DNA from: an uncultured virus (IMG/VR IMGVR_UViG_2061766007_000892)
Lineage: Duplodnaviria > Heunggongvirae > Uroviricota > Caudoviricetes
Length of the DNA stretch: 63,982 nucleotides
Direction: 5' to 3' (one strand)
IMG/VR virus record: IMGVR_UViG_2061766007_000892
The notes below the pieces were generated by a model that made no database searches, was not told where the DNA came from, and saw only the letters and a program-made list of their open reading frames with translations. This document shows positions 1 to 63,982 of this stretch, one piece after another; within the stretch, counting starts at the first letter, position 1; each line of letters begins with the position of its first letter. Both the position numbers and the translations under genes were made by a program.

Positions 1-3000
1 AGGATTTAGATTTAGCAGAAAAACAAAAATTAGTTAATCAAGCAATTGCAGATTTTCAACAAAAGTGCGAGGGCAGTATTCGTGGAGCAACTGCTACACA
101 AAATGCTTTTGACGGATTAAACTCTCAATTAGAGAGTTTTAAGCAACAATTAAGTCAAGTAAATGCTCAGTGGTTAAAATTACAAAATCAACAAGCAACA
201 TTTAATTCTATGAAAATGGCAATAACCAATTTTATGGGATTTAATCAGGTTTTGAATTTGACAAAGCGTGCTGTAAATGATGCTATGAATCATATCAAAC
301 AATTAGATGCTACTATGAATGGTATTTCTATTGTTACTGATATGAGTACTACTGATTTATGGAAACAAGTTGATGCTTATAGTGCTCTAGCACAAAAGTT
401 TGGCACTACTATTCAAGGTGCTTATGATATTTCAAAGATTTACTATCAGCAAGGTTTGGAAACTAGTGATGTTATGGTCTTGACTGAAGAAACTTTAAAA
501 TTATCTAAAGTTTCTGGTTTAGATTATGCTAAATCTACTGACTATATGACAACTGCTTTACGTGGTTTTAAAATGGAGATGCAAGAAGCGTCTACTGTTG
601 TTGATGTTTATAGTAATTTGGCGGCGAATACTGCAGTTTCACAAGAAGAACTCGCAGTTGCTATGAGTAAAACTGCTTCTTCTATGGAATCTGTTGGTTC
701 CACCTTCCAAGATACTTCAGCTATGATTGCCACTATGGTAGCTGTTACTCGTGAATCGGCAACCAATATTGGTTCTGCTATGAAATCTATTGCTTCTCGT
801 TATGGTGAATTAACTAAAGATCCACAAAAGTTAATTGACTCCGAAGGCGAAGCAATGAGTTTTAATAAGGTTGATGCGGCTTTGCAATCTGTTGGCATTA
901 GTATGCAAACGGTAGATCACCAGTTCCGTGATTTTACTGATGTTATTGTAGAATTATCTGAAAAATGGGATACTTTGGATAGTACACAGCAACGTTATAT
1001 TGCTACACAGTTTGCTGGTAATAGACAACAGTCTCGTTTCTTGGCGTTAGTTAGTAATGGTGATTTATTAAAAGAGAATATGGAAACCGCCGCGAATAGT
1101 GAAGATGTAGGTACTATTCAAGCTTTGAAAGCGATGGATTCTATTGAATCTAAAATGAATCAGGTACAGGTTGCTGCACAACAATTTTATACTACTCTTG
1201 GTGCAGAAGGAGTATGGAAGAGTGCATTAGACGGTATAAATAATTTTATTACATCTTTAAATGGGCTTCCTAAATTATTTGGTAAAATACCTGTTGGTGC
1301 TATTACTGTAATTATTGATATGGTATCAACAATTAAAAATGCTTTATTTACTGGATTAACAGAAATAGCAGCCATTTGGCAAAAAGGGGTTAGTGACGCA
1401 GCAAATAAAGTTAATGAGGGAGAATATCAAGCTGCTGGTGAAAGAGCAATAGGAGCATTTAAGGCAGGAATAGATAGTAGAAAAAATGAAGTCCAACAAG
1501 CTATAAAAGATGCTACCTCTATTAAAACGGAAAAAAAAGCAGCAATAAAAGAAGGAGAAGCTCAAATTAGTCGCGCAGATGCGTATAAACAATCTATTTC
1601 TGGATTAGAAATTGATCGTATTGGAGGGCGTGGAATAGTTGATGTCTTTACAGATGAAGCATTTAATATTGATGAATTAATAGCAAAAATGCTACAATTT
1701 AAAGATATTACTACAGAACAAGCAGAAGAATTACGCAAATTATTTAGTACACCCGGTTCAGAACAAGACGTTATAAATGCTTTAAATGAAATTTGTAATA
1801 AAATACGTCAAACTGGCGAGAATAGTATAGAAGCGGCAAATAAAATTAATACTCATGCCGGTGCTTTAAAAAATCTAATTTCTTCGTCTAAACATTTAGT
1901 ATCTGATATGAATAATTTTGCCTCTGCTCTCAATATGATCGGTAATCTTATTAATGGTACTAGCAGAAGTAGTCAAAAAGCCGCGGGAGCGATTATGATG
2001 CTATCTGGTACTATACGCGCTGCTTCTATAGCAATAAAAGCGTTTCAGGCAGCTCAGAATCACGCGGCATTTAGTATGCCTTGGACTGCGGCAGCAATGG
2101 CAGCAATGGCAATAATTAATGGATTGAGTACTATTATTGAAACTTCTGCGGAAAAAACAGAAAGACTTAAAAAAGAAGCAGAAGAATTAAATAATCAAGC
2201 AAAAGAAGCAAAAGCAAATTATAATGTTTTAAATCGTTCTATAGATAAATTAAATGAATTAAAAGAAACACGTTATGATAGCGCAGAAGCTGCAGAAGAA
2301 TATCAAACTGCGGTTGATGAATTAGCTAATAAATATCCTGAATTAATTGCTGGGTTAGATGAAGCGGGTAATGTTATTATTGACAATGTAACAGCAGAGG
2401 CTGCTTTGGCAGAAGCACGTAAAAAGACTAAAGAAGCTACTTTAGAGGCAGCAAAAAAAGAATATAAAAGAACGCAACATGATCAAGAAGAAGCTGAAAA
2501 GAAATTAAAAGAAGCACAAAAAAATGTTACTGGTGCGCAAACTTATTCTCCTAATAATTTTAATACCTATTTTAAAATGGCGATAGATAATATGTTATCT
2601 TCATTAGGTGGAATAGAACAAATTAAAAATGATTTTGCTTCACAAAGCCAGCCTATTGAGAATTATATAGAGGAATTAATTTCATCTGAAGAATTATTTG
2701 GATATGATTCTAATATTAAAGAAGAATTAAAAAATTATCTTAAAAGTCAATTATCTGACGATTGGGTTTCACAATTTTTGGCATTTAATCCTGAAACAGA
2801 TAGTAAAGAAAAAGCACAAGAATTATTAGATGCTTATGCTCAATTAGATGAGACTTTAAAAAAAGATTATGAGGGATATGCTGAAGTTTTACGAGAATTA
2901 ATTCAAGCAACCGGAAATGCTACGGATTATACAAATTTAAATGACTCTGCTAAAAAACAACTTTTAAGTGCACAAGCGGCGTATAATGAAAGCTATGAAG

Positions 3001-6000
3001 CCCTACAAGACGGACAAAAAGTATTAATAAATTATTTATTTGATAGTAGTGAAATTATAACTAAAAAAGGAATAGATGAATCAACTTTTACTGAAATTGA
3101 AACTGANNNNNNNNNNNNNNNNNNNNNNNNNNNNNNNNNNNNNNNNNNNTATGATGAAAAATCTAAATCAATATTCTTTAAAAGACTGGCAAACATTTTT
3201 TGGTGATAATTTTGAGCAGAATGAAGCATATCAAGCTATTGAAGGATATTATAATAATGTTTATCATTTTGCGGATGATTTAAGAAAGAAAATTTTAGAT
3301 TCTTTTGGAAATAATAGANNNNNNNNNNNNNNNNNNNAAAGTTTTAAATTTAACGCTGATAATGTAATAAAAATCAGTGATTTGTATAATGCCATATCTA
3401 CTACAAAAGATAATATAAGTGCAGATTTATTTAATTGGTTGACTGCTCAAATAGATTTAATTAAATCTTTAGGTGAAAAAGGTTTTATTACTAGTGGAAA
3501 TGCGATTGCAAGTCAAATTACTAATATATTAAATGCACTTAATAATATGGATGAAGGCGAAGCCTCAATTGTTGGTAATCTTTTAAAACAATATAGTCTT
3601 AATACTATAGAAGGAATTGCTAATCTTCGTGATGCTTTAAAAGATGCTGGTGTTGGAGAAAAAATAGATGATTATTTACAAACCATACAAGATTCTTTAA
3701 TTTATAATCTTCCACTTGCTATTCAAAGTTATACTGCAGAACTTGTTGAAAATGTAGACAGTATAGCAGATAAAATGAAAAAAACATCTTCTGGTTTTGA
3801 TGCGAAAGAAGCATTAGAAGCTTTAGATTTAATTAATAAAGAATCAGAAGAGCAATATACTTTAGCAGATTTTTCCCAAACTAAAAGCGGAAAATTTGCT
3901 ATGAAAGATCCTGAGCTGCGAAAAAAATATTTTGATGCTTTAATTGAAGAACAAAATAATATTAATGAAACCTTACAAGAAAGATTAGATCAAGTACGTG
4001 ATAAGACACAACGAGAAGATTTTGAAGGGAAACTTAAAAATGTATCTGAAGACAATCCTCTTTTAAATATTGAAGAAATAGGTGATTTTAGTTTTATTCT
4101 TCAAGATATGGGATTTGCTAAAGATTTAGGTAATGGTAATTTAGAACTTACTGAATTATATTGGGAAAAAATAAAAGAACAAGGATTTGATTTATTAACA
4201 ACTATAGATGAATATTTGGCTAAGCAGCTATCCACTTCAGAAATAGCAATGAGTTATTTAAAAAAAGAATTACCTGCTGAAACTGCGCTTGAAAATAGTG
4301 AATATGTTGAAGCATTACGTTCTTTAAGTGGATATGGATTATCTAATAAATCAAAANNNNNNNNNNNNNNNNNNNNNNNNNNNAAATGGTGAAAAAATAT
4401 ATGGTATAGATTATGAAAAATATAAGCCAGTTCAAGACGCAATGAATTCTGCTTATAATTCATTCTTCTCTGATTTGTTTACTAAAGGAGCGGAGAATCT
4501 TCATTTTGAAGATTATCAATTAGATATAGATCAAGGCACTTGGAATCAAATGCTATCTATGTCTTATGAAGAAATTGTAGCAACATATGGTAATCGTGCT
4601 TCTATGTTAATTGAAGAACAAAATGCTTTAATGGTTCAAGCCATTGAAAAAGACACTCAAAAGACACAAGGGGCAGAAGATGCATTAAAGAATGTTAATT
4701 TCTTAAAATCTGATCTTGCTTATGCTTCTATGGATACCTTACAATCATTGGCAGATAGTTTACACGTTGCTGTTGAGACATTATTTAATCCCGCAGATTA
4801 TGATGCGGCATTAGGCGGCTATAAAGTAGACATGGCTGCTTTAGCGGCAAATGGATTGAGTGAAATTGTTAATAGTTCTAATATAGTCGCTGATAGTGTA
4901 AAAGCATTTTTAGATTCTATTTCAGAAGGTATTGGAAAAGGATTAGAGGGTAAATTAGGATTTGCCGAAAGGGATAATTTAATTTCTAATCTTGGAAAAT
5001 ACGGGATGGAACTAGATGCAGCTGATTTTACACGAACTGCTGATGGACTAAAATTAAGTGAACAAAAAGCTATTGAATTATATAATACTTTAAAGCAGAT
5101 AGATAGTATTAGTGCACAAATTACATTTGATGCTTTAGCGAAATCATTAGAAGATAATAATGAAAACTATACTAATATTTCTACAATTGCTAAACGAATT
5201 GCTGATTTACAACGCGAAATTGATAATCCTGATGTTAGCACGGCTCGTCGTCAAGAGTATGAAGCCGAATTAGCAGTGGCGGAAGAAATTTATCGTGTTC
5301 GTTCTTCTACTGATAATAAAGATTTTGATTTTATGAGCCGTAATTTACCAAATGGTATGCAAAATCCAATTGATTATTGGGATGCTACTGGTAAAGCTTA
5401 TAAGAGTATGAATCAAGCCGCAAAATCAGGATATATGGAAATTGCTGATTTTTATAATATTGTTAATGAAATGAATAATATGGCGGCGGNNNNNNNNNNN
5501 NNNNNNNNNNNNNNNNNNNNNNNNNNNNNNNNNNNNNNNNNNNNNNNNNNNNNNNNNNNNNNNNNNNNNNNNNNNNNNNNNNNNNNNNNNNNNNNNNNNN
5601 TAGTCTTGGCGTAGATTTTGCTACTGGCGCAGCGGATATGAGCGGAGATTTTGATACTGGCGTTAAAGCTATGGCAAAATCACAAATTAAAATGCTTGAT
5701 GCTGCGATTAATATGCTTGAAGCTATTGTGGCCATGGAGAATATTGACACAAGCGGTGACGGCCATTTAGATTTAGGAGAAATTTTTACTTTAGATGCAG
5801 ATGAAAATGTAACTGGTTTTACTGCTGAAACAGATAGATGGTTAAAACAAGTTGAAAGTGCTTGTGGTGATATACAAGTTGGAGGCAAATCATTACGTGA
5901 AGCTTTATTGGAATTAGGGGAAGTTGATCCAACAAAAGCAGAAGAAATGATGAATCAGCTTAAAAATATAGATTGGACTTTGGGCGATTTGAATGTTTTT

Positions 6001-9000
6001 AGTCAAATACAGCAAGTGCTTTCTGGTTTTTATCCTGGACGTGAGATTACACAAGGAAAATCTATTTTTGATTTATTAGAATTACCTAAAAATGCGGATG
6101 AAAATAGTAAAGAGTTTACTGATTGGATAGGTCAATATGAAATTGATGCTGAACGAGCAAAAAGATTATTTGAACAATTAAGTTTAGAGGGATCAATTGG
6201 AAACGTTGATAGTGATAATACTAAATTAATTGAAAAGATTTTAAAGTTAACTGATCAACAAAAAGAAGCTTTTGAAAAATTTGTATCAAGTAATGATAAT
6301 GTGACTTCTACTCAAGAAATTCGAATGTGGACTAATCTCTCATTAGTAGAAGATGCGGATGGTAATGTTGTTGGCGGCAATTATACGGCATCAGATGGTA
6401 GCGTGCATTCGTTATCAAATGATTCAACTAATTGGCAAACAGAAATTATTCAAGCAGAACAAAAGGTATTAATTTCTAAACACACTGGTCAAAAATCTAC
6501 TGATGTTAATTTAAATAACACAAATGTTTCTACTGTTACTTTAAGAGATGGTACAACAATAGAAGGCGTTGTTACTGGTACTTATGGTGATTTTACTGCT
6601 TATTATAATGGAAAAAGTTGCTCTGTCACCAATTTAGCCGAAGCTAATAATTGGATTAAACAGCAAGCTGAATTAGAACTTTTTCATATAGGAGAACGTG
6701 GCGGAAATCGTGCAGTGATTGGAGAAGGTGGAGAGATTAACCTTGAAGATTATTATACTATTACTGGTGAAATAAATACAGATATTTCTAAACTTATTGG
6801 TAAAGGTAATTTACACGAACAAATTGAAGCAGAAGTAGAAAAAGCGAATAAAGATGGTGGCCCAATTACAATTAATGGAATTGAATTTGATAAGGGAACT
6901 ACTGTTGAAGAAATAGAATCGGCTTTTGCTGAATTAACTGGACAAGATGTATTTAATGATATTCCTGGTAAAGTCGCTGAAGGAATTCAAAATGCTTTCA
7001 CGGAAGGAAATATAAGTGAACAAATTGGTCCGACTTTAGCAGAAGGTATTAGAAATGCTTTTAAAAATGTTAATATAGATTCTGAAGGTAAGGAAATGCC
7101 TCCGGTAACTGCGGAAATATCTGGTAAGGTGGATGCAGAAGTTGAAGTTCAGCCTGGTCATGCGCGCGTGAACGGCTGTGGTATAATGACCAGTGCTGAG
7201 TCAGAAGAACGTGCTTGGGAATTATGGTTATCTATGTATCAAGCTCAAATTACTAATAATACCACCACAGAAACTTTAACAACCACAGGAACTCATACAA
7301 TAGAAGCAACTACTACAAGCGGTATTAATTATACTTTAAATATTGATGGCGATAATGGTATAATTACTTATGTTTGGAGTGATGGGACAACTTTAGAGGA
7401 TCAATCAAAAATTGAGTCTAAAGTACAAGAATACTTTAATCAAAATGCTACTATAACAACAGTTGATGGCGGTCAGGGCAGTTCTATAAATGCCGTTCGG
7501 ACAATTAATGGTGTAACTTATTTAATTACTATTCAGAAAAATGCTACTGATGGAAAATATTTAATACAAGGCTTTGGTAGCGCTGGTTTAGTGGATAATC
7601 CATCTGATTGGATTAATGAACAAATAAGTAAAAAAATGGATGAAGGCACTGCTGGTATTAGTAATCAAGAAACTACTTCTCTTCCTTCTATTTCTAGAAC
7701 AGTTTCTATTAATGGTGTAAATTATACCATTTCTATTGAAAAAATAGAAAATGGAATGTATAAAGTTAATTTCCCAGGATGGGGTGAAGTATCTACTACA
7801 GATCCTGATACTTGGATAAATAATTGTGTTACTGCTGAATTAGAAAAAGGAACAACGGGAATTAATTCTGATGCTTCTATTACTAAAGATCCATTAAAAG
7901 GAACAATTTCTTACAATGGTATTAATTATGATATTACTGTTGGAGAAAATAAAAAATATCTAGTTAATGGTGCTGGAGATTATACTTCATTAAATGAAGC
8001 AGTTCAGAGTATAATGGACAACATTTCCTCTACAGAAGGAACTGCAGGTACTTCTATTAATGGTGGTACTACTACAATTACACAAGAAGCAAATGTTGTT
8101 GTTGATGCGCAGGATGTATCATTATCTCATGAATTAACACTTCCTTCAATTCCAACATTGACTCAAGAAGTTAACGAATTAGTTATTAAGCCAAAAAATG
8201 TTAAGATAGATAATGGGGATAATGAATCTGTAGAAGATCCTCTCGCAGGTAAAGATTGGAGACCCTCTTGGCAGAAAGGATATGATAATAATTATAATAA
8301 TGTTGGTCAAAATTCTAATAATCAGTCTTCTTTGTCTCTTGATATTAGCACTATTGAAGCTCCTAGTGCTGCTATTGAAGCAGCTAATGCGACTGTAAAT
8401 GCCAATAATGGAACGATTACTGGTAGTGTCACGCATAGTGGTCCAATTCAATTAACTATGGGCGGACCGACGGGTGGTACAGAAAGCGGAGAAGGAAAAA
8501 GTTCTAGTTCTAATGCTTCTTCAGAAAATGGAGCAGCAGCTGCATCTGTAAGCACGACTGCAATGACTAGTGAAATTCAGAATGCTCAAGGTGAAATTGA
8601 TAGCTTTAATGTATCTGCTATTTCTACCGGTCTAGCAGAAGCAGAAGGAGCTTCTACATCTTTCCAAGCTGCTATGAGTGCTACTATGAGTAGTGTACCA
8701 GATGAAAAAAAAGTTAATGTTGATGTAGAAGATGTTACAGCAAAAGTAAAAGTTGATATATCAGTTAATGCACAAGTTAATGTGTCAGGTGCTGAAGTTA
8801 AAGGCACACCAAAAGAAACAGTAAAACCACCTGATATTAAAGGCGGCAATATAAAAGCTGGAGGAAGTGCTAAAGGAAATGTTGCACTCGCACGTGGTAA
8901 AGGTACATTAATGGGTGAACTTGGTCCAGAACTTGTTGTATCTGGTGGACGTTATTATACTGTTGGTGATGATGGAGCAGAATTTGTTGATTTACCAGAC

Positions 9001-12000
9001 GATGCTATTGTATTTAATCATAAGCAGACTAAACGTTTATTAGGTAATAAAGGAGCAATTAGCGGTAGAGGAAAGCCAGTAAAATCAGAAGCTGCTGCGC
9101 TTTCATTTGCTACTGGTAATGTATCTGGTCCTGCTCTTGCAAGTGCATCTGCTGCTTTAGCCGCATTAAAACAAATCAGGGCCATGTGGCAATCAATGCT
9201 TGATGCATCAGCCAAAGACTTAGGCTCCCAGGCTGGCCGCGGAGGCGGTGGCGGAGGNNNNNNNNNNNNNNNNNNNNNNNNNNNNNNNNNNNNNNNNNNN
9301 NNNNNNNNNNNNCAGATTGATAAGATAGAACAAGATATTAGCTATCAAGAAAAATTACAAACTAAATATGAAAATGATCGTATAGCTAATGGTCAAAAAA
9401 TTTATAAAGCTCAAAAACAGCAGTACGATTTATTGGGTGAAGAAATTAAGCGTAATGAAAAATTGGCAGCCCTTCAAAAGAGTTGGTATGATAATAAACG
9501 TGCTGAATTGGCAGCTTCNNNNNNNNNNNNNNNNNNNNNNNNNNNNNNNNNNNNNNNNNNNNNNNNNNNNGATAGACCTGGTTCTGGCGTGGGCCTTGAT
9601 ATTCTTGAAAATCTTACTAGACGTAATGTAAATGGACAAGCTATTGATAATGCGGCTACTGCTAAAAAACAATTGGCTTATTTACAGAGCGNNNNNNNNN
9701 NNNNNNNNNNTACTTTATAATGATGATGGCACGAAAGTTGCTAAAAGTATAGATAAGAATCTTAAATTAAAGAAAATTAATAAGAAAGATAAAGATAATG
9801 ACCTCTATACTCAAATGATGGAGAATTTCTGGAATAATGTTGATGCTTGGCGCGATGAACTTGATAGTTTATATGATAGTTACCATGAACAACAAGAAAA
9901 AATTATAGAAAATCAAAATAAACAGAATGAAATTCTTCAAGCATTTGTAGAAAATGAATTAGATGTTGAACAACAGTTACTTGAAGCTATTGAATCACGC
10001 GAACAAGCTTTAATAGATAAATTACAAGATCAGAAAGAAGCCTTAGAAAAATCTAATGACAAATTTATTAAGGGGTTAACAGACCAGCTTAATAAAGAAA
10101 AAGAAATGCGGCAAAATAATGAGCGTGATAGTGATTTAGTTAAATTACAGCGCCAATTAGCTATTTTGCAGCGTTCTGGCGGCTCTGCTTCACAAATTAA
10201 ATCATTGCAAGATCAAATTGCTTCTCAGCAAAAAGATATGTATTATGAGGAGCGTCAACAACAGATTGATGCTATACAAGAAGCTTCAGATAAGCAACTT
10301 GAACGTCTTGATACACAGATTTCTATAATGACAGAAACTCTAGATTATCAAAAGGAAAATGGTTTATTATGGAATGAAGTGCGCGATATTATGGAAACTA
10401 ATACTCCAGAAGAAGCTGCGCAAAAAATATTAGATTGGAATAATGACTATGCTTCAAAATCCACTTTGGATGTACAAGAGAGTATACGAGAGTTCCAAGA
10501 AGCATTCCAGCAATGGACTGAGCGTCGTGATGATGAAAATGATCCATTACAAGATACTTCAATTAGTAGAAGTGATGCTATTGAAGATATAGAAGCAGGT
10601 AATAAAGAATTTAGTGCTTTATCTGGTGAATCCAAAAGCAAAATACAATCTGCTGCTCGTAATGCCGGACAAAAGGCATATGATGAAGCTATTGCGAATG
10701 GAGGAACAGAAGAAGAAGCAGAAAAAGCTTATCGTCAAGCTTATAGCAATACAATTTCTGATGCGGATACTTTACAGAAATATAAAAATATAGAAAGTCA
10801 TGGAGCAGCCGCGGAAGGCGTTTGGGATAATATTGTTGAAAATGCTAAAAATGATCCAAATTCTTTTGTTAATAATCCTAATTATGCACAATATGGTGAT
10901 GAATTACAAGATAGATTTATTGAAAATCTTGCTAATAGCAGTGAATTAGAATATGATGAAAACGGAAAAATTATTAGTGATAATGCAACATTAACACAAG
11001 AAGCTCAAAAAGCGTTACAAAGCGCTAGTGAAGGAATTAAAACTGATAATTTATTAAAAGAAAATATTCCTTTACCAAGCACTGCTTATGGTTATACTTT
11101 TAATGAGGGTAATAGTAAACAAAAAACTAAAGATAAAAAACGTTATACTAAATTAGTTTCTCAAGGATTATTTGGTGAATCTTATCCCGTTCATTTTACT
11201 GGTAATATAGTTTCAAAAAATTTAAGTTCTAATAACACAAATAAAGGAAAAGTAGTTAAAAACGTGCCGTTCCTTGAAGCAGAAGTAAATGGAAAAACAG
11301 TTTATTTTAGATCAAGTGACTTGCCAGGAATTCAAGAATTAATTACAGGGAAAAATACAGCTACAGCATTTGATACAGCGGCTGATAATACAAAAGTAAA
11401 TGTAAATGATTTAAAGGCTGTACCATTAACTCTTGGAGCAATGACTCCAGTTAGTATACGGGATACAAATGGTAGTACATATACTTTACAGAGTGGTGTT
11501 CCAGTTGGAATAAGTCATGTGTCTTTTGCAAAGTCTGGCAATAAGATTTATGATGTTGCGTCTGCTACTATTAGTGAAATTGCGGGAAAAGTTCTTGATA
11601 AAGAAATTACATTGACCGGTGGTCAATTGGGTGGAACTAATAATGCGGCTTTATTATCTACATTCGCTACTAAAGCCACTAAAAAGAGTGGTAAAAAGAC
11701 TGTTGCTCAAACTGTAAAGGTTAATAAAAAGAACCGTCAAGTGTGGATTCCACGACCAAATTATAAAGCTTATTATAAACAAGGTGGTATGGCAGATTTT
11801 ACTGGCCCCGCTTGGTTGGATGGAACGAAGACGAAACCAGAAGCGGTATTAAATGCTGCACAAACTAACTTCTTAAAGCATGATTTATTAGGCAATAAGA
11901 GAAATTCATTAGCATCTATAGTAACTCAATTACAAGACATTTTTGATAATACAATTGCCGGGACTACTTCTTCAACATCAAGTGATAAAAGTGTTACAAT

Positions 12001-12136
12001 TGAAAACGTGTCAATTAATTTTAATGCTGGTACAATTTCAAGTGATTATGATGCACGTCGTGCGGGCGAACTAGTAAAAGAAGAAATGCTTAAAATTGCT
12101 CGTAAGACTGGAAATAGAAGCGTTTCAAGGAGGTAA
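1..12136 (+). CDS. Very large tail tape measure protein (5'-partial, broken by N-gaps)
   Basis: The frame is open from base 3. ORFs 210-3206, 3076-4392, 4328-5614, 5638-9720 and 9632-12136 change frame only at N-gaps. The N-terminal part resembles a TP901-type TMP core (AQKFGTTIQG...AVAMSKTASS...IGSAMKSIASR...QFAGNRQQSRFLAL), followed by long helical regions and the TMP-type motifs GTLMGELGPELVV and YKQGGMADFTGPAWLDGTKTKPEAVLNA. Ends TAA at 12134-12136. Confidence 0.85.
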
Positions 12137-12142
12137 TGGAGT

Positions 12143-13812
12143 ATGGCAATTTTAGAAGGCAATGAAGTTTGGTCTACTGGGCCAAAAAGAACACAAGTAT
12201 ATTTAGCGACTCATGATGGGGAAGGCAATCGCCTTCCCTTTATGAATCGTTCTTTTATTAGTTTTAGTTATGGTGGAAAGCCAATTGAAGATTTTAATTT
12301 AATTGCTACATTTAATGACAGATTAGAAAAAAATGTTTATGCAGATTTTGAAGATTCCACTAGTAATTATGAAACTTTAGATGGACAGTATTTTTGGGGA
12401 ACGCATTTTCAAGCAAATCAATTAAATTTTACTCTTGCTACTGATGGTATGACGCAACAAGAATTAGATAATTTTAAAAAATACTTTATGCCTGGAGTAG
12501 AAAAAGAATTGATTTTAGCAGAGCATCCAAATCGTGCAATTTTAGCTAGGGTATCAGCCGCGCCAAGTGTTTCTTTATTGCCATTTGAGGAGAAGATTAC
12601 TGTTTTTGATATGCAAATTTCTACTACATTGTATAAAGGAAGTATTAATTTATCATTTGTTATGGATGAGCCGTTTTGGTATAGTAAAATGAATTATATA
12701 CCTTCTTATGTAGATAAAGATACATTAGAGCCATTAGTTGGTGAGCCAAATTATGAAAATGGTCAAATAGTATCAATTACGCCTCCAGAAAATAGCATTT
12801 ATACTTTATCAGATAAGGATTATTTAAAAATTTATTTAGAGGATGGCATTCCATTTGAACAATTATTAGGAATAGATAATTTATTTATTGGAAATGATAC
12901 TTTAGTTAAGAGCCGTGGAGCTTTGGTTGAAGGTGCTTGGGTTGATCAAAGTTATTTGGAATTAAGTTATGAAACAAAAACAGAACTCACAGTTAGTAAT
13001 AGTGTTTTTCAATATTTATTTTATAGTGGTAACGCGCCCGCAAAGCCCATTATACAGTTTGATATGGCTCCAGTAATAGCAGGTACAGTTGTAGAGAATT
13101 ATGAAGATATAAGTGAAAGCCAAGGATTTGCATATGATATGGGAACTCTTTATCAAGATGTTAATGATAATGAAGATGTTTCTTATCAATTAGTAGATGG
13201 AATTTTAGAGAGTGATAATGAGCAAGTGGTAATTGATTCTAATGGCAAATTGTATAAAAAAACTATAATAAATGATAATAATCTTCCTTTTATAATTAAT
13301 CCAATTAATTCTATTGGGACTGCTAATTTTGATTTATATGGTAATGAATATTCTTATGTTAAAATTGTATCTCCTGCGGAAGAAGAAGATTATTTTTATT
13401 TTACTACTCCAGGTATTTGGACTGGTTATAATAAAGCAATTGAATTAATTAATAATTGTCAGAATAATGAATCACTTTTAGAATTAAAAGAACACTTACG
13501 AGATGAAATAAAAGAATATTATTCTCGCGCGTGGGCGTTAAAAAGTATAGAAGAAGTTCTTAAAACAAATGAAGAAATGAATGATACCATTCGTAACACT
13601 TTATTTTCTGAAATGCAACAATTTTTACCAAGTGAAGATTCTGTTTTAAAAGCGGCTACATTTATCTTTGATTCTGCTACTGGAGAAGCAGTTGGACATT
13701 TTCATTGTATGGATGCTAATACGGGGACAGAAATAATAGTAGAAGAAAATGTGGGAGATATGGTAAAATCTTCTTACTTAATTATAAGAGAAAAAAGTAA
13801 CTTTAATGCTGT
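12143..13812 (+). CDS. Distal tail (Dit-like) / tail component protein, 3' end in gap
   Basis: Directly follows the TMP with a GGAG-type RBS. The N-terminus (FSYGGKPIEDFNL...DGQYFWGTHF...LNFTLAT...LILAEHPNR...LSFVMDEPFWY) fits the siphophage Dit pattern. Confidence 0.6.
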
Positions 13813-13936
13813 NNNNNNNNNNNNNNNNNNNNNNNNNNNNNNNNNNNNNNNNNNNNNNNNNNNNNNNNNNNNNNNNNNNNNNNNNNNNNNNNNNNNNNNN
13901 NNNNNNNNNNNNNNNNNNNNNNNNNNNNNNNNNNNN

Positions 13937-16900
13937 TCTCTATTTGGACGCTTCAAGACAGTTTTATTACTGTCTTGAAGTCGCCTTATTTAGAGCATAA
14001 AGGACAAATTGAGAATCCAGAGCTATCTTTAAAAGATGATAGTGAAGATACTTTTTCTTTTCGTATTCCTATGTATATTCGGAGGAATGGTAAGCGAATA
14101 GAAAATCCAGGATGGTATAATACTAGAAATGGAAATTTAATTGCTGATATGCGGAAATTAAAAGTTATTTTTAATAAAGAAGAAGAAAATGAACAAGTTT
14201 TTGAATTCCTAGTTACAAAAGTAACAGAAAAACATGAGGGGTTTGAAACTTGGTGTGAAGTAGAGAGTGAAGGATTAGCTTTTCATGAATTAGGAAAAAC
14301 AGGTTATAATATAGAGTTATCTGGTGATTTATTTTTTATTGAATATAACGATTGGCTTGATGAAGATGGAGATTTAGAAACTGAACCAGTTAATAATATT
14401 AATTATTGGATTGATAAGGTTTTAGATAATACTTTATGGGACTATGAAATTTGTATGGATTGGAATGGATATTCTAATCGTGAAAGTGAAAAGGTCTATG
14501 AAGATGCTTATGTTTCTGACTGGGATATAGATAATGATAATGATATTTTAACTCCTGGTGAAATTATTTATGAAACTGAAAAATTACGTTTGGTAGAAGG
14601 CAAAGACAGTAATAGATTTAATTTATTACAGACAATTGCTGAAACTTTTGGAGTTTATTGTAAATTTCAATATGAGTATGATGAAAATTATCATATCATT
14701 GGCCGCACTGTAGTTTTTTATAATAATTTTTTTCAAGAAGATGAAGAAGGCGTTTTTGATTTAAATTATCATTATGACACAGATGATATTTCTCGTGAAA
14801 TGGATAGTACAGAATTAATCACAAAAATGATAGTATTAAATCAAGATGGTGAAGATGTAGAAAATTCTATGATGACTACAGACGCTAATTTGCTTTTAGA
14901 AAATTATTTATTAAATTTTGATTATTTATATTCTATTGGGGCAATTAATGAAGAACAGTATCAAGAAATAAAAAAATACAATGTAGTAATACATGATTTA
15001 AATGTGAGATGTAATAGATTAGATAATCGTATTATAAGTTATCAAAATATTTTATTACATGCTCAAGCTATGGCAGAAACTGCGCGTCAATCATTAATAT
15101 TAGACCAAGAAGGTATGCAAGAAGAAACTGCATATATTAATTATTTATTGGATAAGTCAGGTGGAGACGTTGAGGCTAAAGTATTATATGTAACTAAAGA
15201 TACGGCTAAGCCACAATATCCTCTTGGAGATGAACGTTATGTTAAACCATATGACAAGTATGCGATGAATGTTCTAGTATTTTCTGATAGTGACTGTACG
15301 CAGTTAGTAGAAAATGTAGTGTTTGAAAGAGACGAAGAAGGATTCTGCACAAGAGTTGTAAATATTCCTGAAAATATTTCTAAAGTATATTTAACATATG
15401 AATATAGTCCTGATTTACATCATAAATTGATTTATGAACAATGGGTAAAAAAATTTGCGGCAGATAGTAAAATTTTAGCACAATATCAACCTATTGTTGA
15501 TAAATTAGATGGTTTACGTGATAATGCTACTGGTGAATTAATAAATGATGATGAACCGGGTTTAATCCAAGAATGTAATGATTTAAAAGAAGAATTATTA
15601 GAAGAAAAAAATTTAATAATGATAAAATTTGAGAATATGATGGGGCCAGCGTTGCGCGAAGGTACATGGCAACCAGAAGATTCTTATAGTAAATATGGTA
15701 GTCATCAAAATGCCATACTTTCTTTTGAACATCCAAGTCAAAAAGATGCGACTTTAANNNNNNNNNNNNNNNNNNNNNAGAAGAAGAAACTAATTATTAT
15801 GAAGAAGGCGTTGAATTAGAAAAGATATATTATCCTTGTATTAATGTTAAGGAGTGTTTAGAATCATTAAAAGATTATGTTGGCAATGAAATAATTGTAG
15901 AAGAAGACGAAGAAAATGACGTAAGTATTACCAAACAATTTGGTTTAATTATAAATGATAAAATTAAACGCTATGTTACTAAAACAATTGAAAACTCTGA
16001 TGAAGTGGAAAGGGTTGAAACAGTAATAGATAACTATAAAATTTTTCCAGTTAAATATGGGTTTATAAAAAATAATTATTGGACAATTCCAATTCTAATC
16101 ATTACTAATATTCAAGAATATTATGACGCAATGAATATTAATGAAGATATGGGGTTACAAGAATATATACGTTCTCTAGATGGAAAAATTGGATATTTAA
16201 TAACTACTACCGCAAAAGATTCTAATGGTATGGTTTCAATAACTCAAGAAGTTGAAACAACTCCACTCATTGATTATATAACTATAATTCCTGATATTGA
16301 AGAATATGTAACAGTTTATCCTCGTATTAAATTTGATACTTATAATTTAAAAACAAGTTCTGACGNNNNNNNNNNNNNNNNNNNNNNNNNNNNNNNNNNN
16401 NNNNNNNNNNNNNNNNNNNNNNNAAAAATGCTAGTGATGGTTCTGATATAGAGTGGGAAAACATTACAGCAGAAGATGATAATGAAGATTATGATTATAA
16501 TTATTATATTACTGTGCGGCCAGAAGTATTNNNNNNNNNNNNNNNNNNNNNNNNNNNNNNNNNNNNNNNNNNNNNNNNNNNNNNNNNNNNNNNNNNNNNN
16601 NNNNNNNNNNNNNNNNNNNNNNNNNNNNNNNNNNNNNNNNNNNNNTATGCATTGTTTAGTTCATATAAATGATTATGAATTAAAATTTAATAATGTTATG
16701 GGATATATTTCTGGAATAGATTTAAAACTTGATACGCCTTGGGAAGATAGTATAGAAATTAAAAATTATAAGACTAAATTTGAAAATTTATTTAGCTCAA
16801 TTGTAGCTTCAACTGAAGCTATGAAAAAGAATTCTGTCGCAATAAGTATGGCCGCGAGCGCTTTTACTTCTACCGGTAATTTAAGCCAGAAAATATTACA

Positions 16901-19521
16901 AAATTCCATTTCATTTGCAGATTTAAATTATGCTTTTAATAACGGTCGTTTGACTATTAATGAAAAAGATGGTATTTGGGCAGTAAATGAAAATGGCGTA
17001 GTTGCTATTAATGGCGGNNNNNNNNNNNNNNNNNNNNNNNNNNNNNNNNNNNNNNNNNNNNNGGGTTTGGAACACAGGGCTTTTGCCGCGAGGTATTAGT
17101 GCAAACGCTATTACAGCTGGACAGTTAGATACTAATTTAATTAGAGTATATGCTGGAGATAATTTACGTTTCCAATTAAATGGCGATGGATTATTTGCTT
17201 ATAAGTCTTGGTTAAATGAAGATAATGTTAGTGATGAAGACGCTACTCAATATGGAGGAATAGACCCTGCACAGTATGTAGTCCATAATGCTGAAGGTTT
17301 GTTTTTAGTTGCTAAAACCGGGGCAAAAATGTGGAATAGCACATTAGAAGATTGGACAGTTTTAAAGAAAGATGTTAATCGTGTTGCTATTACATGGGAT
17401 GGTTTAACTCTACGAAATTATAATGATGAAAAAGTATTTTTTGCAGATGCGGATACTGGAGATTTAACCTTGCGTGGCGGCATTGAAGCGACCAGTTTGA
17501 AAATTGTTACTGATAATGGTGTAGAACCATTTAATACTTATGGTATCCAAGGAGATGGGGTAAGTATTAATGGGAATGGAATTAATATTGAAGGAAATAA
17601 TGGATTTTTCATAGTTGATAATGAGCATTTAGGTTTTTATAATAATGAAGAAGAGGCTTTGTTATATTATGATAATGGTAATATAACTCTTAAGGGCGAT
17701 ATTTATGCTAGTAATATTTATGCTGGTGGTTCATATGTTTATACAGGGGCTTCGCCAACTAATCCAGGTAATAGCTTTCTTTTTTCAGTATATGCTCAAA
17801 ATCAAGCTAAAGATATTTTAAATCAAGCTTTAGGTAGTGTTTCGGGAGAAGAAGGGTCTATTCAGGGAGCCATCACAAAACGTTTAAATGCTATTACCGG
17901 AGATTATCAAGGAACATTAGCTGATCTCGCATCTGATGCTATACCTTCTATTACTTCTGCGAGTTCTGAGCCAAGTAATTATAAAATGGGTGATATTTTT
18001 TATAATACTAGTAATGGAGTACAATATATATATGATGGCTCTGAATGGGTTGCTGTTTCTTATGCTCCTTCTCATTTTTCAGAGCAGCCCTCTTCCCCTC
18101 ATATTGGAGATACTTATACAGACACTAATGGAGATACACAAATCTATACCGCGGCTGGATGGGAAAATTTGACTTCTACCCAGCGATTAAAAGGAGCAAA
18201 AATAGATATAGATGCGGCAGCTGGNNNNNNNNNNNNNNNNNNNNNNNNNNNGAATGATATAACCTTATTAAGTAATGGTAGTATTAATTTAAATGGAAAA
18301 CAAATTTCATTATTAGCTAATGATGTTGAGAATGATAAAGCGAGTATTTCTTTAATTACAACGACCACTTTAAATGATGAAACTATTACTAATAATGTAT
18401 TTACTATGAACAAAGCTGGTATTACAATAGGCTCAGCAGGTAATTTTACAGCGTCCGCTGCGAATACAGTTTATATTGGTACGTCTGGAACGGCTACTTC
18501 ACACGATGGAGCAAGTTACTTATTATTGTCTGGTTCGGGAAATAATCGTACTCTTGATTTATATACTTCAGGCCAATTAACACTTGCTTCTGGTGGTAAT
18601 ATGACTATTGCTTCTGGTGGTAATCTGACTATTGGCGCATCAAGTGGTGTAGATGCTACATTATCACTACTTTCTACTGGTAAATTAACTGCTTATGGTT
18701 CAGAGGTAATCTTAGCTGCTTCTACTAATTTTAATAATAATGCTGCTAGTCCAAATGGTAGTTATTTATGGATGCATAATAACGACATAGATATGGGTGT
18801 CTCTGGTAATTTCCAAATTTTATCCGGTGGTAAATTTAGTGCGCTTGCCACGCAAGAAGTATTAATTGCGACTGATCAAAATTTTGATACCACGGCTAAT
18901 ACTCATAGTGGCAGTTATTTATGGATGCATACTAAAAATAATAGACAAGTTCTTGATATAGGAACAACAGGTGATTCTCAAATTTTATCTGGAGGAGACT
19001 TTCAAATCTTATCCGGAGGAAATTTTAGTGCTATTGCTGCGAATGAGGTTTTAATTGCTTCTGCAGTAAATAGTAATAATGAGCCCACTGGAAATTATAT
19101 ATGGATGCATAGCGTTAATGGAACACAACAATTAGATATTGGTACAACCGGTACAATGACAGTTAATGCTGATTCATTGATAATTAAAGTTATAACAGGA
19201 GAAGATGAAAATCAGAACGATATTATAACAGAATACGATTTAGACGATTATCCAATGGGATATAATGAAGAAATTAATAAATGGTTTACTTTTAATGATG
19301 ATGGATTAGTAATTAGTGCTACTACTAATGAATTAGATGCAGATGGTAATTTGAAGAAAAGTCCTTGGAGTACTGTAATTTACGAAGAAGGATATAAAGT
19401 TTGTTATGAAGATGAAGCAATATTTGATGTAAAGCGTGATAAAAGTACTTTAAACGCGATAAAAATGGGAAATATTGTAATTAAAAAAAGCCAGAAAGGT
19501 ATGGTGTGGGTAAAGGAGTGA
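13937..19521 (+). CDS. Tail-associated (Tal-like) / adhesin protein, probably one gene split by gaps
   Basis: Fragments 13975-15819, 15780-16365, 16424-16530, 16646-17017 and 17063-19521 each have an open frame between gaps. Motifs include FNLLQTIAETFG, ISANAITAGQLDTNLIRV and beta-rich C-terminal repeats. Position after TMP-Dit fits. Confidence 0.6.
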
Positions 19522-19523
19522 TA

Positions 19524-21476
19524 ATGATGGAAAGCTTTTCACGTTCAACAACTGTTAATAGTGATATTAATACTAAAAATGATAATTCATGGAAAACTAT
19601 GGGCGATATTATATCAAGTACTATAAATAGTATTCCTGATGATAAATATGATGCACCAATTACTGCGGTNNNNNNNNNNNNNNNNNNNNNNNNNNNNNNN
19701 NNNNNNNNNNNNNNNNNNNNNNNNNNNNNNNNNNNNNNNNNNNNNNNNNNNNNNNNNNNNNNNNACTTATAAATTTCTTATAAATGATGAATCTTTCACA
19801 ATAGGCTATTTAAAATATAATCCGACGCAACTAAAATTACAATTTAAAGCATATCGTGCAAGCGGTCAAGGGACTCTAAAAGTTTATTGTAAAAGTCAAA
19901 CAGTCAACATTACTTATTATATAGGAGATATTCCTATTAGTTTTGACTCTCCTGCCAATGAAGAACAATTTAAACAATATACTGATAAAATTAATATACA
20001 GCTTTCAAAAAAATCAAATGATATTAATAATTATACTTTACAGATTATAAATGCAGAAACTTCAGAAGAGATATATTCAGAAGGGATAAGTTCAGACGAT
20101 TTTAATGATAATATATATAATAAGTNNNNNNNNNNTAAAAATATTTTTAAATTCACGATATTCAATAAGTTCCATTAATTATTATCCTCCATTATTAGAT
20201 CCTTTCCTTTTGGATACTCATCTGAAACATATCTCCAAATAAAACCATAAGATGATTTTCCTTCTTGCCTACATACTCTAGCAATACATCCATGAGTTTT
20301 ATTTAATGAACGCCCCGCTTCACAAACTGAAGGAAATGTTTGTATATATTTACCATTTAAATCATACTAATTTACTTCCTTACTACATCTTTTTAACGTG
20401 GCTTTGGCAACTGCTTGCCGTCTTTCTTCCTCTGCTTTCTATAATTTTTCTATTATTAAATTAACAGAAATATCATCAGTTTGAAATTTCCAAATATAAT
20501 TTTTAGAAGTATGATGTTTCTAACAAGCTTCTGAAATAGCACTTCTAGAAGTATTCACTGCTCGGGCGGCCGCACCTTCTGAAAAATAAATATTTAATAA
20601 ATTTCCATTTAAATCATACTGCTCAACCGTTTTACAATCTGGCTATAAAATATTTTTTTCTTCTTGTGTTAAATATCCTAATCCAGCAGAGTGTAAAATA
20701 TCAGTAATAGTAATTTTATTTACACTAAACAATTCACATAACTCTTGTATTTTTAAGCCACTATTAAAAAGTGTTATAACTTCAGTTGGGTTTGTCTTAG
20801 GAGTTCCTTGGCCTCCCGGAGTTTGATTATATCCTTTTAGGCNNNNNNNNNNNNNNNNNNNNNNNNNNNNNNNNNNNNNTCAATAATAGAAAATTTAAAA
20901 TTTTCTACTCCATATTTACGTATTGCTCTATATAGTGGATAGTTATAGCTTACTAGTAAGGGATAAAAAGCTAATCTTTTATGATCTTTCCATCTAGTTT
21001 CAATGTGAATTGACTAACCTATATAATTTTTATGATTAACTAAATTTTCAATTCTATAAATACCTATCATATTAACCACCCGCTCGTTTATTATAACCAT
21101 ATTCTTGAGTTTTAAAGNNNNNNNNNNNNNNNNNNNNNNNNNNNNNNNATTCACCTAATTTATCTTTTTCGCAGTAAATTATTGATTCAATTGTCCAATT
21201 CCAGAAGCCAGTTTTTAAAATTTCATGATGAACTGCTTGGTCTGAAATTGTAGATAATCCAATCGAACTTTTAAAATGGTCTGAAATTCTTTTTTTAACA
21301 TTNNNNNNNNNNATTATTCTGCTGTTAATACAACTTCTAATGTTAGTCTATATATAATGCCAAAAGATTCATCTGAAAATCCAGATGCTGAAATTAACAT
21401 AGGGGTAGGATCTGGTTCTACAGTGGTTAGAGGAGTTTTAATTTTAGAATATACTACAAATGATAATAATCCTTAA
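19524..21476 (+). CDS. Putative tail/baseplate-associated protein (gapped; interrupted by a misplaced contig at 20136-21302)
   Basis: AAGGAG RBS then ATG at 19524. Open frames at 19524-19669 and 19765-20125. A + strand C-terminal piece (...YSAVNTTSNVSLYIMPKDSSENPDAEINIGVGSGSTVVRGVLILEYTTNDNNP*) ends TAA at 21474-21476. Confidence 0.4.
20175..21070 (-). CDS. GIY-YIG homing endonuclease with two NUMOD1-like repeats; five in-frame TAG codons (missed by the ORF track)
   Basis: Manual translation: MIGIYRIENLVNHKNYIG(TAG)SIHIETRWKDH...YPLYRAIRKYGVENFKF...GYNQTPGG...VEQYDLNGNLLNIYFSEGAAARAV...VN(TAG)YDLNGKYIQTFPSVCEAGRSL...YGFIWRY. No in-frame TAA/TGA until 20175-20177, which overlaps the next ATG. 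Confidence 0.88.
21072..21302 (-). CDS. Allelic C-terminal fragment of the 24227-25246 GIY-YIG protein
   Basis: NVKKRISDHFKSSIGLSTISDQAVHHEILKTGFWNWTIESIIYCEKDKLGE...FKTQEYGYNKRAGG* matches NVKKRIADHFKSSIGIKTIADQAVHREIWKTGFWNWTIEIIIYCEKEQLNE...FKSQEFGYNKNVGGGG*. Confidence 0.85.
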   Translation of the reverse strand, partial: NVKKRISDHFKSSIGLSTISDQAVHHEILKTGFWNWTIESIIYCEKDKLGEXXXXXXXXXXXFKTQEYGYNKRAGG

Positions 21477-21563
21477 AAATAAANNNNNNNNNNNNNNNNN
21501 NNNNNNNNNNNNNNNNNNNNNNNNNNNNNNNNNNNNNNNNNNNNNNNNNNNNNNNNNNNNNNN

Positions 21564-21881
21564 ATCCAAATTTAACTTATCAACATTAATCTCAACTGTA
21601 GTATTCAACAAATCAACCATTGCCTCATTGCATTCTTTTGCCTTATCTTGTTGAATAATAACATTGCCTTCGTCAGTTTGCTTATAATTTCCATCTTCAT
21701 CTCTTTCGGCATACATCTCAATAATTTTACGACGAGATTCATCAAAGGTAGCATTTTCCTTATCTAACTCTCTAATCAATCTGGCAACCCTAAAAGCAGT
21801 CTTAACGGGTAATACCTTCATACTAATTTCTCTAAAAATAGAAATACTATTTAAAATATCATTTAAAGTAACCTGAATCAT
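21564..21881 (-). CDS. Hypothetical phage protein (3' end in gap)
   Basis: Helical ORF MIQVTLNDILNS...KIIEMYAERDEDG, with an ATGA overlap on the ruvC stop. Confidence 0.6.
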
Positions 21882-22621
21882 ATATCTTCACCCCAAGTTG
21901 AGTTTTTATTTTTTATTACACTACAAAAATATTTGCCAATACAAATAGCATCTGCTTCATCTTGTGTACATTTTTGTTTATACCATAGTTCAACTTTTTC
22001 TTGAGCTTGACGCTTTTTGTTTTCACGACCTTTTCCATCGCCCACACCGCAATATTTTCGCCATTCGCTTGAATAGCATAGGACATGGTCAATACATTTT
22101 TCAAATAAAGTATCAACTAATACCCCTTGTAAATTAGCAAGCACCCGATACATTTCAACTTGGTATTTTCCATTACTGCCAAAAGACTGTAATTGAATAT
22201 TTTCAATTCCTACAAAATCGGGTTCCCAAGCATCAAGTGCGGCTGCAAGCCAATGTTTTATCTCATTAATACGTTCTGTAGATTCTTTGGTTTCATCTGC
22301 ATGATAAGTTCCATAACTAACTAATGTCCCATTATCATAGATAGAATAACCAGTAATTTTAGTCGCGGCATCAAGTGCCAAGATTCTATGCGTGTCAATC
22401 GTTTTGATTGGCACCTTATTTTTTTTGACTTTATAAGGGTCGCCCGCAAGACATTGTTCACACACTGGATGTTTTCTCCATTGCCCATAACTCATGAATT
22501 GCGTATGACCTTCTGGACACCTCATTTCTAATTCTGTATTTAAGTTTTTATAAGAAGCGCTAATCAGTTTCCAACCTTCTTCTTCAAGATGATTGGAAAC
22601 TGAATAGATATTTATTGCCAT
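21878..22621 (-). CDS. ruvC: RuvC-like Holliday junction resolvase with N-terminal Zn-binding domain
   Basis: RNase H-fold catalytic pattern RILALDAATKITGYS...VGIENIQ...WRKYCG...DEADAICIG; N-terminal CPEGH...CEQC. Confidence 0.8.
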   Translation of the reverse strand: MAINIYSVSNHLEEEGWKLISASYKNLNTELEMRCPEGHTQFMSYGQWRKHPVCEQCLAGDPYKVKKNKVPIKTIDTHRILALDAATKITGYSIYDNGTLVSYGTYHADETKESTERINEIKHWLAAALDAWEPDFVGIENIQLQSFGSNGKYQVEMYRVLANLQGVLVDTLFEKCIDHVLCYSSEWRKYCGVGDGKGRENKKRQAQEKVELWYKQKCTQDEADAICIGKYFCSVIKNKNSTWGEDI

Positions 22622-22624
22622 GAA

Positions 22625-23437
22625 TTACTTACCGGTGGAACCAAATCCTCCTTCCCCACGGTCACTAGCAGGTAGAATATCAACTACATCAGCCTTAAAC
22701 TTGTAGGAAGGCATAACAAGCATTTGTGCCACACGGTCTCCAGACTTAATTTGATAATCAGAATCAGAAAGATTGTCATATAGAACACCAAGTTGGCCGC
22801 GATACTCACTATCAATAATACCAACACTATTTGATAGACGATTCTGCGTCTTGGCTCCAATACTGGAGCGTGGGAAAATCATTGCCATCCAGCCCTCTGG
22901 AAGAGCAATATGTACACCAGTTTTAACCATATTACTAAAGCTGTGCGCTGGAAGTACCATATCGTCCGCGGCATAAAGGTCGGCGCAAGCATCGGTTTTA
23001 TGCGCATAAGTAGGAACAGTCGCACCATCATCCAGCTTAATTGGAAGAACGATATTATAATTATGATAACATTCTAGCGCAGCATCAAAAATGTCATAGA
23101 AAATTGAGAAAATACTTTCAAGAATCTGGCGCTTATTAGCAGAAGGTTTTAGTTCATCAATTGCTTCCTTAATAGCCATCTTTGAAGACTCAATATTCTC
23201 ATGTACGGCCTCACGAGTAAGTCCTTCTTCCTCAAAATTCTTAATCATCTCATTAATAGAAGCATTACGAATCTTATCAGTAAATGCTCCAGAAATCATA
23301 CCAATCATAACATCAATACTTTCATTATTTAAACTATCTTCTGGAATAGCCATAATCTGCTCAATGGCATCCATAATAGGCTGCAAATTTTCATCATTAG
23401 ATACCATATCTGCGAAATTTGTAAAGTTATTTTCCAT
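22625..23437 (-). CDS. dut: Trimeric dUTPase with ~125-aa acidic N-terminal extension
   Basis: Motifs ACADL, PRSSIG, GIIDSEYRG, RVAQML and RGEGGFGSTG. Confidence 0.95.
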   Translation of the reverse strand: MENNFTNFADMVSNDENLQPIMDAIEQIMAIPEDSLNNESIDVMIGMISGAFTDKIRNASINEMIKNFEEEGLTREAVHENIESSKMAIKEAIDELKPSANKRQILESIFSIFYDIFDAALECYHNYNIVLPIKLDDGATVPTYAHKTDACADLYAADDMVLPAHSFSNMVKTGVHIALPEGWMAMIFPRSSIGAKTQNRLSNSVGIIDSEYRGQLGVLYDNLSDSDYQIKSGDRVAQMLVMPSYKFKADVVDILPASDRGEGGFGSTGK

Positions 23438-23450
23438 AGTTATTGTCTCC

Positions 23451-23657
23451 TTATTCAGTAAAAGTTCTCTCCACTGTTACGATAGCCCAACTATCAATAA
23501 TTTCGCCCTTGGATTTCTTATTCTTTAGAACATAGCCTGACTTAGTTAGAGAGTAACCTTCTGTATTTTGATTATTCTTATATTCTTCAATTAGGCGAAC
23601 AGCCTCTTCTTCATCTTCAACACGAAAAGTGTCAACTGTCTTCAGTAGCATCTTCAT
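23451..23657 (-). CDS. Hypothetical protein
   Basis: Operonic ORF (MKMLLKTVDTFRVEDEEEA...) with an AGGAG RBS. Confidence 0.6.
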   Translation of the reverse strand: MKMLLKTVDTFRVEDEEEAVRLIEEYKNNQNTEGYSLTKSGYVLKNKKSKGEIIDSWAIVTVERTFTE

Positions 23658-23940
23658 AATTTTCATTCTCCTTTTTCTCATTTAGTTCTCGTAGTTGTTC
23701 AATTAGGTTTATATAATTAAGCTTTTTAGCTGTCTCTGAAATAGAACCCATACTAGCGCGCCCTCGTTTGCCAAGTTTTTTTGCTAATGCTCTTCGTTCA
23801 GCGCGATTTCTAGGTTGATATTGCGTTTTTTCTTCCATTTGTTGTGCTACGGTAGTTTCAATTTCTTCTAAATTTATCGGATCTTCTTTATCAGTAGTTA
23901 ATCCAGTCACAAAAATTTCTTTATTTGTTTCTGTATTCAT
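23632..23940 (-). CDS. Hypothetical protein
   Basis: Operonic ORF containing PRNRAERRA, with an ATGA overlap. Confidence 0.6.
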   Translation of the reverse strand: MNTETNKEIFVTGLTTDKEDPINLEEIETTVAQQMEEKTQYQPRNRAERRALAKKLGKRGRASMGSISETAKKLNYINLIEQLRELNEKKENENYEDATEDS

Positions 23941-24227
23941 AATAAATCCTCCACTACCGTTTTAATTAAATCATATGCTTTTTCAGTATCTACTTGAATA
24001 ATGGAGAATACTTTATTATTTTCTCTTTCAATAAGAGGAATATGCACAGTGACATGGCGGTTTAAAACAAATTTTGTAATATGAGAAAATCCGTCTATGT
24101 CTACTTCCTCGCTTTCGCTATCTATAAACAATGCATTTGTAAGAGCGTATAAAACATATAATTTTTCTTCTTCTTTATATAAAATAACTATATATTTTGA
24201 ATTACCTTCATACTTAATAATTTCCAT
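23937..24227 (-). CDS. Hypothetical protein
   Basis: TAATG overlap with the upstream gene. A probable allelic start (MELIEYREFKNIF) is at 20136-20175. Confidence 0.6.
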   Translation of the reverse strand: MEIIKYEGNSKYIVILYKEEEKLYVLYALTNALFIDSESEEVDIDGFSHITKFVLNRHVTVHIPLIERENNKVFSIIQVDTEKAYDLIKTVVEDLL

Positions 24228-25246
24228 TATCCACCGCCACCTACATTTTTATTATATCCAAATTCTTGGCTTTTAAAGAAATCTATATAATATTTTTCTA
24301 ATTCATTTAATTGTTCTTTTTCACAATAGATAATTATTTCAATTGTCCAATTCCAAAAACCAGTTTTCCATATTTCACGGTGTACTGCTTGGTCTGCGAT
24401 TGTTTTTATACCAATTGAACTTTTAAAATGATCGGCAATTCGTTTCTTAACATTGGTACTTTTACCAATATAGCATTTTCCAGTATCAATATTTGTGATT
24501 TTATAAATGCCGGGTTTATCTTCTATTCCGACCCGTTTAAAAGTTCCATCTATATAAGGTTTCACATATTCAGCCCACACAAGTTTATTTATAATATCAG
24601 GATGCTGAACTTTTTGTGAAACAGTAGTAATTAGAAAACTTATATCTTCTTTATATTCATCAGGAACTTGTATTGTATAAAATAAGCGTTCCTGTTGCTC
24701 CATTTCATATTGTCTTAAAGGAAGTAAAAGCCCTTCAAAACGTTCTTGTTGTGCGCGAGTCTCTGCTAGAATATTTTCTTGGCTTTCGCGCGCGGCATCA
24801 ATCACTGACTGGGTTTCTTGACAAAATTTATGTTCTCGTTCTAATTCATCACGCTCAAATTGAGCATATTTAGATTTTAAATTTTCTTCTTTCTCACGCC
24901 ACAATCGTTCAAAATCTGTATCCATTTCTGACTGGCGCGTAAGTTTTTGATTTTCAAAATATAAGTCTAAATCTGTCGTTTTCTTATTTAATTCTCGTTT
25001 ATACTTATTTTGAATTTCAATTAATTTATCATTATATTCACTAACTAAATTAGTTTGTGTTTTAATATCTTTTGTTAATTCATCTTTTTGAAAACGAAGT
25101 TTTTCAACTCTTCCTTCTGCATCAGAGATTTCTTTTTTATAAACTTCTAATTGCTTATTATCAATTGAAATTTTTTGTCCTAGTTTTACACCTAGTATAA
25201 TTATTATAATTGTAAGTATTCCTATTATTCCATATAACATCTACAT
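24227..25246 (-). CDS. Membrane-anchored coiled-coil protein with C-terminal GIY-YIG nuclease domain
   Basis: N-terminal hydrophobic helix (LYGIIGILTIIIIILGV), long coiled coil, then PGIYKITN...CYIGKS...RIADH...LEKYYI...GYN. RBS spacing favours the ATG at 25246, which is followed by TAG. Confidence 0.8.
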
Positions 25247-25273
25247 CACAACCACTCCTTTACTTTACAATTA

Positions 25274-25302
25274 ATTATATCATGGTTTTTTGAAAAAGTC
25301 AA
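25274..25302 (-). promoter_or_regulatory. sigmaA-type promoter
   Basis: TTGACT-17 bp-TATAAT with TG extension. Confidence 0.8.
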
Positions 25303-25311
25303 GTAATCTAC

Positions 25312-25590
25312 TTAATTGGTTAATATTACATAAGCGTGGTAATATCCATCATTTTGCTGCTGATATGGATTAGGAATAGGAGCAAACTTTTTTAAAACAC
25401 TATTGGATGAATTAAGCCAAACGCAATATTCTTTTTGATATTTATTTAACAAATAATTTGTAATGGTTTTACTTTCATTAGACATAAAATCTTTATACCA
25501 AATTTCAAAAACTGGTTCTTTTCTCTTGCCCTTGAAATATAAAAAGGTATATTGAGTATAATTTATAGGAAATTGAATAATTTCACACAT
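25312..25590 (-). CDS. Hypothetical protein, paralog of 25645-25917
   Basis: MCEIIQFPINY...FLYF...PVFEIW...PIPNPY...YHAYVI. Confidence 0.65.
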   Translation of the reverse strand: MCEIIQFPINYTQYTFLYFKGKRKEPVFEIWYKDFMSNESKTITNYLLNKYQKEYCVWLNSSNSVLKKFAPIPNPYQQQNDGYYHAYVILTN

Positions 25591-25644
25591 AAGATTGCTT
25601 TCTTTCTTAACATATTTTAAAAACCAAGTATTTATATTATTTAT

Positions 25645-25917
25645 TTAAGCTAATGTAATAATAATATAAGCATGAAATTTATTATCTTTTTGTCTAATAT
25701 AAGGACATGGCACAGGTTGAAACTGTTTTTTTACTGTAGAAATTAATCCATAATTAATTTTAGCCTGTTTAATTTTATTTAAAATTAAACAAATGTTAAA
25801 TAGTTCTTCTTTAGTATTACCCCAAACTTCAAAAATAGGCCGTTTTTTATCATTGGCTATAAAATAAAGAAAACGATAATTAACATTTTCAATGGGTAAT
25901 TGAATAATTTCGCACAT
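25645..25917 (-). CDS. Hypothetical protein, paralog of 25312-25590
   Basis: MCEIIQLPIEN...FLYF...PIFEVW...PVPCPY...FHAYII; AAAGGA RBS. Confidence 0.65.
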   Translation of the reverse strand: MCEIIQLPIENVNYRFLYFIANDKKRPIFEVWGNTKEELFNICLILNKIKQAKINYGLISTVKKQFQPVPCPYIRQKDNKFHAYIIITLA

Positions 25918-25942
25918 AAAATAAATTCCTTTCTTTTTCTTT

Positions 25943-25971
25943 ATTATATCATAAATTAAAATATTTGTCAA
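25943..25971 (-). promoter_or_regulatory. sigmaA-type promoter
   Basis: TTGACA-17 bp-TATAAT with TG extension. Confidence 0.85.
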
Positions 25972-26000
25972 AAAGAAAAGAGCGGGCTTAGCCCGCTCTT
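25970..26000 (-). terminator. Intrinsic terminator
   Basis: AAGAGCGGGC-TAA-GCCCGCTCTT hairpin followed by a T-rich run on the minus strand. Confidence 0.8.
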
Positions 26001-26154
26001 ACTTTTTAATATCCATTCCTAACTTAATAGAGTTAATAAACCAATAAATCATTATAAATAATGCCGCACTTTTATTATTAACTAATAACGTGAAATTAGT
26101 CGCGGCCACAAGAAATAAAAGAATGGATAAAATTAAACTAATTTTCTTTTTCAT
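25999..26154 (-). CDS. Small membrane protein (51 aa)
   Basis: MKKKISLILSILLFLVAATNFTLLVNNKSAALFIMIYWFINSIKLGMDIKK*; overlaps the nrdG end. Confidence 0.5.
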   Translation of the reverse strand: MKKKISLILSILLFLVAATNFTLLVNNKSAALFIMIYWFINSIKLGMDIKK

Positions 26155-26626
26155 GCAAATAAATCACCCTTTGATTTGAAGAACCACGTAATGGTAATGT
26201 AATATCTCGTTTATCTTGTTCATAACGACCATCAATAATACAATCAGTATGTTTAAAAATCATATTAATAATTTCGTCTCCTTCTTCAAATAGTTCTTCA
26301 ATAGTATATCCAGTCCAAATATATATTTTCATTTGTGGATAAATTTTGCGGCAAATGCTAATTAAATCATATACCGCCTTGCGATTTTCAGGACAAAGTG
26401 GTTCGCCGCCAAGAATGGAAAGTCTACGTTCAACTCCATTTTTTCTTAGTTTCGTAAGTATTTCACGAATGGTTTCTGGAGTAAACTCTTCTCCAAAATT
26501 AAAGTCTTGTGCTTCTGGATTCTGACAACCGGGGCAATGGAAGTGACATCCAGAAAAATAGACCGACAGGGAGATACCAGGCGCTGCCGCGGTATCGTCC
26601 CAATAGATTCCAGCAATTTTACTCAT
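26138..26626 (-). CDS. nrdG: Anaerobic ribonucleotide reductase activase (radical SAM)
   Basis: GCHFHCPGCQNP, LSILGGEPL, IWTGY, DGRY, RGSSNQR. Ends in TAG, or at TAA 26096-26098 if read through. Confidence 0.93.
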   Translation of the reverse strand: MSKIAGIYWDDTAAAPGISLSVYFSGCHFHCPGCQNPEAQDFNFGEEFTPETIREILTKLRKNGVERRLSILGGEPLCPENRKAVYDLISICRKIYPQMKIYIWTGYTIEELFEEGDEIINMIFKHTDCIIDGRYEQDKRDITLPLRGSSNQRVIYLHEKEN

Positions 26627-26628
26627 AG

Positions 26629-27224
26629 TTAATGAACGTGCTTTACACGTGCTTCTGTTTCTTTTTGTTTGCCCCAATTAAACGCGGTTTTATAATCGCC
26701 GGTAAGATAACCCGTTACGCGACGTAAATGCTGAATATTATGACTGCCGCACTGTGGGCAGGTATCATTAATTTCATCAGCGTAACCACAATCCATACAT
26801 GTATCAAGAGGTACATTTACAGCAAAATATGGAATGTCGTGGTCCATCGCATAATTAACAATAGTTTCAAGTGCTTCAAGATTGTTTTTTACACCAGAAG
26901 GTAATTCTACATAAGTAATACATCCGGCACTGGAATACCCTGTAAGTTCGCTCTCAATATCAATTTTATCAAACACAGAAATATCATGCCATACAGGAAC
27001 ATGGATACTGTTGGTAAAATATTCGTGGTCACTTACTTTTTCAATTTCGCCATACTTCTTTTGGAACTTCTTCATAGCGGTGTAGCATAGATTCTCTGCG
27101 GGAGTATAATACACGCCGAAGTTTAACTTATACTCTTTCTTAAATTCAGCACATCTATCTTTAAATAACTGTTCAATTTGCTTTGCTAATTTCATTCCTT
27201 TTTCGGTAGTATGGTCGCAGCCAA
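26629..27224 (-). CDS. nrdD: NrdD C-terminal fragment (allele 1)
   Basis: YYTPAENLC, YFTNS, CMDCG...CPQCG, and the glycyl-radical motif RRVTGYL. Confidence 0.9.
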
Positions 27225-27235
27225 NNNNNNNNNNT

Positions 27236-27379
27236 TACCTCACTAAAAGCATCAGATGGAGTATAAATAGCACGATAATCTATACAATCTTCTGCATAAT
27301 CAACATCTTTTTCATCATACATAAAATTCCATGGGCATTCGTGCTTTTCTATTTTCCATCTACATTCATTACAAGTCAT
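27236..27379 (-). CDS. Small Cys-containing hypothetical protein
   Basis: MTCNECRWKIEKHECPWNF...DCIDY, immediately after the stop of the second nrdD allele. Confidence 0.45.
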
Positions 27380-27380
27380 T

Positions 27381-29034
27381 TTAATGAATATGCTTAACGC
27401 GGTCTTCAGTTTCTTTTTGCTTGCCCCAATTAAATGCATCTTTATAAGAACCGGTTAAGTATCCAGTGACACGACGTAAATGAGAGATATTATGTCCTCC
27501 ACATTGTGGGCAGGTATCATTCATTTCATCTTGATAGCCGCAATCGTTACAATTATCTAGTGGTACATTTAATGCAAAGTAAGGAATATCTTTATCCATA
27601 GCATAATTGACAATAGTTTCAAGGGCGTCAATATTATTTTTTACGCCAGACGGAACCTCAACATATGTAATACAGCCAGCACTTGAATATCCGGTTAATT
27701 GTGCTTCTATATCAATCTTATCAAAAATTGAAATTTCATGCCATACTGGAACATGAATACTATTTGTAAAATATTCACGATCAGATACATTAGGAATTTC
27801 GCCGTATTTTGCTTTAAATTTTTTCATTGCAGTATAGCATAAGTTTTCCGCGGGAGTATAATATACTCCGAAATTTAATTTATATTCTTTTTTAAATTCT
27901 GCACATCTATCTTTAAATAGCTGTTCAATACGCTTTGCTAATTCCATTCCTTTTTCAGTGGTATGATCACAGCCAATTAAAATTTGTAGAGTTTCAGCTA
28001 AACCTAATTGTCCAATAACAATTGTGCCATGTTTTAAAGCTGAACGAATACCTTCTTCTGGATGATAGCCAAGCATTGTCCCATTTTCATACATAAATTT
28101 TGCTGATGAAGGAGATTGAGAACAAATCCAATCAAAACGTTCAAGTAACATATCTTTGGCTTCATGAATTTTTTGATCTAAGCTGCGTAAAAAGTAATTA
28201 ATTAAATCTTCTTCAATGTCCCATCCTTGTGGATTATTAGAATTTAATTTTGCTTCCATAGCAATAGTTGGCATAATAATTGTAACAGGGCAAATATTGC
28301 CGCGGCCATCCTTTGTTTGAGGATTAGTACCTTCTTCAGCATTAATATCAGCACCGTTCGCAGTCCTACATCCCATTGTGGAGAAGTAAGTTTTAGGGTC
28401 ATTTACATCATAACCAGCATTACCAGACCAATCAACATTAGCGTAATTTGGATAAATACGTTTTGCAGTTGATTCTAATGCTAACCTAAATAAATCATAA
28501 TTTGGATCGCCAGGCTCACGATTCACGCCCTTCATACATTGAAAAATACCACAAGGGAAAATAGGAGTTTTATGAAATTTTCCTACTCCTTTAATTGAAC
28601 CTTCAAGTAATGCTTTTGTTACCATGCGACCTTCGGGCAATGTACAAGTTCCATAGTTAATAGATGTGAAAGGTAGCTGATTTCCGCTTCTAGATTGAAG
28701 TGTATTGAGATTATGATACATACCCTCAACTGCCTATTGTAATTCACGTTCGGTCATATCCATAGCGTATTTATATGCTTTTGTACATAATTTTGCGGTT
28801 TTGACTAATGATACTGTTTCAGAATTAACAGTTGGATTAATATAATCATCAATAGGTTGACGTGCAGTATCAATTCCATATAAAAAATGATCGCTGCCAC
28901 TATTATCAATGTATTCTAATCCATCTTTAAAATGTTTCCAGAAACTTTTTCTAACATAGGGCACCATAGTCCAATCTAAATGCGTAGCTGAAACACCACC
29001 AAATTGCATCAAAGATTGTAGCTGGAAAATAACT
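27381..29034 (-). CDS. nrdD: NrdD middle + C-terminal part (allele 2) with in-frame TAG at 28734-28736
   Basis: Continuous frame VIFQLQSLMQFGG...ERELQ(TAG)AVEGMYHNLNTLQSRSGNQLPFTS...MGCRT...RRVTGYL...KHIH*. Confidence 0.92.
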
Positions 29035-29044
29035 NNNNNNNNNN

Positions 29045-30671
29045 AGTGCTAATGTTCCATGCTTTAAAGCAGAACGAATACCTTCTTCTGGATGATAACC
29101 CAACATAGTCCCGTTTTCATACATAAACTTTGCTGATGCGGGGCTTTGGCCGCAAATCCACTCAAAGCGTTCTAGTAACATATCTTTGGCTTCGTGGATT
29201 TTTCTATCTAAAATTTTTAAGAAAATTTCTTCAATCGGGTCTTGACAACCATTCTCTACATCTTGTTTTGCTAACATAGCAAGTGTAGGCATAATAATTG
29301 TAACTGGACAAATATTACCACGACCATCCTTGGTTTGAGGATTAGTACCGGGCTCAGTATTTATATCTCCTAAATTTGCAGTTCTACAGCCCATTGTGGA
29401 AAAATAGGTGCGAGGATCATTTATATCATATCCTGCTGCATTACTCCAATCAACATTTGCATAATTGGGATAAATTCTTTTTGCAGTAGATTCTAGCGCC
29501 AATTTAAATAAATCATAATTAGGATCTCCTGGCTTACGATTTACACCTTTCATACATTGGAAAATACCGCAAGGGAAGATAGGAGTTTTATGTAACTTTC
29601 CTACGCCCTTAATAGAACCTTCAAGTAATGCTTTAATAACCATACGACCTTCTGGTAATATGCAGGTTCCATAGTTAATAGAAGTGAATGGAAGCTGGTT
29701 GCCACTACGGGATTGCAAAGTATTTAAATTATGATACATTCCTTCTACTGCTTGCTGGAGTTCGCGCTCTGTCATTTCCATCGCATATTTATAAGCTTTT
29801 GTTACTTTTGCAGTTTGCACTAAAGGAAGCACATTTTCGTCAACTGTTAAATTATGATAAGGTTCAATAGGCATTCTAGAAATATCTACATTTAAGAAAT
29901 AATGATTTTCATTACCTTCTTCAAACCATTTTAGTCCTTCTTTAAAATGTTTCCNNNNNNNNNNNNNNNNNNNNNNNGCACCATAGTCCAATCTAAATGA
30001 GTTGCGGAAACACCGCCAAACTGCATCAATGATTGAAGCTGAAAAATAACAGCAACAAGCTGGAAAGCAGTATTAATGGAATTAGCTGGCCGCACATCAG
30101 TTTGTCTAGTATTAAAACCCTCTGCTAATAACTTATCAAAAGGAATAGATAAGCAATTGTGCATACCAACCGCATAAGCACTTAAATCATGAATATAAAT
30201 TTCATTATTTAAATGATTATTTCGTGCCATATCAGACATACAGAAATCAAGTGCATATTGCTTCATCATTTCATCTGATGCTTCGCCCACGCGGCCACCA
30301 AATGAATGTTCATCTACATTAGCATTTTGATTTTGAACATTTTTTGCTTGTAATTTTTCGCTAATTGAACGAATAAATTCATCAGAACAAGCTCTCATAA
30401 CTCCTCGTTTATAGCGATATTTTATATAAGCTTTGGCAACTAATCTATCATAATCAGTTAAATAATCTTCAACTAATTCTTGAATTTGTTCTACAGTTAA
30501 TGGCTCATCAAACTATGAAGCGACTTCATATACTAAATCTGCGATTTCATAAGCATATTCTGGAGTCTCATTTGTAAAATTAACGTCATTATTTGCTTTA
30601 GTGATAGCATTTATTATACGTTGTTTATCAAATTCTACTATGTCTCCATTTCTTTTAATTATATTTATCAT
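29045..30671 (-). CDS. nrdD: NrdD ATP-cone/N-terminal and middle part with in-frame TAG at 30513-30515
   Basis: GGAGG RBS, then MINIIKRNGDIVEFDKQRIINAI...VAS(TAG)FDEPLTVEQIQELVEDYL...AKAYIKYR...YIHDL...ERELQQAVEG...MGCRT...KHGTLA. Confidence 0.9.
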
Positions 30672-30782
30672 AAAAAGCCTCCTATACTAATCCGCCAGTT
30701 TTATAATGAAAACCGCAATACGGACAAGTATTATTTTTTATTAAAGAATAATCTGTACAATGCGGACACTAGCTTTGATTGA
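30655..30782 (-). CDS. Allelic fragment of the small Zn-finger protein, with two in-frame TAGs
   Basis: NQS(TAG)CPHCTDYSLIKNNTCPYCGFHYKTGGLV(TAG)EAFYDKYN* versus the allele NQKHCPH...TCPYCGFHFSTGGIWRENEND*. Confidence 0.7.
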
Positions 30783-30792
30783 NNNNNNNNNN

Positions 30793-31260
30793 CTTCGCCA
30801 TTTCCGACATACAGAAGTCAAGAGCATACTGCTTCATCATTTCATCTGATGCTTCACCTACGCGGCCACCAAAAGAATGCTCGTCAACATTAGCATTTTG
30901 ATTTTGAACATTAGAAGCGGTTAGTTTCTCACTAATAGAACGGATGAATTCATCAGAGCAAGAACGCATTACGCCTCTCTTATAGCGATAACGAATATAT
31001 GCTTTTTCTACGAGGCGGTCAAAAGCCGCTAAATCATCTTCAACTAATTCTTGAATATTTTCAACAGTAAGATATTTTCCACTATCTGTAAAAGTTTGAT
31101 TAGCTACACGTTCAATACTATCTGCAATAATAGTAAAATATTCCGGCTCATCGCGTGTAGAGTCATTATAAACTTGAATCCAAGCTTTTCTAATGGCATT
31201 TATAATTTTAGATTTATCAAAATCAACTTCTGAGCCATTTCTCTTAATGACCTTAATCAT
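30793..31260 (-). CDS. nrdD: NrdD ATP-cone N-terminal fragment (other allele)
   Basis: MIKVIKRNGSEVDFDKSKIINAI...TVENIQELVE...KAYIRYR...NQNANVDEHSFGGR. Confidence 0.9.
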
Positions 31261-31473
31261 TTTCGTTTTCCCTCCAAATGCCGCCAGTGCTAAAATGAAA
31301 ACCACAATAAGGGCAAGTATCATTTGTAATTTCCCAATTATACTTTGTGCTCGTATGCGGGCAATGCTTTTGATTATCAATAATGGCGAGCTTTATTTTT
31401 TGTANNNNNNNNNNNNNNTTCTTAATTCTTTATTAAGCTGTTCACGAGTTTGAATAATATCATCAATCCTCAT
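31253..31473 (-). CDS. Small Zn-finger protein (CPH...CPYCG)
   Basis: MRIDDIIQTREQLNKEL...IIDNQKHCPH...TCPYCGFHF; overlaps both neighbours. Confidence 0.6.
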
Positions 31474-32517
31474 ATTCTCCACCTTCCTCCTTTCGCAACC
31501 ATCTCGTGAGACTGTGTAAATAAGTCTTTTGCTGATGGATAAAATTTTAATAATAATTCTCGTTCATCCATTGCTGGATTTTTCTTTTTAGTATTTATTC
31601 TATCATTTAGAATTATTGAATAGTTATCTTTTCTGGTTACATCCGCCCACCGTTCAATGCGAATAGATAAATTCGCCAATGGATTTTTATACCCTATAAA
31701 TGGTGGTTCATATAAAATTTTTATTGGTATATCAACGCTCCAAAGACAGTATAATAAATTCATTTTATNNNNNNNNNNNNNNNNNNNNNNNNNNNNNNNN
31801 NNNNNNACATTAGAATAAGGAGTAATATCGGCTTTTAAATAATTTTTATATTTATTAGTCATATAATATACTTCATCTAATGGTATATCTAAATCAAATA
31901 TAATTGTATTTGAACGAGTCATTTTAGGATAATTTCTTATTTCAAAAAACTCGGATAACTTTTTACAAATAATNNNNNNNNNNATGGTTTTCTATTACTA
32001 ATATCCTCTAATATGTCGCGCCAATTTGGATAGAAAAATTCGCGGTCATACATTATTAATCGTTTGTTTGACATGATAGGCGGAACTGGTAACTTCTCTT
32101 CGCNNNNNNNNNNNNNNNNNNNNNNNTATTATCTAATACATTAGAGATAACTTTTGCTTTTATACCGTCATCATATTTTCCTTTTAAATATTCTTTATAG
32201 ATTGCTGGCCGCGGAATAGTAAAGTCTATAATTGAGTTTTCAAATGGAATATATTTTCCATTTGTAAAAGCTGTGCCTCCATATTCTACGACAGGCGAGC
32301 GTAAGAACTGCTCTGGTATTTTTGGAACCGCATGTCCTTCACTGAAAAAGTAAATCTTTTCATATCCAGACAAATCTTCTTCATCCAAAGACAACAATCT
32401 ACAAAACCGATTTTCTTCGGTTTTGTAGTAAGTTGCCAGTTTCATTATCTCAAGATTAGGTATGATGAACTTGGAGGAAGAAAAATTTGATATATCATAA
32501 TCAACTAGTCCTATCAT
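31470..32517 (-). CDS. Hypothetical protein resembling the N-terminus of phage radical-SAM-associated proteins (one gapped gene)
   Basis: MIGLVDYD...PNLEIMKLATYYK...YEKIYFFS...YGGTAF. The frame continues across gaps (EEKLPVPPIMSNKRLIMYDREFFYPNWRDILEDI...) into ORF 31470-31922. Confidence 0.45.
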
Positions 32518-35500
32518 TCTTCTACCTCCGCGCGCTCATATTGGAAAGTTAAGTTTCCATATTCATCTACATTTGTTATCTTTGAAATAATCGGATAGAT
32601 TGATTGTTTCTTTTTCTTGGGGATGAAATCATTTCCGCGGCGAATACCTTGAACCATTAATTTTGTTCCGCGCGCAAACCAACTCTTTTCAATGACATGC
32701 TTTTTACCGTCATCTCCACGCTGACTTAATTGCTTATCATAAATCGCATACTGATTTTTATAAATTTTTACATTCACAACGCCAGTCGGGGTTAAGAGCG
32801 TAACTGTATTACGATTCTTATCTTTATCAATTACAGTTCCAATGATTTTGAATAACTTATATACCTTTATTTCTTGACCATTACTTCCAGGAAAACTATA
32901 CTCAATTTCAGGTTCTTCTGATAATTTGAAGAAATCATCAAAATCATTCTTGGCTTTTGCTAATTCATGCTCATGATAGTAGAATGAGATACTATCCATT
33001 TCCCACTTACTAATATTACCATCAGCATACTTATCAGCAATTTCATCGTATAAAGCCTTATTTAACTTTGCCAATGCTTCTTCTTTATTATCTTTTAAAT
33101 ACTGACGCATTGGCTCCATGGCTTTCTTATAAACATTATCCCAAGTTTTTTGTAAAACTCTTGTGCCGTCTTCAACTATATCTATATCAANNNNNNNNNN
33201 NNNNNNNNNNNNNNNNNNNCATAATAAATTCCATCTTTACAAGTCTTTAAAAACTTATTAAATGAGAATAACTTTGCATAGAATTGCATATCAGTTGGTA
33301 TCTGATTTTTCGCAATTAACATTGACATATTTTGAAGAGTCAATCTTTGCTTCTTATCTGCAATCATGTCAATATATTTTGCCATGATTTCTTCACGCGG
33401 AATATTCTCAATATTATCAAATGCGCCAGACTTAATTAAATTTATCATTTGAAGTTTATTCACCTTAATTTTCATTAAGAAATCCTTCAATGACTCATAT
33501 GGTCGCATAGCCATAATTTCATTAATCTTGTCTGTGGAGACGCGAGTGATGCCGCGTAACCCATAAAGAATAACATTATCTTTTGCGACAGGTGTAAATG
33601 TAAAAGAAGATTGGTTGATGTCAGGTGGAGATACTTTAATTCCATAATCGCCCATTTTACCAATAATTGAGGCGATGCGTCCATAGTCAACAACTTTGTT
33701 CTTTTTCTTTTTCTTATCTGCCGTTGCTTCAGTTGTTTCTTCATTTGCTTCTTCCCATTCTTCTTCGTCAGATTCTTCTTCATATTCTACACTGTTTTCA
33801 GTAAGAATTGCTTGAATCTCATCTTCATCTTCTTCATCAACATCTTCGANNNNNNNNNNNNNNNNNNATTCGCTGTGTTCCAATACACAATTGGATACCT
33901 ATATGCTAAATTCATTTCTTGAAGAGCAATAATGGAATAAGCATAAGTATGACTCGCATTAAAACCATATCCGCGGCTTAATGCAATTTGAATATCCCAG
34001 ACATAATGACAAAATCTTTTACTAAGATTCTTTTCATCTACTCGTTCATAAAATTCTTTGGTTAGTTGCTCATATTCTTTTGGGTTCTTCTTCGCAATAC
34101 TTTTACGAAGTCTATCAGCCCATTGTAAGTCCCAGCCGCCGCATTCGGGTAGCTGAACCAATTTCATAAATTGCTCCTGTGTAATTGACAAACCGTCCGA
34201 AACATCTAATTGCTCATGAAGCAATTCTCGTTCCTTATTTGAAAGACCATACTGAATCATTTCAGTTTCCCAATCATTAGGATGCTTACGAAAACGAGCA
34301 TATTTATCTAGTGGTGCTTCTGCACCTTTTTCTGATGCCATAAGACGAATAACCGAGTTTAAAGTTGCTAAGTCGTCAACATTTTTTGGATGAGTTAATG
34401 AAATTCCACGAATACCACTTGCCTTTTCCATCTGAAAAAGACTTACAATCTTATGTTCATCTACTAACTTCCACATATCTTCATCATCACGAAGAATGTT
34501 ATATACGCCCAATGCCTTTTCATATGTTTCGCGTAAAGTCGGATACTTTTCAATATATCCGTCTTTAATTAACATTTCAAGACATGTTTGGATTTTATCT
34601 GCGGCTTCAACTGATAGAAGGTCCATTTTAATTTCTGAAACATCTTCCAAATCATGAAGCTCAAACTGAGTAATAATTGTTCCATCAGGTGCGCGCATAA
34701 GTGCGCTAGATTCTGTGAAATCTTTATCTTTAAATACTACACCGCCAGCATGAATACCGTATCCACAAATTAGACCTTCAATTTTACTGGCAACTTCCCA
34801 TAGTTTATCATACTTATTTATTTCTTCTACAAATGTTGGATTAGGTTTAATACCGTTTTCTTCATCACCATAATACATTTGATGCAATGTATATGCTTGT
34901 CCACGTTCTTGTGTAACCAAAGAAGAAATATATTGCGCGTTATCTACATCAATTCCTAATCCACGACACGCTGTAAGAATTGCTGATTTAGACTTTTCTA
35001 GTTTGAATGTTGCTACATTTGATACTCTATTCTCACCATAATATTTTCTCAAATGCTCCAATACCTGCGCACGCTTAATACCAGAAATATCTACATCAAT
35101 ATCAAGAACAGACACACGCGCAGGATTAAGGAAACGCCAAGGATACATGGCTGTCTTTTCGCGCAAAGCATTAATTTGAATAATGTCTAACGCATATAGA
35201 AGTAAAAATCCGCCACCAGAACCACGCGCGGGCATAACTAATGTTCCAGCATTCCAACATTCATCAATAATCTTTTGAAGGTTAAGGAAATAGGCTGACC
35301 ATCTTGCCTTATTTACTTCGCTTGATTCCCATGTCATTTCAAGACATTCGTTTAATGCATTATATGCTCGTTCATTCTGTAAATCTCTATGTCTCTCAGT
35401 TCCATCTAATACGGCCCACGATAAAATATTATCAGCATTATATTGAGAATATACAAATTTTTCAAGGGCTGGCATTTGCTTAATGCCCCATAAAATTCTT

Positions 35501-36465
35501 TCATCTCCTGGATCATTATATTCTCGCCATGGAAGATTAGGAATTTCCAATGGCTTTAAGATTGAAAAATCTTCACATTTATTTTTAATTTCTCTAATAT
35601 AATAATATGCCGTCTCAATTTCTTCTTTTTCAAGGTAAGGAAAGAATGAACGAATTTCCTCATCGCTCATCATATAAGTTGTTTCATAAAAACTTCTTAC
35701 CTCGCGCTCACCATCCTGCGCATTAAGAAAAGATTCATGAATGAATGAATCTTCTGGCCGCAGATAATGACTATCGGTTGTAATGATATATGGAAGTTTT
35801 AATTCTCTTGCTATCTTAATGAGATGTTGATTAACAAAAATTTGCTCTTTATTATTAGATGGTTGTAGTTCAAGATAAAAATTACCACGACCAAATATAT
35901 CTTCTATATATAGACACCATTGTTTAGCGGTTTTATAAAACTCTTCATCACCAGTATCCATATATCTTAAAAGAAATTTATCTAATTGTGAACCTAAACA
36001 AGCGGATGAAGCAATTAAATGTCCTTGATTCGGCTTAACAACTTCCTTTAAATCTCTATAATAAGTTGGGCGTCTCCTTAATCTACGACTAATATATGAA
36101 CGACGCCACGCGCGAGTAGATAGTTCACAAATCTGATGATAACCTTCTAAATCACGACAAAGAAGAATAAAGTGGAAATACCTATCTTTATTCTTATCAT
36201 AGTTTGTCGCATTTAAATCATTTCGTGTAAGATAAATCTCATTACCACGAATAAGTTTAAAATCTGGATGCTCTTTTTTAATTTTGTTATAATATTTTTC
36301 AGCCTTAATATAACTTGAAATGGTTTCATGATCTGTAATTGCTACGCAATCATGGCCTAGTTCAATCGCTGTATCAATCAGAGAATTTACTTTGTTAATA
36401 CAATCTCGTAAAGTCTCATTGCTATAATCCGTGTGATTATGAAGACTACCTGGGTATTTACTCAC
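32514..36465 (-). CDS. dnaE: DNA polymerase III alpha subunit (family C, DnaE-like), gapped
   Basis: PHP domain (SLHNHTDYS, AITDHE, TTDSHY), ARGSGGG, RFLNPAR...DIDVD, GIHAGGV, GYGFNASH, PPDINQS, LIKSGAFD and a C-terminal OB fold. Frames change only at N-gaps. Confidence 0.95.
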
Positions 36466-36518
36466 ACAATCACTTCNNNNNNNNNNNNNNNNNNNNNNNN
36501 NNNNNNNNNNNNNNNNNA

Positions 36519-38259
36519 CTTATTTTCATCTTTTACTAACTCATAATCATCAATAAATACTTGAATTGATGTGCGGCCGGCGAAAGTATTTAGATTTGCG
36601 CGCCCATAAACTGTAAGTTTATCCATTCTATTATTCATAACGGTGTCAACAAAATCCATATCCTTAAATCTTACATAATCAATACCATTACAAGAAATCT
36701 TCATACTATCCTTATTCGCGCCCATGGCCATAACATTTGAAAGTGTAATGTTTTTGATTACAAATTTAATTTCATCTATATGATTACCGAAAAACTCTGG
36801 GTGCGAAGCTAACACCATGAGCAGTTCAGTATTATTATCACCAGCATCAAGAATATAATCCACCGTATAACACTTTTTAAAATCATCATCATTAAGAACT
36901 TCGTTACTATAACTTAATAGTCGTTCATCTAATGTAGCATTAATTCCAAAGCCTGCCGCGNNNNNNNNNNNNNNNNNNNNNNAAGGAATTGCTTAAAGCT
37001 GGGCAGGCCAGCGAAATTTCCGCTGCTACGAATACTTCCATTGATTTCCCCTTTGTCATTACAACGACCAATCATAACTGGCTTATTATATTTATTTACA
37101 ATAGCCATTGCGACTAGTCCAGNNNNNNNNNNNNNNNNNNNNNNNNNNNNNNNNNNNNNNNNNNNNNNNNNNNNNNNNNGTTCAATTTCTACTAAAATAA
37201 TATTATTGCTTGCCAAATCATTCTTTTGAATTTTAAAATCAATTAAGTCAATGGCCTTTTCTTTTAACTTATCTTGGCGGGCCTTTGCGNNNNNNNNNNN
37301 NNNNNNNNNNNNNNNNNNNNNNNNNNNNNNNNNNNNNNNNNNNNNNNNNNNNNNNNNNNNNNNNNNNNNNNNNNNNNNNNTTTCATTGACCCAACACGAG
37401 TTAGGGCATTAATTAAGGGAGCGATATAGAAGGCAACGTCAATAGGAGTTAAGCCGCTCCATGGAAAAGTAGCTTTTTCCTTTAAGGAATATGATTGCGA
37501 TGCCAGTAAAGTCTGAAAGCCCTTATTTTGAATATTAGAAAGGCCCTCAAGCATAAGATAGTTAGTTTCAGTTGTTGTCCTATCCATAACATCAGCGATT
37601 TCTCCAAGTGCAACTAAATCCATATATTCCTGCGCTTGATGAATACCAAGAATTTCATCTAACACTTCACAGAATTTATATACTATACCCGCGCCGCAAA
37701 GAGACTTATTTTTATAATGTGGAGAAAGCTGATTATTTACTATTACTGTATTTGTAGCAGTAGAAATAACGGGATTGCCATCAGTATCATAAAGTTGTTC
37801 GTGGTGGTCTAGCACAAGGCAGTCAATATTTAAGTCTGCTAATCGTGCATGTTCTTCTACATCGTAACTCGCGGAATCTGGACAAATGACCAAATCAATA
37901 TCATTTAAAGTTTCTAACCAATCAATTTTATCATCAAGTCCGTGCTGCTTATGCTCGTGCAATGTAAAATTAAGATTAGCCTTTGGAAAAATATGCTTAA
38001 TATAAAGCCATAAGATTGATGATGAAGTAAAGCCATCACAATCTGAATCTACGATAAACATAATTTTACTATCCGCGCGCAAATGTCTTAATAGCATATC
38101 TGCGGCTAAATCAATATTTTCAAGTCCATATGGATCTAATTCGCATTTTGAAGTTGGATATAAAAAATTTTCAATATCTTTTACGCCACGGTCAATTAAA
38201 ATTTCTTGAAGGGCGTAGTCTGGATTAATTGTATAGTTCTTTCTTAATCTATATTGCAT
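36519..38259 (-). CDS. recJ: RecJ-like DHH ssDNA exonuclease (gapped)
   Basis: IVDSDCDGFTS, HGL, LDHH, LCGAGIVYK, LVALGEIADVM, IAPLINA, GSIRS, AAGF. Confidence 0.9.
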
Positions 38260-38275
38260 AAATATTACTCCTATC

Positions 38276-39378
38276 TTATTTNNNNNNNNNNNGTTCAAAA
38301 ACTTCTTTTCCCTTATCAAATGGAGAATCCTTTTCCTCCAATACATTATCATAATCCCATATGTAAGAAAAAACAGCCTGATTGCTATATTTACGACACA
38401 TAGATATTATTCGTTCTTTATACTTACGAGCCTTTTCAGTTCTCCAATCTGTATATTCTTTATCTAATGCTATGATAATTTCATTTGCACCTAAAATATC
38501 AGTTAATAAACTGATATGATATTTATTAAAAGTTGAACCACAACATGCAACACAATTGCTTAAATCACCATAATAACCATCATCTAGTAATACTGATTTT
38601 TCAGCTTCTGCTATAATTGCTTGTTGTCGTCTTTTAATACCATTTTGATGTTCATATATACCATACAAATTAAATTGTAATTGATGAGTATATAATATTT
38701 TTCCTATTTGTAGTGGACGATATTTACCATAAAGCTCTGCTTCTTCTTTATTAAAAGTTCGCCCACGAATACCTATTAATCTACCGTTTATATCAAAGTG
38801 AGGAATAACTACTTTATTTTGAGTTAGTGAAAATCCTATATGAAATTTATCCATAGCCTCTTTTGTAATACCATCTTGTAGCCAAGATGGATGATAATAA
38901 TGAGTAAAATATGATANNNNNNNNNNNNNNNNNATACTGGAATATTTGTTTTAAATTTATATCGTTCCGAATCTATTATTAAATCATTAGTGCGTTTTTG
39001 TGTAGAAACGATTATATGTTTTAAGCATTGTTTGACATAATCTTCTGCTTCTTCTAAGGTTACAGGATAATGATTGATCGCCATATATTTTTGATATAAT
39101 TTAAATATGGACATCGCTTCATTACATTCTGTATAACATCTAAAAATTTTATTATTTTGATACCAATACAGTTTCATAGATTCTGCTTCATTGATAGGGT
39201 TATGACAAATTGTAGGACACACAAGATATTGTTTTTCTTCATTAACCATTATCTGTGTTACTCCAAGACTTTCAAGAAAATTCTTTACATCATGAAGTGT
39301 AATTGAATCTATAATATCCTTTTTGGAAGCAGTAATGAAATCTAAATTAGTATCTTGATTTTTTAATGTTTGTATCAT
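38276..39378 (-). CDS. DNA primase (Zn-binding + TOPRIM)
   Basis: CPTICH...FRCYTEC; VIPHFDINGRLIGIRGR; KYRP; AEAEKSV; IIIALDKE. One gap splits the ORF track. Confidence 0.88.
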
Positions 39379-40971
39379 GTTAGCACTCCAATTAAATCAC
39401 GCCAATTGCATATCATTTCTTCATTAGTTGTAGAATAAGCAGTAGATTGCCAATCTATTATTTCGCCGCTAATTGTTGTCATAAATAAATCTAGTCTACG
39501 ACCTGTACCTAAATGTATATGTGACCATATTCTTACTCCACGATAACGTCCTCGTCTCATTTTATAAATATCTATAATATGAGTTGGTTTATAATCTTCA
39601 TTTTCTAAATAGTTCGCATCTACTTTTCCTTCACGTGCTTTTTGTCTAAATTTGGGTAATAAATCATTCCAAATATCATCATTTACACGGCTCATTACAC
39701 AACCCATATCGCATTTATCGGCAACTGCTTTTGAACCACGAATACATGATTCATCTTTAAATTCTCCATCGCCTTCCATGCCTTTCGCGTTTACTTGTGT
39801 AGCAGAAAAAATAAAAACGCCATAGTCTTTTGCAATTTGTTTTAATTGGTTTGCCATCATCATAAGAATAACATCTTCGCGCAAACCATTTTTCGCAAAT
39901 TGATTCATCATACTTGCGGTTGAATGGATGTAGTCAAAAAATACATATTTAACTTTATCTACTGTTGTATATTTTTTAATTGTAGTTTCCACATTTATAA
40001 GATTGGGGTCACTAATTGCTTCAATTAAAAAGTATCCTTGATATTTCTGCATAATGGTACCAGCATACTTAACTCGCTCTTCTTCACCTATATCATATTT
40101 ACCATTTAAAATATGTGCTTCATCTACGCCAGATAAGTATGCTAACATAATTGTTTGAATTTCTTCTATATCCATTTCTGTTACGATGAATAACACTTTA
40201 CGAGGTTGGCGTGGTTCATCAAAATCTAAATCACGAATAAAAGTTCCTTTTTCATGCGACCATCTTTCTGGATATGCTAAACGACAAGCATCAAATACAG
40301 AAGTTCTTGATTTACCTGCATTTGTACTTGCAGATTTTAAAAATAAACACCCTTCACGTGCGCCTCTACAAGCGTTTGTAAAAATTTCTCCTTCTAAATG
40401 TGGACCAGAATCTGGTCTTTCTTTTAATGACTCAATAAGAGAAAAAATATTATTCGCAGGATCAGTTTTTTCTTTTTTACCATTAATGAAATTATTTTTA
40501 ATTTCATTAAATTTTCCTTCTACAGAATTAAGAATATCATCTATTGAAGACTGTTCTAGCCGTTTTTTTATTTCATCTTCTTTTAATGGGTCTATACTAT
40601 CTTTGTCTTCAATATAAAAATCGCTTATATCATAATGCTGTTTTTGAAGATGATATAATAATGAATATTTTTTTACTCTTGTATAATATAGATCAAAATT
40701 TGATGGTTCAGCATATTCATAAGATGCATTTAAAAATTCTATGCCACCATTAGAAAAATATTCATTTGCAGCGGCAGTATCTCTATTATTCTCAAATTCT
40801 TGGTCTATTGAATAAGGCGTTAATGTTTTCGCGCCCGCTTCATACATTTTTTTAATTGNNNNNNNNNNNNNNNNNNNNNNNNTCTATATCTGGATATTCC
40901 AAAAATAATAAAGTATTATACATTAGGCTGCCAATGATTTGACGATAAGCAGGTCTATCAATCAAATTCAT
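39375..40971 (-). CDS. DnaB-like replicative helicase
   Basis: Walker A ASTNAGKS, FIVTEM, FFDYIH, SATQVN, IRGSKAVADK, KMRRGR. Start MNLIDRPAY at 40971 with an AGGAG RBS. Confidence 0.88.
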
Positions 40972-40981
40972 TTAACCACTC

Positions 40982-41479
40982 CTATTCATCAAAAAAATAG
41001 TCATCTATATTCCATTCTTTTTGTTGTTTTATATTTTCTCTTATCTTTATTTGTGGTAAGTCTTTTGTTTTTGTTGTGCCATCAATAATAGCGTTTACAA
41101 TACTATTTTCTTTAAATTCTTTAGCTCGTTTATATTGTAGCATTTCTTCTACTAATGGAGGCTTGACTATGCCAAGTACTTTCTCTAATACAACATATCC
41201 TTTTACTTTATATGCGTATTCTAAACAATCAATAATTGTTTTATCGGTGTATCCGTATGTTTTGTATAAATCTGCTTTTCTTTTATTTATTGTAGACCAA
41301 GATATATCTTTTTTATAAAATTCTGCTACTTTAGTATAAAAATATTCTGATTCTTTTATAGCGCTTAAACAAGCAGGACAATAACGATGTGGATTTTTAG
41401 AACGCAATGTCACATATTCAACTAAGTCATTTCTTGGAATTTGTTCTCCACATTTATAGCATTTTAATGTTGGTTTCAT
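40982..41479 (-). CDS. Zn-finger protein upstream of the helicase (possible loader/initiator)
   Basis: CYKC...CPAC. Has its own promoter. Ends TAG, or TGA 40958-40960 if read through. Confidence 0.55.
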   Translation of the reverse strand: MKPTLKCYKCGEQIPRNDLVEYVTLRSKNPHRYCPACLSAIKESEYFYTKVAEFYKKDISWSTINKRKADLYKTYGYTDKTIIDCLEYAYKVKGYVVLEKVLGIVKPPLVEEMLQYKRAKEFKENSIVNAIIDGTTKTKDLPQIKIRENIKQQKEWNIDDYFFDE

Positions 41480-41500
41480 TATTTTTCCCTCCTACTATTT

Positions 41501-41529
41501 AGTATACCATAGATTTGAAAAAAAGTCAA
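41501..41529 (-). promoter_or_regulatory. sigmaA-type promoter
   Basis: TTGACT-17 bp-TATACT with TG extension. Confidence 0.75.
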
Positions 41530-41530
41530 T

Positions 41531-41556
41531 AAAAAAAGACCTATACAGGTCTTTTC
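41531..41556 (-). terminator. Intrinsic terminator
   Basis: AAAAGACCT-GTAT-AGGTCTTTTTTT directly after the AAA gene stop. Confidence 0.7.
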
Positions 41557-42561
41557 TTATTCCATAATTTCTTTCATTTCATCTATGAATAACTCAACAA
41601 GGTCACTTTGCGAGGGGACGGCTTGACTAAGTTTAAATGTTTCTGTGCCAAACACACGCTTGATAATATCTTTAGCAATATTAAAATGTTGCTCTTTTGC
41701 TTCATCTGTTTCGGCTTCATTGATATATGCTTGCCAAATTGCTTTAGCCTCTTCCATAATTTCATTAAATGGACGAGCCTTAATTTGCGCGATAACTGTA
41801 TGGTCAGTTACTTCTGCTCCATCCTTTTCAACAGCTTGGTCAATTGCATCACCAATCGCATCAACTAGTTCTTGATAACCAAACTTAATCTTTGGTGCCA
41901 AGTACTGATAGCGACTGCCCGCAAATACTGTTGGTGTAGAACGTGTGTATAAATAACGCTCAGATGTTCCATCACTATTCATTTGGACTTGTAAGTATCC
42001 AATAATATCTACAATACTATTTATAATACCATAGCATTGATTAGGAAGATCTGGAGCAACAGCAGTAATTTCATTGCCTTCTTCATCACGCATTTCAGTT
42101 GGCTTATCTTTACTGTGTGCGATAAATAGAATACCGAAACCAAGAAGTGTAATTTCACGCCAGCATTCAGAGAACTCATTTCGTAACATACCCCAGCCTT
42201 GGCCCCAAGGAATTTCTCTAATAGAGTCTACGCTTTCACGCTGACAAATGTACTTTTCACAAAGTTGCCACGCAATAGAAGCGGTATCTACTACAATGCT
42301 ATCATACATTTCACGCGCCTGTGGCTTGCGCAGTTGTGTAAGAACCTTGCGGAAATCACTCCAACGAAGGATTGGCACACTACGAATACCAGCTAAGGCA
42401 TTGGTGCCTTGTTCAAAATTTAGAAACAATGAACGAGGAAGTTGAGAACCAAATGTAGACTTACCGGTTTTTGGTTGTCCATAAATTAGTAAGAACTTTC
42501 CCTTTAAATCACGAGAAATCTTACTTGGTTCAAGAGAGAAAATATCAATATCGTTTGCCAT
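41557..42561 (-). CDS. AAA_24 / Sak4-like ATPase (ssDNA-annealing recombinase family)
   Basis: LIYGQPKTGKST, FEQG, IVVDT, WGQGW, LFIAH, VDIIGY; next to an SSB. Confidence 0.8.
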   Translation of the reverse strand: MANDIDIFSLEPSKISRDLKGKFLLIYGQPKTGKSTFGSQLPRSLFLNFEQGTNALAGIRSVPILRWSDFRKVLTQLRKPQAREMYDSIVVDTASIAWQLCEKYICQRESVDSIREIPWGQGWGMLRNEFSECWREITLLGFGILFIAHSKDKPTEMRDEEGNEITAVAPDLPNQCYGIINSIVDIIGYLQVQMNSDGTSERYLYTRSTPTVFAGSRYQYLAPKIKFGYQELVDAIGDAIDQAVEKDGAEVTDHTVIAQIKARPFNEIMEEAKAIWQAYINEAETDEAKEQHFNIAKDIIKRVFGTETFKLSQAVPSQSDLVELFIDEMKEIME

Positions 42562-42601
42562 ATGCTATCCCTCCTTAGAAAATGAGAATAAGGTTTTCAC
42601 C

Positions 42602-43507
42602 TTATTCCCAATCATAGGACTTAGCAGCCTTGGCTGGCTCCTTAGCTGCCTTGGGAGCATTACCCTTCTTGGCATCAATCTGTAGCTGTTCAATCATTGC
42701 CTTACGGACATTGAAAGCCTTCTTGATGTCAGTCTTATCATAGGCAAACTCTTCCTCATAAGGCTCATCGCTACCCTTGGTAATGACTAGCTGACGTACC
42801 GTGCGAGTTGTTGTCTCAGGCACGTCCTCACCCCAAGAGCTTTCAGTTGCCTTTGGCTTATCTTCAATAGCGGTAACACGAATACGACCACGAACCTCTA
42901 CGGTGTCATCAATATTCCAATTACGCTCAATATAATCAATAGTATCGGGATTTTCAACGATAAACTCTACAACATCTAGCTTACCCTGATACTGAACAAT
43001 TGCGCCCTTAATGATTAACTTACCAGTCTCTTCACCTTCACGGTCAACCTCTGGCTTCATATCCATAATGTAGACATCAATTACAAAAGAAGCAACATCA
43101 GCAGTCGCACCAGAATTGATAAAACTAGTATTAATCTGCCAACCATGAATTAGCTGGCCACTATTACGAGAAACGAAGTTATTCTCGCGTAGGTTCGCAC
43201 CAGAAACACGAACGGTATCGGCATTATCAATACCAACCATCTGTGCGGTCTTCATTTCGGCTAGGTTCTCAATCTGAGTATAACCAGGATTTAGCTTGTT
43301 CTGCTGAGTATACTGTGCAGCGAACATACTAACTGGGATTTCACTAGTCTCTTCGCGCCCTCCATAAGTCTGGGTTACGCGAATTGTAAGATTCGCACGC
43401 TTATACTTGCGGCCATCACTTAGTGTGCCATCATTAATTACTGCGTCTAGTAGCTTGCCAACAACATTAATCTTGTTATTTGCCTGTGTCATAATATCCT
43501 TGCTCAT
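42602..43507 (-). CDS. Single-stranded DNA-binding protein (tandem OB-fold-like)
   Basis: NKINVVGKL...; DTVEVRGRI; acidic/aromatic C-terminus (SYDWE); position beside the Sak4-like gene. Confidence 0.6.
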   Translation of the reverse strand: MSKDIMTQANNKINVVGKLLDAVINDGTLSDGRKYKRANLTIRVTQTYGGREETSEIPVSMFAAQYTQQNKLNPGYTQIENLAEMKTAQMVGIDNADTVRVSGANLRENNFVSRNSGQLIHGWQINTSFINSGATADVASFVIDVYIMDMKPEVDREGEETGKLIIKGAIVQYQGKLDVVEFIVENPDTIDYIERNWNIDDTVEVRGRIRVTAIEDKPKATESSWGEDVPETTTRTVRQLVITKGSDEPYEEEFAYDKTDIKKAFNVRKAMIEQLQIDAKKGNAPKAAKEPAKAAKSYDWE

Positions 43508-43540
43508 ATTACATTTCTCCTTTATCTTTTCTTTATCTTT

Positions 43541-43569
43541 ATTATATCATAATTTTTATATGTTGTCAA
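43541..43569 (-). promoter_or_regulatory. sigmaA-type promoter
   Basis: TTGACA-17 bp-TATAAT with TG extension. Confidence 0.85.
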
Positions 43570-43572
43570 GAT

Positions 43573-43605
43573 AAAACTAAGGCGATTCCACGAGGGAATC
43601 GCCCT
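43573..43605 (-). terminator. Hairpin / probable terminator
   Basis: GGCGATTCC-CTCGT-GGAATCGCC followed by TTAGTTTT. Confidence 0.65.
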
Positions 43606-43616
43606 CATTTGTTCTA

Positions 43617-43980
43617 TTAGGCGTTCTCCTTGGCAGCCTTAGCAGCAGCGCGCTCAGCAGCCTTACGCTCCTTCTCAGCAGCCTTAGCGGCCTGCTTAGC
43701 CTCTTCCTCAGCAACTGGATCATAGGCTAGANNNNNNNNNNNNNNNNNNNNNNNNNNNNNNNNNNNTCTTAACCTTCGCCTTGCGAGTGTCAGTAGCAGG
43801 CTCAACCTCAACCTCTTCTAGACGCTCAGTAACATAACCCTTCTTAACTAGGCCATTAATGGAACCGGTAACTGCGGGAATGGAAATGTTTAGTGCCTCA
43901 GCAATTTCCTGCTTAGTAAATTCCTTTCCAAAGTTCTTCTTCAAAAAATTAAGGGTTAACTCGCTATTAGGTGTAATCAT
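43617..43980 (-). CDS. Winged-helix DNA-binding protein with Ala/Lys-rich tail
   Basis: FTKQEIAEALNISIPAVTGSINGLVKKGYV...; C-terminus AKQAAKAAEKERKAAERAAAKAAKENA; one gap. Confidence 0.7.
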
Positions 43981-44875
43981 AGTACATCATTCTCCTTTTT
44001 ATTAAATAAATCTTATTTTTGTAAATGGNNNNNNNNNNNNNNNNNNNNNNNNNNNNNNNNNNNNNNNNNNNNNNNNNNNNNNNNNNNNNNNNNNNNNNNN
44101 NNNNNNNNNNNNNNNNNNNNNNNNNNNNNNNNNNNNNNNNNNNNNNNNNNNNNNNNNNNNNNNNNNNNNNNNNNNNNNNNNNNNNNNNNNNNNNNNNNNN
44201 NNNNNNNNNNNNNNNNNNNNNNNNNNNNNNNNNNNNNNNNNNNNNNNNNNNNNNNNNNNNNNNNNNNNNNNNNNNNNNNNNNNNNNNNNNNNNNNNNNNN
44301 NNNNNNNNNNNNNNNNNNNNNNNNNNNNNNNNNNNNNNNNNNNNNNNNNNNNNNNNNNNNNNNNNNNNNNNNNNNNNNNNNNNNNNNNNNNNNNNNNNNN
44401 NNNNNNNNNNNNNNNNNNNNNNNNNNNNNNNNNNNNNNNNNNNNNNNNNNNNNNNNNNNNNNNNNNNNNNNNNNNNNNNNNNNNNNNNNNNNNNNNNNNN
44501 NNNNNNNNNNNNNNNNNNNNNNNNNNNNNNNNNNNNNNNNNNNNNNNNNNNNNNNNNNNNNNNNNNNNNNNNNNNNNNNNNNNNNNNNNNNNNNNNNNNN
44601 NNNNNNNNNNNNNNNNNNNNNNNNNNNNNNNNNNNNNNNNNNNNNNNNNNNNNNNNNNNNNNNNNNNNNNNNNNNNNNNNNNNNNNNNNNNNNNNNNNNN
44701 NNNNNNNNNNNNNNNNNNNNNNNNNNNNNNNNNNNNNNNNNNNNNNNNNNNNNNNNNNNNNNNNNNNNNNNNNNNNNNNNNNNNNNNNNNNNNNNNNNNN
44801 NNNNNNNNNNNNNNNNNNNNNNNNNNNNNNNNNNNNNNNNNNNNNNNNNNNNNNNNNNNNNNNNNNNNNNNNNNN

Positions 44876-44903
44876 TTATATTATAAATTTAGAAAAAAGT
44901 CAA
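44876..44903 (-). promoter_or_regulatory. sigmaA-type promoter firing into the 44029-44875 gap
   Basis: TTGACT-17 bp-TATAA(N). Confidence 0.6.
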
Positions 44904-44904
44904 A

Positions 44905-45306
44905 TTATTCAGAATCTTCTTCATTTGATTCTGTATCTTCCTTAATCTCAAATAAACTTTCTGCAAGTTCTGTAGTTTCAGAAGCATCGGCATTATTAAT
45001 TTGATCTAGCTTAGGAATAATATCAATCTTATATCCCTGTAAGGCCTTTTGTTCATTCTTAATACGAGCATCTAGCTGATTGGTAACAATAATCGCGCCA
45101 ACAAGTAAACGAGCATAATCAGCCTTATCTAATACTTCGTCAGTTCCAAGCTTATCGTGTAAATTGAGGAAGTCATTTCGCATTGTTTCTGCGGTTTGAT
45201 AACCCTTTTCTTCGTTATTCTTTTTATGCTCTTCCATTACTTGTTCTGCTAGGTTAGCAGTGGTTTGAGCAATCAAAGTAAATAATTCTATATATCTCTT
45301 ATCCAT
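44905..45306 (-). CDS. Hypothetical helical protein
   Basis: 133-aa ORF with a GGAG RBS, downstream of gyrA. Confidence 0.65.
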   Translation of the reverse strand: MDKRYIELFTLIAQTTANLAEQVMEEHKKNNEEKGYQTAETMRNDFLNLHDKLGTDEVLDKADYARLLVGAIIVTNQLDARIKNEQKALQGYKIDIIPKLDQINNADASETTELAESLFEIKEDTESNEEDSE

Positions 45307-45318
45307 ATTATTTCTCCA

Positions 45319-47697
45319 TTACATAATTTCAATTCCACTTTCTACTCCGCGTGCATCAATAATACGAACTCCACTAGTTACACGGTTTTGAATGGGAATA
45401 GAATCAACATTTAATAAAACCGCTTTATTATTGGTAGTAATAAATATCTTTTCTTGCGCTTCTGGTACAGCAAATACTGTTGCTAAAGTTTCTGTCTTTA
45501 AATCCATTACTTGTGGGCCTTTAATCGCACGGCTAGTTGTATTGAAATCTTCTATCTTAGTAATTTTACCTTTACCAGTAGTGGTAATAGTTAAAAGACC
45601 ACGATAATTTATATCCTTTTTTACTAGGGTCGCCGCGCAAATAGTTTCAGTTGCTCCTAACTTAATAGCCTTAACACCTTTAGTCATTCTTCCAGTAGCA
45701 GAAACCTCGCCAATTTCATAGAAGTTATAATTACCAGCGCTACCAGTAATAAAAATTTTATCTTCATCACTCATAGAAAGATATACTCCGACAAGTCTGT
45801 CATCAGTATCTAACTTCATTACGGCAGTGCCTTTCTTGGCCCGCACATTATATTCACGAGTTGCTGTCTTTTTAATATAACCCTTCTTACTTATGGTTAC
45901 TAAATTATGATATGCGTTGAAGGAAGTCGTATCTATTAGTAGCAGGACTTTTTCATTATCTTGTAGAACAATTAGTTCATAAACAGAATAGTCCTTTCCA
46001 TAATCTAAATCAGCCAAAGAAAAATTATACATACAACCAGCATTGGTGAATGCGGCAACAACTCCAAGGTTAGTTGTATACAAAGTATTGATTAGGTTCG
46101 CGCCCTTCGGAGGCTTAATATTTACACCCTTTCGCCCACGCTTTCCACCTTGTAAATCTTCTTTCTTAACAAGACGCAGCATATTATTATCAAATAACAT
46201 TACGCCAACTTCTTCTTCTTGAATTTGCTGTTCCTCGTTATCTTCATTTTCTACAATATTTAAAATCTTTGTACGACGAGCGTCGCCATATTTATCAGCC
46301 ACTACCTGNNNNNNNNNNNNNNNCAAAGCGGTAGTATCAAATAATAAGTGGCGATACTCCTCTATTTTTCTTTTAAGTTCTTCTAGTTCATCATTTAATT
46401 TGATAGCATCTATTTTTGTTAATGAAGAAAGTTTCATAGCGAGAATTGCCTTTGTTTGTTCTTCATTGAACTTAAAACGAGCAATAAGTTTTTCAGATGC
46501 TTCTGCTGGATTTTGAGAAGAGCGAATAATTGCTACGACTTCATCAATAGAAGCTGCCGCAAGAATAAGTCCTTCTACTACATTTTCGCGTGCGAGTGCT
46601 TTATCCAAATCAAATTGAATAATATTGCGTTTACATTCACGAATATGGATAATGTAAGCATCACATGCTTCACGCCAACCAAATACTTTTGGAAAGCGTC
46701 CATTATCCAGTAGAATCATATTAATAGCATACCAATTTTCAAGGCTTGTATCCTTATAAAGCTTGGCTATCATTCGCTTTGGATTTGCGCCTTTTGAAAG
46801 ATAGATACGAATATCTGCTGCTTTCTTAGTATGGTCTACTACTCGTTCTATTCCATAACTTTCATTTTCATTTGTAAGGGCGGCCAGTTGGTCAATAATA
46901 GTGTTTGTAAAGACACCATAAGGTAGTTCAGTAGCCTGAATCATATGCTGGTCGGGGAAATATTCAAGTTTTGCTTTAAGACGAATAGATTCACCCTTGC
47001 CGTTCTTTAGACTCTCACGAACCGCTTTCGCATTTGTAATGGTTCCACCAGTCGCAAAATCAGGAGCACAATAAATTTCATTGAAACTTACATTGGGATT
47101 CTGAATAATTTTAATTAGTGCCTCGTTGACTTCGCGCAGGTTAAATTGCGGAACAGATGTTGCCATAGCAACAGCAATACCCGAACATCCATTTACAATA
47201 TTCCAAAATCCAATTGAAGGCAATACAGAAGGAATCATTTCTGTATCATCGTAGTTGGAATACCATTGTTCTCCAATCGCATTTTTCTTTAGACCAGCAA
47301 AGAAATAATCTGCCATTTCACCAGCGCGCATTTCAACATAACGTGCGGCCGCATGGCTATCTGGGGAAGATGGGTTGCCATAGTTGCCTTGGACTTCTTC
47401 AATAGGATAGCGATATGACCAAGGACGAGCAGTTCGTATGAAAGTATCATACATTGCTACATCGCCATGAACATATGATTGAGCCATTGCCGCGGCAACT
47501 GATTTTTGTGCTTTTTGAAACTTATCTTTGTGTGTTATCTTGTTAGAAAATTGAGCGTACAATCCTTGACGTAAGCCAATTTTTAGAAAATCCCTAGCAT
47601 CCGGTATTGCACGTTCCTGTGCCACCGAAGCGGCGTAAGTCAAGAAAGCTCCTTCAATTTGTTTTTGAAAATCAGTTTCGTAAATCAAATTGTTCAC
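45319..47697 (-). CDS. gyrA: Type IIA topoisomerase subunit A (GyrA/ParC-like)
   Basis: RAIPDARD, YVHGD, catalytic AAARYVE, APDFATGG, TELPYG, and C-terminal pinwheel repeats (GRMTKGVK, NRVTSGVR) with GyrA-box-like QGGKRGRKG. Confidence 0.92.
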   Translation of the reverse strand: MNNLIYETDFQKQIEGAFLTYAASVAQERAIPDARDFLKIGLRQGLYAQFSNKITHKDKFQKAQKSVAAAMAQSYVHGDVAMYDTFIRTARPWSYRYPIEEVQGNYGNPSSPDSHAAARYVEMRAGEMADYFFAGLKKNAIGEQWYSNYDDTEMIPSVLPSIGFWNIVNGCSGIAVAMATSVPQFNLREVNEALIKIIQNPNVSFNEIYCAPDFATGGTITNAKAVRESLKNGKGESIRLKAKLEYFPDQHMIQATELPYGVFTNTIIDQLAALTNENESYGIERVVDHTKKAADIRIYLSKGANPKRMIAKLYKDTSLENWYAINMILLDNGRFPKVFGWREACDAYIIHIRECKRNIIQFDLDKALARENVVEGLILAAASIDEVVAIIRSSQNPAEASEKLIARFKFNEEQTKAILAMKLSSLTKIDAIKLNDELEELKRKIEEYRHLLFDTTALXXXXXQVVADKYGDARRTKILNIVENEDNEEQQIQEEEVGVMLFDNNMLRLVKKEDLQGGKRGRKGVNIKPPKGANLINTLYTTNLGVVAAFTNAGCMYNFSLADLDYGKDYSVYELIVLQDNEKVLLLIDTTSFNAYHNLVTISKKGYIKKTATREYNVRAKKGTAVMKLDTDDRLVGVYLSMSDEDKIFITGSAGNYNFYEIGEVSATGRMTKGVKAIKLGATETICAATLVKKDINYRGLLTITTTGKGKITKIEDFNTTSRAIKGPQVMDLKTETLATVFAVPEAQEKIFITTNNKAVLLNVDSIPIQNRVTSGVRIIDARGVESGIEIM

Positions 47698-47717
47698 TTC
47701 CTTTTCTTATTTATTAT

Positions 47718-47746
47718 ATTATAGCATAATTTTAAGGAGAAGTCAA
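47718..47746 (-). promoter_or_regulatory. sigmaA-type promoter
   Basis: TTGACT-17 bp-TATAAT with TG extension, upstream of gyrA. Confidence 0.8.
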
Positions 47747-47905
47747 TTATTTAAAAATCTCTGGAGCATAGTGCTCTAATGCCTGATAGATACGAAAGAC
47801 TGGAATTAGCCTTCCACCATTTGTATAAATTTGTTCGTTATCAAAGAAACTATAATCGTCTATAAATTCGTCAATAGTTTCAGGAAAACTCATCATATCT
47901 GCCAT
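47747..47905 (-). CDS. Small hypothetical protein (52 aa) between gyrB and gyrA
   Basis: GAGG RBS; MADMMSFPETIDEFIDDYSFFDNEQIYTNGGRLIPVFRIYQALEHYAPEIFK*. Confidence 0.6.
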   Translation of the reverse strand: MADMMSFPETIDEFIDDYSFFDNEQIYTNGGRLIPVFRIYQALEHYAPEIFK

Positions 47906-47912
47906 AAATACC

Positions 47913-49775
47913 TCAACTGTTCAGAATACTAAAATCAACATTCTCAAATAGAAATTCTCTTCTTGGTTCAACATCAATGCCCATAAGCATTTTTAAGCTT
48001 TCCGCCGCGGCTTCAACATCTTTCATAGAAAGAATTTCAAGACGACGATTTTGTGGATGAAGCATAGATTGCTCCATATCTTCTGGATTGAGCTCTCCCA
48101 GTCCTTTCGCCCTTGTGATGTCCCAACTTTCATGTCCTTTACGCACCTGTGCTAACTCATTATCATCATAAGCAAATAATTTATTATTGCCTTTCTGTAG
48201 TTTATAAAGTGGTGCACGCAACCAACATAATCTATTCTCAAGAATAAATTCTGGCATTAATACATAAAACATTGTAGCTACAAGACACATGATGTTATAG
48301 CCGTCAACATCAGCATCAACTGCAATAGCAACTTTGCCATAATTCAACTTCTTACTATTGTAACGATTTTGAATACCACACCCAAGTGCCATTATAATAT
48401 CAGAAACTTCCTGATTTTCAAGACACTCATCAAGTGGATGCTTTAATAGATTTTTTACCTTACCGCGCACAGCATAAAGTGCTTCTGTATTAACATCGCG
48501 CGCAGGAAGCAATCCGCCCAACGCAGAATTACCCTCGCAAACAATTAACATAGAATCTTGTCCATGCTTCTCACAATCCTTAAATTTGTCAGAAGAAGTA
48601 ATTTTTTGCTTCTTATGTTCGGTTTCTTTCTTCTCCATATTAAGAACAGCGTTACGAGCCTTTTCAGCCGCGGCTTCCGCCTTTTCAATTTTCTTTAACA
48701 TCTCTACAATAGTGGTAAATTCACTATTATATTTAATGTTCATTTCCTTTAAAGCAGAAGTAAAAGCGGTTGTAGCAAGAGTTCGCAGAGAAGGATTATT
48801 AATCTTGGTTTTTGTTTGGTTAGCAAATGAAGGATTTTCTACTTTACAATTAACTACATAAAATAAATTCTTACGGATATATTCTCCTTCAAAATTCTGA
48901 CCCGATAGATTATTAAAAGTTTTAGTTATTGCTGCGCGAGCACCAGTTACTGGAGTCCCAAGTTCGGGGCAACGAAGACCGTTCACGAATACATATGGGG
49001 TTTCGCGCTTAGTTCCCCATTGGAATGCGATTTCTACCGTGTCTGTTCCATCAGTAGCAGACCCAGTAATGATATGTTTTTGTAAAGGTTTTTGTACCAT
49101 TTCCTTTACGAAATCTACGATACCTTCTTCGGCACAATAAGTCTTAATTTCTTTCCCGCAAGAAACTATAAATTCAATGCCCGGATACAGGTATGAAATA
49201 TCTTTAATATCAGCACAAATGCGCTCATAAGAATATCCAATTTCTCCATTGGAAAATACTTCTGGGTCAGGCTTAAAGCGTACATAAGTACCATTGGCAT
49301 CTTTTGTAGTTCCTTCTTTATAGGTAATTAGATTACCTTTTTCAAAAAAGGCACAAGCATATTTACCATCACGATTACTTTGAACTTCAAATTTTTCAGA
49401 AGATAGGCAAGTACAACTCGCGCCCAGGCCATTAAGACCGCTAGAGTTTTTATAGGCGTTATGATTAAATTTACCGCCAGTATGAGATTGAGTATAGACG
49501 GAAACCAATACATTCTCACCGTTTTCACGGATGCCAAAAGGAACGCCGCGGCCATAATCGCGCACCATGACGGCGTTTTCTTTTTCATCTACATCAATTT
49601 CAATCTTCTTGCCAAAACCAGCAAGAGCCTCGTCGGTACTATTATTTATAATTTCCTTTAAAGCCTGATAAGTTCCTTCTATGTCATCTGATCCCAAATA
49701 CATTTGAATACGAGTGCGAACACCAGTACGGAAATCAAGGCTTTCAATGGAGTTAATGTCATAATTTTGATTCAC
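47913..49775 (-). CDS. gyrB: Type IIA topoisomerase subunit B (GyrB/ParE-like)
   Basis: GTG start after AGGAGG. GHKL motifs EIINNSTDE, DYGRGVP, HTGGKF, GLNGLG; TOPRIM CEGNSA, RGKVKN, DADVDG; KGLGE. Confidence 0.93.
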   Translation of the reverse strand: MNQNYDINSIESLDFRTGVRTRIQMYLGSDDIEGTYQALKEIINNSTDEALAGFGKKIEIDVDEKENAVMVRDYGRGVPFGIRENGENVLVSVYTQSHTGGKFNHNAYKNSSGLNGLGASCTCLSSEKFEVQSNRDGKYACAFFEKGNLITYKEGTTKDANGTYVRFKPDPEVFSNGEIGYSYERICADIKDISYLYPGIEFIVSCGKEIKTYCAEEGIVDFVKEMVQKPLQKHIITGSATDGTDTVEIAFQWGTKRETPYVFVNGLRCPELGTPVTGARAAITKTFNNLSGQNFEGEYIRKNLFYVVNCKVENPSFANQTKTKINNPSLRTLATTAFTSALKEMNIKYNSEFTTIVEMLKKIEKAEAAAEKARNAVLNMEKKETEHKKQKITSSDKFKDCEKHGQDSMLIVCEGNSALGGLLPARDVNTEALYAVRGKVKNLLKHPLDECLENQEVSDIIMALGCGIQNRYNSKKLNYGKVAIAVDADVDGYNIMCLVATMFYVLMPEFILENRLCWLRAPLYKLQKGNNKLFAYDDNELAQVRKGHESWDITRAKGLGELNPEDMEQSMLHPQNRRLEILSMKDVEAAAESLKMLMGIDVEPRREFLFENVDFSILNS

Positions 49776-49842
49776 ATTATCCCTCCTTTTCTTTATANNN
49801 NNNNNNNNNNNNNNNNNNNNNNNNNNNNNNNNNNNNNNNNNN

Positions 49843-50850
49843 GTTGACTTATCAATTTCTTCTAATTGAGTTTCAATAAAAATTTGTAAATTATCTAATC
49901 TTTCTTGAACCTCTTTTTTGGTTAAATTTGCATGTTGCGTTGTAACAAATTTTGTTATTTCTGGATTATTAAAAATTTTTTTAATATGTAATTGACTAAC
50001 ATCATAGTTTTTTAATANNNNNNNNNNNNNNNNNNNNNNNNNNNNNNNNNNNNNNNNNNNNNNNNTTGTTTCTTTATTAAATAAATCAAAAATTCGTTTA
50101 TAAGTATTTTTAATATCACTTAATGTAGTGATATTAATTTCACTCATCTTAGCTGAAAGATTTTTAGGAGCTAAGTCACATGGGCCAAAATTTTCAAGAA
50201 AAGCTAAGCGTACTAAGNNNNNNNNNNNNNNNNNNNNNNNNNNNNNNNNNNNNNNNNNNNNNNNNNNNNNNNNNNNNNNNNNNNNNNNNNNNNNNNNNNN
50301 NNNNNNNNNNNNNNNNNNNNNNNNNNNNNNNNNNNNNNNNNNNNNNNNNACTTTCTAAAAAGAAGAGCAAGAGCATCATCAGATACATTTGAATATTCTG
50401 CCATAGTAATATACGTATTAAGAATATAATTTTGGCAAGTTTCGGTTAAATCTTCAAAGAAAATTTTANNNNNNNNNNNNNNNNNNNNNNNNNNNNNNNN
50501 NNNNNNNNNNNNNNNNNNNNNNNNNNNNNNNNNNNNNNNNNNNNNNNNNNNNNNNNNNNNNNNNNNNNNNNNNNNNNNTGCCTAATATTCTAAATAAAGT
50601 TGTAAATCTTTGTTTCCCGTCAAAAATAGACATTGTTCTTTCTTTAATAACTGCATGAACTTCAGGAATTCTATCTCCATTTAAAATTGTATCCCATAAT
50701 TCTNNNNNNNNNNNNNNNNNNNNNNNNNAGATTCAAATCAACTTCTCCCTTTTTATATCTATCAAAAAGATAATCTAAATCTACAGTATTAGTTCTATAA
50801 GTATATCCTGCCCCATTTTTAATAATATAATCTTTATAATTATTTTCCAT
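49843..50850 (-). CDS. DUF262 (ParB-like, GmrSD N-terminal type) domain protein, gapped
   Basis: Reframed across gaps: ...YKKGEVDLN...ELWDTILNGDRIPEVHAV...SIFDGKQRFTTLFRIL...FEDLTETCQNYILNTYITMAEY...DDALALLFRK. It continues into the segment the ORF track fused to GyrB. Confidence 0.7.
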
Positions 50851-51082
50851 CAATAATTCTCCTTTATATTTTATATTCAAGCATCCCTAATCTTCACCCA
50901 GCCTTCATTTTTATTGGCTTNNNNNNNNNNNNNNNNNNNNNNNNNNNNNNNNNNNNNNNNNNNNNNNNNNNNNNNNNNNNNNNNNAAATTGTTGCGCCAT
51001 TACGCTAATATTTGCGTATATATTACTTGGCATAATATTTCCATACCAAAGTAATTCTTTTCCACATTTATCACAAAAATAT

Positions 51083-51271
51083 TTAATCATCTTTANNNNN
51101 NNNNNGCCAACCAGAAGGAATATCACCTTCTGGTTTGTGATAAATCATTTCTTTATTTGGATATTCAAATAACATAATTTCAAAAATAGGATTAGGAACA
51201 TTACCATTTTTGTCTTTATATTTTTCTTGATACCATTTTACATAATCTAATATTTCTTGATATTTAGACAT
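51083..51271 (-). CDS. Hypothetical protein
   Basis: Short operonic ORF with an RBS. Confidence 0.45.
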   Translation of the reverse strand: MSKYQEILDYVKWYQEKYKDKNGNVPNPIFEIMLFEYPNKEMIYHKPEGDIPSGWXXXXKDD

Positions 51272-51281
51272 AATTACCCCT

Positions 51282-51746
51282 TTATGTTAATACTGTTTCA
51301 CACTCTTTATGCTGATAAAGTAATAAAGTTGGATCAAGAATAACTTCAGCAATCTTTTTAATACTCTCATAAAGATTCTTTTTATTTGAGTTCCAAAAAT
51401 GAGAACATCCGCAAAAAGTCATTAAAGAAGTTGTTTCTTCTGTAATTTGAATAACATAAACGACTTTTTTCTTCGCAAAAGCGTACCCTTGTTCCCAATT
51501 TGTACCGGCTGTACTATGTCTTCCAAGACTAATCATTAGAAAAACATCACAATTATCAATTGCCTCTACATCTTTCCAAAATACTTGCGCACCCCAATTT
51601 TCTTGTGACATATGCCAAGCATCTTCAATTTTAAGTTCCCAAGGGCAATAAACCTCAAAGCTCGGTTCATGGCGAAGCCATCCAGCAATATTCATCATGG
51701 TTGTGCGATTTTCAGTATCACAGGGGCCAGCAAGATAGATTTTCAT
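51282..51746 (-). CDS. Nucleoside 2-deoxyribosyltransferase-like protein (NDT/RCL family)
   Basis: KIYLAGP, VYCPWE, DVEAIDNCD, GTNWEQGYAFA. Confidence 0.82.
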   Translation of the reverse strand: MKIYLAGPCDTENRTTMMNIAGWLRHEPSFEVYCPWELKIEDAWHMSQENWGAQVFWKDVEAIDNCDVFLMISLGRHSTAGTNWEQGYAFAKKKVVYVIQITEETTSLMTFCGCSHFWNSNKKNLYESIKKIAEVILDPTLLLYQHKECETVLT

Positions 51747-51809
51747 AATTNNNNNNNNNNNNNNNNNNNNNNNNNNNNNNNNNNNNNNNNNNNNNNNNNN
51801 NNNNNNNNA

Positions 51810-52117
51810 TCTAAATATCTAGCCAAATTTCCATCATGATAGTGTTGTAAAAGAGTTTTCATATCTACACAAAACTCTTCACAAGCCTCCATCATTAAAT
51901 CAAGATTATAGGCAAGATAAGCTTCGCAATAAATTTCTGTATTATAATAATTGNNNNNNNNNNNNNNNNNNNNNNNNNNNNNNNNNNNNNNNNNNNNNNN
52001 NNNNNNNNNNNNNNCAAGATCGCCACGAAATTCCCAATCTTCTAATGTAATATTAGAATTAATATAATCTAATATATCAATTGCCATTTCTGTTTTATAT
52101 TCATATTGCTGACTCAT
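51810..52117 (-). CDS. Hypothetical acidic protein (gapped)
   Basis: Open frame MSQQYEYKTEMAIDILDYI... Confidence 0.4.
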
Positions 52118-52202
52118 GCTACNNNNNNNNNNNNNNNNNNNNNNNNNNNNNNNNNNNNNNNNNNNNNNNNNNNNNNNNNNNNNNNNNNNNNNNNNNNNNN
52201 NN

Positions 52203-52838
52203 ACGATCAACATGGTAATGGCCCATATACCATTTATTAAAAGTTGTAGTCATTCTTACAAACTTTTCAAGAAAGTTGGTAATATCATCGTGTGCATTTT
52301 CATAAGGAAAAAGTTTATCCACAATATAATTTGGACCGCAATGAGTAATGATATTATCTACTTGAAAATTATGCGCGCGAAGGTTGTTTGCCGCATAATC
52401 CATTTCATCCCATGAAGGTATTTCTTGTGGCCACCATGTTTTTCCTTCTTTACGATAAACTTTATCCACAGAAGTGGCACCACCCATACAGAAAAAAGTT
52501 TGATTATTAATAGTAAAAATTTCACCATTTTCTATATACATTACATGCGGCCGCACTCTACGAACTTTTGCATCATTCCATTCAGTAATAGGAATTGCGC
52601 GAAGTAAATCATAATTTTCATGATTGCCTAATACCGAAATCACTGTATATGGTCTATCTTCAAGCCAGTCACACCAATACTTAACTTCATTTGAGTCGTT
52701 CCAAGTAAAACCTGCATCGCCACAAATAATGAGAGTATCTTCTTTATCAAGTTCGCGCGAGGAAGGCCAATTTTTAAAACTCAATTTTTTAATATCTATA
52801 TTCAAATGAAGGTCACCAGTAATGAATATTCTATTCAT
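52203..52838 (-). CDS. Calcineurin-like metallophosphoesterase
   Basis: ITGDLH, ICGDAG, LGNHENY, GGATSVD, ITHCGP, WYMGHYH. Confidence 0.9.
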
Positions 52839-53278
52839 TTNNNNNNNNNNNTAATAACGCGATTCCGCACAACCTTCATTAGCAAAGTTAAAAGAACAAC
52901 CATAAAAATTAATTATAGTACCAGTAGTTTCAAACTGTTCCTCAATTACTTTTTTAATTTCTTCTTTTATATTCATAATAGTTTCTGCCATGTTATTCCT
53001 CCGTAGCATTAAAACCAATCATATTAATTCCATAATATTTTTCTAGTAGTGCCGCAAGAAAATATGGGCACTCATCAACTAAAGCTGGTTTAGCTAAAGA
53101 GTAATCATCGTTTTTTAAATCTCCAAATCCATTAATTTCAAGATCATTATAGCCAAGTTCTTTTGCTTTTAATCTAAGAGCGCGCGAATTAATNNNNNNN
53201 NNNNNNNNNNNNNNNNNNNNNNNNNNNNNNNNNNNNNNNNNNNNNNNNNNNNNNNNNNNNNNNNNNNNNNNNNNNATA

Positions 53279-53634
53279 TTAATCATTCTCTAATTCCTCC
53301 ATTGTATATACATCAGTGTATTTTGTGTGGTCTATAATTTTATAATTATCATAGATTTCATTTATTGACGTATTTTCANNNNNNNNNNNNNNNNNNNNNN
53401 NNNNNNNNNNNNNNNNNNNNNNNNNNNNNNNNNNNNNNNNNNNNNNNNNNNTCCAATAATAATAAAAATTAAACATCCAATACAGGCAAAAAGTATAATA
53501 ATATTACATAAATGACAATCTTGTGTTCCTAAGCCAAGTAGTATAAAGAATACTGCGGCACATAACCCAGTTAGAACCATCCATGTATAATTTCCTGGTT
53601 GTTCAAAAATTGGAATTGTTTCAAGTATTGTCAT
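53279..53634 (-). CDS. Two-TM membrane protein (gapped)
   Basis: Two hydrophobic helices, then an acidic C-terminus ...SINEIYDNYKII... Confidence 0.55.
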
Positions 53635-53992
53635 CTATATAGTCTCCTTCAATTATATAAATTTCTTTTGTTTCATAAGGTTTTTCTTTTACTGTATAAT
53701 TGGGGCCGAGTTCTTTCCATGCGTTATCATCGGTTATTTCAATTGTGTATTTAATTTTAGATGGATGATTGAAAATAGTTTTTTTACCTTCAACAAAAGT
53801 CAAAGCTATACAGATAATAAATAAAGCAAAACAAATCCAACAAACAGGGCCAGCCCATGTTTCACATCCGTCTAACCACATCATACCAAAGAAACAAGCA
53901 AGACACATCATAATTACCCATGCGGCAATACCATACCACATTGGACTAAAAAATATGTGTTGAGAAAGAATACATACTCCTTGTATATTCAT
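53621..53992 (-). CDS. Two-TM membrane protein
   Basis: Two hydrophobic helices, then KYTIEITDD...ELGPNYTV; same layout as the neighbouring gene. Confidence 0.6.
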   Translation of the reverse strand: MNIQGVCILSQHIFFSPMWYGIAAWVIMMCLACFFGMMWLDGCETWAGPVCWICFALFIICIALTFVEGKKTIFNHPSKIKYTIEITDDNAWKELGPNYTVKEKPYETKEIYIIEGDYIDDNT

Positions 53993-54021
53993 TTCATTCT
54001 CCTTTTTATTATAATATAGTT

Positions 54022-54659
54022 TTAAGTGTTATCACGATAATAAACTATTAATCTCCATCCATAAGAAAGAGTTTCTTTATTCGCAGAAAAACTGTATGAG
54101 TCTGAATTAGCACCTGGAATATCTTGGAATCCATTTCCTTTATCACATTGCCATTGATAATAAATTTCGCATCCTTCAAAGCCTGTTAAATAAGAAGTTA
54201 GATATACTGGTTCTCCTCTTGTCATACAAGAACGAGCTGAAGACTTGATAAAGACTGTTTTAAGAGTGGTTGCTTCTTCATTTACTTCTTCTACTTCTTC
54301 TGTTGCTTCTTCTGTTGCTTCTTCTATTTCTTCTGTTTCTNNNNNNNNNNNNNNNNNNNNNNNNNNNNNNNNNNNNNNNNNNNNNNNNNNNNNNNNNNNN
54401 NNNNNNNNNNNNNNTCTTCCATTGATTGTTGTTCTTGTTTTTCTTCTTCTACTGTTACTACTGTTTCTTCCGCTTTATTTTCTTCAATAGTTTCTGATGT
54501 AATTAATTCTTCTGATGATTGTATTTCTTCCATAATTTTTGGTGTTTCTTCTATTAATTCTGGAATAGAATTAATTATTTCTGTTTCATNNNNNNNNNNN
54601 NNNNTGGCTGGCATAATAATAAGCCCAAAAATACATAAGGTCACTAAAAATTTCTTCAT
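54022..54659 (-). CDS. Secreted acidic protein with C-terminal Ig-like domain (gapped)
   Basis: Signal peptide MKKFLVTLCIFGLIIMPA, Glu/Thr-rich linker, then YYQWQCDKGNGFQDIPGANSDSYSF...YGWRLIV. Confidence 0.65.
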
Positions 54660-54684
54660 ATTTTTTCTCCTTTTCTTTTTTTTC

Positions 54685-54713
54685 ATTATAACATAAATTT
54701 TAAAATGTGTCAA
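54685..54713 (-). promoter_or_regulatory. sigmaA-type promoter
   Basis: TTGACA-17 bp-TATAAT with TG extension. Confidence 0.8.
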
Positions 54714-54754
54714 ATATTTTGCGCGAATGCGTCATATTTTTTTCTATATAAAGT

Positions 54755-54967
54755 TTATTTTCCATAACAAAAATTCTCCATATCTTGTATTAATTTTAAT
54801 GATGGTGTTGTTCGTTTGTTTATAACTTTATTTAAATGCGAACGAGTAATTTCTAATTTATCTGCCGCTTCCTGTTGGCTCATTCCTATGTCTCTTAATT
54901 TTTGTTTAAAATCTGTAAATAATTTATTNNNNNNNNNNNNNNNCACCATAAGAAATAATCCTATCAT
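54755..54967 (-). CDS. XRE-family HTH regulator
   Basis: LRDIGMSQQEAADKLEITRSHLNKVINKRTTPS. Confidence 0.8.
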   Translation of the reverse strand: MIGLFLMVXXXXXNKLFTDFKQKLRDIGMSQQEAADKLEITRSHLNKVINKRTTPSLKLIQDMENFCYGK

Positions 54968-54996
54968 AAGGTAGGTATTATTTCTAATTTATTTTT

Positions 54997-55215
54997 TTAA
55001 ACATTTTCTTCAATTTCTTTAATTTCACATTCACTCATATATGGAAAATAAATAATATTATCTGCATGGCCATCTATTCTATCTGCTATTTCATATAATG
55101 AATCTTTTATATGATGTTTGGCTTCATCTGGTAAATATCCTTCTTCAATTAATGAGTCGTAATATTCCTGTTCATCTGCAATAAAGGCAAAACGTATTGA
55201 TACTTTATATTTCAT
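54997..55215 (-). CDS. Hypothetical protein
   Basis: Tightly packed operonic ORF. Confidence 0.5.
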   Translation of the reverse strand: MKYKVSIRFAFIADEQEYYDSLIEEGYLPDEAKHHIKDSLYEIADRIDGHADNIIYFPYMSECEIKEIEENV

Positions 55216-55216
55216 A

Positions 55217-55405
55217 TTATCTTTCTGGAAAGTATTTCTTCCATTCCTTTCTTGAAATTTGTAATCCTCTTCTTAGCATATATTGTGCTCGCGCATAATT
55301 TTTCTTTCTAACTCGTTTCTTTTTATGCCAACAAGCACGCTGATAAGTTTTATTAAACATGATAATTGTTTTCATATGTTTTTCATCAAATTTCAATCTG
55401 GACAC
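55217..55405 (-). CDS. Small basic hypothetical protein
   Basis: HKKKRVRKKN motif; operonic. Confidence 0.5.
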   Translation of the reverse strand: MSRLKFDEKHMKTIIMFNKTYQRACWHKKKRVRKKNYARAQYMLRRGLQISRKEWKKYFPER

Positions 55406-55602
55406 TTCCTATTTGGAAATTTTAATTCATTTATTTGATAATAAATTTTTTTAAAGCATCCTATACAAATATCGCTTTTATTTTCAGATAAAATTATATC
55501 TCCATTATAATTGCGTTCAGGTAATATCATTTGATAAAAATTATCATAATTTTTATGTTGTTCTCTGCCGCAAATATCACAATATCTAATTGTTTTAATC
55601 AT
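55393..55602 (-). CDS. Small Zn-ribbon protein
   Basis: CDICG...DICIGC. Confidence 0.6.
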   Translation of the reverse strand: MIKTIRYCDICGREQHKNYDNFYQMILPERNYNGDIILSENKSDICIGCFKKIYYQINELKFPNRKCPD

Positions 55603-55787
55603 TTGATTTCATTCCTTTTTTCAATTAAAATCTTCATATTTTCATAATCTAATTGCCAAGGCCAATATAAACTAGCGTTTTTACAATCTTTTACATGAGG
55701 ATGATGACAACCATCTATTTCAAAATATTTACAATGCGTATTGCCACAAGTCTCTGCTAAATAAGAATATTCATGCTATTGTATCAT
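55599..55787 (-). CDS. Small Cys/His-rich protein with TAG at codon 4 (missed by the ORF track)
   Basis: Promoter plus AAAGGA RBS, then MIQ(TAG)HEYSYLAETCGNTHCKYFEIDGCHHPHVKDCKNASLYWPWQLDYENMKILIEKRNEIK*. Its stop forms an ATGA overlap with the next gene. Confidence 0.65.
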
Positions 55788-55807
55788 ATTTTTTCCTTTC
55801 TAAAATA

Positions 55808-55836
55808 AGTATAGCATAAATTTAATATGAAGTCAA
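55808..55836 (-). promoter_or_regulatory. sigmaA-type promoter
   Basis: TTGACT-17 bp-TATACT with TG extension. Confidence 0.75.
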
Positions 55837-55849
55837 AGTTAGTGGAGTA

Positions 55850-57169
55850 TTAAACTCCACTAACAATATACATAATCACAAATAAAGCAGATAGAATATA
55901 CATTAGAATAGGAACTTCCTTATACTTTCCGCGAATAACTTTTAGAAGTGTATAAGAAATTAAACCAAATCCAATACCATCACTAATACTATAGGCAAAT
56001 GGCATCATAGCAATTGTTAAGAAAGCGGGAATAGCAATCTCCATATCATTCCAATCAATATGAATAACGTTCTTCATCATAAAGATACCAACAATAATTA
56101 GTGCTGGGGCTGTCGCTGCGGAAGGAATAATTCCAGCGATTGGTGCTAGTAAGCAAGCAAGTAAGAATAGGAAACCAGTTATGACAGAAGCTAATCCAGT
56201 TCGTGCGCCCGCTGCTACACCAGTACTAGATTCTACAAATGTAGTAACTGTACTTGTTCCTAGTAATGAACCAGTGCATGTGGCAATTGCATCAGCAGTT
56301 AGTGCCTTTGACATATCTTGGCTTTTCATATTACCATCTTCATCTAGCATATCGCAACCGGCTGCACATCCTGTTAAAGTGCCAACCGTATCAAAGCAAT
56401 CACACATACAAAGAGTAAGGATTGAAGTAATTAGAGGGAAAAGCCCAAGCGCGGTCAGACCACTAAAAGTTAATTTAAAGAATGTTGGAGCAAGAGTTAA
56501 GTTAGAAAAGTTAAAGGATACTGCCGTATTAGTTACTCCCATTGGAATGCCAATAATTGTTGTAGCAATAATAGCATATAAGATAGCACCGCGAACCTTA
56601 TATACTAGTAAGATGCCTGTAATTAATAGTCCAATTAATGCTAATAATGGAGCCCCGCGAGTAATGCTACCCAAATCTAGTAAATTATCATTAGCTATTA
56701 CAATGCCGGCGTTAATAAAACCAATAAGTGCGATAAACATACCAATACCGACACTAATGGCTCTTTTTAACTGTGCTGGAATAGCTTCAATAATTTTATT
56801 ACGAAGCGGTGAAAGTGTAATGATAAGGAAAATTAAACCGCTAATAAAAGTCATTCCTAGACATTGCTGCCAAGTGTATCCAATCTTCATACAAAGTGTA
56901 TAAGTGAATAGAGCATTAATTCCAAGACCAGGCGCTTGTGCGAAAGGAACATTTGCCATAAAAGCGGTTAGCAATGTTCCAATCGCGGCTGAAATACAAG
57001 TTGCTAGAGTAAGAGCTGTATAATCCATACCGGTTGCACCGAGAATAGATGGATTTACAAAAATGATATAGGCCATAGCCATAAAAGTCACAAGACCGCC
57101 AATAATTTCGCGGCCAATTGTTGAACCGCGTTCAGTGATATGAAACCGATTTTCAAGAAACTGTGTCAT
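55850..57169 (-). CDS. NCS2 family purine permease (AzgA/PbuG-like)
   Basis: EIIGGLVTFMAMAYIIFVNP, APGLGINA, FDTVGTL, GTSTVTTFVESSTGVAAGARTG, ATAPALIIVG, MPFAYSISDGI; many TM helices. Confidence 0.93.
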   Translation of the reverse strand: MTQFLENRFHITERGSTIGREIIGGLVTFMAMAYIIFVNPSILGATGMDYTALTLATCISAAIGTLLTAFMANVPFAQAPGLGINALFTYTLCMKIGYTWQQCLGMTFISGLIFLIITLSPLRNKIIEAIPAQLKRAISVGIGMFIALIGFINAGIVIANDNLLDLGSITRGAPLLALIGLLITGILLVYKVRGAILYAIIATTIIGIPMGVTNTAVSFNFSNLTLAPTFFKLTFSGLTALGLFPLITSILTLCMCDCFDTVGTLTGCAAGCDMLDEDGNMKSQDMSKALTADAIATCTGSLLGTSTVTTFVESSTGVAAGARTGLASVITGFLFLLACLLAPIAGIIPSAATAPALIIVGIFMMKNVIHIDWNDMEIAIPAFLTIAMMPFAYSISDGIGFGLISYTLLKVIRGKYKEVPILMYILSALFVIMYIVSGV

Positions 57170-57170
57170 A

Positions 57171-58471
57171 TTAATTCTCCTTTAACTCATTAGAATTATC
57201 TTTAAGAATTAGATTTAGAGCAATACCTACAATCATTGCAAGAGCAGTAGTACCAAAACTGATAATACCAAAATTACATACTACACCACTTACACCTAAA
57301 GTAAGAACAGAAGCAAGAATAGTAACATTCTTATTATTATTTAAATCAATTCCACTATCTTTAATAGTACGAATACCAGATAGAGTAATATAGCCATAAA
57401 GAACAGCCGCGCATCCGCCAAAAATACAAGAAGGAATTGATACTAAGAAAGATTGTAATGGACCAAAGAAACCAGCAATTGCCATGATAATAGCTGCAAG
57501 ACTGATTACATATTTAGAACAAATCTTACTAAATCCAGTAGTTCCTACACTTTCACCATAACTAGTATTTGGTAGGGCTCCAATAAAACAGCCAACAGTT
57601 GAAGCAATGCCGTCACCAATAATGGTGTTGCCTAAGCCGGGATTTTGAGTTAAATCCGTTCCAATAACTGCGCTTAAAGCTTTATGGTCACTAATATGTT
57701 CTGCGATAGTTACAAGAGAAAGAGGTAGGAAAAGTAGTAAGATTTGTGGCAGTAAGTGCCAATTAAAGTCAGCAAAATCAATATGGAAAAAACTAAAATC
57801 TGGTAGATGAATTAGTTTCATATTATCAAATGCCGCAAAATTAACAATTGGTATATGATGAATTGCGGTGGTAATACTCGCTATGATGTAGACAATAAGG
57901 ATAGCAAACAAGAAAGGAAGATTTCTAATAAAACCTTTCCCATAATGAGAAATAAGCGACGTAACTACAAGAGTTAACATACCAAATCCAAGTCCAATTA
58001 GGCTATATTGACCATTTACTTGAAAATAAGTTGGTAGAAAAGTAGCGAGATTAAGACCAATAACCGCTACAACAGGGCCAATTACTACAGGTGGAAGTAG
58101 TTTATTTACCCAATCAGTACCAAAGTGATTAATAGCAATACCGACTACACAATATACTATACCCACAACAATACCGCCAATAGCTACAGCNNNNNNNNNN
58201 NNNNNNNNNNNNNNNNNNNNNNNNATGCCCCAATAACTGCGGCAACAAATGCGCCAGAAGAACTGATGAACATCGGGCTTTGACTACGAGTAAATAGTTG
58301 ATAAATTATTGTACCTAGACCTGCGCCAACCATCGCAGGAGCAATAGGAACGCCGCAAATCTGTGGAATAAGAATTGTAGCGACAAAGCAAGCAATTACT
58401 TGTTGTAGAGCAGCGACGATTAGCCGCTTTGTTGGAAGACGGTCATTAATACCGTAAAGCATATTATTCAT
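57171..58471 (-). CDS. NCS2 family uracil/xanthine permease (UraA/PyrP-like), one gap
   Basis: ALQQVIACFVATILIP, FISSSGAF, LPPVVIGPVVAVIGL, AEHISD, GDG, PNTSYGE, GGCAAVLYGYI. Confidence 0.92.
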
Positions 58472-59090
58472 CTTTATATTTCTCCTTCAAAATTGGTAAA
58501 ATTTCATCAAATGAATTATGTAGCATATGGTCTTCAGTTGCATAAAGAATCATACCATATAACATTTGATTTATACTAAAACTACGACGCCAATCTTTTT
58601 CATTTAGATGATTGGTGCGAATGTCAAAATAGTGGGCATAATTTTTCTTATTATTTTGTTCTGTCAATTCTTGTAATATTGAGCAAAGTAAATCATGAGT
58701 GTGGTTTAAATCTAACTCCATAATTCCTTTTTCATTTTTTTCAATTGCTTCATTAAAAATGTCTAGCAATTTATTAGACATATATTTCCAACCATAAAGC
58801 ACACCCATTTCACACATGGTGCCAATAGCAGATTGTTCGGGGCAAAGAACAGTATAATCACTATTCCATAATCTATCAATATCTGCTTCACAGATTTTTT
58901 CAGCCAGATGATTATTTTCTTCTTCTGTCATATTTGATTTATCATTAATTGATTTGTTTTGAACTGGTGAATATACTTCTCCGGGAATTTCTGCTTTCTT
59001 GAATTGCTCATACTCATATTCGCGTGCGAGATTGCTCCCAAAAGTCATAATATCCCCACCAAGATAGCCAAGTGGTCTCTTATTCTCCAT
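58464..59090 (-). CDS. Nucleoside 2-deoxyribosyltransferase-like protein
   Basis: GYLGG, VYSPVQNKSINDK, ICEADIDRLWNSD, IGTMCEMG (candidate catalytic Glu). Confidence 0.75.
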   Translation of the reverse strand: MENKRPLGYLGGDIMTFGSNLAREYEYEQFKKAEIPGEVYSPVQNKSINDKSNMTEEENNHLAEKICEADIDRLWNSDYTVLCPEQSAIGTMCEMGVLYGWKYMSNKLLDIFNEAIEKNEKGIMELDLNHTHDLLCSILQELTEQNNKKNYAHYFDIRTNHLNEKDWRRSFSINQMLYGMILYATEDHMLHNSFDEILPILKEKYKDE

Positions 59091-59102
59091 ATTATTCCTC
59101 CA

Positions 59103-59402
59103 TTAATCTAAGGTTTCAAAATACCAATGTTTTTCTTCTTCAGTTCCACGGGCCTCTAGCCAATCCCACTCTAATTCATTATATTTATAATAAAGGTCTG
59201 AATAGATTTTAGAAAGTTCTTCATTTCCTTTATCATACCAATACCAGCACTTATGATTTAAAGCGGTTACAAATGCGGCCATTGCTTGAACATCATCGCA
59301 ATAAGTCTCATAGGTTTGAGTGGCCCATTCTTCAAGATAATCCTCGTTTAGACACGATAGAATCCAAAACTTTAGCTTGAGTTCCTCAAAATAATTATTC
59401 AT
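59103..59402 (-). CDS. Hypothetical protein, first gene of the NDT-permease operon
   Basis: AGGAG RBS; Trp/Tyr-rich 99-aa ORF. Confidence 0.6.
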   Translation of the reverse strand: MNNYFEELKLKFWILSCLNEDYLEEWATQTYETYCDDVQAMAAFVTALNHKCWYWYDKGNEELSKIYSDLYYKYNELEWDWLEARGTEEEKHWYFETLD

Positions 59403-59423
59403 ATTTTGCTCCTTTTTTCTTTT

Positions 59424-59452
59424 ATTATATCATAAAATTTGAAAAAAGTCAA
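59424..59452 (-). promoter_or_regulatory. sigmaA-type promoter for the NDT-permease operon
   Basis: TTGACT-17 bp-TATAAT with TG extension. Confidence 0.8.
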
Positions 59453-59481
59453 AAATAAAAGGAGGGAGATTTCTCTCCCTC
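59453..59481 (-). terminator. Intrinsic terminator after phoH
   Basis: GAGGGAGA-GAAA-TCTCCCTC followed by CTTTTATTTTT. Confidence 0.75.
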
Positions 59482-60654
59482 AATCTAGTAAGGTTGCTAA
59501 TTCAGCCATCTTGCTTCTTTCTGTTTTAATTAAATCAACACAACCAAACATTGGTTGTCCAACTAGTTTCTTTTGCATCGCTTTTATTCCATTATCCTTT
59601 TCAAAAATTTCTTTGTCTACTTGTCCGTGATAGTCACCATTANNNNNNNNNNNNNNNNNNNNNNNNCGAGAGATTAATAATTTTATTTGAGAACTTGTAA
59701 GATTTTGTCCTTCAGTGACATAGATAATTGCGTTTTCCCAGCTGCGACCGCGGCAGAATCCTAGGTTTACAGCTTCTATTTGGTCTTGGGAAGTAAAGAT
59801 TTCAAGNNNNNNNNNNNNNTTTTTTGCTCTATGTCATTAGGTAGAAAACCAATTTGTGGGGTGTCTTTTAAATCAATTAGGTTACGAACAAAGACTAGTT
59901 TATTTTTCTTTCCTTTCTCAATTAGGTTTAGTGCGTGGATAAGAGCACAATAATCTTTTCCACTTCCATAAACGCCAGTGATAAGTTTGATAGGAATATC
60001 AGGGTTTTGTAGTAAATCAAACATCATTTTTTGATTTAAATTACGCGGTGACACCTTTATACCTAATGTTNNNNNNNNNNNNNNNNNNNNNNNNNNNNCG
60101 CAATCTTTGATATGATTTGCCATCCCATCGTAAAATATCTGCTAAATTACCTTCATTATCAAATATTTCACAGTATTCATTTACTTTGGCGTTTAATACA
60201 TTTTGATTTAAACCTTCAGAATATAATGCTACTAATTCATCATCTNNNNNNNNNNNNNNNNNNNNNNNNNNNNNNNNNNNNNNNNNNNNNNNNNNNNNNN
60301 NNNNNNNNNNNNNNNNNNNNNNNNNNNNNNNNTTGTTATGAAGTTTACATGTGACTTCTTTCTATTAAGAAAGACTGCCTCACATAATAAATAATGGTCA
60401 TTAATGTTCATTAAAAATGGATATTCTTTGAAAATTTTATCTACCTGCTTCATAGAAACAGGTAGAACTTTTACTTTTTCATTAGAAAGTATTGCGCGAA
60501 CGGCTTGCCGCGCTTTATATTTAAGATTGTCATCCTTATGAATAGAAGTTTTTATATTTTCTAATTCTGCGATAGCCAATGGACTAATATAGATATTATC
60601 ATATAAATCTAATGCTCCATTTAGTATGGCAGAAGTATCAAGAAAATTAATCAC
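59480..60654 (-). CDS. phoH: PIN-PhoH fusion protein (PhoH2-like), gapped
   Basis: PIN: FLDTSAIL...IAELENIK...ARQAVR...NDH. PhoH: PRNLNQ, ITGVYGSGKD, IGFLP, FCRGRSWENAIIYVTEGQNLT, GD..Q.D, TERS. Ends TGA at 59480. Confidence 0.85.
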
Positions 60655-60658
60655 ATTA

Positions 60659-61255
60659 TCACGCCCCAATAATTTCATCTATTAATCCATATTGTAGCAT
60701 TTCTTCTGCGGTGAGATACCACTGTTTTCTATGATGCGCGGCATATAGTTCTTCGGAGATATTAGTATTTTTAACTACATAATCGCGGATTTTATTGTCT
60801 ACCGCGCGATTAAAATCAATAACATCATCTACCGAAGTTGATTCGCCGCCAACATAAGTTTGGCCGCTATGGAATAAAGCAAATGAAAAGGGGTATGCCT
60901 TTTTGGTAATATTAGGATTGTTATTTCCGGAGCATAGAATAATAGTTCCCATACTACAAGAATAAGAAGGAACAATAATTTCCAATGGATGCTTATAGTT
61001 ATCTATTACATTACAAAGCATTAATCCATCTGCTACGGAACCACCAGGAGTATTTAGAATAAGAGTAATAGGAGTTTTATCTTCATCATTTTCAAAGTCT
61101 TTTAATGGAAGAACTACTGTTTCTAAAATACTTTCATCAATTTCTGAATTTAAAATAATAGTCCTTTTCTTTAAAAGTTGATTAAAATATTGATACATTA
61201 CTGGGTCTAAAGGGCTAACTTCGTTAGCAAAACCCAAAAATTCTAGGTCGCTCAT
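60659..61255 (-). CDS. clpP: ClpP-like protease subunit
   Basis: RTIILNSEID, LNTPGGSV, CSMG (catalytic Ser), LFH, WYLTAEEMLQYGLIDEI. Confidence 0.85.
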   Translation of the reverse strand: MSDLEFLGFANEVSPLDPVMYQYFNQLLKKRTIILNSEIDESILETVVLPLKDFENDEDKTPITLILNTPGGSVADGLMLCNVIDNYKHPLEIIVPSYSCSMGTIILCSGNNNPNITKKAYPFSFALFHSGQTYVGGESTSVDDVIDFNRAVDNKIRDYVVKNTNISEELYAAHHRKQWYLTAEEMLQYGLIDEIIGA

Positions 61256-61297
61256 TTAATCCTCCTCGTTGTCGGAGGGACAACTTGTTTATTTATA

Positions 61298-62416
61298 TTA
61301 AGAAAGAATTTTTGATAAAGTACAATCTTTTGGATCTATGTCATTCTTTCTAATACTCTTTATATAAGGGTGGCGAATTGAGATACCAGTTCCATCACTT
61401 TCCGCTTGTGCGGTTGAAACCATCATTCCGCCGATGGTTAGTGGGCACATATACCATTCATCAAAGTTATCACGAAGTTCGGTTTTGAAATCTTCTGTAA
61501 GACCAGCTACTTTACATAGTGGAATAATGTTGCCATTATCATCATATACGCTAGTATAAATTGCGCCTGGCCACCCATAGAAATAACCTTTTGATACTGG
61601 GCGAATGGCTCGTCCATTACGGTATTCGCCATATAGTTCGCCAGNNNNNNNNNNNNNNNCATCTTCCCACAGATTCCAAGAACCAATATCTTTACCAGTG
61701 TAATCTCGTACTGCTGGCTCAATGCCTGTAATAAAACAATCAACATCTGCGGAAATCTCTTGCTTTACTTTACAGGTTTCCCAAGCAGAAGGACCACGCT
61801 TTCCTGGAATGTAAATAGAAGAACATTTATAGCATACAGCACCTTCGCCGCCATCCATAAAAATATTATNNNNNNNNNNNNNNNNNNNNNNNNNNNNNNN
61901 NNNNATATAATGATAATCAATTCCAGTTACTAATGGACTATTAATCATTTTAACTACTTCAGGAATGAGTCTTACGCGCTCTTCAACACCGCAATTCATC
62001 ATGTCCTTACCATTGAGAGCAAGTATATCAAAAATGCGCCATTCCAGTTTCTTATCTTTTTGCCGCGCTAATGCTTTTGGATCAAGGCAGCGAAGAATGG
62101 AACCGACATCTTTATCAATACCGCCGGGAAGATAAACTTCACCAAGTATAACAGTAGTATCAGTAAATGCCTTTACTACATCTTCCCAAAAGAAAACCTT
62201 ATTTTGAATTTCGCCATAAGTTCCAGTTTTCTTACTGATGCCGCGAGTTTGGAGAGCATTGCGTTCTGGTGTAATAACTGCGCGAGACCAATTGCCATCA
62301 TACTTGCGGCTCCATATGTATTGGCCGCTAGCAATCATTTGTTCCNNNNNNNNNNNNNGGAGACATAGAACTCGCGGGCGCCCAATAACGCATCGGTTCA
62401 CTAGTGAAATAATCAA
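61298..62416 (-). CDS. ATP-dependent DNA ligase (gapped)
   Basis: KYDGNW adenylation motif, LGEVY, IFDIL, GEGAVCYK, YIPGKR, CKVK, IRHP...R. Confidence 0.85.
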   Translation of the reverse strand: MIISLVNRCVIGRPRVLCLXXXXXEQMIASGQYIWSRKYDGNWSRAVITPERNALQTRGISKKTGTYGEIQNKVFFWEDVVKAFTDTTVILGEVYLPGGIDKDVGSILRCLDPKALARQKDKKLEWRIFDILALNGKDMMNCGVEERVRLIPEVVKMINSPLVTGIDYHYXXXXXXXXXXXXXNIFMDGGEGAVCYKCSSIYIPGKRGPSAWETCKVKQEISADVDCFITGIEPAVRDYTGKDIGSWNLWEDXXXXXXGELYGEYRNGRAIRPVSKGYFYGWPGAIYTSVYDDNGNIIPLCKVAGLTEDFKTELRDNFDEWYMCPLTIGGMMVSTAQAESDGTGISIRHPYIKSIRKNDIDPKDCTLSKILS

Positions 62417-62961
62417 TCATAAAAATGCTCCTCTTTCATAATTTCGTCTACACTATTTTCAAGGTCTTCAAGCCCTCTACAATTCTCTATAATCCAATTA
62501 AATGCGAAATTATCAAGTTCACATTCACTAATATGATTTAACTGGTCAGACGTCATATTCGGATTTTCCCAGTCTAAACCATTTTCATCATATCTTACTA
62601 CGCGGATAGTAATCGTTTCATTGTTCTGAATAGCGGCATAATCGTATACTGTTTCATATTCATTTATAAAACGCCAATCAGGAATTAAAATATAATCAAA
62701 GAAACTATGCTCTGGAATTGTATAAGCATCAATAAATTTTCCAATTATTTCAGCCCAATAAGTTGGGTAACGACCGCGCATAACGGTTGTGCCAATCTCT
62801 TGTAGCAAACTGCGGCCAGCCTTATCCTTTTCGCCATTCCAATTAAAATACTGGGTTGCGTAATACTTAACTAAGTCAGCAAAATGCATTACGAGAACAC
62901 GCTTTCCGGAGTTCTCTAACTTTTCTTTCATAATGTTTGCTACGGTATCTTTACCAGACAT
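62413..62961 (-). CDS. Deoxynucleoside monophosphate kinase-like (start in gap)
   Basis: SGKDTVA, FADLVK, RSLLQEIGT, IPDWRFINE, HISECELD. Confidence 0.8.
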   Translation of the reverse strand: MSGKDTVANIMKEKLENSGKRVLVMHFADLVKYYATQYFNWNGEKDKAGRSLLQEIGTTVMRGRYPTYWAEIIGKFIDAYTIPEHSFFDYILIPDWRFINEYETVYDYAAIQNNETITIRVVRYDENGLDWENPNMTSDQLNHISECELDNFAFNWIIENCRGLEDLENSVDEIMKEEHFYD

Positions 62962-62994
62962 NNNNNNNNNNNNNNNNNNNNNNNNNNNNNNNNN

Positions 62995-63175
62995 CCAATC
63001 TTAATCTAAAATAAAAGTCTATAAACTCTTTTTCTTCTTCTGTTTGACAAGAGTTTGCGAAATTAGAAACCATTTTTACGCCCTCAAAGGGATTGGGTTG
63101 CTGTAATGCCAAATCAACCCAATTTTTTGCTAAATCTCTAATGTAGCCTGGAACATTAGGAAATAATTCAATCAT
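62995..63175 (-). CDS. Hypothetical protein
   Basis: Operonic ORF. Confidence 0.45.
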
Positions 63176-63504
63176 TGTTTTGTTGCTCTTGAAGTTTNNN
63201 NNNNNNNNNNNNNNNNNNCTTCTTCTTTAGATGTAAGTGTAATTTTTTGTACTGGGACGGGAGCCTGTCGCTCATCGTCATCTGGCATTTCAAAGATGTA
63301 ATATCTTTCTGGCTCTGGCTCTCCGTAGTCTGCTGAATAAGAAACTCGGCTACACAGGCATTTTCCGGTTTTCTTACTATATATTTTTGCCGCAACATGA
63401 GTAGTTCCTATTTCTTCTACCCTTACATCACGACATTCGGGCTTTATTTGGTTTACAAACCCTTTATAATCTTCTCTTGTAACTTCATAAATACTATTAT
63501 CCAT
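63168..63504 (-). CDS. Hypothetical protein
   Basis: GAGG RBS; operonic ORF, one gap. Confidence 0.55.
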
Positions 63505-63505
63505 A

Positions 63506-63982
63506 TTAACCTCGCCAATGTATTTTTAGTGTTTCTGCTTCTAATTGTGCGAGTTTATCGCATTGTTCATTCCAGTAATTTCCAGTGTGTCCCTCTACCT
63601 TGCGGAAGTCATACCAAAAATTATCAAAGAATGGAATAATTTCTTGCCATAAATCTTGATTTGCGACGGGTTGATTTTTAGAGTTTTGCCAACCGTTAGT
63701 TCGCCAGCTTACATACCACTCTTGCTTATAACAATTAATAGCATAAGCAGAATCACTATAAATAATTACTTTTTCTCCCTTTTGTCGGATACCCTGGGCA
63801 TATTTTAGTGCTTCAAGAATAGCAAGTAATTCCATTCGCTGATTTGTTGTCATAGCAACACTTCCGGATTTATGATAAAAATCATTTCCTTCGCGCAACG
63901 CATAAAAGGCCCAGCCTCCAAAAGTTGAGCGTTGTCCCATCTTTTTAAGTGAACCATCAGTATAAATTTCGAGTGGTATCAG
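63506..63982 (-). CDS. rnhA: Ribonuclease HI (5'-partial)
   Basis: IYTDGS, GGWAF, TTNQRMEL, YSDSAY, W..NGW, NQDLW, KVEGH, NEQCDKLA. Confidence 0.93.
   Translation of the reverse strand: MIPLEIYTDGSLKKMGQRSTFGGWAFYALREGNDFYHKSGSVAMTTNQRMELLAILEALKYAQGIRQKGEKVIIYSDSAYAINCYKQEWYVSWRTNGWQNSKNQPVANQDLWQEIIPFFDNFWYDFRKVEGHTGNYWNEQCDKLAQLEAETLKIHWRG

Follow-up and report, generated by a model that had tools for sequence, protein, structure and literature searches.

The TAG codons that interrupt several genes of this phage scaffold are read as glutamine in the DNA that carries them, and that DNA likely does not belong to the phage that makes up the rest of the scaffold. The window, by which we mean the whole stretch of 63,982 nucleotides (metagenomic scaffold IMGVR_UViG_2061766007_000892), encodes a tail module on the plus strand and, on the minus strand, a replication module (DnaE, gyrase, DnaB-like helicase, dUTPase and nrdD/nrdG). 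The original prediction took the whole phage to be recoded. The reassignment of TAG to glutamine is right for the TAG-bearing pieces and real in the clade, as glutamine columns in alignments and the tRNA-CUA genes of relatives attest; it probably does not extend to the main phage, where structural codons are free of TAG, TAG stops are used, coding density stays flat and the closest relatives lack tRNA-CUA. With a probability of about 0.72, the TAG-bearing pieces come from a co-occurring recoded relative and were strung into the scaffold of a standard-code phage, in whose backbone TAG serves as a normal stop that is seldom used.

All 11 TAG positions listed in the original prediction read CTA on the plus strand, that is, TAG on the minus strand. 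The accompanying claim that they stand in frame within genes held for nine, which lie in recognisable coding sequence, and failed for those at 25241 and 55776. All nine fall inside three pieces (20136-21302, 27235-29034 and 30320-30782), as does every interior TAG that has at least 40 open codons on each side and is not nested in another gene; this clustering is far from chance. Glutamine had been expected at three of the sites, and homologue alignments bear the arguments out: at 28734, 80 of 80 relatives have glutamine (61 CAA, 19 CAG), at 20367 it is found in 24 of 26 aligned homologues, and at 21014, of 17 homologues, 7 have glutamine, 6 leucine and 1 a TAG of its own. The remaining four testable TAG columns are variable or gapped. 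The source of the pieces thus has the marks of genetic code 15, namely TAG at conserved glutamine columns and N-free letters whose frames show neither TAA nor TGA nor any other defect.

The possibility of consensus error was addressed with Logan contigs, a second, independent assembly of the probable source sample (sets X1, X2 and X3); they share their sample with the window, so that the assembly is independent and the data are not, and rare variants are dropped. Over 20136-20842 and 30320-30782 there were 0 differing letters. Because the contigs agree letter for letter there, the TAGs in these segments are not consensus errors.

The two failing positions are of different kinds. The TAG at 25241 falls in the leader of a minus-strand backbone gene (24227..25240; a TM/coiled-coil protein with a C-terminal GIY-YIG domain), between the Shine-Dalgarno sequence AAGGAG and the ATG, and this position led us to reject it as a glutamine codon. 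The region is identical, letter for letter, in all four closest relatives, and both complete ones among them lack tRNA-CUA. The gene itself has no TAG; its homologues in recoded relatives carry 8-12 TAGs each. The TAG at 55776 is codon 4 of a Cys/His-rich backbone ORF of 62 codons (55600..55787, minus strand). A homologue in a standard-code relative, 92% identical, has TGG (Trp) there, and the TAG is probably a nonsense change from TGG to TAG rather than a glutamine codon.

Recoding in the clade is documented by other members. Both G002 and G004 have a tRNA-CUA gene, and in G002, a complete genome, the giant ORF orthologous to the backbone structural ORF contains 124 TAGs in 4348 codons; most of its TAGs are in structural genes, with few in replication genes. 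When 174 TAG sites of G002 were aligned to standard-code relatives, the majority residue was glutamine at 65, serine at 5 and tyrosine at 1, against a glutamine background of 3.9%. Five of ten TAG columns in the nrdD genes of relatives are invariant glutamine.

The backbone behaves differently from such genomes. Its structural and tail module (1..20125, plus strand; tape-measure-like and tail proteins, with Pfam PhageMin_Tail and Prophage_tail) has no in-frame TAG: of its 15 N-free segments, 13 can be read through under code 11 in one frame that has 0 TAG, and a gene boundary falls in each of the other two. The same region in close relatives consists of a few giant ORFs of more than 4000 codons with 0 TAG. 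Altogether, there is no in-frame TAG in approximately 6,300 backbone structural codons. Re-calling genes with code 15 in place of code 11, as the original prediction had proposed, raised backbone coding density only from 0.929 to 0.946; corresponding values are 0.739 and 0.741 for the relative G001, and 0.385 and 0.691 for the recoded G002.

Gene ends are, as predicted, nearly all TAA or TGA (25 of the 27 backbone ORFs with no N in their last 30 codons), and the other two are TAG. One of these closes the activase gene nrdG (26138..26677, minus strand; Pfam Fer4_12 and Radical_SAM), with its stop at 26138; the four closest homologues (77-96% amino acid identity) use TAA one codon earlier. The other ends a minus-strand gene at 40982..41479 and shares letters with the AGGAG of the DnaB-like helicase gene that follows. 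This second stop is kept in the 92%-identical G001, whose ORF 26846-27343 ends in TAG with the next ORF starting 10 nt on. Under code 11, ORFs tile G001 completely; 39 of them have a stop, which is TAG in 4.

No tRNA was found in the window. In G001, the tRNA-Gln(UUG) gene lies approximately 3.7 kb past the position that matches the window's right end, and, judging from relatives only, the tRNA array of the window phage would lie beyond that end and would lack tRNA-CUA. Among the 19-31 tRNAs of the closest relatives (G007, G008 and G009, two of them complete), there is no tRNA-CUA; the tRNAs include Gln-CUG and Gln-UUG.

The nrdD locus is where the arrangement of the pieces can be followed best. 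The minus-strand segments present in the window are a 3' end (26629..27224; NRDD profile positions 384-562 plus Gly_radical), which is native to the backbone and 90-93% identical in nucleotides to the closest relatives; piece P1 (27235..29034; allele C with NRDD positions 96-562 plus Gly_radical and TAG at 28734, followed by a small downstream ORF); a middle part (29045..29954; NRDD 124-357, 0 TAG); a conserved node common to the alleles (29955..30300); an alternative 5' arm (30320..30782); and a 5' end (30793..31404; ATP-cone, 0 TAG), also native to the backbone and 88-95% identical to the closest relatives. Logan contigs in X1 and X2 pass from 27224 to 29045 over 38 intervening letters, skipping P1; this joint (X1 record 3, X2 record 10) makes the middle part contiguous with the 3' end and the backbone and thus yields a colinear full-length nrdD. 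Another joint, 29034 to 30052 (side 161), attaches the start of P1 at the equivalent point of the N-terminal part, and allele C is therefore an alternative arm: P1 is an alternative nrdD allele rather than a second copy in tandem. The relative nearest to it, L004 (91% amino acid identity), is TAG-recoded, with 7 and 9 TAGs in two genes.

The alternative 5' arm, found on its own Logan contig of 474 nt (X1 record 5), has two coding parts: a small Zn-ribbon ORF, of which the C-terminal part is present, with TAGs at 30769 and 30682, and an nrdD N-terminus (ATP-cone and NRDD 2-115) with its TAG at 30513. The original prediction called the former a Zn-finger allele; the two TAGs are indeed in frame, and the gene is in fact the small conserved ORF that every relative has upstream of nrdD; the arm thus duplicates backbone 30793-31375. 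A joint in X3, 30218 to 30793, links the native 5' end to the common node. Summed contig depth at this node is 24-30 (bin 29916-30349) vs. 6-10 for the arms. The full NrdD domain set (ATP-cone, NRDD, glycyl-radical) is present, colinear along the Logan contig paths only and not in window order; phasing across the common node is our reconstruction and should be read as probable.

Piece P0 (20136..21302, minus strand) consists of an allele of gene 24227-25240, represented by its 3' end (approximately 21080-21302), then an endonuclease gene (approximately 20175-21100). The endonuclease matches GIY-YIG (Pfam E-value 7.6e-6, N-terminal part only, the remainder being masked) and two NUMOD1 modules (E-value 3.1e-18). 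With a catalytic domain and a DNA-binding module, it is predicted to be a GIY-YIG homing endonuclease; an N-run at 20843-20879 interrupts its frame. Named enzymes with GIY-YIG and NUMOD1 are I-TevI- and Seg-like, and the P0 gene resembles such enzymes in its domains and in its intergenic place beside an allele of a GIY-YIG-domain gene; it differs in carrying five in-frame TAGs (21014, 20643, 20520, 20439 and 20367). There is no TAA or TGA in the N-free letters of approximately 300 codons, whereas the other frames of this DNA (26% G+C) are full of both. Coding density of P0 rises from 0.037 to 0.784 once TAG is sense. In the Logan assembly the piece is found on separate small contigs (1325 and 841 nt), and a backbone contig (X2 record 7) crosses from 21564 to 20125 via 1082 other letters, without P0. 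Our searches found no close relative or natural context of the endonuclease (best homologues, 25-54% identical); it likely belongs to the recoded strain.

The window contains 65 N-runs, and their lengths are not true lengths: all 23 runs of other than 10 N that are bridged by relatives differ in length from the true gap, and all are colinear. Reading frames across N-runs are therefore provisional, as is the original prediction's description of the TAG-bearing genes as otherwise intact. Seven runs are exactly 10 N long, and six of these stand at synteny breakpoints; runs of this kind enclose the block around each of the three TAG-bearing pieces. The 10-N runs are probably the original scaffold gaps, and less probably masks cut down to 10 letters. 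The exception, 31974-31983, is colinear with relatives (true gap, 23). At 20126..20135, probably a scaffold gap, only one flank matches any relative, and on either side Logan contigs (X1 records 1 and 2) continue into letters absent from the window. Only the left flank matches relatives at 21303..21312 (14 loci) and 27225..27234 (73 loci), and only the right flank at 30783..30792 (49 loci). In all five relatives shown, the flanks of 29035..29044 lie approximately 1000 nt from each other, with their order swapped. All window junctions between blocks are covered by N.

These observations suggest the following course of events. A large standard-code phage, strain alpha, would form the scaffold backbone, and at hypervariable loci the assembly would have placed alleles of at least one related phage, strain beta, in series with it, with N gaps between. 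Strain beta would read TAG as glutamine, like several complete relatives with tRNA-CUA, and presumably carries a suppressor tRNA of its own; its contribution would comprise the homing endonuclease gene, the nrdD allele, and the 5' arm of nrdD together with the small Zn-ribbon ORF upstream of it. All three pieces may come from one and the same strain beta; the searches for relatives did not find the remaining genome of the strain from which they derive. Metagenome assembly is known to produce strain-chimeric scaffolds by setting alternative alleles ("bubble arms") in series. The window resembles such scaffolds in its partial, diverged and overlapping nrdD copies, their N-to-C order and the N gaps that bound each, as well as in the raised depth at the common conserved node and in the colinear, single-copy paths of the independent assembly.

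The pieces could instead be physically part of one genome, if homing or recombination brought DNA of recoded relatives into a standard-code phage. The endonuclease and the partial nrdD copies, then in tandem, would be truncated at TAG, or expressed only where a suppressor tRNA is supplied, for instance by a recoded co-infecting phage. Homing endonucleases are known to move DNA between co-infecting phages, the pieces are 79-86% identical in nucleotides to any relative vs. 88-97% for the flanks, and depth is similar (approximately 6-10 for the backbone and all arms alike), which fits one molecule and also means that strains are not separable by depth. In addition, the Borges et al. preprint (10.1101/2021.08.26.457843) describes, for one clade, preferential recoding of an intron endonuclease. 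We nevertheless consider such uptake unlikely: no contig supports a junction in window order, each being an N-run, the re-assembled paths at 27224 to 29045 and 29034 to 30052 are colinear and single-copy, and the backbone path does without the endonuclease piece. Strain alpha and a TAG=Gln sibling would have been present at approximately equal abundance in one rumen-type sample, with stretches (the nrdD node) alike enough for the assembly to collapse them; that some or all of the pieces were in addition truly recombined into the standard-code genome is equally unlikely.

Recoding of the whole phage, with a suppressor tRNA outside the window and an early or light stage with few TAG sense codons, is less probable still. 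It would account for nine in-frame TAGs at glutamine-compatible positions and for the rarity of TAG as a stop; the clade has recoded members, and the same preprint (10.1101/2021.08.26.457843) describes low TAG use as coming before recoding. However, structural genes are the class that recoded phages load with TAG according to that preprint, and here they have none; the nrdG stop sits where its homologues stop, coding density does not gain, the closest complete relatives lack tRNA-CUA, and the sole backbone candidates (25241 and 55776) fail. The least credible reading is that the TAG-bearing genes are decaying standard-code pseudogenes with random nonsense mutations. A single transition turns CAG into TAG, and 55776 resembles just such a nonsense change (there from TGG), but five TAGs without one TAA or TGA in the AT-rich endonuclease, the absence of other defects in the N-free sequence of the arms, and relatives with the same TAG-only pattern plus tRNA-CUA make this highly improbable.

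On the preferred reading of a strain-chimeric scaffold, a metagenomic scaffold may owe the in-frame stops of a few of its genes to co-assembled recoded strains, and calling the code of a genome from such genes leads to mis-annotation. The cases can be told apart genome-wide, by structural genes, coding density, the tRNAs that relatives have, and gene stops set beside those of homologues. If, on the other hand, the pieces were truly recombined, the locus would show directly how genes cross from one genetic code into another: code 15 endonuclease and nrdD alleles in a code 11 genome, silenced at TAG unless a recoded co-infector supplies the suppressor tRNA. True insertion would also bear on code differences as a recombination barrier between sibling phages.

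Gut phages that use genetic code 15, and clades whose close relatives differ in code (standard, TAG or TGA), have already been described (10.1101/2021.08.26.457843; PMC9523058), and the recoding seen here therefore adds only new members. The window resembles those phages in the TAGs of its pieces at conserved glutamine columns, the tRNA-CUA of relatives and a homing endonuclease with recoded stops; it differs in that its backbone lacks code 15, which is confined to short pieces. In size range and cattle source, the present clade resembles Agate, one of the named recoded clades, which we regard as a lead to possible membership. Standard, TAG-recoded and TGA-recoded members are found side by side in a single gene family, whose phages come from ruminant gut samples and measure 130-430 kb.

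All 11 sites that the original prediction listed as sense TAGs are TAG on the minus strand, and nine of them are in frame in recognizable coding sequence, which does not hold for 25241 and 55776. The endonuclease (GIY-YIG with two NUMOD1 domains) has five in-frame TAGs and neither TAA nor TGA in its two N-free parts, and the nrdD TAGs fall in one allele (28734) and in the N-terminal allele (30513). The TAGs at 30769 and 30682 are also in frame, but what had been taken for a Zn-finger allele corresponds to the C-terminal part of a small Zn-ribbon ORF that relatives carry immediately upstream of nrdD. The expectation that homologous columns favor Gln was borne out where the columns are informative: Gln is present in 80/80 relatives at 28734, in 24/26 homologs at 20367, and in 7/17 at 21014 (Leu in 6, TAG itself in 1), while columns at the other TAG sites are variable or gapped. 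Where Logan contigs are listed over the TAG sites, they contain no other letters, which rules out consensus error as the source of the TAGs. For the DNA that bears these codons, the Gln reading is correct, and recoding as a phenomenon was already known.

The further claim that the whole phage is recoded is unsupported: the TAG count in structural genes, gene ends, coding density, and the tRNAs of relatives all point to the standard code, which is the code of the backbone, the main body of the window. Each of the N-free structural segments without a gene boundary (13/15) has one frame that is fully open under the standard code (code 11) and contains no TAG. These open frames of the structural module amount to ~6,300 codons, the other frames being TAG-rich, and close relatives have ORFs of more than 4,000 codons there, also with no TAG. 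Clear gene ends are nearly all TAA or TGA, as had been stated: the 27 backbone ORFs of at least 100 amino acids whose last 30 codons are N-free end in TAA (15), TGA (10), and TAG (2). The nrdG stop is TAG (26138), within one codon of the TAA found one codon earlier in the four closest homologs (77-96% amino acid identity), so read-through would add 14 residues absent from them. The gene ending at 40982 has a TAG stop overlapping the helicase gene's AGGAG, an arrangement kept in G001, a standard-code relative (29,241 nt, unmasked) that is ~92% identical to window 39107-63982. Under code 11, G001 is tiled by 39 ORFs ending in a stop, TAG in four of them. Treating TAG as sense raises the coding density of the backbone from 0.929 to 0.946, almost no gain, and that of the endonuclease piece from 0.037 to 0.784. 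No CUA anticodon was found among the 19-31 tRNAs of each of the relatives nearest the backbone (G007 and G009, both complete by tool estimate, and G008), with introns allowed; their tRNA sets include Gln-CUG and Gln-UUG.

The two remaining claimed sites belong to this backbone. TAG 25241 is not a sense codon but sits in a leader, AAGGAG-N5-GTGATG-TAG-ATG, that is identical in the four closest relatives. Immediately ahead of the ATG of gene 24227-25240, region 25230-25320 (minus strand) carries a sigma-70-like promoter (TTGACT ... TATAAT) and a Shine-Dalgarno sequence, together with a GTG-ATG-TAG mini-frame. Four relatives keep this layout, and the mini-frame may be a leader mini-ORF. TAG 55776, proposed to encode Gln, is codon 4 of a 62-codon ORF and is TGG in the 92%-identical homolog of the standard-code relative G007; judged from this comparison, it is likely a nonsense variant. 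This small Cys/His-rich ORF (55600-55787, minus strand) has a Shine-Dalgarno sequence of its own and overlaps the next gene through ATGA.

The window (63,982 nt, G+C ~31%) carries a tail/structural module on the plus strand (1-20125) and a replication and nucleotide-metabolism module on the minus strand (RuvC-like protein, dUTPase, nrdD/nrdG, DnaE-type polymerase, RecJ-like protein, DnaB-like helicase, AAA_24, and gyrase A and B); a search of its full length detected no tRNA genes, and the tRNA array of the backbone is placed a few kb beyond its right end. In viral_contigs, its left-end 39-mer had no match and its right-end 37-mer matched only a 92% relative, and blastn of 5.9 kb against an annotated phage collection gave a single 152-nt match and no close named phage. 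The window contains 65 N-runs (3,531 N in total). In all 23 runs bridged by unmasked relatives, the run length differs from that in relatives, by -353 to +710 nt, and where several relatives cover one run, the difference is nearly always identical. We dropped the idea that the runs are low-complexity masks, because the counterpart sequence in relatives is ordinary. Since N-run lengths are not true, reading frames cannot be followed across them and ORF lists drawn through them are misleading. Accordingly, we do not retain ~13 TAG-terminated genes from whole-window ORF lists (11 of the 13 have an N-run within the last 30 codons) or the apparent frameshifts in the endonuclease, DnaE (at 33787), tail genes, and nrdD. 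Four TAGs lie in one possible frame at 50147-51282, where masking is too heavy to judge. The DnaE-type polymerase (PHP, DNA_pol3_alpha, and finger domains, with an HHH_6 C-terminal part; 33095-36465, minus strand) apparently changes frame at N-run 33850-33867, which spans 30 nt in relatives and 18-20 in the window; it is probably one gene, neither split nor frameshifted. Relatives have giant tail-module ORFs of at least 4,095, at least 4,622, and 3,374 codons (L145, L147, and L149), as well as of 2,017 and 1,549 codons, and the five apparent ORFs at 3-12136 and four at 13975-19521 (plus strand) are probably single giant genes interrupted by masked runs alone.

Seven N-runs are exactly 10 nt long, and synteny with relatives breaks at six of them; at the seventh (31974-31983), the window is colinear with relatives and the true gap is 23 nt. 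The 23 other N-runs bridged by relatives contain no breakpoint. The TAG-bearing stretches lie within blocks bounded by 10-N runs (20136-21302, 27235-29034, and 29045-30782). The closest relatives carry just one nrdD and share 88-97% nucleotide identity with the window from 33000 to 30793 and 80-93% from 27224 to 21700; the 3.6 kb between 30793 and 27224 is only 79-86% identical to any relative. The nrdD pieces in and around this region overlap one another in Pfam coverage: piece A (30793-31404) matches ATP-cone, the B N-terminus ATP-cone and NRDD 2-115, B-mid (29045-29954) NRDD 124-357, C (27235-29034) NRDD 96-562, and D (26629-27224) NRDD 384-562.

We placed Logan contigs from two runs of one sample (X1 and X2), an independent re-assembly, on window 19500-32500, and stretches with no listed contig cover (e.g., 21236-24273 in X1) were not counted as evidence. 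Sampled words of 20136-30000 are 98% present in these runs; this sample may be the source of the window. One contig per run (X1 record 3, 3,677 nt; X2 record 10, 5,351 nt) connects 27224 with 29045 across 38 letters, which puts D directly on B-mid and gives a colinear nrdD that skips allele C. Another joint, 29034 to 30052 (side 161), links C at its start to the equivalent point of the N-terminal part, and in another sample a joint from 30218 to 30793 ties A to the shared node (29955-30300). Summed depth is 24-30 in the node bin (29916-30349) vs 6-10 in the arms. In X2 record 7, a backbone contig, 21564 is connected to 20125 via 1,082 other letters; the endonuclease is found on separate contigs of 1,325 and 841 nt, and the window lacks their further ends.

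The evidence is explained most economically if alternative alleles of co-occurring strains were placed in series in one scaffold. In a phasing that fits all the joints, a standard-code strain, alpha, would follow the path A, node, B-mid, D, and backbone, with no TAG; a TAG=Gln strain, beta, would follow the Zn-ribbon ORF, the nrdD N-terminus, the node, and C, with four TAGs. The endonuclease piece, with five TAGs, probably comes from beta or another recoded strain; this origin, like the phasing across the node, we infer. The main weaknesses of this account are that contigs and window share one sample, that the junctions are masked, that depth does not separate the strains, and that searches did not recover the natural context of the endonuclease. 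The remaining point of interest is whether alleles of code 15 (TAG as Gln) have truly recombined into a code-11 genome, which we consider unlikely.

TAG recoding in this clade is real. With nrdD allele C as the query, we collected 80 loci from phages of ~100-430 kb; 10 of them have an in-frame TAG in nrdD, and at 5 of the 10 TAG columns every other relative has Gln. Interior TAG/TGA counts per locus were too noisy to classify codes, owing to spurious antisense ORFs, and served only as a pointer to L004, which was then examined directly; L004 and L005 are TAG-rich. The complete genome G002 (166,678 nt) has a tRNA-CUA, as does G004, and an ORF of 4,348 codons with 124 in-frame TAGs. TAG is abundant in the structural genes of G002 and nearly absent from its replication genes, and reading TAG as sense takes its coding density from 0.385 to 0.691. 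At 174 G002 TAG sites aligned to standard-code relatives, the majority residue is Gln at 65 (background, 3.9%), Glu at 20, Lys at 15, Ser at 5, and Tyr at 1. A preprint (10.1101/2021.08.26.457843) describes clades of gut phages whose closely related members use the standard code, TAG recoding, or TGA recoding, and the clade of the window matches this description. At an invariant Trp column (78/78), one nrdD locus (L020) has TGA. Many in-frame TGAs occur in L020, L025, L037, L042, L063, L076, and L079, and a rough tally puts the number at hundreds in 21 kb for L025, L037, and L063 (records of 60-434 kb); these phages are likely TGA=Trp members of the nrdD family.

The tRNA-CUA genes of G002 (L114, 8570-8659) and G004 (L118, 529-616) measure 88-90 nt and have a long variable arm. 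This shape is class II, as in Ser, Leu, and Tyr tRNAs, yet the aligned columns favor Gln over Ser and Tyr. The G002 copy ends in G-CCA. The tRNA-CUA has no close match among the other tRNAs of its genome (50-61 identical of 90-91 positions). The tRNA arrays of relatives (L114, L116, and L151-L156) contain 12-31 tRNAs, several ARAGORN calls having introns of 44-854 nt, and in G005 the anticodon call of one tRNA-like gene (L115, 9355-9426) is an odd one of two bases.

No close relative or natural context of the endonuclease was found in viral_contigs, metagenome_contigs, or the related loci. Related-locus searches gave 16 loci in viral_contigs (best, 36%) and 31 in metagenome_contigs (best, 54% over a short segment), tblastn on related loci reached 54% over 61 amino acids, and an exact 66-mer had no match in metagenome_contigs. 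The product of gene 24227-25240 (minus strand) combines a TM helix and a coiled coil with a GIY-YIG domain at its C-terminus, and the gene has no TAG in the window vs 8-12 in recoded relatives (G002, L004, and L005). The endonuclease piece holds a second, partial allele of the 3' end of this gene (21080-21302, minus strand). In contigs of other samples, 20777 is joined to 24282, suggestive of recombination between the ends of GIY-YIG domains.

Follow-up and report, generated by a model that had tools for sequence, protein, structure and literature searches.

The nrdD region of the DNA studied here very probably places in series contigs from co-occurring, related rumen phages, with a backbone phage that would use the standard genetic code and, scaffolded into it, a contig from a lineage in which TAG appears to encode glutamine. 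This reading comes from the comparison of the window (the whole stretch of 63,982 nucleotides that was analysed, whose positions are used throughout) with related phage sequences and with independent assemblies of the same locus. In it, the TAG at 28734–28736, which interrupts one of the nrdD copies opposite a Gln codon of another, is evidence for a recoded TAG obtained by comparing different phages placed within the same scaffold.

Organization of the nrdD region

The window has a GC content of 33% and contains 65 runs of N, amounting to 3,531 N in total. PHROG matches to tape measure, DNA polymerase, DnaB, topoisomerase II and ligase indicate a large tailed phage, and the relatives described below have sizes of 130–190 kb. 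A terminase is not among the genes of the window. Matches to nrdD in the reference phage collection are distant, at 73% to Thomasclavelia phages. The region of interest is made up of the following pieces, designated contigs a to e, and of the gaps between them:

26138–26620, minus strand: backbone nrdG (activase), ending with TAG at 26138–26140 (Pfam Fer4_12 and Radical_SAM)
26629–27224, minus strand: top of contig a, last 197 codons of the backbone nrdD, stop codon TAA at 26629–26631 (Pfam NRDD and Gly_radical; 93% nucleotide identity to L013)
27225–27234: 10-N scaffold gap at the junction of a and b, coinciding with the duplication boundary
27235–27380, minus strand: remainder of contig b, downstream of nrdD, where a small Cys-rich ORF begins (from translation)
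27381–29034, minus strand: contig b, nrdD from about residue 215 to the stop codon TAA at 27381–27383, attributed to a foreign, TAG-recoded relative (Pfam; Logan joins)
28734–28736, minus strand: in-frame TAG, in a column of NrdD where Gln is invariant (codon alignment; column in the relatives)
29035–29044: 10-N scaffold gap at the junction of b and c
29045–29954, minus strand: contig c, middle of the backbone nrdD, with CAA at 29752–29754 opposite the TAG (codon alignment; X1 contig)
29955–29977: 23-N scaffold gap between c and d
29978–30782, minus strand: contig d, small zinc-ribbon ORF and N-terminus of nrdD (ATP-cone, residues 1–231), attributed to another TAG-using relative
30783–30792: 10-N scaffold gap at the junction of d and e
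30793–31404, minus strand: contig e, backbone small zinc-ribbon ORF and nrdD residues 1–156, start codon ATG at 31258–31260 (95% nucleotide identity to L013; ATP-cone)

Read with TAG as Gln, contig b matches the Pfam families NRDD (PF13597, E 2e-122) and Gly_radical (PF01228, E 2e-9) as well as the solved NrdD structure 8p23 (E 1.5e-90). In the backbone, nrdG adjoins nrdD and is recognized at 26141–26620 by PF13353 and PF04055; the small Cys-rich ORF of contig b (27235–27380) is absent between the nrdD and nrdG genes of the backbone. Contig d carries three in-frame TAGs, one in nrdD (30513–30515), which is aligned with CAA in contig e, and two in the small zinc-ribbon ORF (30769–30771 and 30682–30684).

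Probable standard-code backbone and TAG-recoded relatives

Relatives were obtained by scanning IMG/VR with the protein of contig b, and the best 80 of 606 confirmed relatives, on contigs of up to 434 kb, were compared with the window. The backbone contigs show 88–98% nucleotide identity to the loci L013, L009, L015 and L027. Among the best 80 of 606 relatives, the closest nucleotide matches are at 81% for contig b (L002 and L001), 85% for contig d (L008) and 82% for contig c (L009). Coding coverage, for which ORFs of 150 codons or more were counted, rises from 0.56–0.67 to 0.84–0.96 when TAG is taken as a sense codon in L001–L006, L008, L011, L012, L014, L016, L020, L021 and L035, and from 0.25 to 0.93 in L075, whereas in L009, L013, L015 and L027 it is already 0.87–0.92 and does not gain from TAG as sense. 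Taking TGA as sense changes the coverage of the TAG-gaining loci little. Similarly, the number of TAGs per 1000 aligned codons is 4.1–8.2 in 11 recoded loci and 0.2–0.7 in the four backbone relatives, where the few that occur lie upstream of start codons. By these measures the resemblance of contigs b and d is to TAG-recoded phages and that of the backbone to standard-code ones.

The window was then surveyed for TAG in its longest non-overlapping frames, a census of all frames being contaminated by non-coding ones. The 89 frames kept (19,461 codons) contain 26 TAGs. Credible internal TAGs are found once in contig b, once in contig d (in nrdD) and five times in a gene for a GIY-YIG/NUMOD1 homing endonuclease (20136–21117) that extends over two contigs; the remaining ones precede starts, stand at the ends of genes or occur in frames that are short and doubtful. 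No credible in-frame TAG was found in the long, homology-supported genes of the backbone among the 89 kept frames. The nrdG gene, which lies in a gap-free contig, ends with TAG at 26138, and its counterparts in L009, L013, L015 and L027 stop one codon before this, at a TAA. Other ORFs that apparently end with TAG were set aside, most of them, among which the DNA polymerase at 33787, being frame breaks at N gaps. For the window as a whole, treating TAG as sense brings no clear increase in coding density; this would agree with a standard-code backbone but says little, as the N gaps shift the frames. We conclude that the backbone phage is probably standard-code, with TAG as a stop, an assignment that rests on one reliable TAG stop, that of nrdG, together with the absence of in-frame TAG.

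The five TAGs of the endonuclease gene may be accounted for in another way, in which standard-code and TAG-recoded sister phages would not only share the rumen community but also swap modules across the code boundary, the endonuclease at 20136–21117 then truly belonging to the backbone. We consider this unlikely. If it were true, the gene would be mobile and translatable only with a suppressor tRNA supplied by a co-infecting recoded relative.

The TAG codon of contig b

On the minus strand, contig b reads CGT GAA TTA CAA TAG GCA GTT GAG (about 28757–28734) and contig c reads CGC GAA CTC CAG CAA GCA GTA GAA (about 29775–29752), so that in the codon alignment of the two nrdD copies TAG 28734–28736 pairs with CAA 29752–29754. 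An earlier note on this DNA had claimed an in-frame TAG opposite a Gln codon of the other copy, synonymous differences around it and an intact frame beyond it. Codon alignment confirms the first of these observations as well as the second, 8 of the 8 flanking codon pairs being synonymous, and the frame is indeed open and includes the glycyl-radical motif (Gly_radical Pfam match, RRVTGYL). The length given for it, 446 codons, needs correction: 450 open sense codons follow the TAG, up to the TAA at 27381–27383, and 446 is the size of the ORF that starts at the next ATG, 28721. The note had also proposed a comparison of dN/dS on either side of the TAG, and no elevation is seen downstream. By the Nei-Gojobori method, the 66 codons that precede the TAG give a dN/dS between b and c of 0.36 and the 234 codons downstream one of 0.10, and a value of 0.04 is obtained for a further 197 C-terminal codons (26632–27222 vs. 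27384–27974). The TAG site is spanned by Logan contigs of 4 runs, and positions 28734–28736 are free of differences among the 40 listed of 117.

The TAG falls in a column of the NrdD alignment (column 100) that is Gln in 80 of 80 loci among the best 80 of 606 relatives. In this same set, full-length matches to nrdD contain in-frame stops in 11 of 80 loci, and all 23 of these stops are TAG, with neither TAA nor TGA; 17 of the 23 align with a Gln of the query (P = 3e-20, given 20 Q in 550 residues), and among the 13 columns with at least 90% Gln, 7 carry TAG in some locus. Such TAGs are rare in each gene, from 0 to 4 per nrdD. A scan of IMG/VR with a degenerate motif gave 24 matches, 20 of them with CAA at this codon and 4 with CAG. 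With TAG fixed in the motif, three metagenome contigs (L144–L146) were recovered that have TAG at the same codon and 72–84% nucleotide identity to contig b; their nrdD genes are otherwise open and contain no in-frame stop but TAG, which occupies Gln columns 100, 113 and 371. The exact flanks of contig b's own version of the codon gave no match in JGI metagenome contigs.

The same tendency extends beyond nrdD. Over the 36 window frames with matches, the in-frame stops of the relatives are TAG in 473 cases, TGA in 44 and TAA in 30, those of the last two kinds being mostly alignment overruns. The TAGs align to Q in 199 of 473 cases, for a Q background of 3.7%, and to S, L and Y in 20, 11 and 7 cases, respectively. 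The TAGs of contig d say little about the amino acid, as the one in nrdD (30513) is in a variable column (E 16, Q 14, K 12, S 10, and others) and those in the small ORF stand opposite H and R of contig e. As for contig b, it has one TAG in 550 codons, so that the case for its being recoded is made chiefly by its relatives. On this evidence TAG 28734–28736 is most likely read as Gln in the source genome of contig b. The view of the earlier note that TAG acts as a Gln codon in a core enzyme is therefore supported for that genome, in which the Gln column, the dN/dS values and the relatives agree, but not for the window as a whole, since in the backbone TAG appears to be a stop.

A tRNA able to decode TAG was sought in the window and in its relatives. 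No tRNA was found in the window, nor around nrdD in 26 loci of the relatives. In the complete, TAG-rich genome G002, 27 tRNAs were called, of which 26 belong to the main array and one lies elsewhere; one of the 27 has the anticodon CTA, and it possesses a long variable arm of the kind seen in bacterial Ser, Leu and Tyr tRNAs. The TAG-rich genomes G001 and G003 (75–80% complete) and G006 and G007 (complete) gave no CUA tRNA call, and neither did the standard-code genomes G004 and G005, which both carry tRNA-Gln with the anticodons ctg and ttg. Used as a DNA query, the CUA tRNA of G002 gave no match in G006–G009. One tRNA-like call in G007 (L149:9355–9426) was considered as a suppressor and rejected, as it does not have a CUA anticodon. 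A CUA tRNA was thus called in 1 of the 5 TAG-rich relatives examined, which is not at odds with the 40% rate at which Borges et al. (bioRxiv 10.1101/2021.08.26.457843) detected suppressor tRNAs.

The long variable arm of the only CUA tRNA found raises the question of whether TAG could stand for another residue, either Ser, Tyr or Leu inserted by such a suppressor or pyrrolysine, and the ATG at 28721, four codons downstream, would even permit a restart giving two polypeptides. We regard these possibilities as very unlikely: TAG occurs at 7 of the 13 invariant Gln columns in the best 80 of 606 relatives, the alignment counts given above favour Q heavily over S, L and Y, and a fixed two-chain enzyme is implausible when the split points would be at eight Gln columns across phages. 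Even less likely, in our opinion, is that the TAG reflects a nonsense mutation or faulty assembly, leaving the nrdD of contig b dead or mis-called. It is true that this TAG is the sole one in 550 codons, that a single transition converts CAG to TAG and that the degenerate motif matched only CAA or CAG in all 24 cases, but the low dN/dS downstream, the recovery of contig b in runs of at least four studies and the same-codon TAG in three divergent contigs with an otherwise open nrdD are at odds with a dead or erroneous gene. Moreover, TAA can be reached by one transition from CAA, which of the two Gln codons is the commoner, yet no TAA is found among the 23 in-frame stops in nrdD of the best 80 of 606 relatives, which argues against random nonsense mutation.

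Independent assemblies of the locus

Independent assemblies were available as Logan contigs of the runs X1, X3, X4 and X20 over positions 25500–32500. Contig b is found in runs of at least four studies, with word shares of 0.92 and 0.90 for the likely source sample and of 0.87, 0.72 and 0.51 for others. A contig of 3677 nucleotides from X1 follows the window without mismatch (0) from 25500 to 27224, continues with 38 letters and resumes at 29045–29950. Including partial codons, the fill between 27224 and 29045 amounts to 42 nucleotides, is in frame and corresponds, by hand count, to 14 codons of contig b at that place. Contig a is therefore joined directly to contig c and b is skipped. Contig b, for its part, has other neighbours: at 29034 it joins, in X1, X3 and X4, a sequence similar to that at 30052, which differs from contig d by about 10% (15 letters in 161 and 31 in 276), and at 27235 it joins, in X1 and X4, a sequence similar to that at 26627, the nrdG start, with 2 letters between, nrdG-like sequence thus adjoining its low end. 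These alternative joins lead to the conclusion that the scaffold is chimeric.

The divergence between the pieces can be set beside these joins. Contigs b and c have 75% nucleotide identity over 300 codons, with dS about 1.2, the C-terminal pair (26632–27222 vs. contig b) has 79% with dS 2.3, and d and e, which form the N-terminal pair, have 71%. Tandem self-similarity within the window concerns nrdD only, save for one pair of 154 nucleotides, and each junction between overlapping versions of nrdD is a 10-N gap. Contigs b and d overlap as well (29978–30050 vs. 28961–29033), with an identity of 89% only, which indicates different source genomes for the two TAG-bearing pieces. The scaffold thus has as its sources a backbone genome (e, c and a), a second genome (b) and probably a third (d). 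The N gaps themselves are length estimates and not masks: several are filled in Logan contigs with differing numbers of letters, and past many of them the frame is shifted relative to intact relatives. The gap at 29955–29977, for instance, breaks the frame, leaving 26 nucleotides between codons where contig b has 24.

In consequence, two assertions of the earlier note have to be given up, namely that the nrdD copies are two alleles of one genome, which the identities of 75–79%, the dS values of 1.2–2.3 and the independent contig that skips b contradict, and that they form an internal control within it, as the copies are orthologues from different phages scaffolded in tandem. The comparison of TAG with CAA stays valid as evidence for Gln, although as one between species. 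The least likely of the readings considered, that of a single genome with real tandem partial duplicates of nrdD and TAG meaning Gln genome-wide, accords with the occurrence of the pieces in one scaffold and in the same orientation and with in-frame TAGs in four window contigs, but it is largely refuted by the Logan joins, in which a contig of the likely source sample passes from 27224 to 29045 without b and contig b joins other sequence in three studies, and it would in addition need three separate nested partial duplications with dS>1, all with junctions at 10-N gaps, in a backbone that lacks a credible in-frame TAG and whose nrdG ends with TAG.

Proposed origin of the scaffold

The preferred reading, of related phages placed in series, may be formulated as follows. 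Contigs from at least two, and probably three, related phages of one sample would have been serially scaffolded across nrdD. The backbone phage, to which 30793–31404, 29045–29954 and the sequence up to 27224 are assigned, would use the standard code, and the contigs at 27235–29034 and 29978–30782 would derive from relatives belonging to the lineage in which TAG is Gln (NCBI code 15). The source genome of contig b may be recoded throughout, with TAG 28734–28736 as an ordinary sense codon at an invariant Gln, and its nrdD is predicted to yield a full-length, functional class III ribonucleotide reductase (RNR). Decoding would most likely be ensured by a phage-supplied tRNA with a CUA anticodon.

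The main value of these observations is one of caution. Two genetic codes are mixed among the contigs of the scaffold, and reading frames are broken at the N gaps, so that code inference, gene calls or any comparison of "alleles" that treats the window as one genome will mislead.

Comparison with known systems

With regard to the enzyme, the protein shares with the class III anaerobic RNR NrdD of known structure (8p23, and 1h78 from T4) the ATP-cone, the NRDD barrel, the C-terminal four-Cys zinc site and the glycyl-radical domain, and the adjacent radical-SAM activase NrdG shows the same arrangement here as in class III systems. At the TAG column, 8p23 has Gln like the relatives of the window, whereas T4 NrdD has Asp, so that Gln at this position is invariant in the clade but not universal.

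Haplotype or strain duplication artefacts are known in scaffolded short-read assemblies. The present scaffold is like them in that alternative versions of a locus stand in series, separated by minimal 10-N gaps. It differs in that the merged versions, with an identity of about 75–80% and different genetic codes, go far past strain-level variation.

Recoding of TAG to Gln is already known, and the present case is a further example of code 15 phages. According to Borges et al. (10.1101/2021.08.26.457843), phage clades of human and animal guts, cattle included, mix codes 11, 15 and 4, the code may vary between relatives of more than 80% ANI and Gln is the residue that aligns best at TAG; code 15 has been described for crAss-like and Lak phages and for the Jade, Sapphire, Agate, Garnet, Amethyst and Topaz clades. 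Proteomic support for Gln at TAG has been reported in crAss-like phages (Peters et al., Nat Commun 2022, PMC9523058), and Babkin et al. (2023, PMC10607447) described a TAG-using group of gut phages of 136 kb. The phages considered here share with these the presence of TAG in frame where conserved phage genes have Gln, a low GC content (33% here), large genomes, close relatives with different codes, a suppressor tRNA detectable in some genomes only and an animal gut or rumen source. They differ in that the TAG is in a gene of nucleotide metabolism, whereas Borges et al. (10.1101/2021.08.26.457843) stress an enrichment in structural and lysis genes. To this known biology they add one lineage, that of large, NrdD-carrying rumen phages with standard-code and TAG-recoded, and possibly TGA-recoded, members.

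Suppressor-like tRNA and possible use of TGA as a sense codon

The only tRNA with a CUA anticodon that was found in a complete TAG-recoded relative belongs to record G002:
L112:8570-8659, CUA-anticodon tRNA, 90 nt

Its fold includes a long variable arm, in contrast to the 76-nt tRNA-Gln(ttg) of the same record. At the acceptor end, A1 is unpaired with C72, followed by the pairs G2-C71 and G3-C70, and the discriminator base is G. This end resembles that of G002's own tRNA-Gln, a likeness viewed against the GlnRS identity rules. Between tRNA-Tyr and the CUA tRNA lies a further tRNA-like stretch of 127 nt (L112:8436-8562), in which the acceptor and T arms are present and a long insertion surrounds a loop resembling a GUA anticodon loop; this stretch may be a degenerate tRNA or one that contains an intron.

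Recoding in NrdD-bearing phages may involve another stop codon as well. In the loci L017 and L019, from contigs of 434 and 418 kb, coding coverage (the share lying in ORFs of at least 150 codons) rises from 0.85 to 0.98-1.00 if TGA instead of TAG is taken as a sense codon, and L025 displays a weaker gain with TGA, from 0.65 to 0.79. In-frame TGA also stands opposite W in several loci. The NrdD family of the window's phages may include TGA-recoded megaphages.

Assembly gaps and mobile elements

Across the 65 N runs of the window the reading frame is not kept, for example at 33850-33867, 36961-36982 and 38917-38933. The DNA polymerase gene and others apparently end at TAG only because the frame shifts past an N gap, intact relatives reading through; gene calls spanning N gaps are unreliable.

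Two small contigs bounded by such gaps, one of these being the 10-N gap 20126-20135, carry a homing endonuclease gene with GIY-YIG (PF01541) and NUMOD1 (PF07453) domains:
20136-20842, minus strand, homing endonuclease
20880-21117, minus strand, homing endonuclease

Five in-frame TAG codons occur in this gene (20367, 20439, 20520, 20643 and 21014). The sole relative found was a weak match in the incomplete TAG-rich record G001, with one TAG within the match. Either these are again foreign contigs, derived from a recoded phage, or the standard-code backbone contains a mobile gene that bears TAG codons.

A direct repeat of 154 nt with 80% identity was also observed in the window:
21149-21302, tiny contig
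24301-24454, C-terminal GIY-YIG-like part of a 337-aa ORF (24227-25240; PHROG homing endonuclease)

It reflects either the presence of two endonuclease copies or one more contig of an alternative haplotype.

Among some relatives (L039 and L072) the nrdD match is in two pieces and, in the Thomasclavelia phages TR-TP1 and TR-TP2 (H1 and H2), an HNH endonuclease is annotated inside it, so that mobile elements appear to insert into nrdD itself in this NrdD family.

Follow-up and report, generated by a model that had tools for sequence, protein, structure and literature searches.

Phages carry nucleotide-metabolism genes. The uracil:H+ symporter UraA of E. coli (PDB 3QE7/5XLS), an NCS2 protein, is encoded next to a salvage enzyme, a phosphoribosyltransferase, in uraA-upp, and the AzgA-like branch of the NCS2 family contains the adenine permeases AdeP/AdeQ and the guanine/hypoxanthine permeases GhxP/GhxQ. 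Among phage systems, NARP3 is a two-gene cassette which has been shown experimentally to restore the NAD+ depleted by Sir2-HerA (PMC13464706). EfPDT of Enterococcus faecalis (PDB code: 7M5H) is a type I purine 2'-deoxyribosyltransferase (PMC12372993). Phage NDT genes are treated in a preprint on dZ phages, in which the words "permease" and "transporter" each have 0 occurrences (bioRxiv 10.1101/2025.10.22.683976). Full-text literature searches retrieved no description of nucleobase permeases in phages, nor any mention of full-length nucleobase secondary transporters linked genetically to a deoxyribosyltransferase, consistent with the original remark that no phage module with this pairing was known.

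The window analysed here (63,982 nucleotides, IMG/VR record IMGVR_UViG_2061766007_000892) belongs to an A+T-rich phage of ~165-190 kb from ruminant-gut metagenomes and contains a four-gene operon encoding ORF99, an NDT-like protein and two nucleobase permeases. We lean, with modest confidence, towards interpreting it as an auxiliary nucleobase-uptake and salvage operon, in which the import of external bases would be coupled to deoxyribosyl transfer or salvage.

Layout and expression signals of the operon

The four predicted open reading frames were all recovered on the minus strand, in the order ORF99, NDT-like, UraA-like and AzgA-like, with phage genes on both flanks. Upstream, a terminator-like hairpin (59462..59481, minus strand; 8-pair stem with 5 GC pairs, tail CTTTTATTTT) closes the unit of a PhoH-like gene. 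It is followed by a sigma-70-type promoter-like site (59424..59452, minus strand) of the form TTGACT-17-TATAAT with a TG 5' of the -10 hexamer; with 11/12 matches, this site (59452..59424 in the direction of reading) has the top score within 55300-59900. A candidate for the dedicated promoter behind an upstream terminator, as described originally, is thus present. Promoter-like sites numbered 30 (20.1 +/- 3.9 in shuffles) and terminator-like sites 6 (2.4 +/- 1.5 in shuffles).

ORF99 (59103..59402, minus strand) encodes a 99-aa protein, acidic and rich in Trp, that has no Pfam, NCBIfam or PHROG family and no usable Atlas match; its relatives (tblastn, 31-96% identity) precede the NDT gene in 25/57 of the viral loci compared below. 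Next come, on the same strand, the NDT-like gene of "type A" (58464..59090; 208 aa, with a long helical insertion), the gene of the UraA-like NCS2 nucleobase:cation symporter (57171..58471, containing a 34-N run at 58191-58224) and that of the AzgA/AdeP-like NCS2 purine permease (55850..57169; 439 aa). These last three genes overlap or lie 1 nt apart, as had been claimed: the NDT-like gene, with its stop codon at 58466-58464, overlaps the permease gene by 8 nt if the first ATG of the latter is used, or ends 1 nt before the second ATG, and the UraA-like stop and the AzgA-like start have a single base between them. A second terminator-like hairpin (55838..55864, minus strand; 11-pair stem) overlaps the AzgA-like stop codon and closes the unit, after which the next promoter-like site is found (55836..55808, minus strand; TTGACT-17-TATACT with TG).

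The NDT-like enzyme and the two permeases

The assignment of the second gene product to the NDT family is supported by phrog_1817 (3.6e-36; PHROGs have no curated cut-off), by the fold and by the conserved residues, with a Pfam PF05014 score of 23.2 bits that lies under the cut-off of 28.8. The type-B protein, encoded at the same position in relatives, reaches 41.5 bits with PF05014, above the cut-off. The family profile of the NDT-like protein matches the purine deoxyribosyltransferase of E. faecalis (7M5H) at 2.8e-11. Its AF2 model (pLDDT 92.1) has only NDT, PDT, DNPH1 or MilB proteins as top matches in Foldseek and VIA; the best VIA match, 7m5h (rmsd 2.0 over 93 residues, spanning residues 4-102 only), has a Z of 7.7, values below 8 being middling by the tool's own note. 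The model is thus predicted to carry the NDT-type flavodoxin-like fold. Y9, N49, K51, D70, G90, E94, D156, R158 and G179 are invariant and N174 is nearly invariant in 42 NDT-like sequences; in the alignment with EfPDT, Y9, D70, E94 and N174 fall on their counterparts, and every NDT paralog compared from these phages has the catalytic Glu (E94, in a GT..E.G motif). The alignments indicate that the Glu nucleophile and the deoxyribose- and base-binding Tyr, Asp and Asn have been kept.

EfPDT, which is purine-specific, is the closest solved relative of the phage protein. The two share (i) the fold over residues 3-102; (ii) an N-terminal Tyr and an INDKS motif; and (iii) an Asp, the catalytic Glu in G...E.G and a C-terminal Asn. 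Identity to EfPDT and to the NDT/PDT enzymes of lactobacilli is, however, only ~20-26%, and the phage protein differs from EfPDT by a helical insertion of ~55 residues (roughly 103-148), by the extra invariant D156 and R158, and by the absence of the Asp that 7M5H has before the Gly of its D.G...E.G stretch. Given the PF05014 score below cut-off, the missing Asp and the invariant D156 and R158, the protein could be a hydrolase or could act on nucleotides; in the scheme proposed below it would be a transferase. Homologues number 1566 at E <= 0.001, and phrog_1817-type NDT genes matched 481 GenBank records, 360 of which are Staphylococcus phages. A second, canonical NDT-family gene (51282..51746, minus strand; PF05014 49 bits, above the cut-off; phrog_7995) lies ~4 kb downstream, outside the operon.

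The two permeases fall into different branches of NCS2, the uracil type and the adenine/AzgA type, as originally proposed. In the UraA-like protein the N part matches PF00860 (cut-off 27) with 32.2 bits (profile positions 3-75) and the C part with 176.1 bits (93-385). Its nearest NCBIfam model is that of the uracil permease (NF007995), at 206.2 + 46.5 bits, the cut-off of 477 not being reached. It shows 33% identity to E. coli UraA versus 23-25% to xanthine/urate permeases. The orthologue from locus L008, a full-length relative 96% identical to the C part in the window, matches UraA structures over the full length at 3.4e-52. By these scores the protein is nearest to UraA but is not a uracil permease equivalog. 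When the L008 orthologue is aligned to 3QE7, AEH and YGE are conserved, and the window's translation has the same letters. Both glutamates aligning with UraA E241 and E290, which we take to be the substrate-site glutamates of TM8 and TM10, are retained. The TM10 motif is GESVG in place of the GENIG of E. coli UraA, and at the position aligned with a UraA histidine, presumably His245, the phage protein has Asp followed by His. The reading frame differs on either side of the 34-N run, where L008 has 29 nt. At 9/9 masks bracketed by alignments the N-run length disagrees with the nearest relative; such lengths are unreliable, so the frame change is uninformative on the integrity of the gene, either way; the ORF is whole in 52/57 relatives and interrupted in 5/57.

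The AzgA-like protein matches PF00860 with 130 bits over profile positions 3-385 and structures of the plant AZG1 (PDB code: 8IRL) at 1.4e-58; its D..D and ESSTG motifs coincide with those of AZG1 in the alignment. It belongs to the same NCS2 branch as AdeP/AdeQ and GhxP/GhxQ, with 36-37% identity (282-286 bits) to the former and 32-33% (191-204 bits) to the latter, and its TM1 (VNP), TM3 (GxNA), TM8 (FD..GT) and TM10 (ESS.GV) motifs resemble those of the adenine permeases. Of 162 columns that discriminate Ade from Ghx proteins, 55 carry an Ade-like and 35 a Ghx-like residue in this protein, the other 72 fitting neither group; specificity for adenine over guanine/hypoxanthine is therefore only a lean. 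The copies are 87-94% identical among phages, whereas the best of 450 bacterial relatives reaches 53%. The proposed tree, phage clade versus host capture, placed the phage copies in one clade (100% SH-aLRT, stem 0.64); unlike AdeP/AdeQ, GhxP/GhxQ and AZG1, the window's copy belongs to this phage-only group. In the GenBank collection of cultured phages, those AzgA-like tblastn matches pursued further proved to be bacterial DNA (Acinetobacter, E. coli).

Conservation of the module among viral loci

The comparison set consisted of 57 distinct IMG/VR loci, 54 of them with upstream DNA. An NDT-family gene is located upstream of the UraA-like gene, within 1.7 kb, in 54/54 of the latter, being of type A in 29 and of type B in 25. 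At L143 the UraA-like permease has been swapped for a 38%-identical one and the linkage to NDT is kept. NDT and permease genes overlap or have a gap of <=6 nt in 10/54 loci, as in the window; in 44/54 a spacer of 157-1627 nt, often with small ORFs, separates them, and translational coupling is therefore not general.

The AzgA-like permease gene is present in 12/57 loci and absent from the closest backbone relatives of the window, and a contig from an RNA library has the form of the module devoid of it. The expectation that the arrangement is kept in relatives thus holds for the NDT and UraA-like genes and fails for the gene trio as a conserved unit; likewise, the suggested search for two NCS2 genes co-occurring with NDT in viral databases recovered the NDT and UraA-like pair, but mostly not the second NCS2 gene. 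Contigs from two other studies have both permease genes contiguous. Other AzgA-like genes occupy the equivalent place downstream of the UraA-like gene in L120/L121 (65-67% identical) and L129 (38%), pointing to repeated gain. As judged from gene content, NDT and the uracil-type permease make up the conserved core, to which the purine permease is an accessory addition; the NDT gene exists as two interchangeable types.

For the two permease genes the median dN/dS is 0.086 (UraA-like, 47 sequences) and 0.065 (AzgA-like, 8), and for the NDT gene it is 0.154 (type A, 29) and 0.049 (type B, 25), values that indicate purifying selection on the genes of the module. The region around them is highly variable and mosaic, with small ORFs, and methyltransferase genes come and go. 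The adjacency of transporter and enzyme genes, conserved in these phage genomes, is what would be expected of an importer and salvage cassette.

Functional interpretation and relation to described systems

We propose that, after infection, the four genes would be expressed from the operon's own sigma-70-type promoter. The UraA-like H+ symporter, here together with the adenine-type AzgA-like symporter, would reach the host membrane and import free pyrimidine and purine bases. The NDT-family enzyme would transfer 2-deoxyribose from deoxynucleosides (e.g. derived from host DNA) to the imported bases, converting available deoxyribosyl donors into the deoxynucleosides needed by an A+T-rich phage, and host kinases together with the phage dNMP kinase would convert these to dNTPs. 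Another route for imported bases would use host phosphoribosyltransferases and the NrdDG reductase of the phage. The dNMP kinase, NrdD/NrdG and dUTPase with which the operon was predicted to act are all encoded in the window. ThyA, ThyX, TK and dNK were each found in 0/11 near-complete relatives. With no recognisable phage deoxynucleoside kinase, phosphorylation of what NDT makes would fall to host kinases.

A more specific version, to which we give only tentative credence, is that this clade, which has neither thymidylate synthase nor nucleoside kinases, relies on self-encoded base exchange, its symporters taking up uracil or thymine (and adenine) from the gut fluid. NDT would then put host-derived deoxyribose onto imported bases, and phage DNA synthesis would be partly freed from the de novo and folate-dependent nucleotide synthesis of the host. 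On this view the permeases would be the first nucleobase transporters known to be encoded by phages, and the module would be an analogue of NARP3 for nucleotides. The nearest relative (G010) encodes three NDT paralogs, a dCMP deaminase, a dUTPase and an NT5C-like nucleotidase; its dCMP deaminase and dUTPase point to intracellular dUMP, not to thymine/uracil salvage.

The importer and enzyme might instead refill a dNTP, deoxynucleoside or adenine-nucleotide pool depleted by host immunity. NARP3, with its PnuC-like transporter and NadR-like enzyme (PMC13464706), sets a precedent, and the region swaps cargo, as NDT forms, AzgA-like presence and methyltransferase genes all change. We regard such a counter-defence role as unlikely: family profile searches of the operon and its immediate neighbours returned nothing linked to defence or anti-defence, base import would be a slow route for refilling dNTPs, and a pair universal in the clade (54/54) fits core metabolism better than a host-specific countermeasure. 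It is similarly improbable that permease(s) and NDT are separately useful or neutral morons that accumulated in a recombination hot spot and are not coupled biochemically, a permease for instance simply raising NTP supply through host phosphoribosyltransferases. The mosaic region and the long spacers are compatible with this, as are the occurrence of phrog_1817-type NDT genes in hundreds of cultured phages and the bacterial origin of the AzgA-like matches followed up in the same collection. Adjacency and order, however, persist in 54/54 loci although each partner has in places been exchanged for a distant homologue, a pattern difficult to account for unless the pair is under selection.

A non-canonical base pathway, e.g. 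one leading to 2-aminoadenine (Z) DNA, in which a purine NDT would remove dA or make a modified deoxynucleoside and the permeases would move bases, appears still more doubtful and has limited support. The purine specificity of EfPDT would suit it, and the preprint ties NDT genes to dZ phages and describes a dA-preferring purine NDT (bioRxiv 10.1101/2025.10.22.683976). A PurZ-like gene, a short adenylosuccinate-synthetase homologue, is present in 4/11 near-complete relatives including G010, where it lies ~75 kb from the module (the L013 protein scores 69.7 bits with PF00709 and 1.6e-36 with phrog_1211), but 7/11 keep NDT and the UraA-like permease without it. It has no match in the window's 64 kb (3.5 kb masked), which is part of a genome of ~180 kb; the PDB matches of the PurZ-like protein are adenylosuccinate synthetases only (1e-4 to 1e-7), no chain being named PurZ; no MazG or DatZ-like family was found among the 173 G010 ORFs scanned; and the conserved partner of NDT is a pyrimidine-type, not a purine-type permease. 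Two further candidates, a mis-scaffolded host block and a recent host capture, were rejected on the 54/54 linkage, the contiguous permeases of two other studies, the low dN/dS and, for the AzgA-like gene, its phage clade and the distance (53%) from the best bacterial relative.

If base uptake and salvage is the function of the operon, gut phage replication would depend partly on extracellular free bases, linking virome productivity to diet and nucleic-acid turnover; the NDT genes widespread in cultured phages would acquire a testable role, and compact, phage-optimised pairs of permease and NDT would become available for nucleoside biocatalysis. The clade being abundant (1566 NDT homologues, 57 IMG/VR loci), the result would apply widely.

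The UraA-like gene adjoins a salvage enzyme gene as in E. coli uraA-upp, with the differences that it is phage-borne and that its partner is NDT instead of a phosphoribosyltransferase. As in the dZ phages of the preprint (bioRxiv 10.1101/2025.10.22.683976), an NDT-family and a PurZ-like gene occur together in some genomes, whereas most relatives here have no PurZ-like gene. The module resembles NARP3 (PMC13464706) in being a compact phage cassette of a full-length membrane importer and a cytoplasmic enzyme that would use the imported precursor; the families are PnuC/NadR in NARP3 and NCS2/NDT here, the metabolites are NAD+ and nucleobases/deoxynucleosides, respectively, and the present module is known from its sequence.

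Architecture of the operon and its products

All elements of the operon lie on the minus strand of the window. A GC-rich, terminator-like hairpin with a T-run (59481..59462) follows the end of the PhoH-like gene and precedes the promoter-like site TTGACT-17-TATAAT with an upstream TG (59452..59424), which, with 11/12 matches, is the best of the region 55300-59900. This region holds 30 promoter-like sites (20.1 +/- 3.9 in shuffles) and 6 terminator-like sites (2.4 +/- 1.5 in shuffles). Four ORFs with Shine-Dalgarno sequences are then found, encoding ORF99 (59402..59103), the NDT-like protein (208 aa, 59090..58464), the UraA-like permease (58471..57171) and the AzgA-like permease (439 aa, 57169..55850). 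The stop of the NDT-like gene and the first ATG of the UraA-like gene overlap by 8 nt, and the two permease genes are 1 nt apart. The unit closes with an 11-pair hairpin (55864..55838) that overlaps the stop codon of its last gene, the AzgA-like one; the next promoter-like site lies beyond it. The four-gene order and tight spacing described in the original prediction were recovered, along with candidate sites for its dedicated promoter and upstream terminator. ORF99 has no family match in Pfam, NCBIfam or PHROG and no usable match in the Atlas.

The NDT-like protein scores 23.2 bits with Pfam PF05014, below the 28.8 cut-off, and matches phrog_1817 at 3.6e-36. In a large protein collection it has 1566 homologues (E <= 0.001), the best 120 of which are 72-88% identical, some residing on contigs up to 190 kb; only 145 cluster representatives at 50% identity match it. 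Cultured phages with the same PHROG (481 GenBank records, 360 of them Staphylococcus phages) show 30-35% identity. Nine residues (Y9, N49, K51, D70, G90, E94, D156, R158, and G179) are invariant in 42 aligned full-length members, the profile of which matches PDB 7M5H at 2.8e-11, sharing the INDKS motif, an Asp and the catalytic Glu. According to PMC12372993, 7M5H is EfPDT, a type I (purine) deoxyribosyltransferase of Enterococcus faecalis. In the confident AlphaFold model (pLDDT 92.1), residues 4-102 superpose on 7m5h (VIA: Z 7.7, rmsd 2.0, 93 residues), which outranks other NDT, DNPH1 and MilB structures. A Foldseek search of the model against PDB gave no match at E <= 0.001 (best 0.03); it is the profile search and VIA superposition that carry the NDT assignment. 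In the model, residues 103-208 form two long helices, then a C-terminal strand and helix bearing the D156/R158/N174 motifs. The PHROG, the profile match and the predicted fold of residues 4-102 agree with the proposed membership of the NDT family.

Domain fusions were sought as a functional hint in 28 longer homologues, the extensions of which are unannotated except in P0180. In this distant homologue (380 aa), a P-loop kinase-like region precedes the NDT-like part (AAA_18 23.9 bits, AAA_33 20.6 bits, each sub-cut-off), possibly an NDT-kinase fusion. A single genome has up to three NDT-family paralogs (phrog_1817, canonical PF05014 and PF15891 types, the last between the primase and RecJ genes), all of which keep the catalytic Glu. 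The window has two, at 58464-59090 and 51282-51746, the second being a canonical NDT gene (51746..51282, minus strand; PF05014, 49 bits).

The UraA-like gene contains a 34-N run (58191-58224), on the two sides of which the frame differs. In L008, the closest relative, the corresponding stretch is 29 nt long and the frame is open. The window holds 65 N-runs (3531 bases in total). For 9/9 alignment-bracketed masks the N-run length differs from the length in G010, the nearest near-complete relative genome (10 vs 1045, 41 vs 396, and 35 vs 26, for example), and several genes that form a single ORF in G010 (DNA polymerase, RecJ-like, PhoH) change frame at masks of the window. Because N-run lengths are unreliable and other genes break likewise, the frame change is uninformative on the integrity of the UraA-like gene; frame breaks at window N-runs should not be taken for pseudogenes. 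Both visible parts of the gene are stop-free and match PF00860 profile positions 3-75 and 93-385, and the ORF is whole in 52 of 57 viral loci.

The full-length orthologue in L008 matches Escherichia coli UraA structures at 3.4e-52, and the UraA-like permease keeps the aligned glutamates, which we take to be E241 and E290 in UraA residue numbering. It shares 33% identity with UraA, 28% with RutG and 23-25% with XanP/XanQ/UacT, and scores under the NCBI uracil-permease equivalog cut-off. Plant AZG1 structures match the AzgA-like permease at 1.4e-58. Among its E. coli paralogs, AdeP/AdeQ for adenine (36-37% identity, 282-286 bits) resemble it more than GhxP/GhxQ for guanine/hypoxanthine (32-33%, 191-204 bits); at the 162 columns separating the E. 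coli Ade and Ghx pairs it is Ade-like in 55, Ghx-like in 35 and neither in 72. Structure matches and the comparison with E. coli paralogs thus point to two different kinds of permease, as had been predicted.

Conservation, gene pairing and origin

Scanning IMG/VR with the AzgA-like protein retrieved 9 loci (87-94% identity), and with the UraA-like protein 50 loci (71-100% identity) plus one at 38%; with two repeated contigs removed, the scans together give 57 distinct loci. Wherever the DNA upstream of the UraA-like permease reaches 1.5 kb or more (54 loci), it contains an NDT-family gene. This gene is of type A, the form found in the window, in 29 and of type B in 25; type B (174-262 aa) passes the Pfam cut-off (41.5 bits) and matches the same PHROG. 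An AzgA-like gene follows the UraA-like gene in 12/57 loci (11/51 where the downstream DNA is 1.5 kb or longer), and the true share is lower, as 9 of these 12 came from the scan with the AzgA-like query (5/50 in the UraA-anchored scan). In three loci the AzgA-like gene is divergent, with a 65-67% variant in L120 and L121 and a 38% one in L129. It is missing from the closest backbone relatives of the window (L095, L096, L099, and L114), in which ClpP is 97-99% and PhoH 99% identical. Since the NDT gene is present in 54/54 loci and the AzgA-like gene in 12/57, the conserved unit is the NDT with the uracil-type permease, and the purine permease is an accessory cassette. A distant homologue can replace either partner, leaving the pairing intact. 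Of the trio named in the original prediction, the NDT/UraA-like pair is conserved and the AzgA-like permease is not; two successive NCS2 permeases occur in those 12 IMG/VR loci.

An RNA-library contig joins window positions 55824 and 57262, representing the form without the AzgA-like gene. This contig (run X20 record 12, 678 nt, sheep gut) joins the UraA-like 3' end to the downstream small ORFs, 100 other letters replacing the 1437-nt AzgA-like gene segment, i.e. a cassette-less allele in another sample. X20, the sole RNA-library run, covers 13/30 bins with short contigs of a relative, and DNA is possible in such libraries, so these contigs need not stem from transcripts. This variable region also gains and loses DNA methyltransferase genes (phrog_757, or Dam-type D12 class), which are situated immediately behind the AzgA-like gene (L008:9347-9982, L009:9347-10033), upstream of the NDT gene in L005 (L005:4841-5455) and L006, or, as a Dam-type gene of G010, just downstream of the UraA-like gene with one small ORF between (L150:12370-13212).

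A mis-scaffolded host block, which the original prediction named as a possible refutation, is ruled out: the operon is embedded among phage genes at either end, and the same arrangement recurs in the 57 loci. Contigs of two other studies, X3 (20,452 nt; 111 differences over 2,568 nt) and X4 (3,645 nt; 180 differences), also carry both permeases contiguous with the downstream phage genes at ~95% identity. Recent host capture of the AzgA-like gene is likewise ruled out. The best of 450 confirmed bacterial relatives is 53% identical in a scan of 185,579 prokaryote species (one genome each) by shared 8-residue patterns, which under-samples distant relatives and should catch near-identical ones. 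In a quick maximum-likelihood IQ-TREE search (88 rows, three short or stop-containing bacterial rows having been dropped beforehand), the phage AzgA-like copies form one clade (SH-aLRT 100, stem 0.64), with L129 alone outside, and for this gene the choice posed between phage-specific clade and recent capture falls to the former. Median pairwise dN/dS is 0.065 for AzgA-like (28 pairs), 0.086 for UraA-like (1019 pairs) and, for the NDT genes, 0.154 in type A and 0.049 in type B, values that are rough, dS being near saturation (~1.5-1.75), yet clearly far below 1.

GenBank phages have no near DNA match for an NCS2 permease, and their tblastn matches are at most 51% identical. Those followed up proved to be host DNA under phage names. 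A stretch of 'Campylobacter phage A11a' (MG065691.1 39949-51217) shows 100% identity with the adeP region of E. coli K-12, and 'Acinetobacter phage MD-2021a' (CAKLQF020000006.1) is Acinetobacter chromosome with alaS, thrA, csrA and similar genes. As such records contain host chromosome, permease matches in the GenBank phage collection are mostly contamination. Two unannotated faecal 'Bacteriophage sp.' contigs have the AzgA-like gene and no other gene of the module.

Nucleotide metabolism of the phage and its relatives

The window is part of a large tailed phage. It encodes a tape-measure protein, DNA polymerase, primase, helicase, RecJ-like exonuclease and type II topoisomerase subunits, together with NrdG, dUTPase, RuvC-like resolvase, DNA ligase, ClpP, PhoH, dNMP kinase and RNase H; the dNMP kinase, NrdDG and dUTPase on which the original prediction relied are therefore present. 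The NrdD gene is broken up by a GIY-YIG endonuclease gene. It extends over five ORF pieces (26629-31380, minus strand); two of them, 26629..27195 and 27381..28721, align to one and the same C-terminal portion of the profile, and a GIY-YIG endonuclease gene (24227..25240) lies downstream of NrdD, past nrdG. The pieces look like a partial duplication or intron/homing-endonuclease traffic, but the stretch contains several masks.

Near-complete genomes of 163-190 kb are available for eleven relatives (CheckV 93-100%; six with terminal repeats). ThyA, ThyX, thymidine kinase and dNK were each found in 0/11, while control genomes gave matches. G010 (184,104 bp) shares 79-94% DNA identity with the replication module of the window. 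A Pfam scan of 173 of its 205 called ORFs (the rest being 27, chiefly structural-block ORFs and large replication genes, plus 5 that span boundaries) detected three NDT-family paralogs (L150:10156-10812, L150:18109-18582, and L151:12248-12739), dCMP deaminase, dUTPase, dNMP kinase, a marginal NT5C-like nucleotidase and a 358-aa adenylosuccinate-synthetase homologue (PurZ-like). G010 also has an apparent RNA/tRNA-repair set consisting of two RNA ligases, one of them Rnl1-type, a P-loop kinase-HD fusion, a Thg1-like 3'-5' polymerase and a cyclic-phosphate-processing receiver domain (L146:3358-4500, L146:10249-11139, L146:17877-18707, L149:8714-9100, and L149:9593-10243). Its isochorismatase-family (nicotinamidase-like) gene (L147:2690-3211) adjoins a phosphoribosyltransferase/PRPP-synthetase-like gene (L147:3208-4023), and the two may be an NAD+ salvage or reconstitution pair.

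Proposed function and related systems

We propose that the operon most likely serves base uptake and deoxyribosyl transfer. Free bases, plentiful at sites of nucleic-acid turnover, would be imported by the phage-made symporter(s), and the NDT encoded next door would shift deoxyribose to them from available deoxynucleosides, host kinases and the phage dNMP kinase performing the last steps. Host phosphoribosyltransferases and the phage NrdDG could offer imported bases a further route. In favour of this model are the unbroken linkage, the exchange of parts, the purifying selection and the lack of a thymidylate synthase; against it stand the lack of nucleoside kinases and the presence of dCMP deaminase and dUTPase, which produce dUMP.

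The main rival is a counter-defence role, suggested by analogy with NARP3, a phage cassette for NAD+ that, according to PMC13464706, combines a PnuC-like importer and a NadR-like enzyme. A minority of the clade may be linked to 2-aminoadenine DNA (dZ). PurZ-like genes (358-360 aa; PF00709, 54-70 bits) occur in 4/11 near-complete relatives, G010 (L146:15618-16694), G001 (L013:1489-2571), G013 (G013:C1:133619-134683) and G014 (G014:C1:48322-49392). The G001 copy matches phrog_1211 ('2-aminooxy adenylosuccinate synthetase', PurZ-type) at 1.6e-36, a PDB search gave adenylosuccinate synthetases only, as weak matches, and a preprint connects NDT genes with dZ phages (bioRxiv 10.1101/2025.10.22.683976). 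Part of the clade may make 2-aminoadenine DNA. The module is, however, kept without a PurZ-like gene in 7/11 genomes, and a search of the window sequence found none. The non-canonical base offered as an alternative in the original prediction may apply to the PurZ-like-positive genomes. Hydroxymethyl-pyrimidine DNA made via a ThyA-like enzyme is ruled out by the lack of ThyA/ThyX matches in the 11 relatives.

Within the extracts returned by a full-text literature search, no paper on a phage nucleobase permease was found, in keeping with the original prediction, to which no described phage module with this pairing was known. Small PHROG families exist for both permeases, one being labelled 'tail protein'. 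For uptake and deoxyribosyl transfer as proposed here, the closest functional precedent is NARP3, the PnuC-like/NadR-like pair of which would parallel the NCS2/NDT pair of the operon. Phage salvage modules and importer-plus-enzyme cassettes are the already-known relatives of the module, and the operon is a variant thereof.
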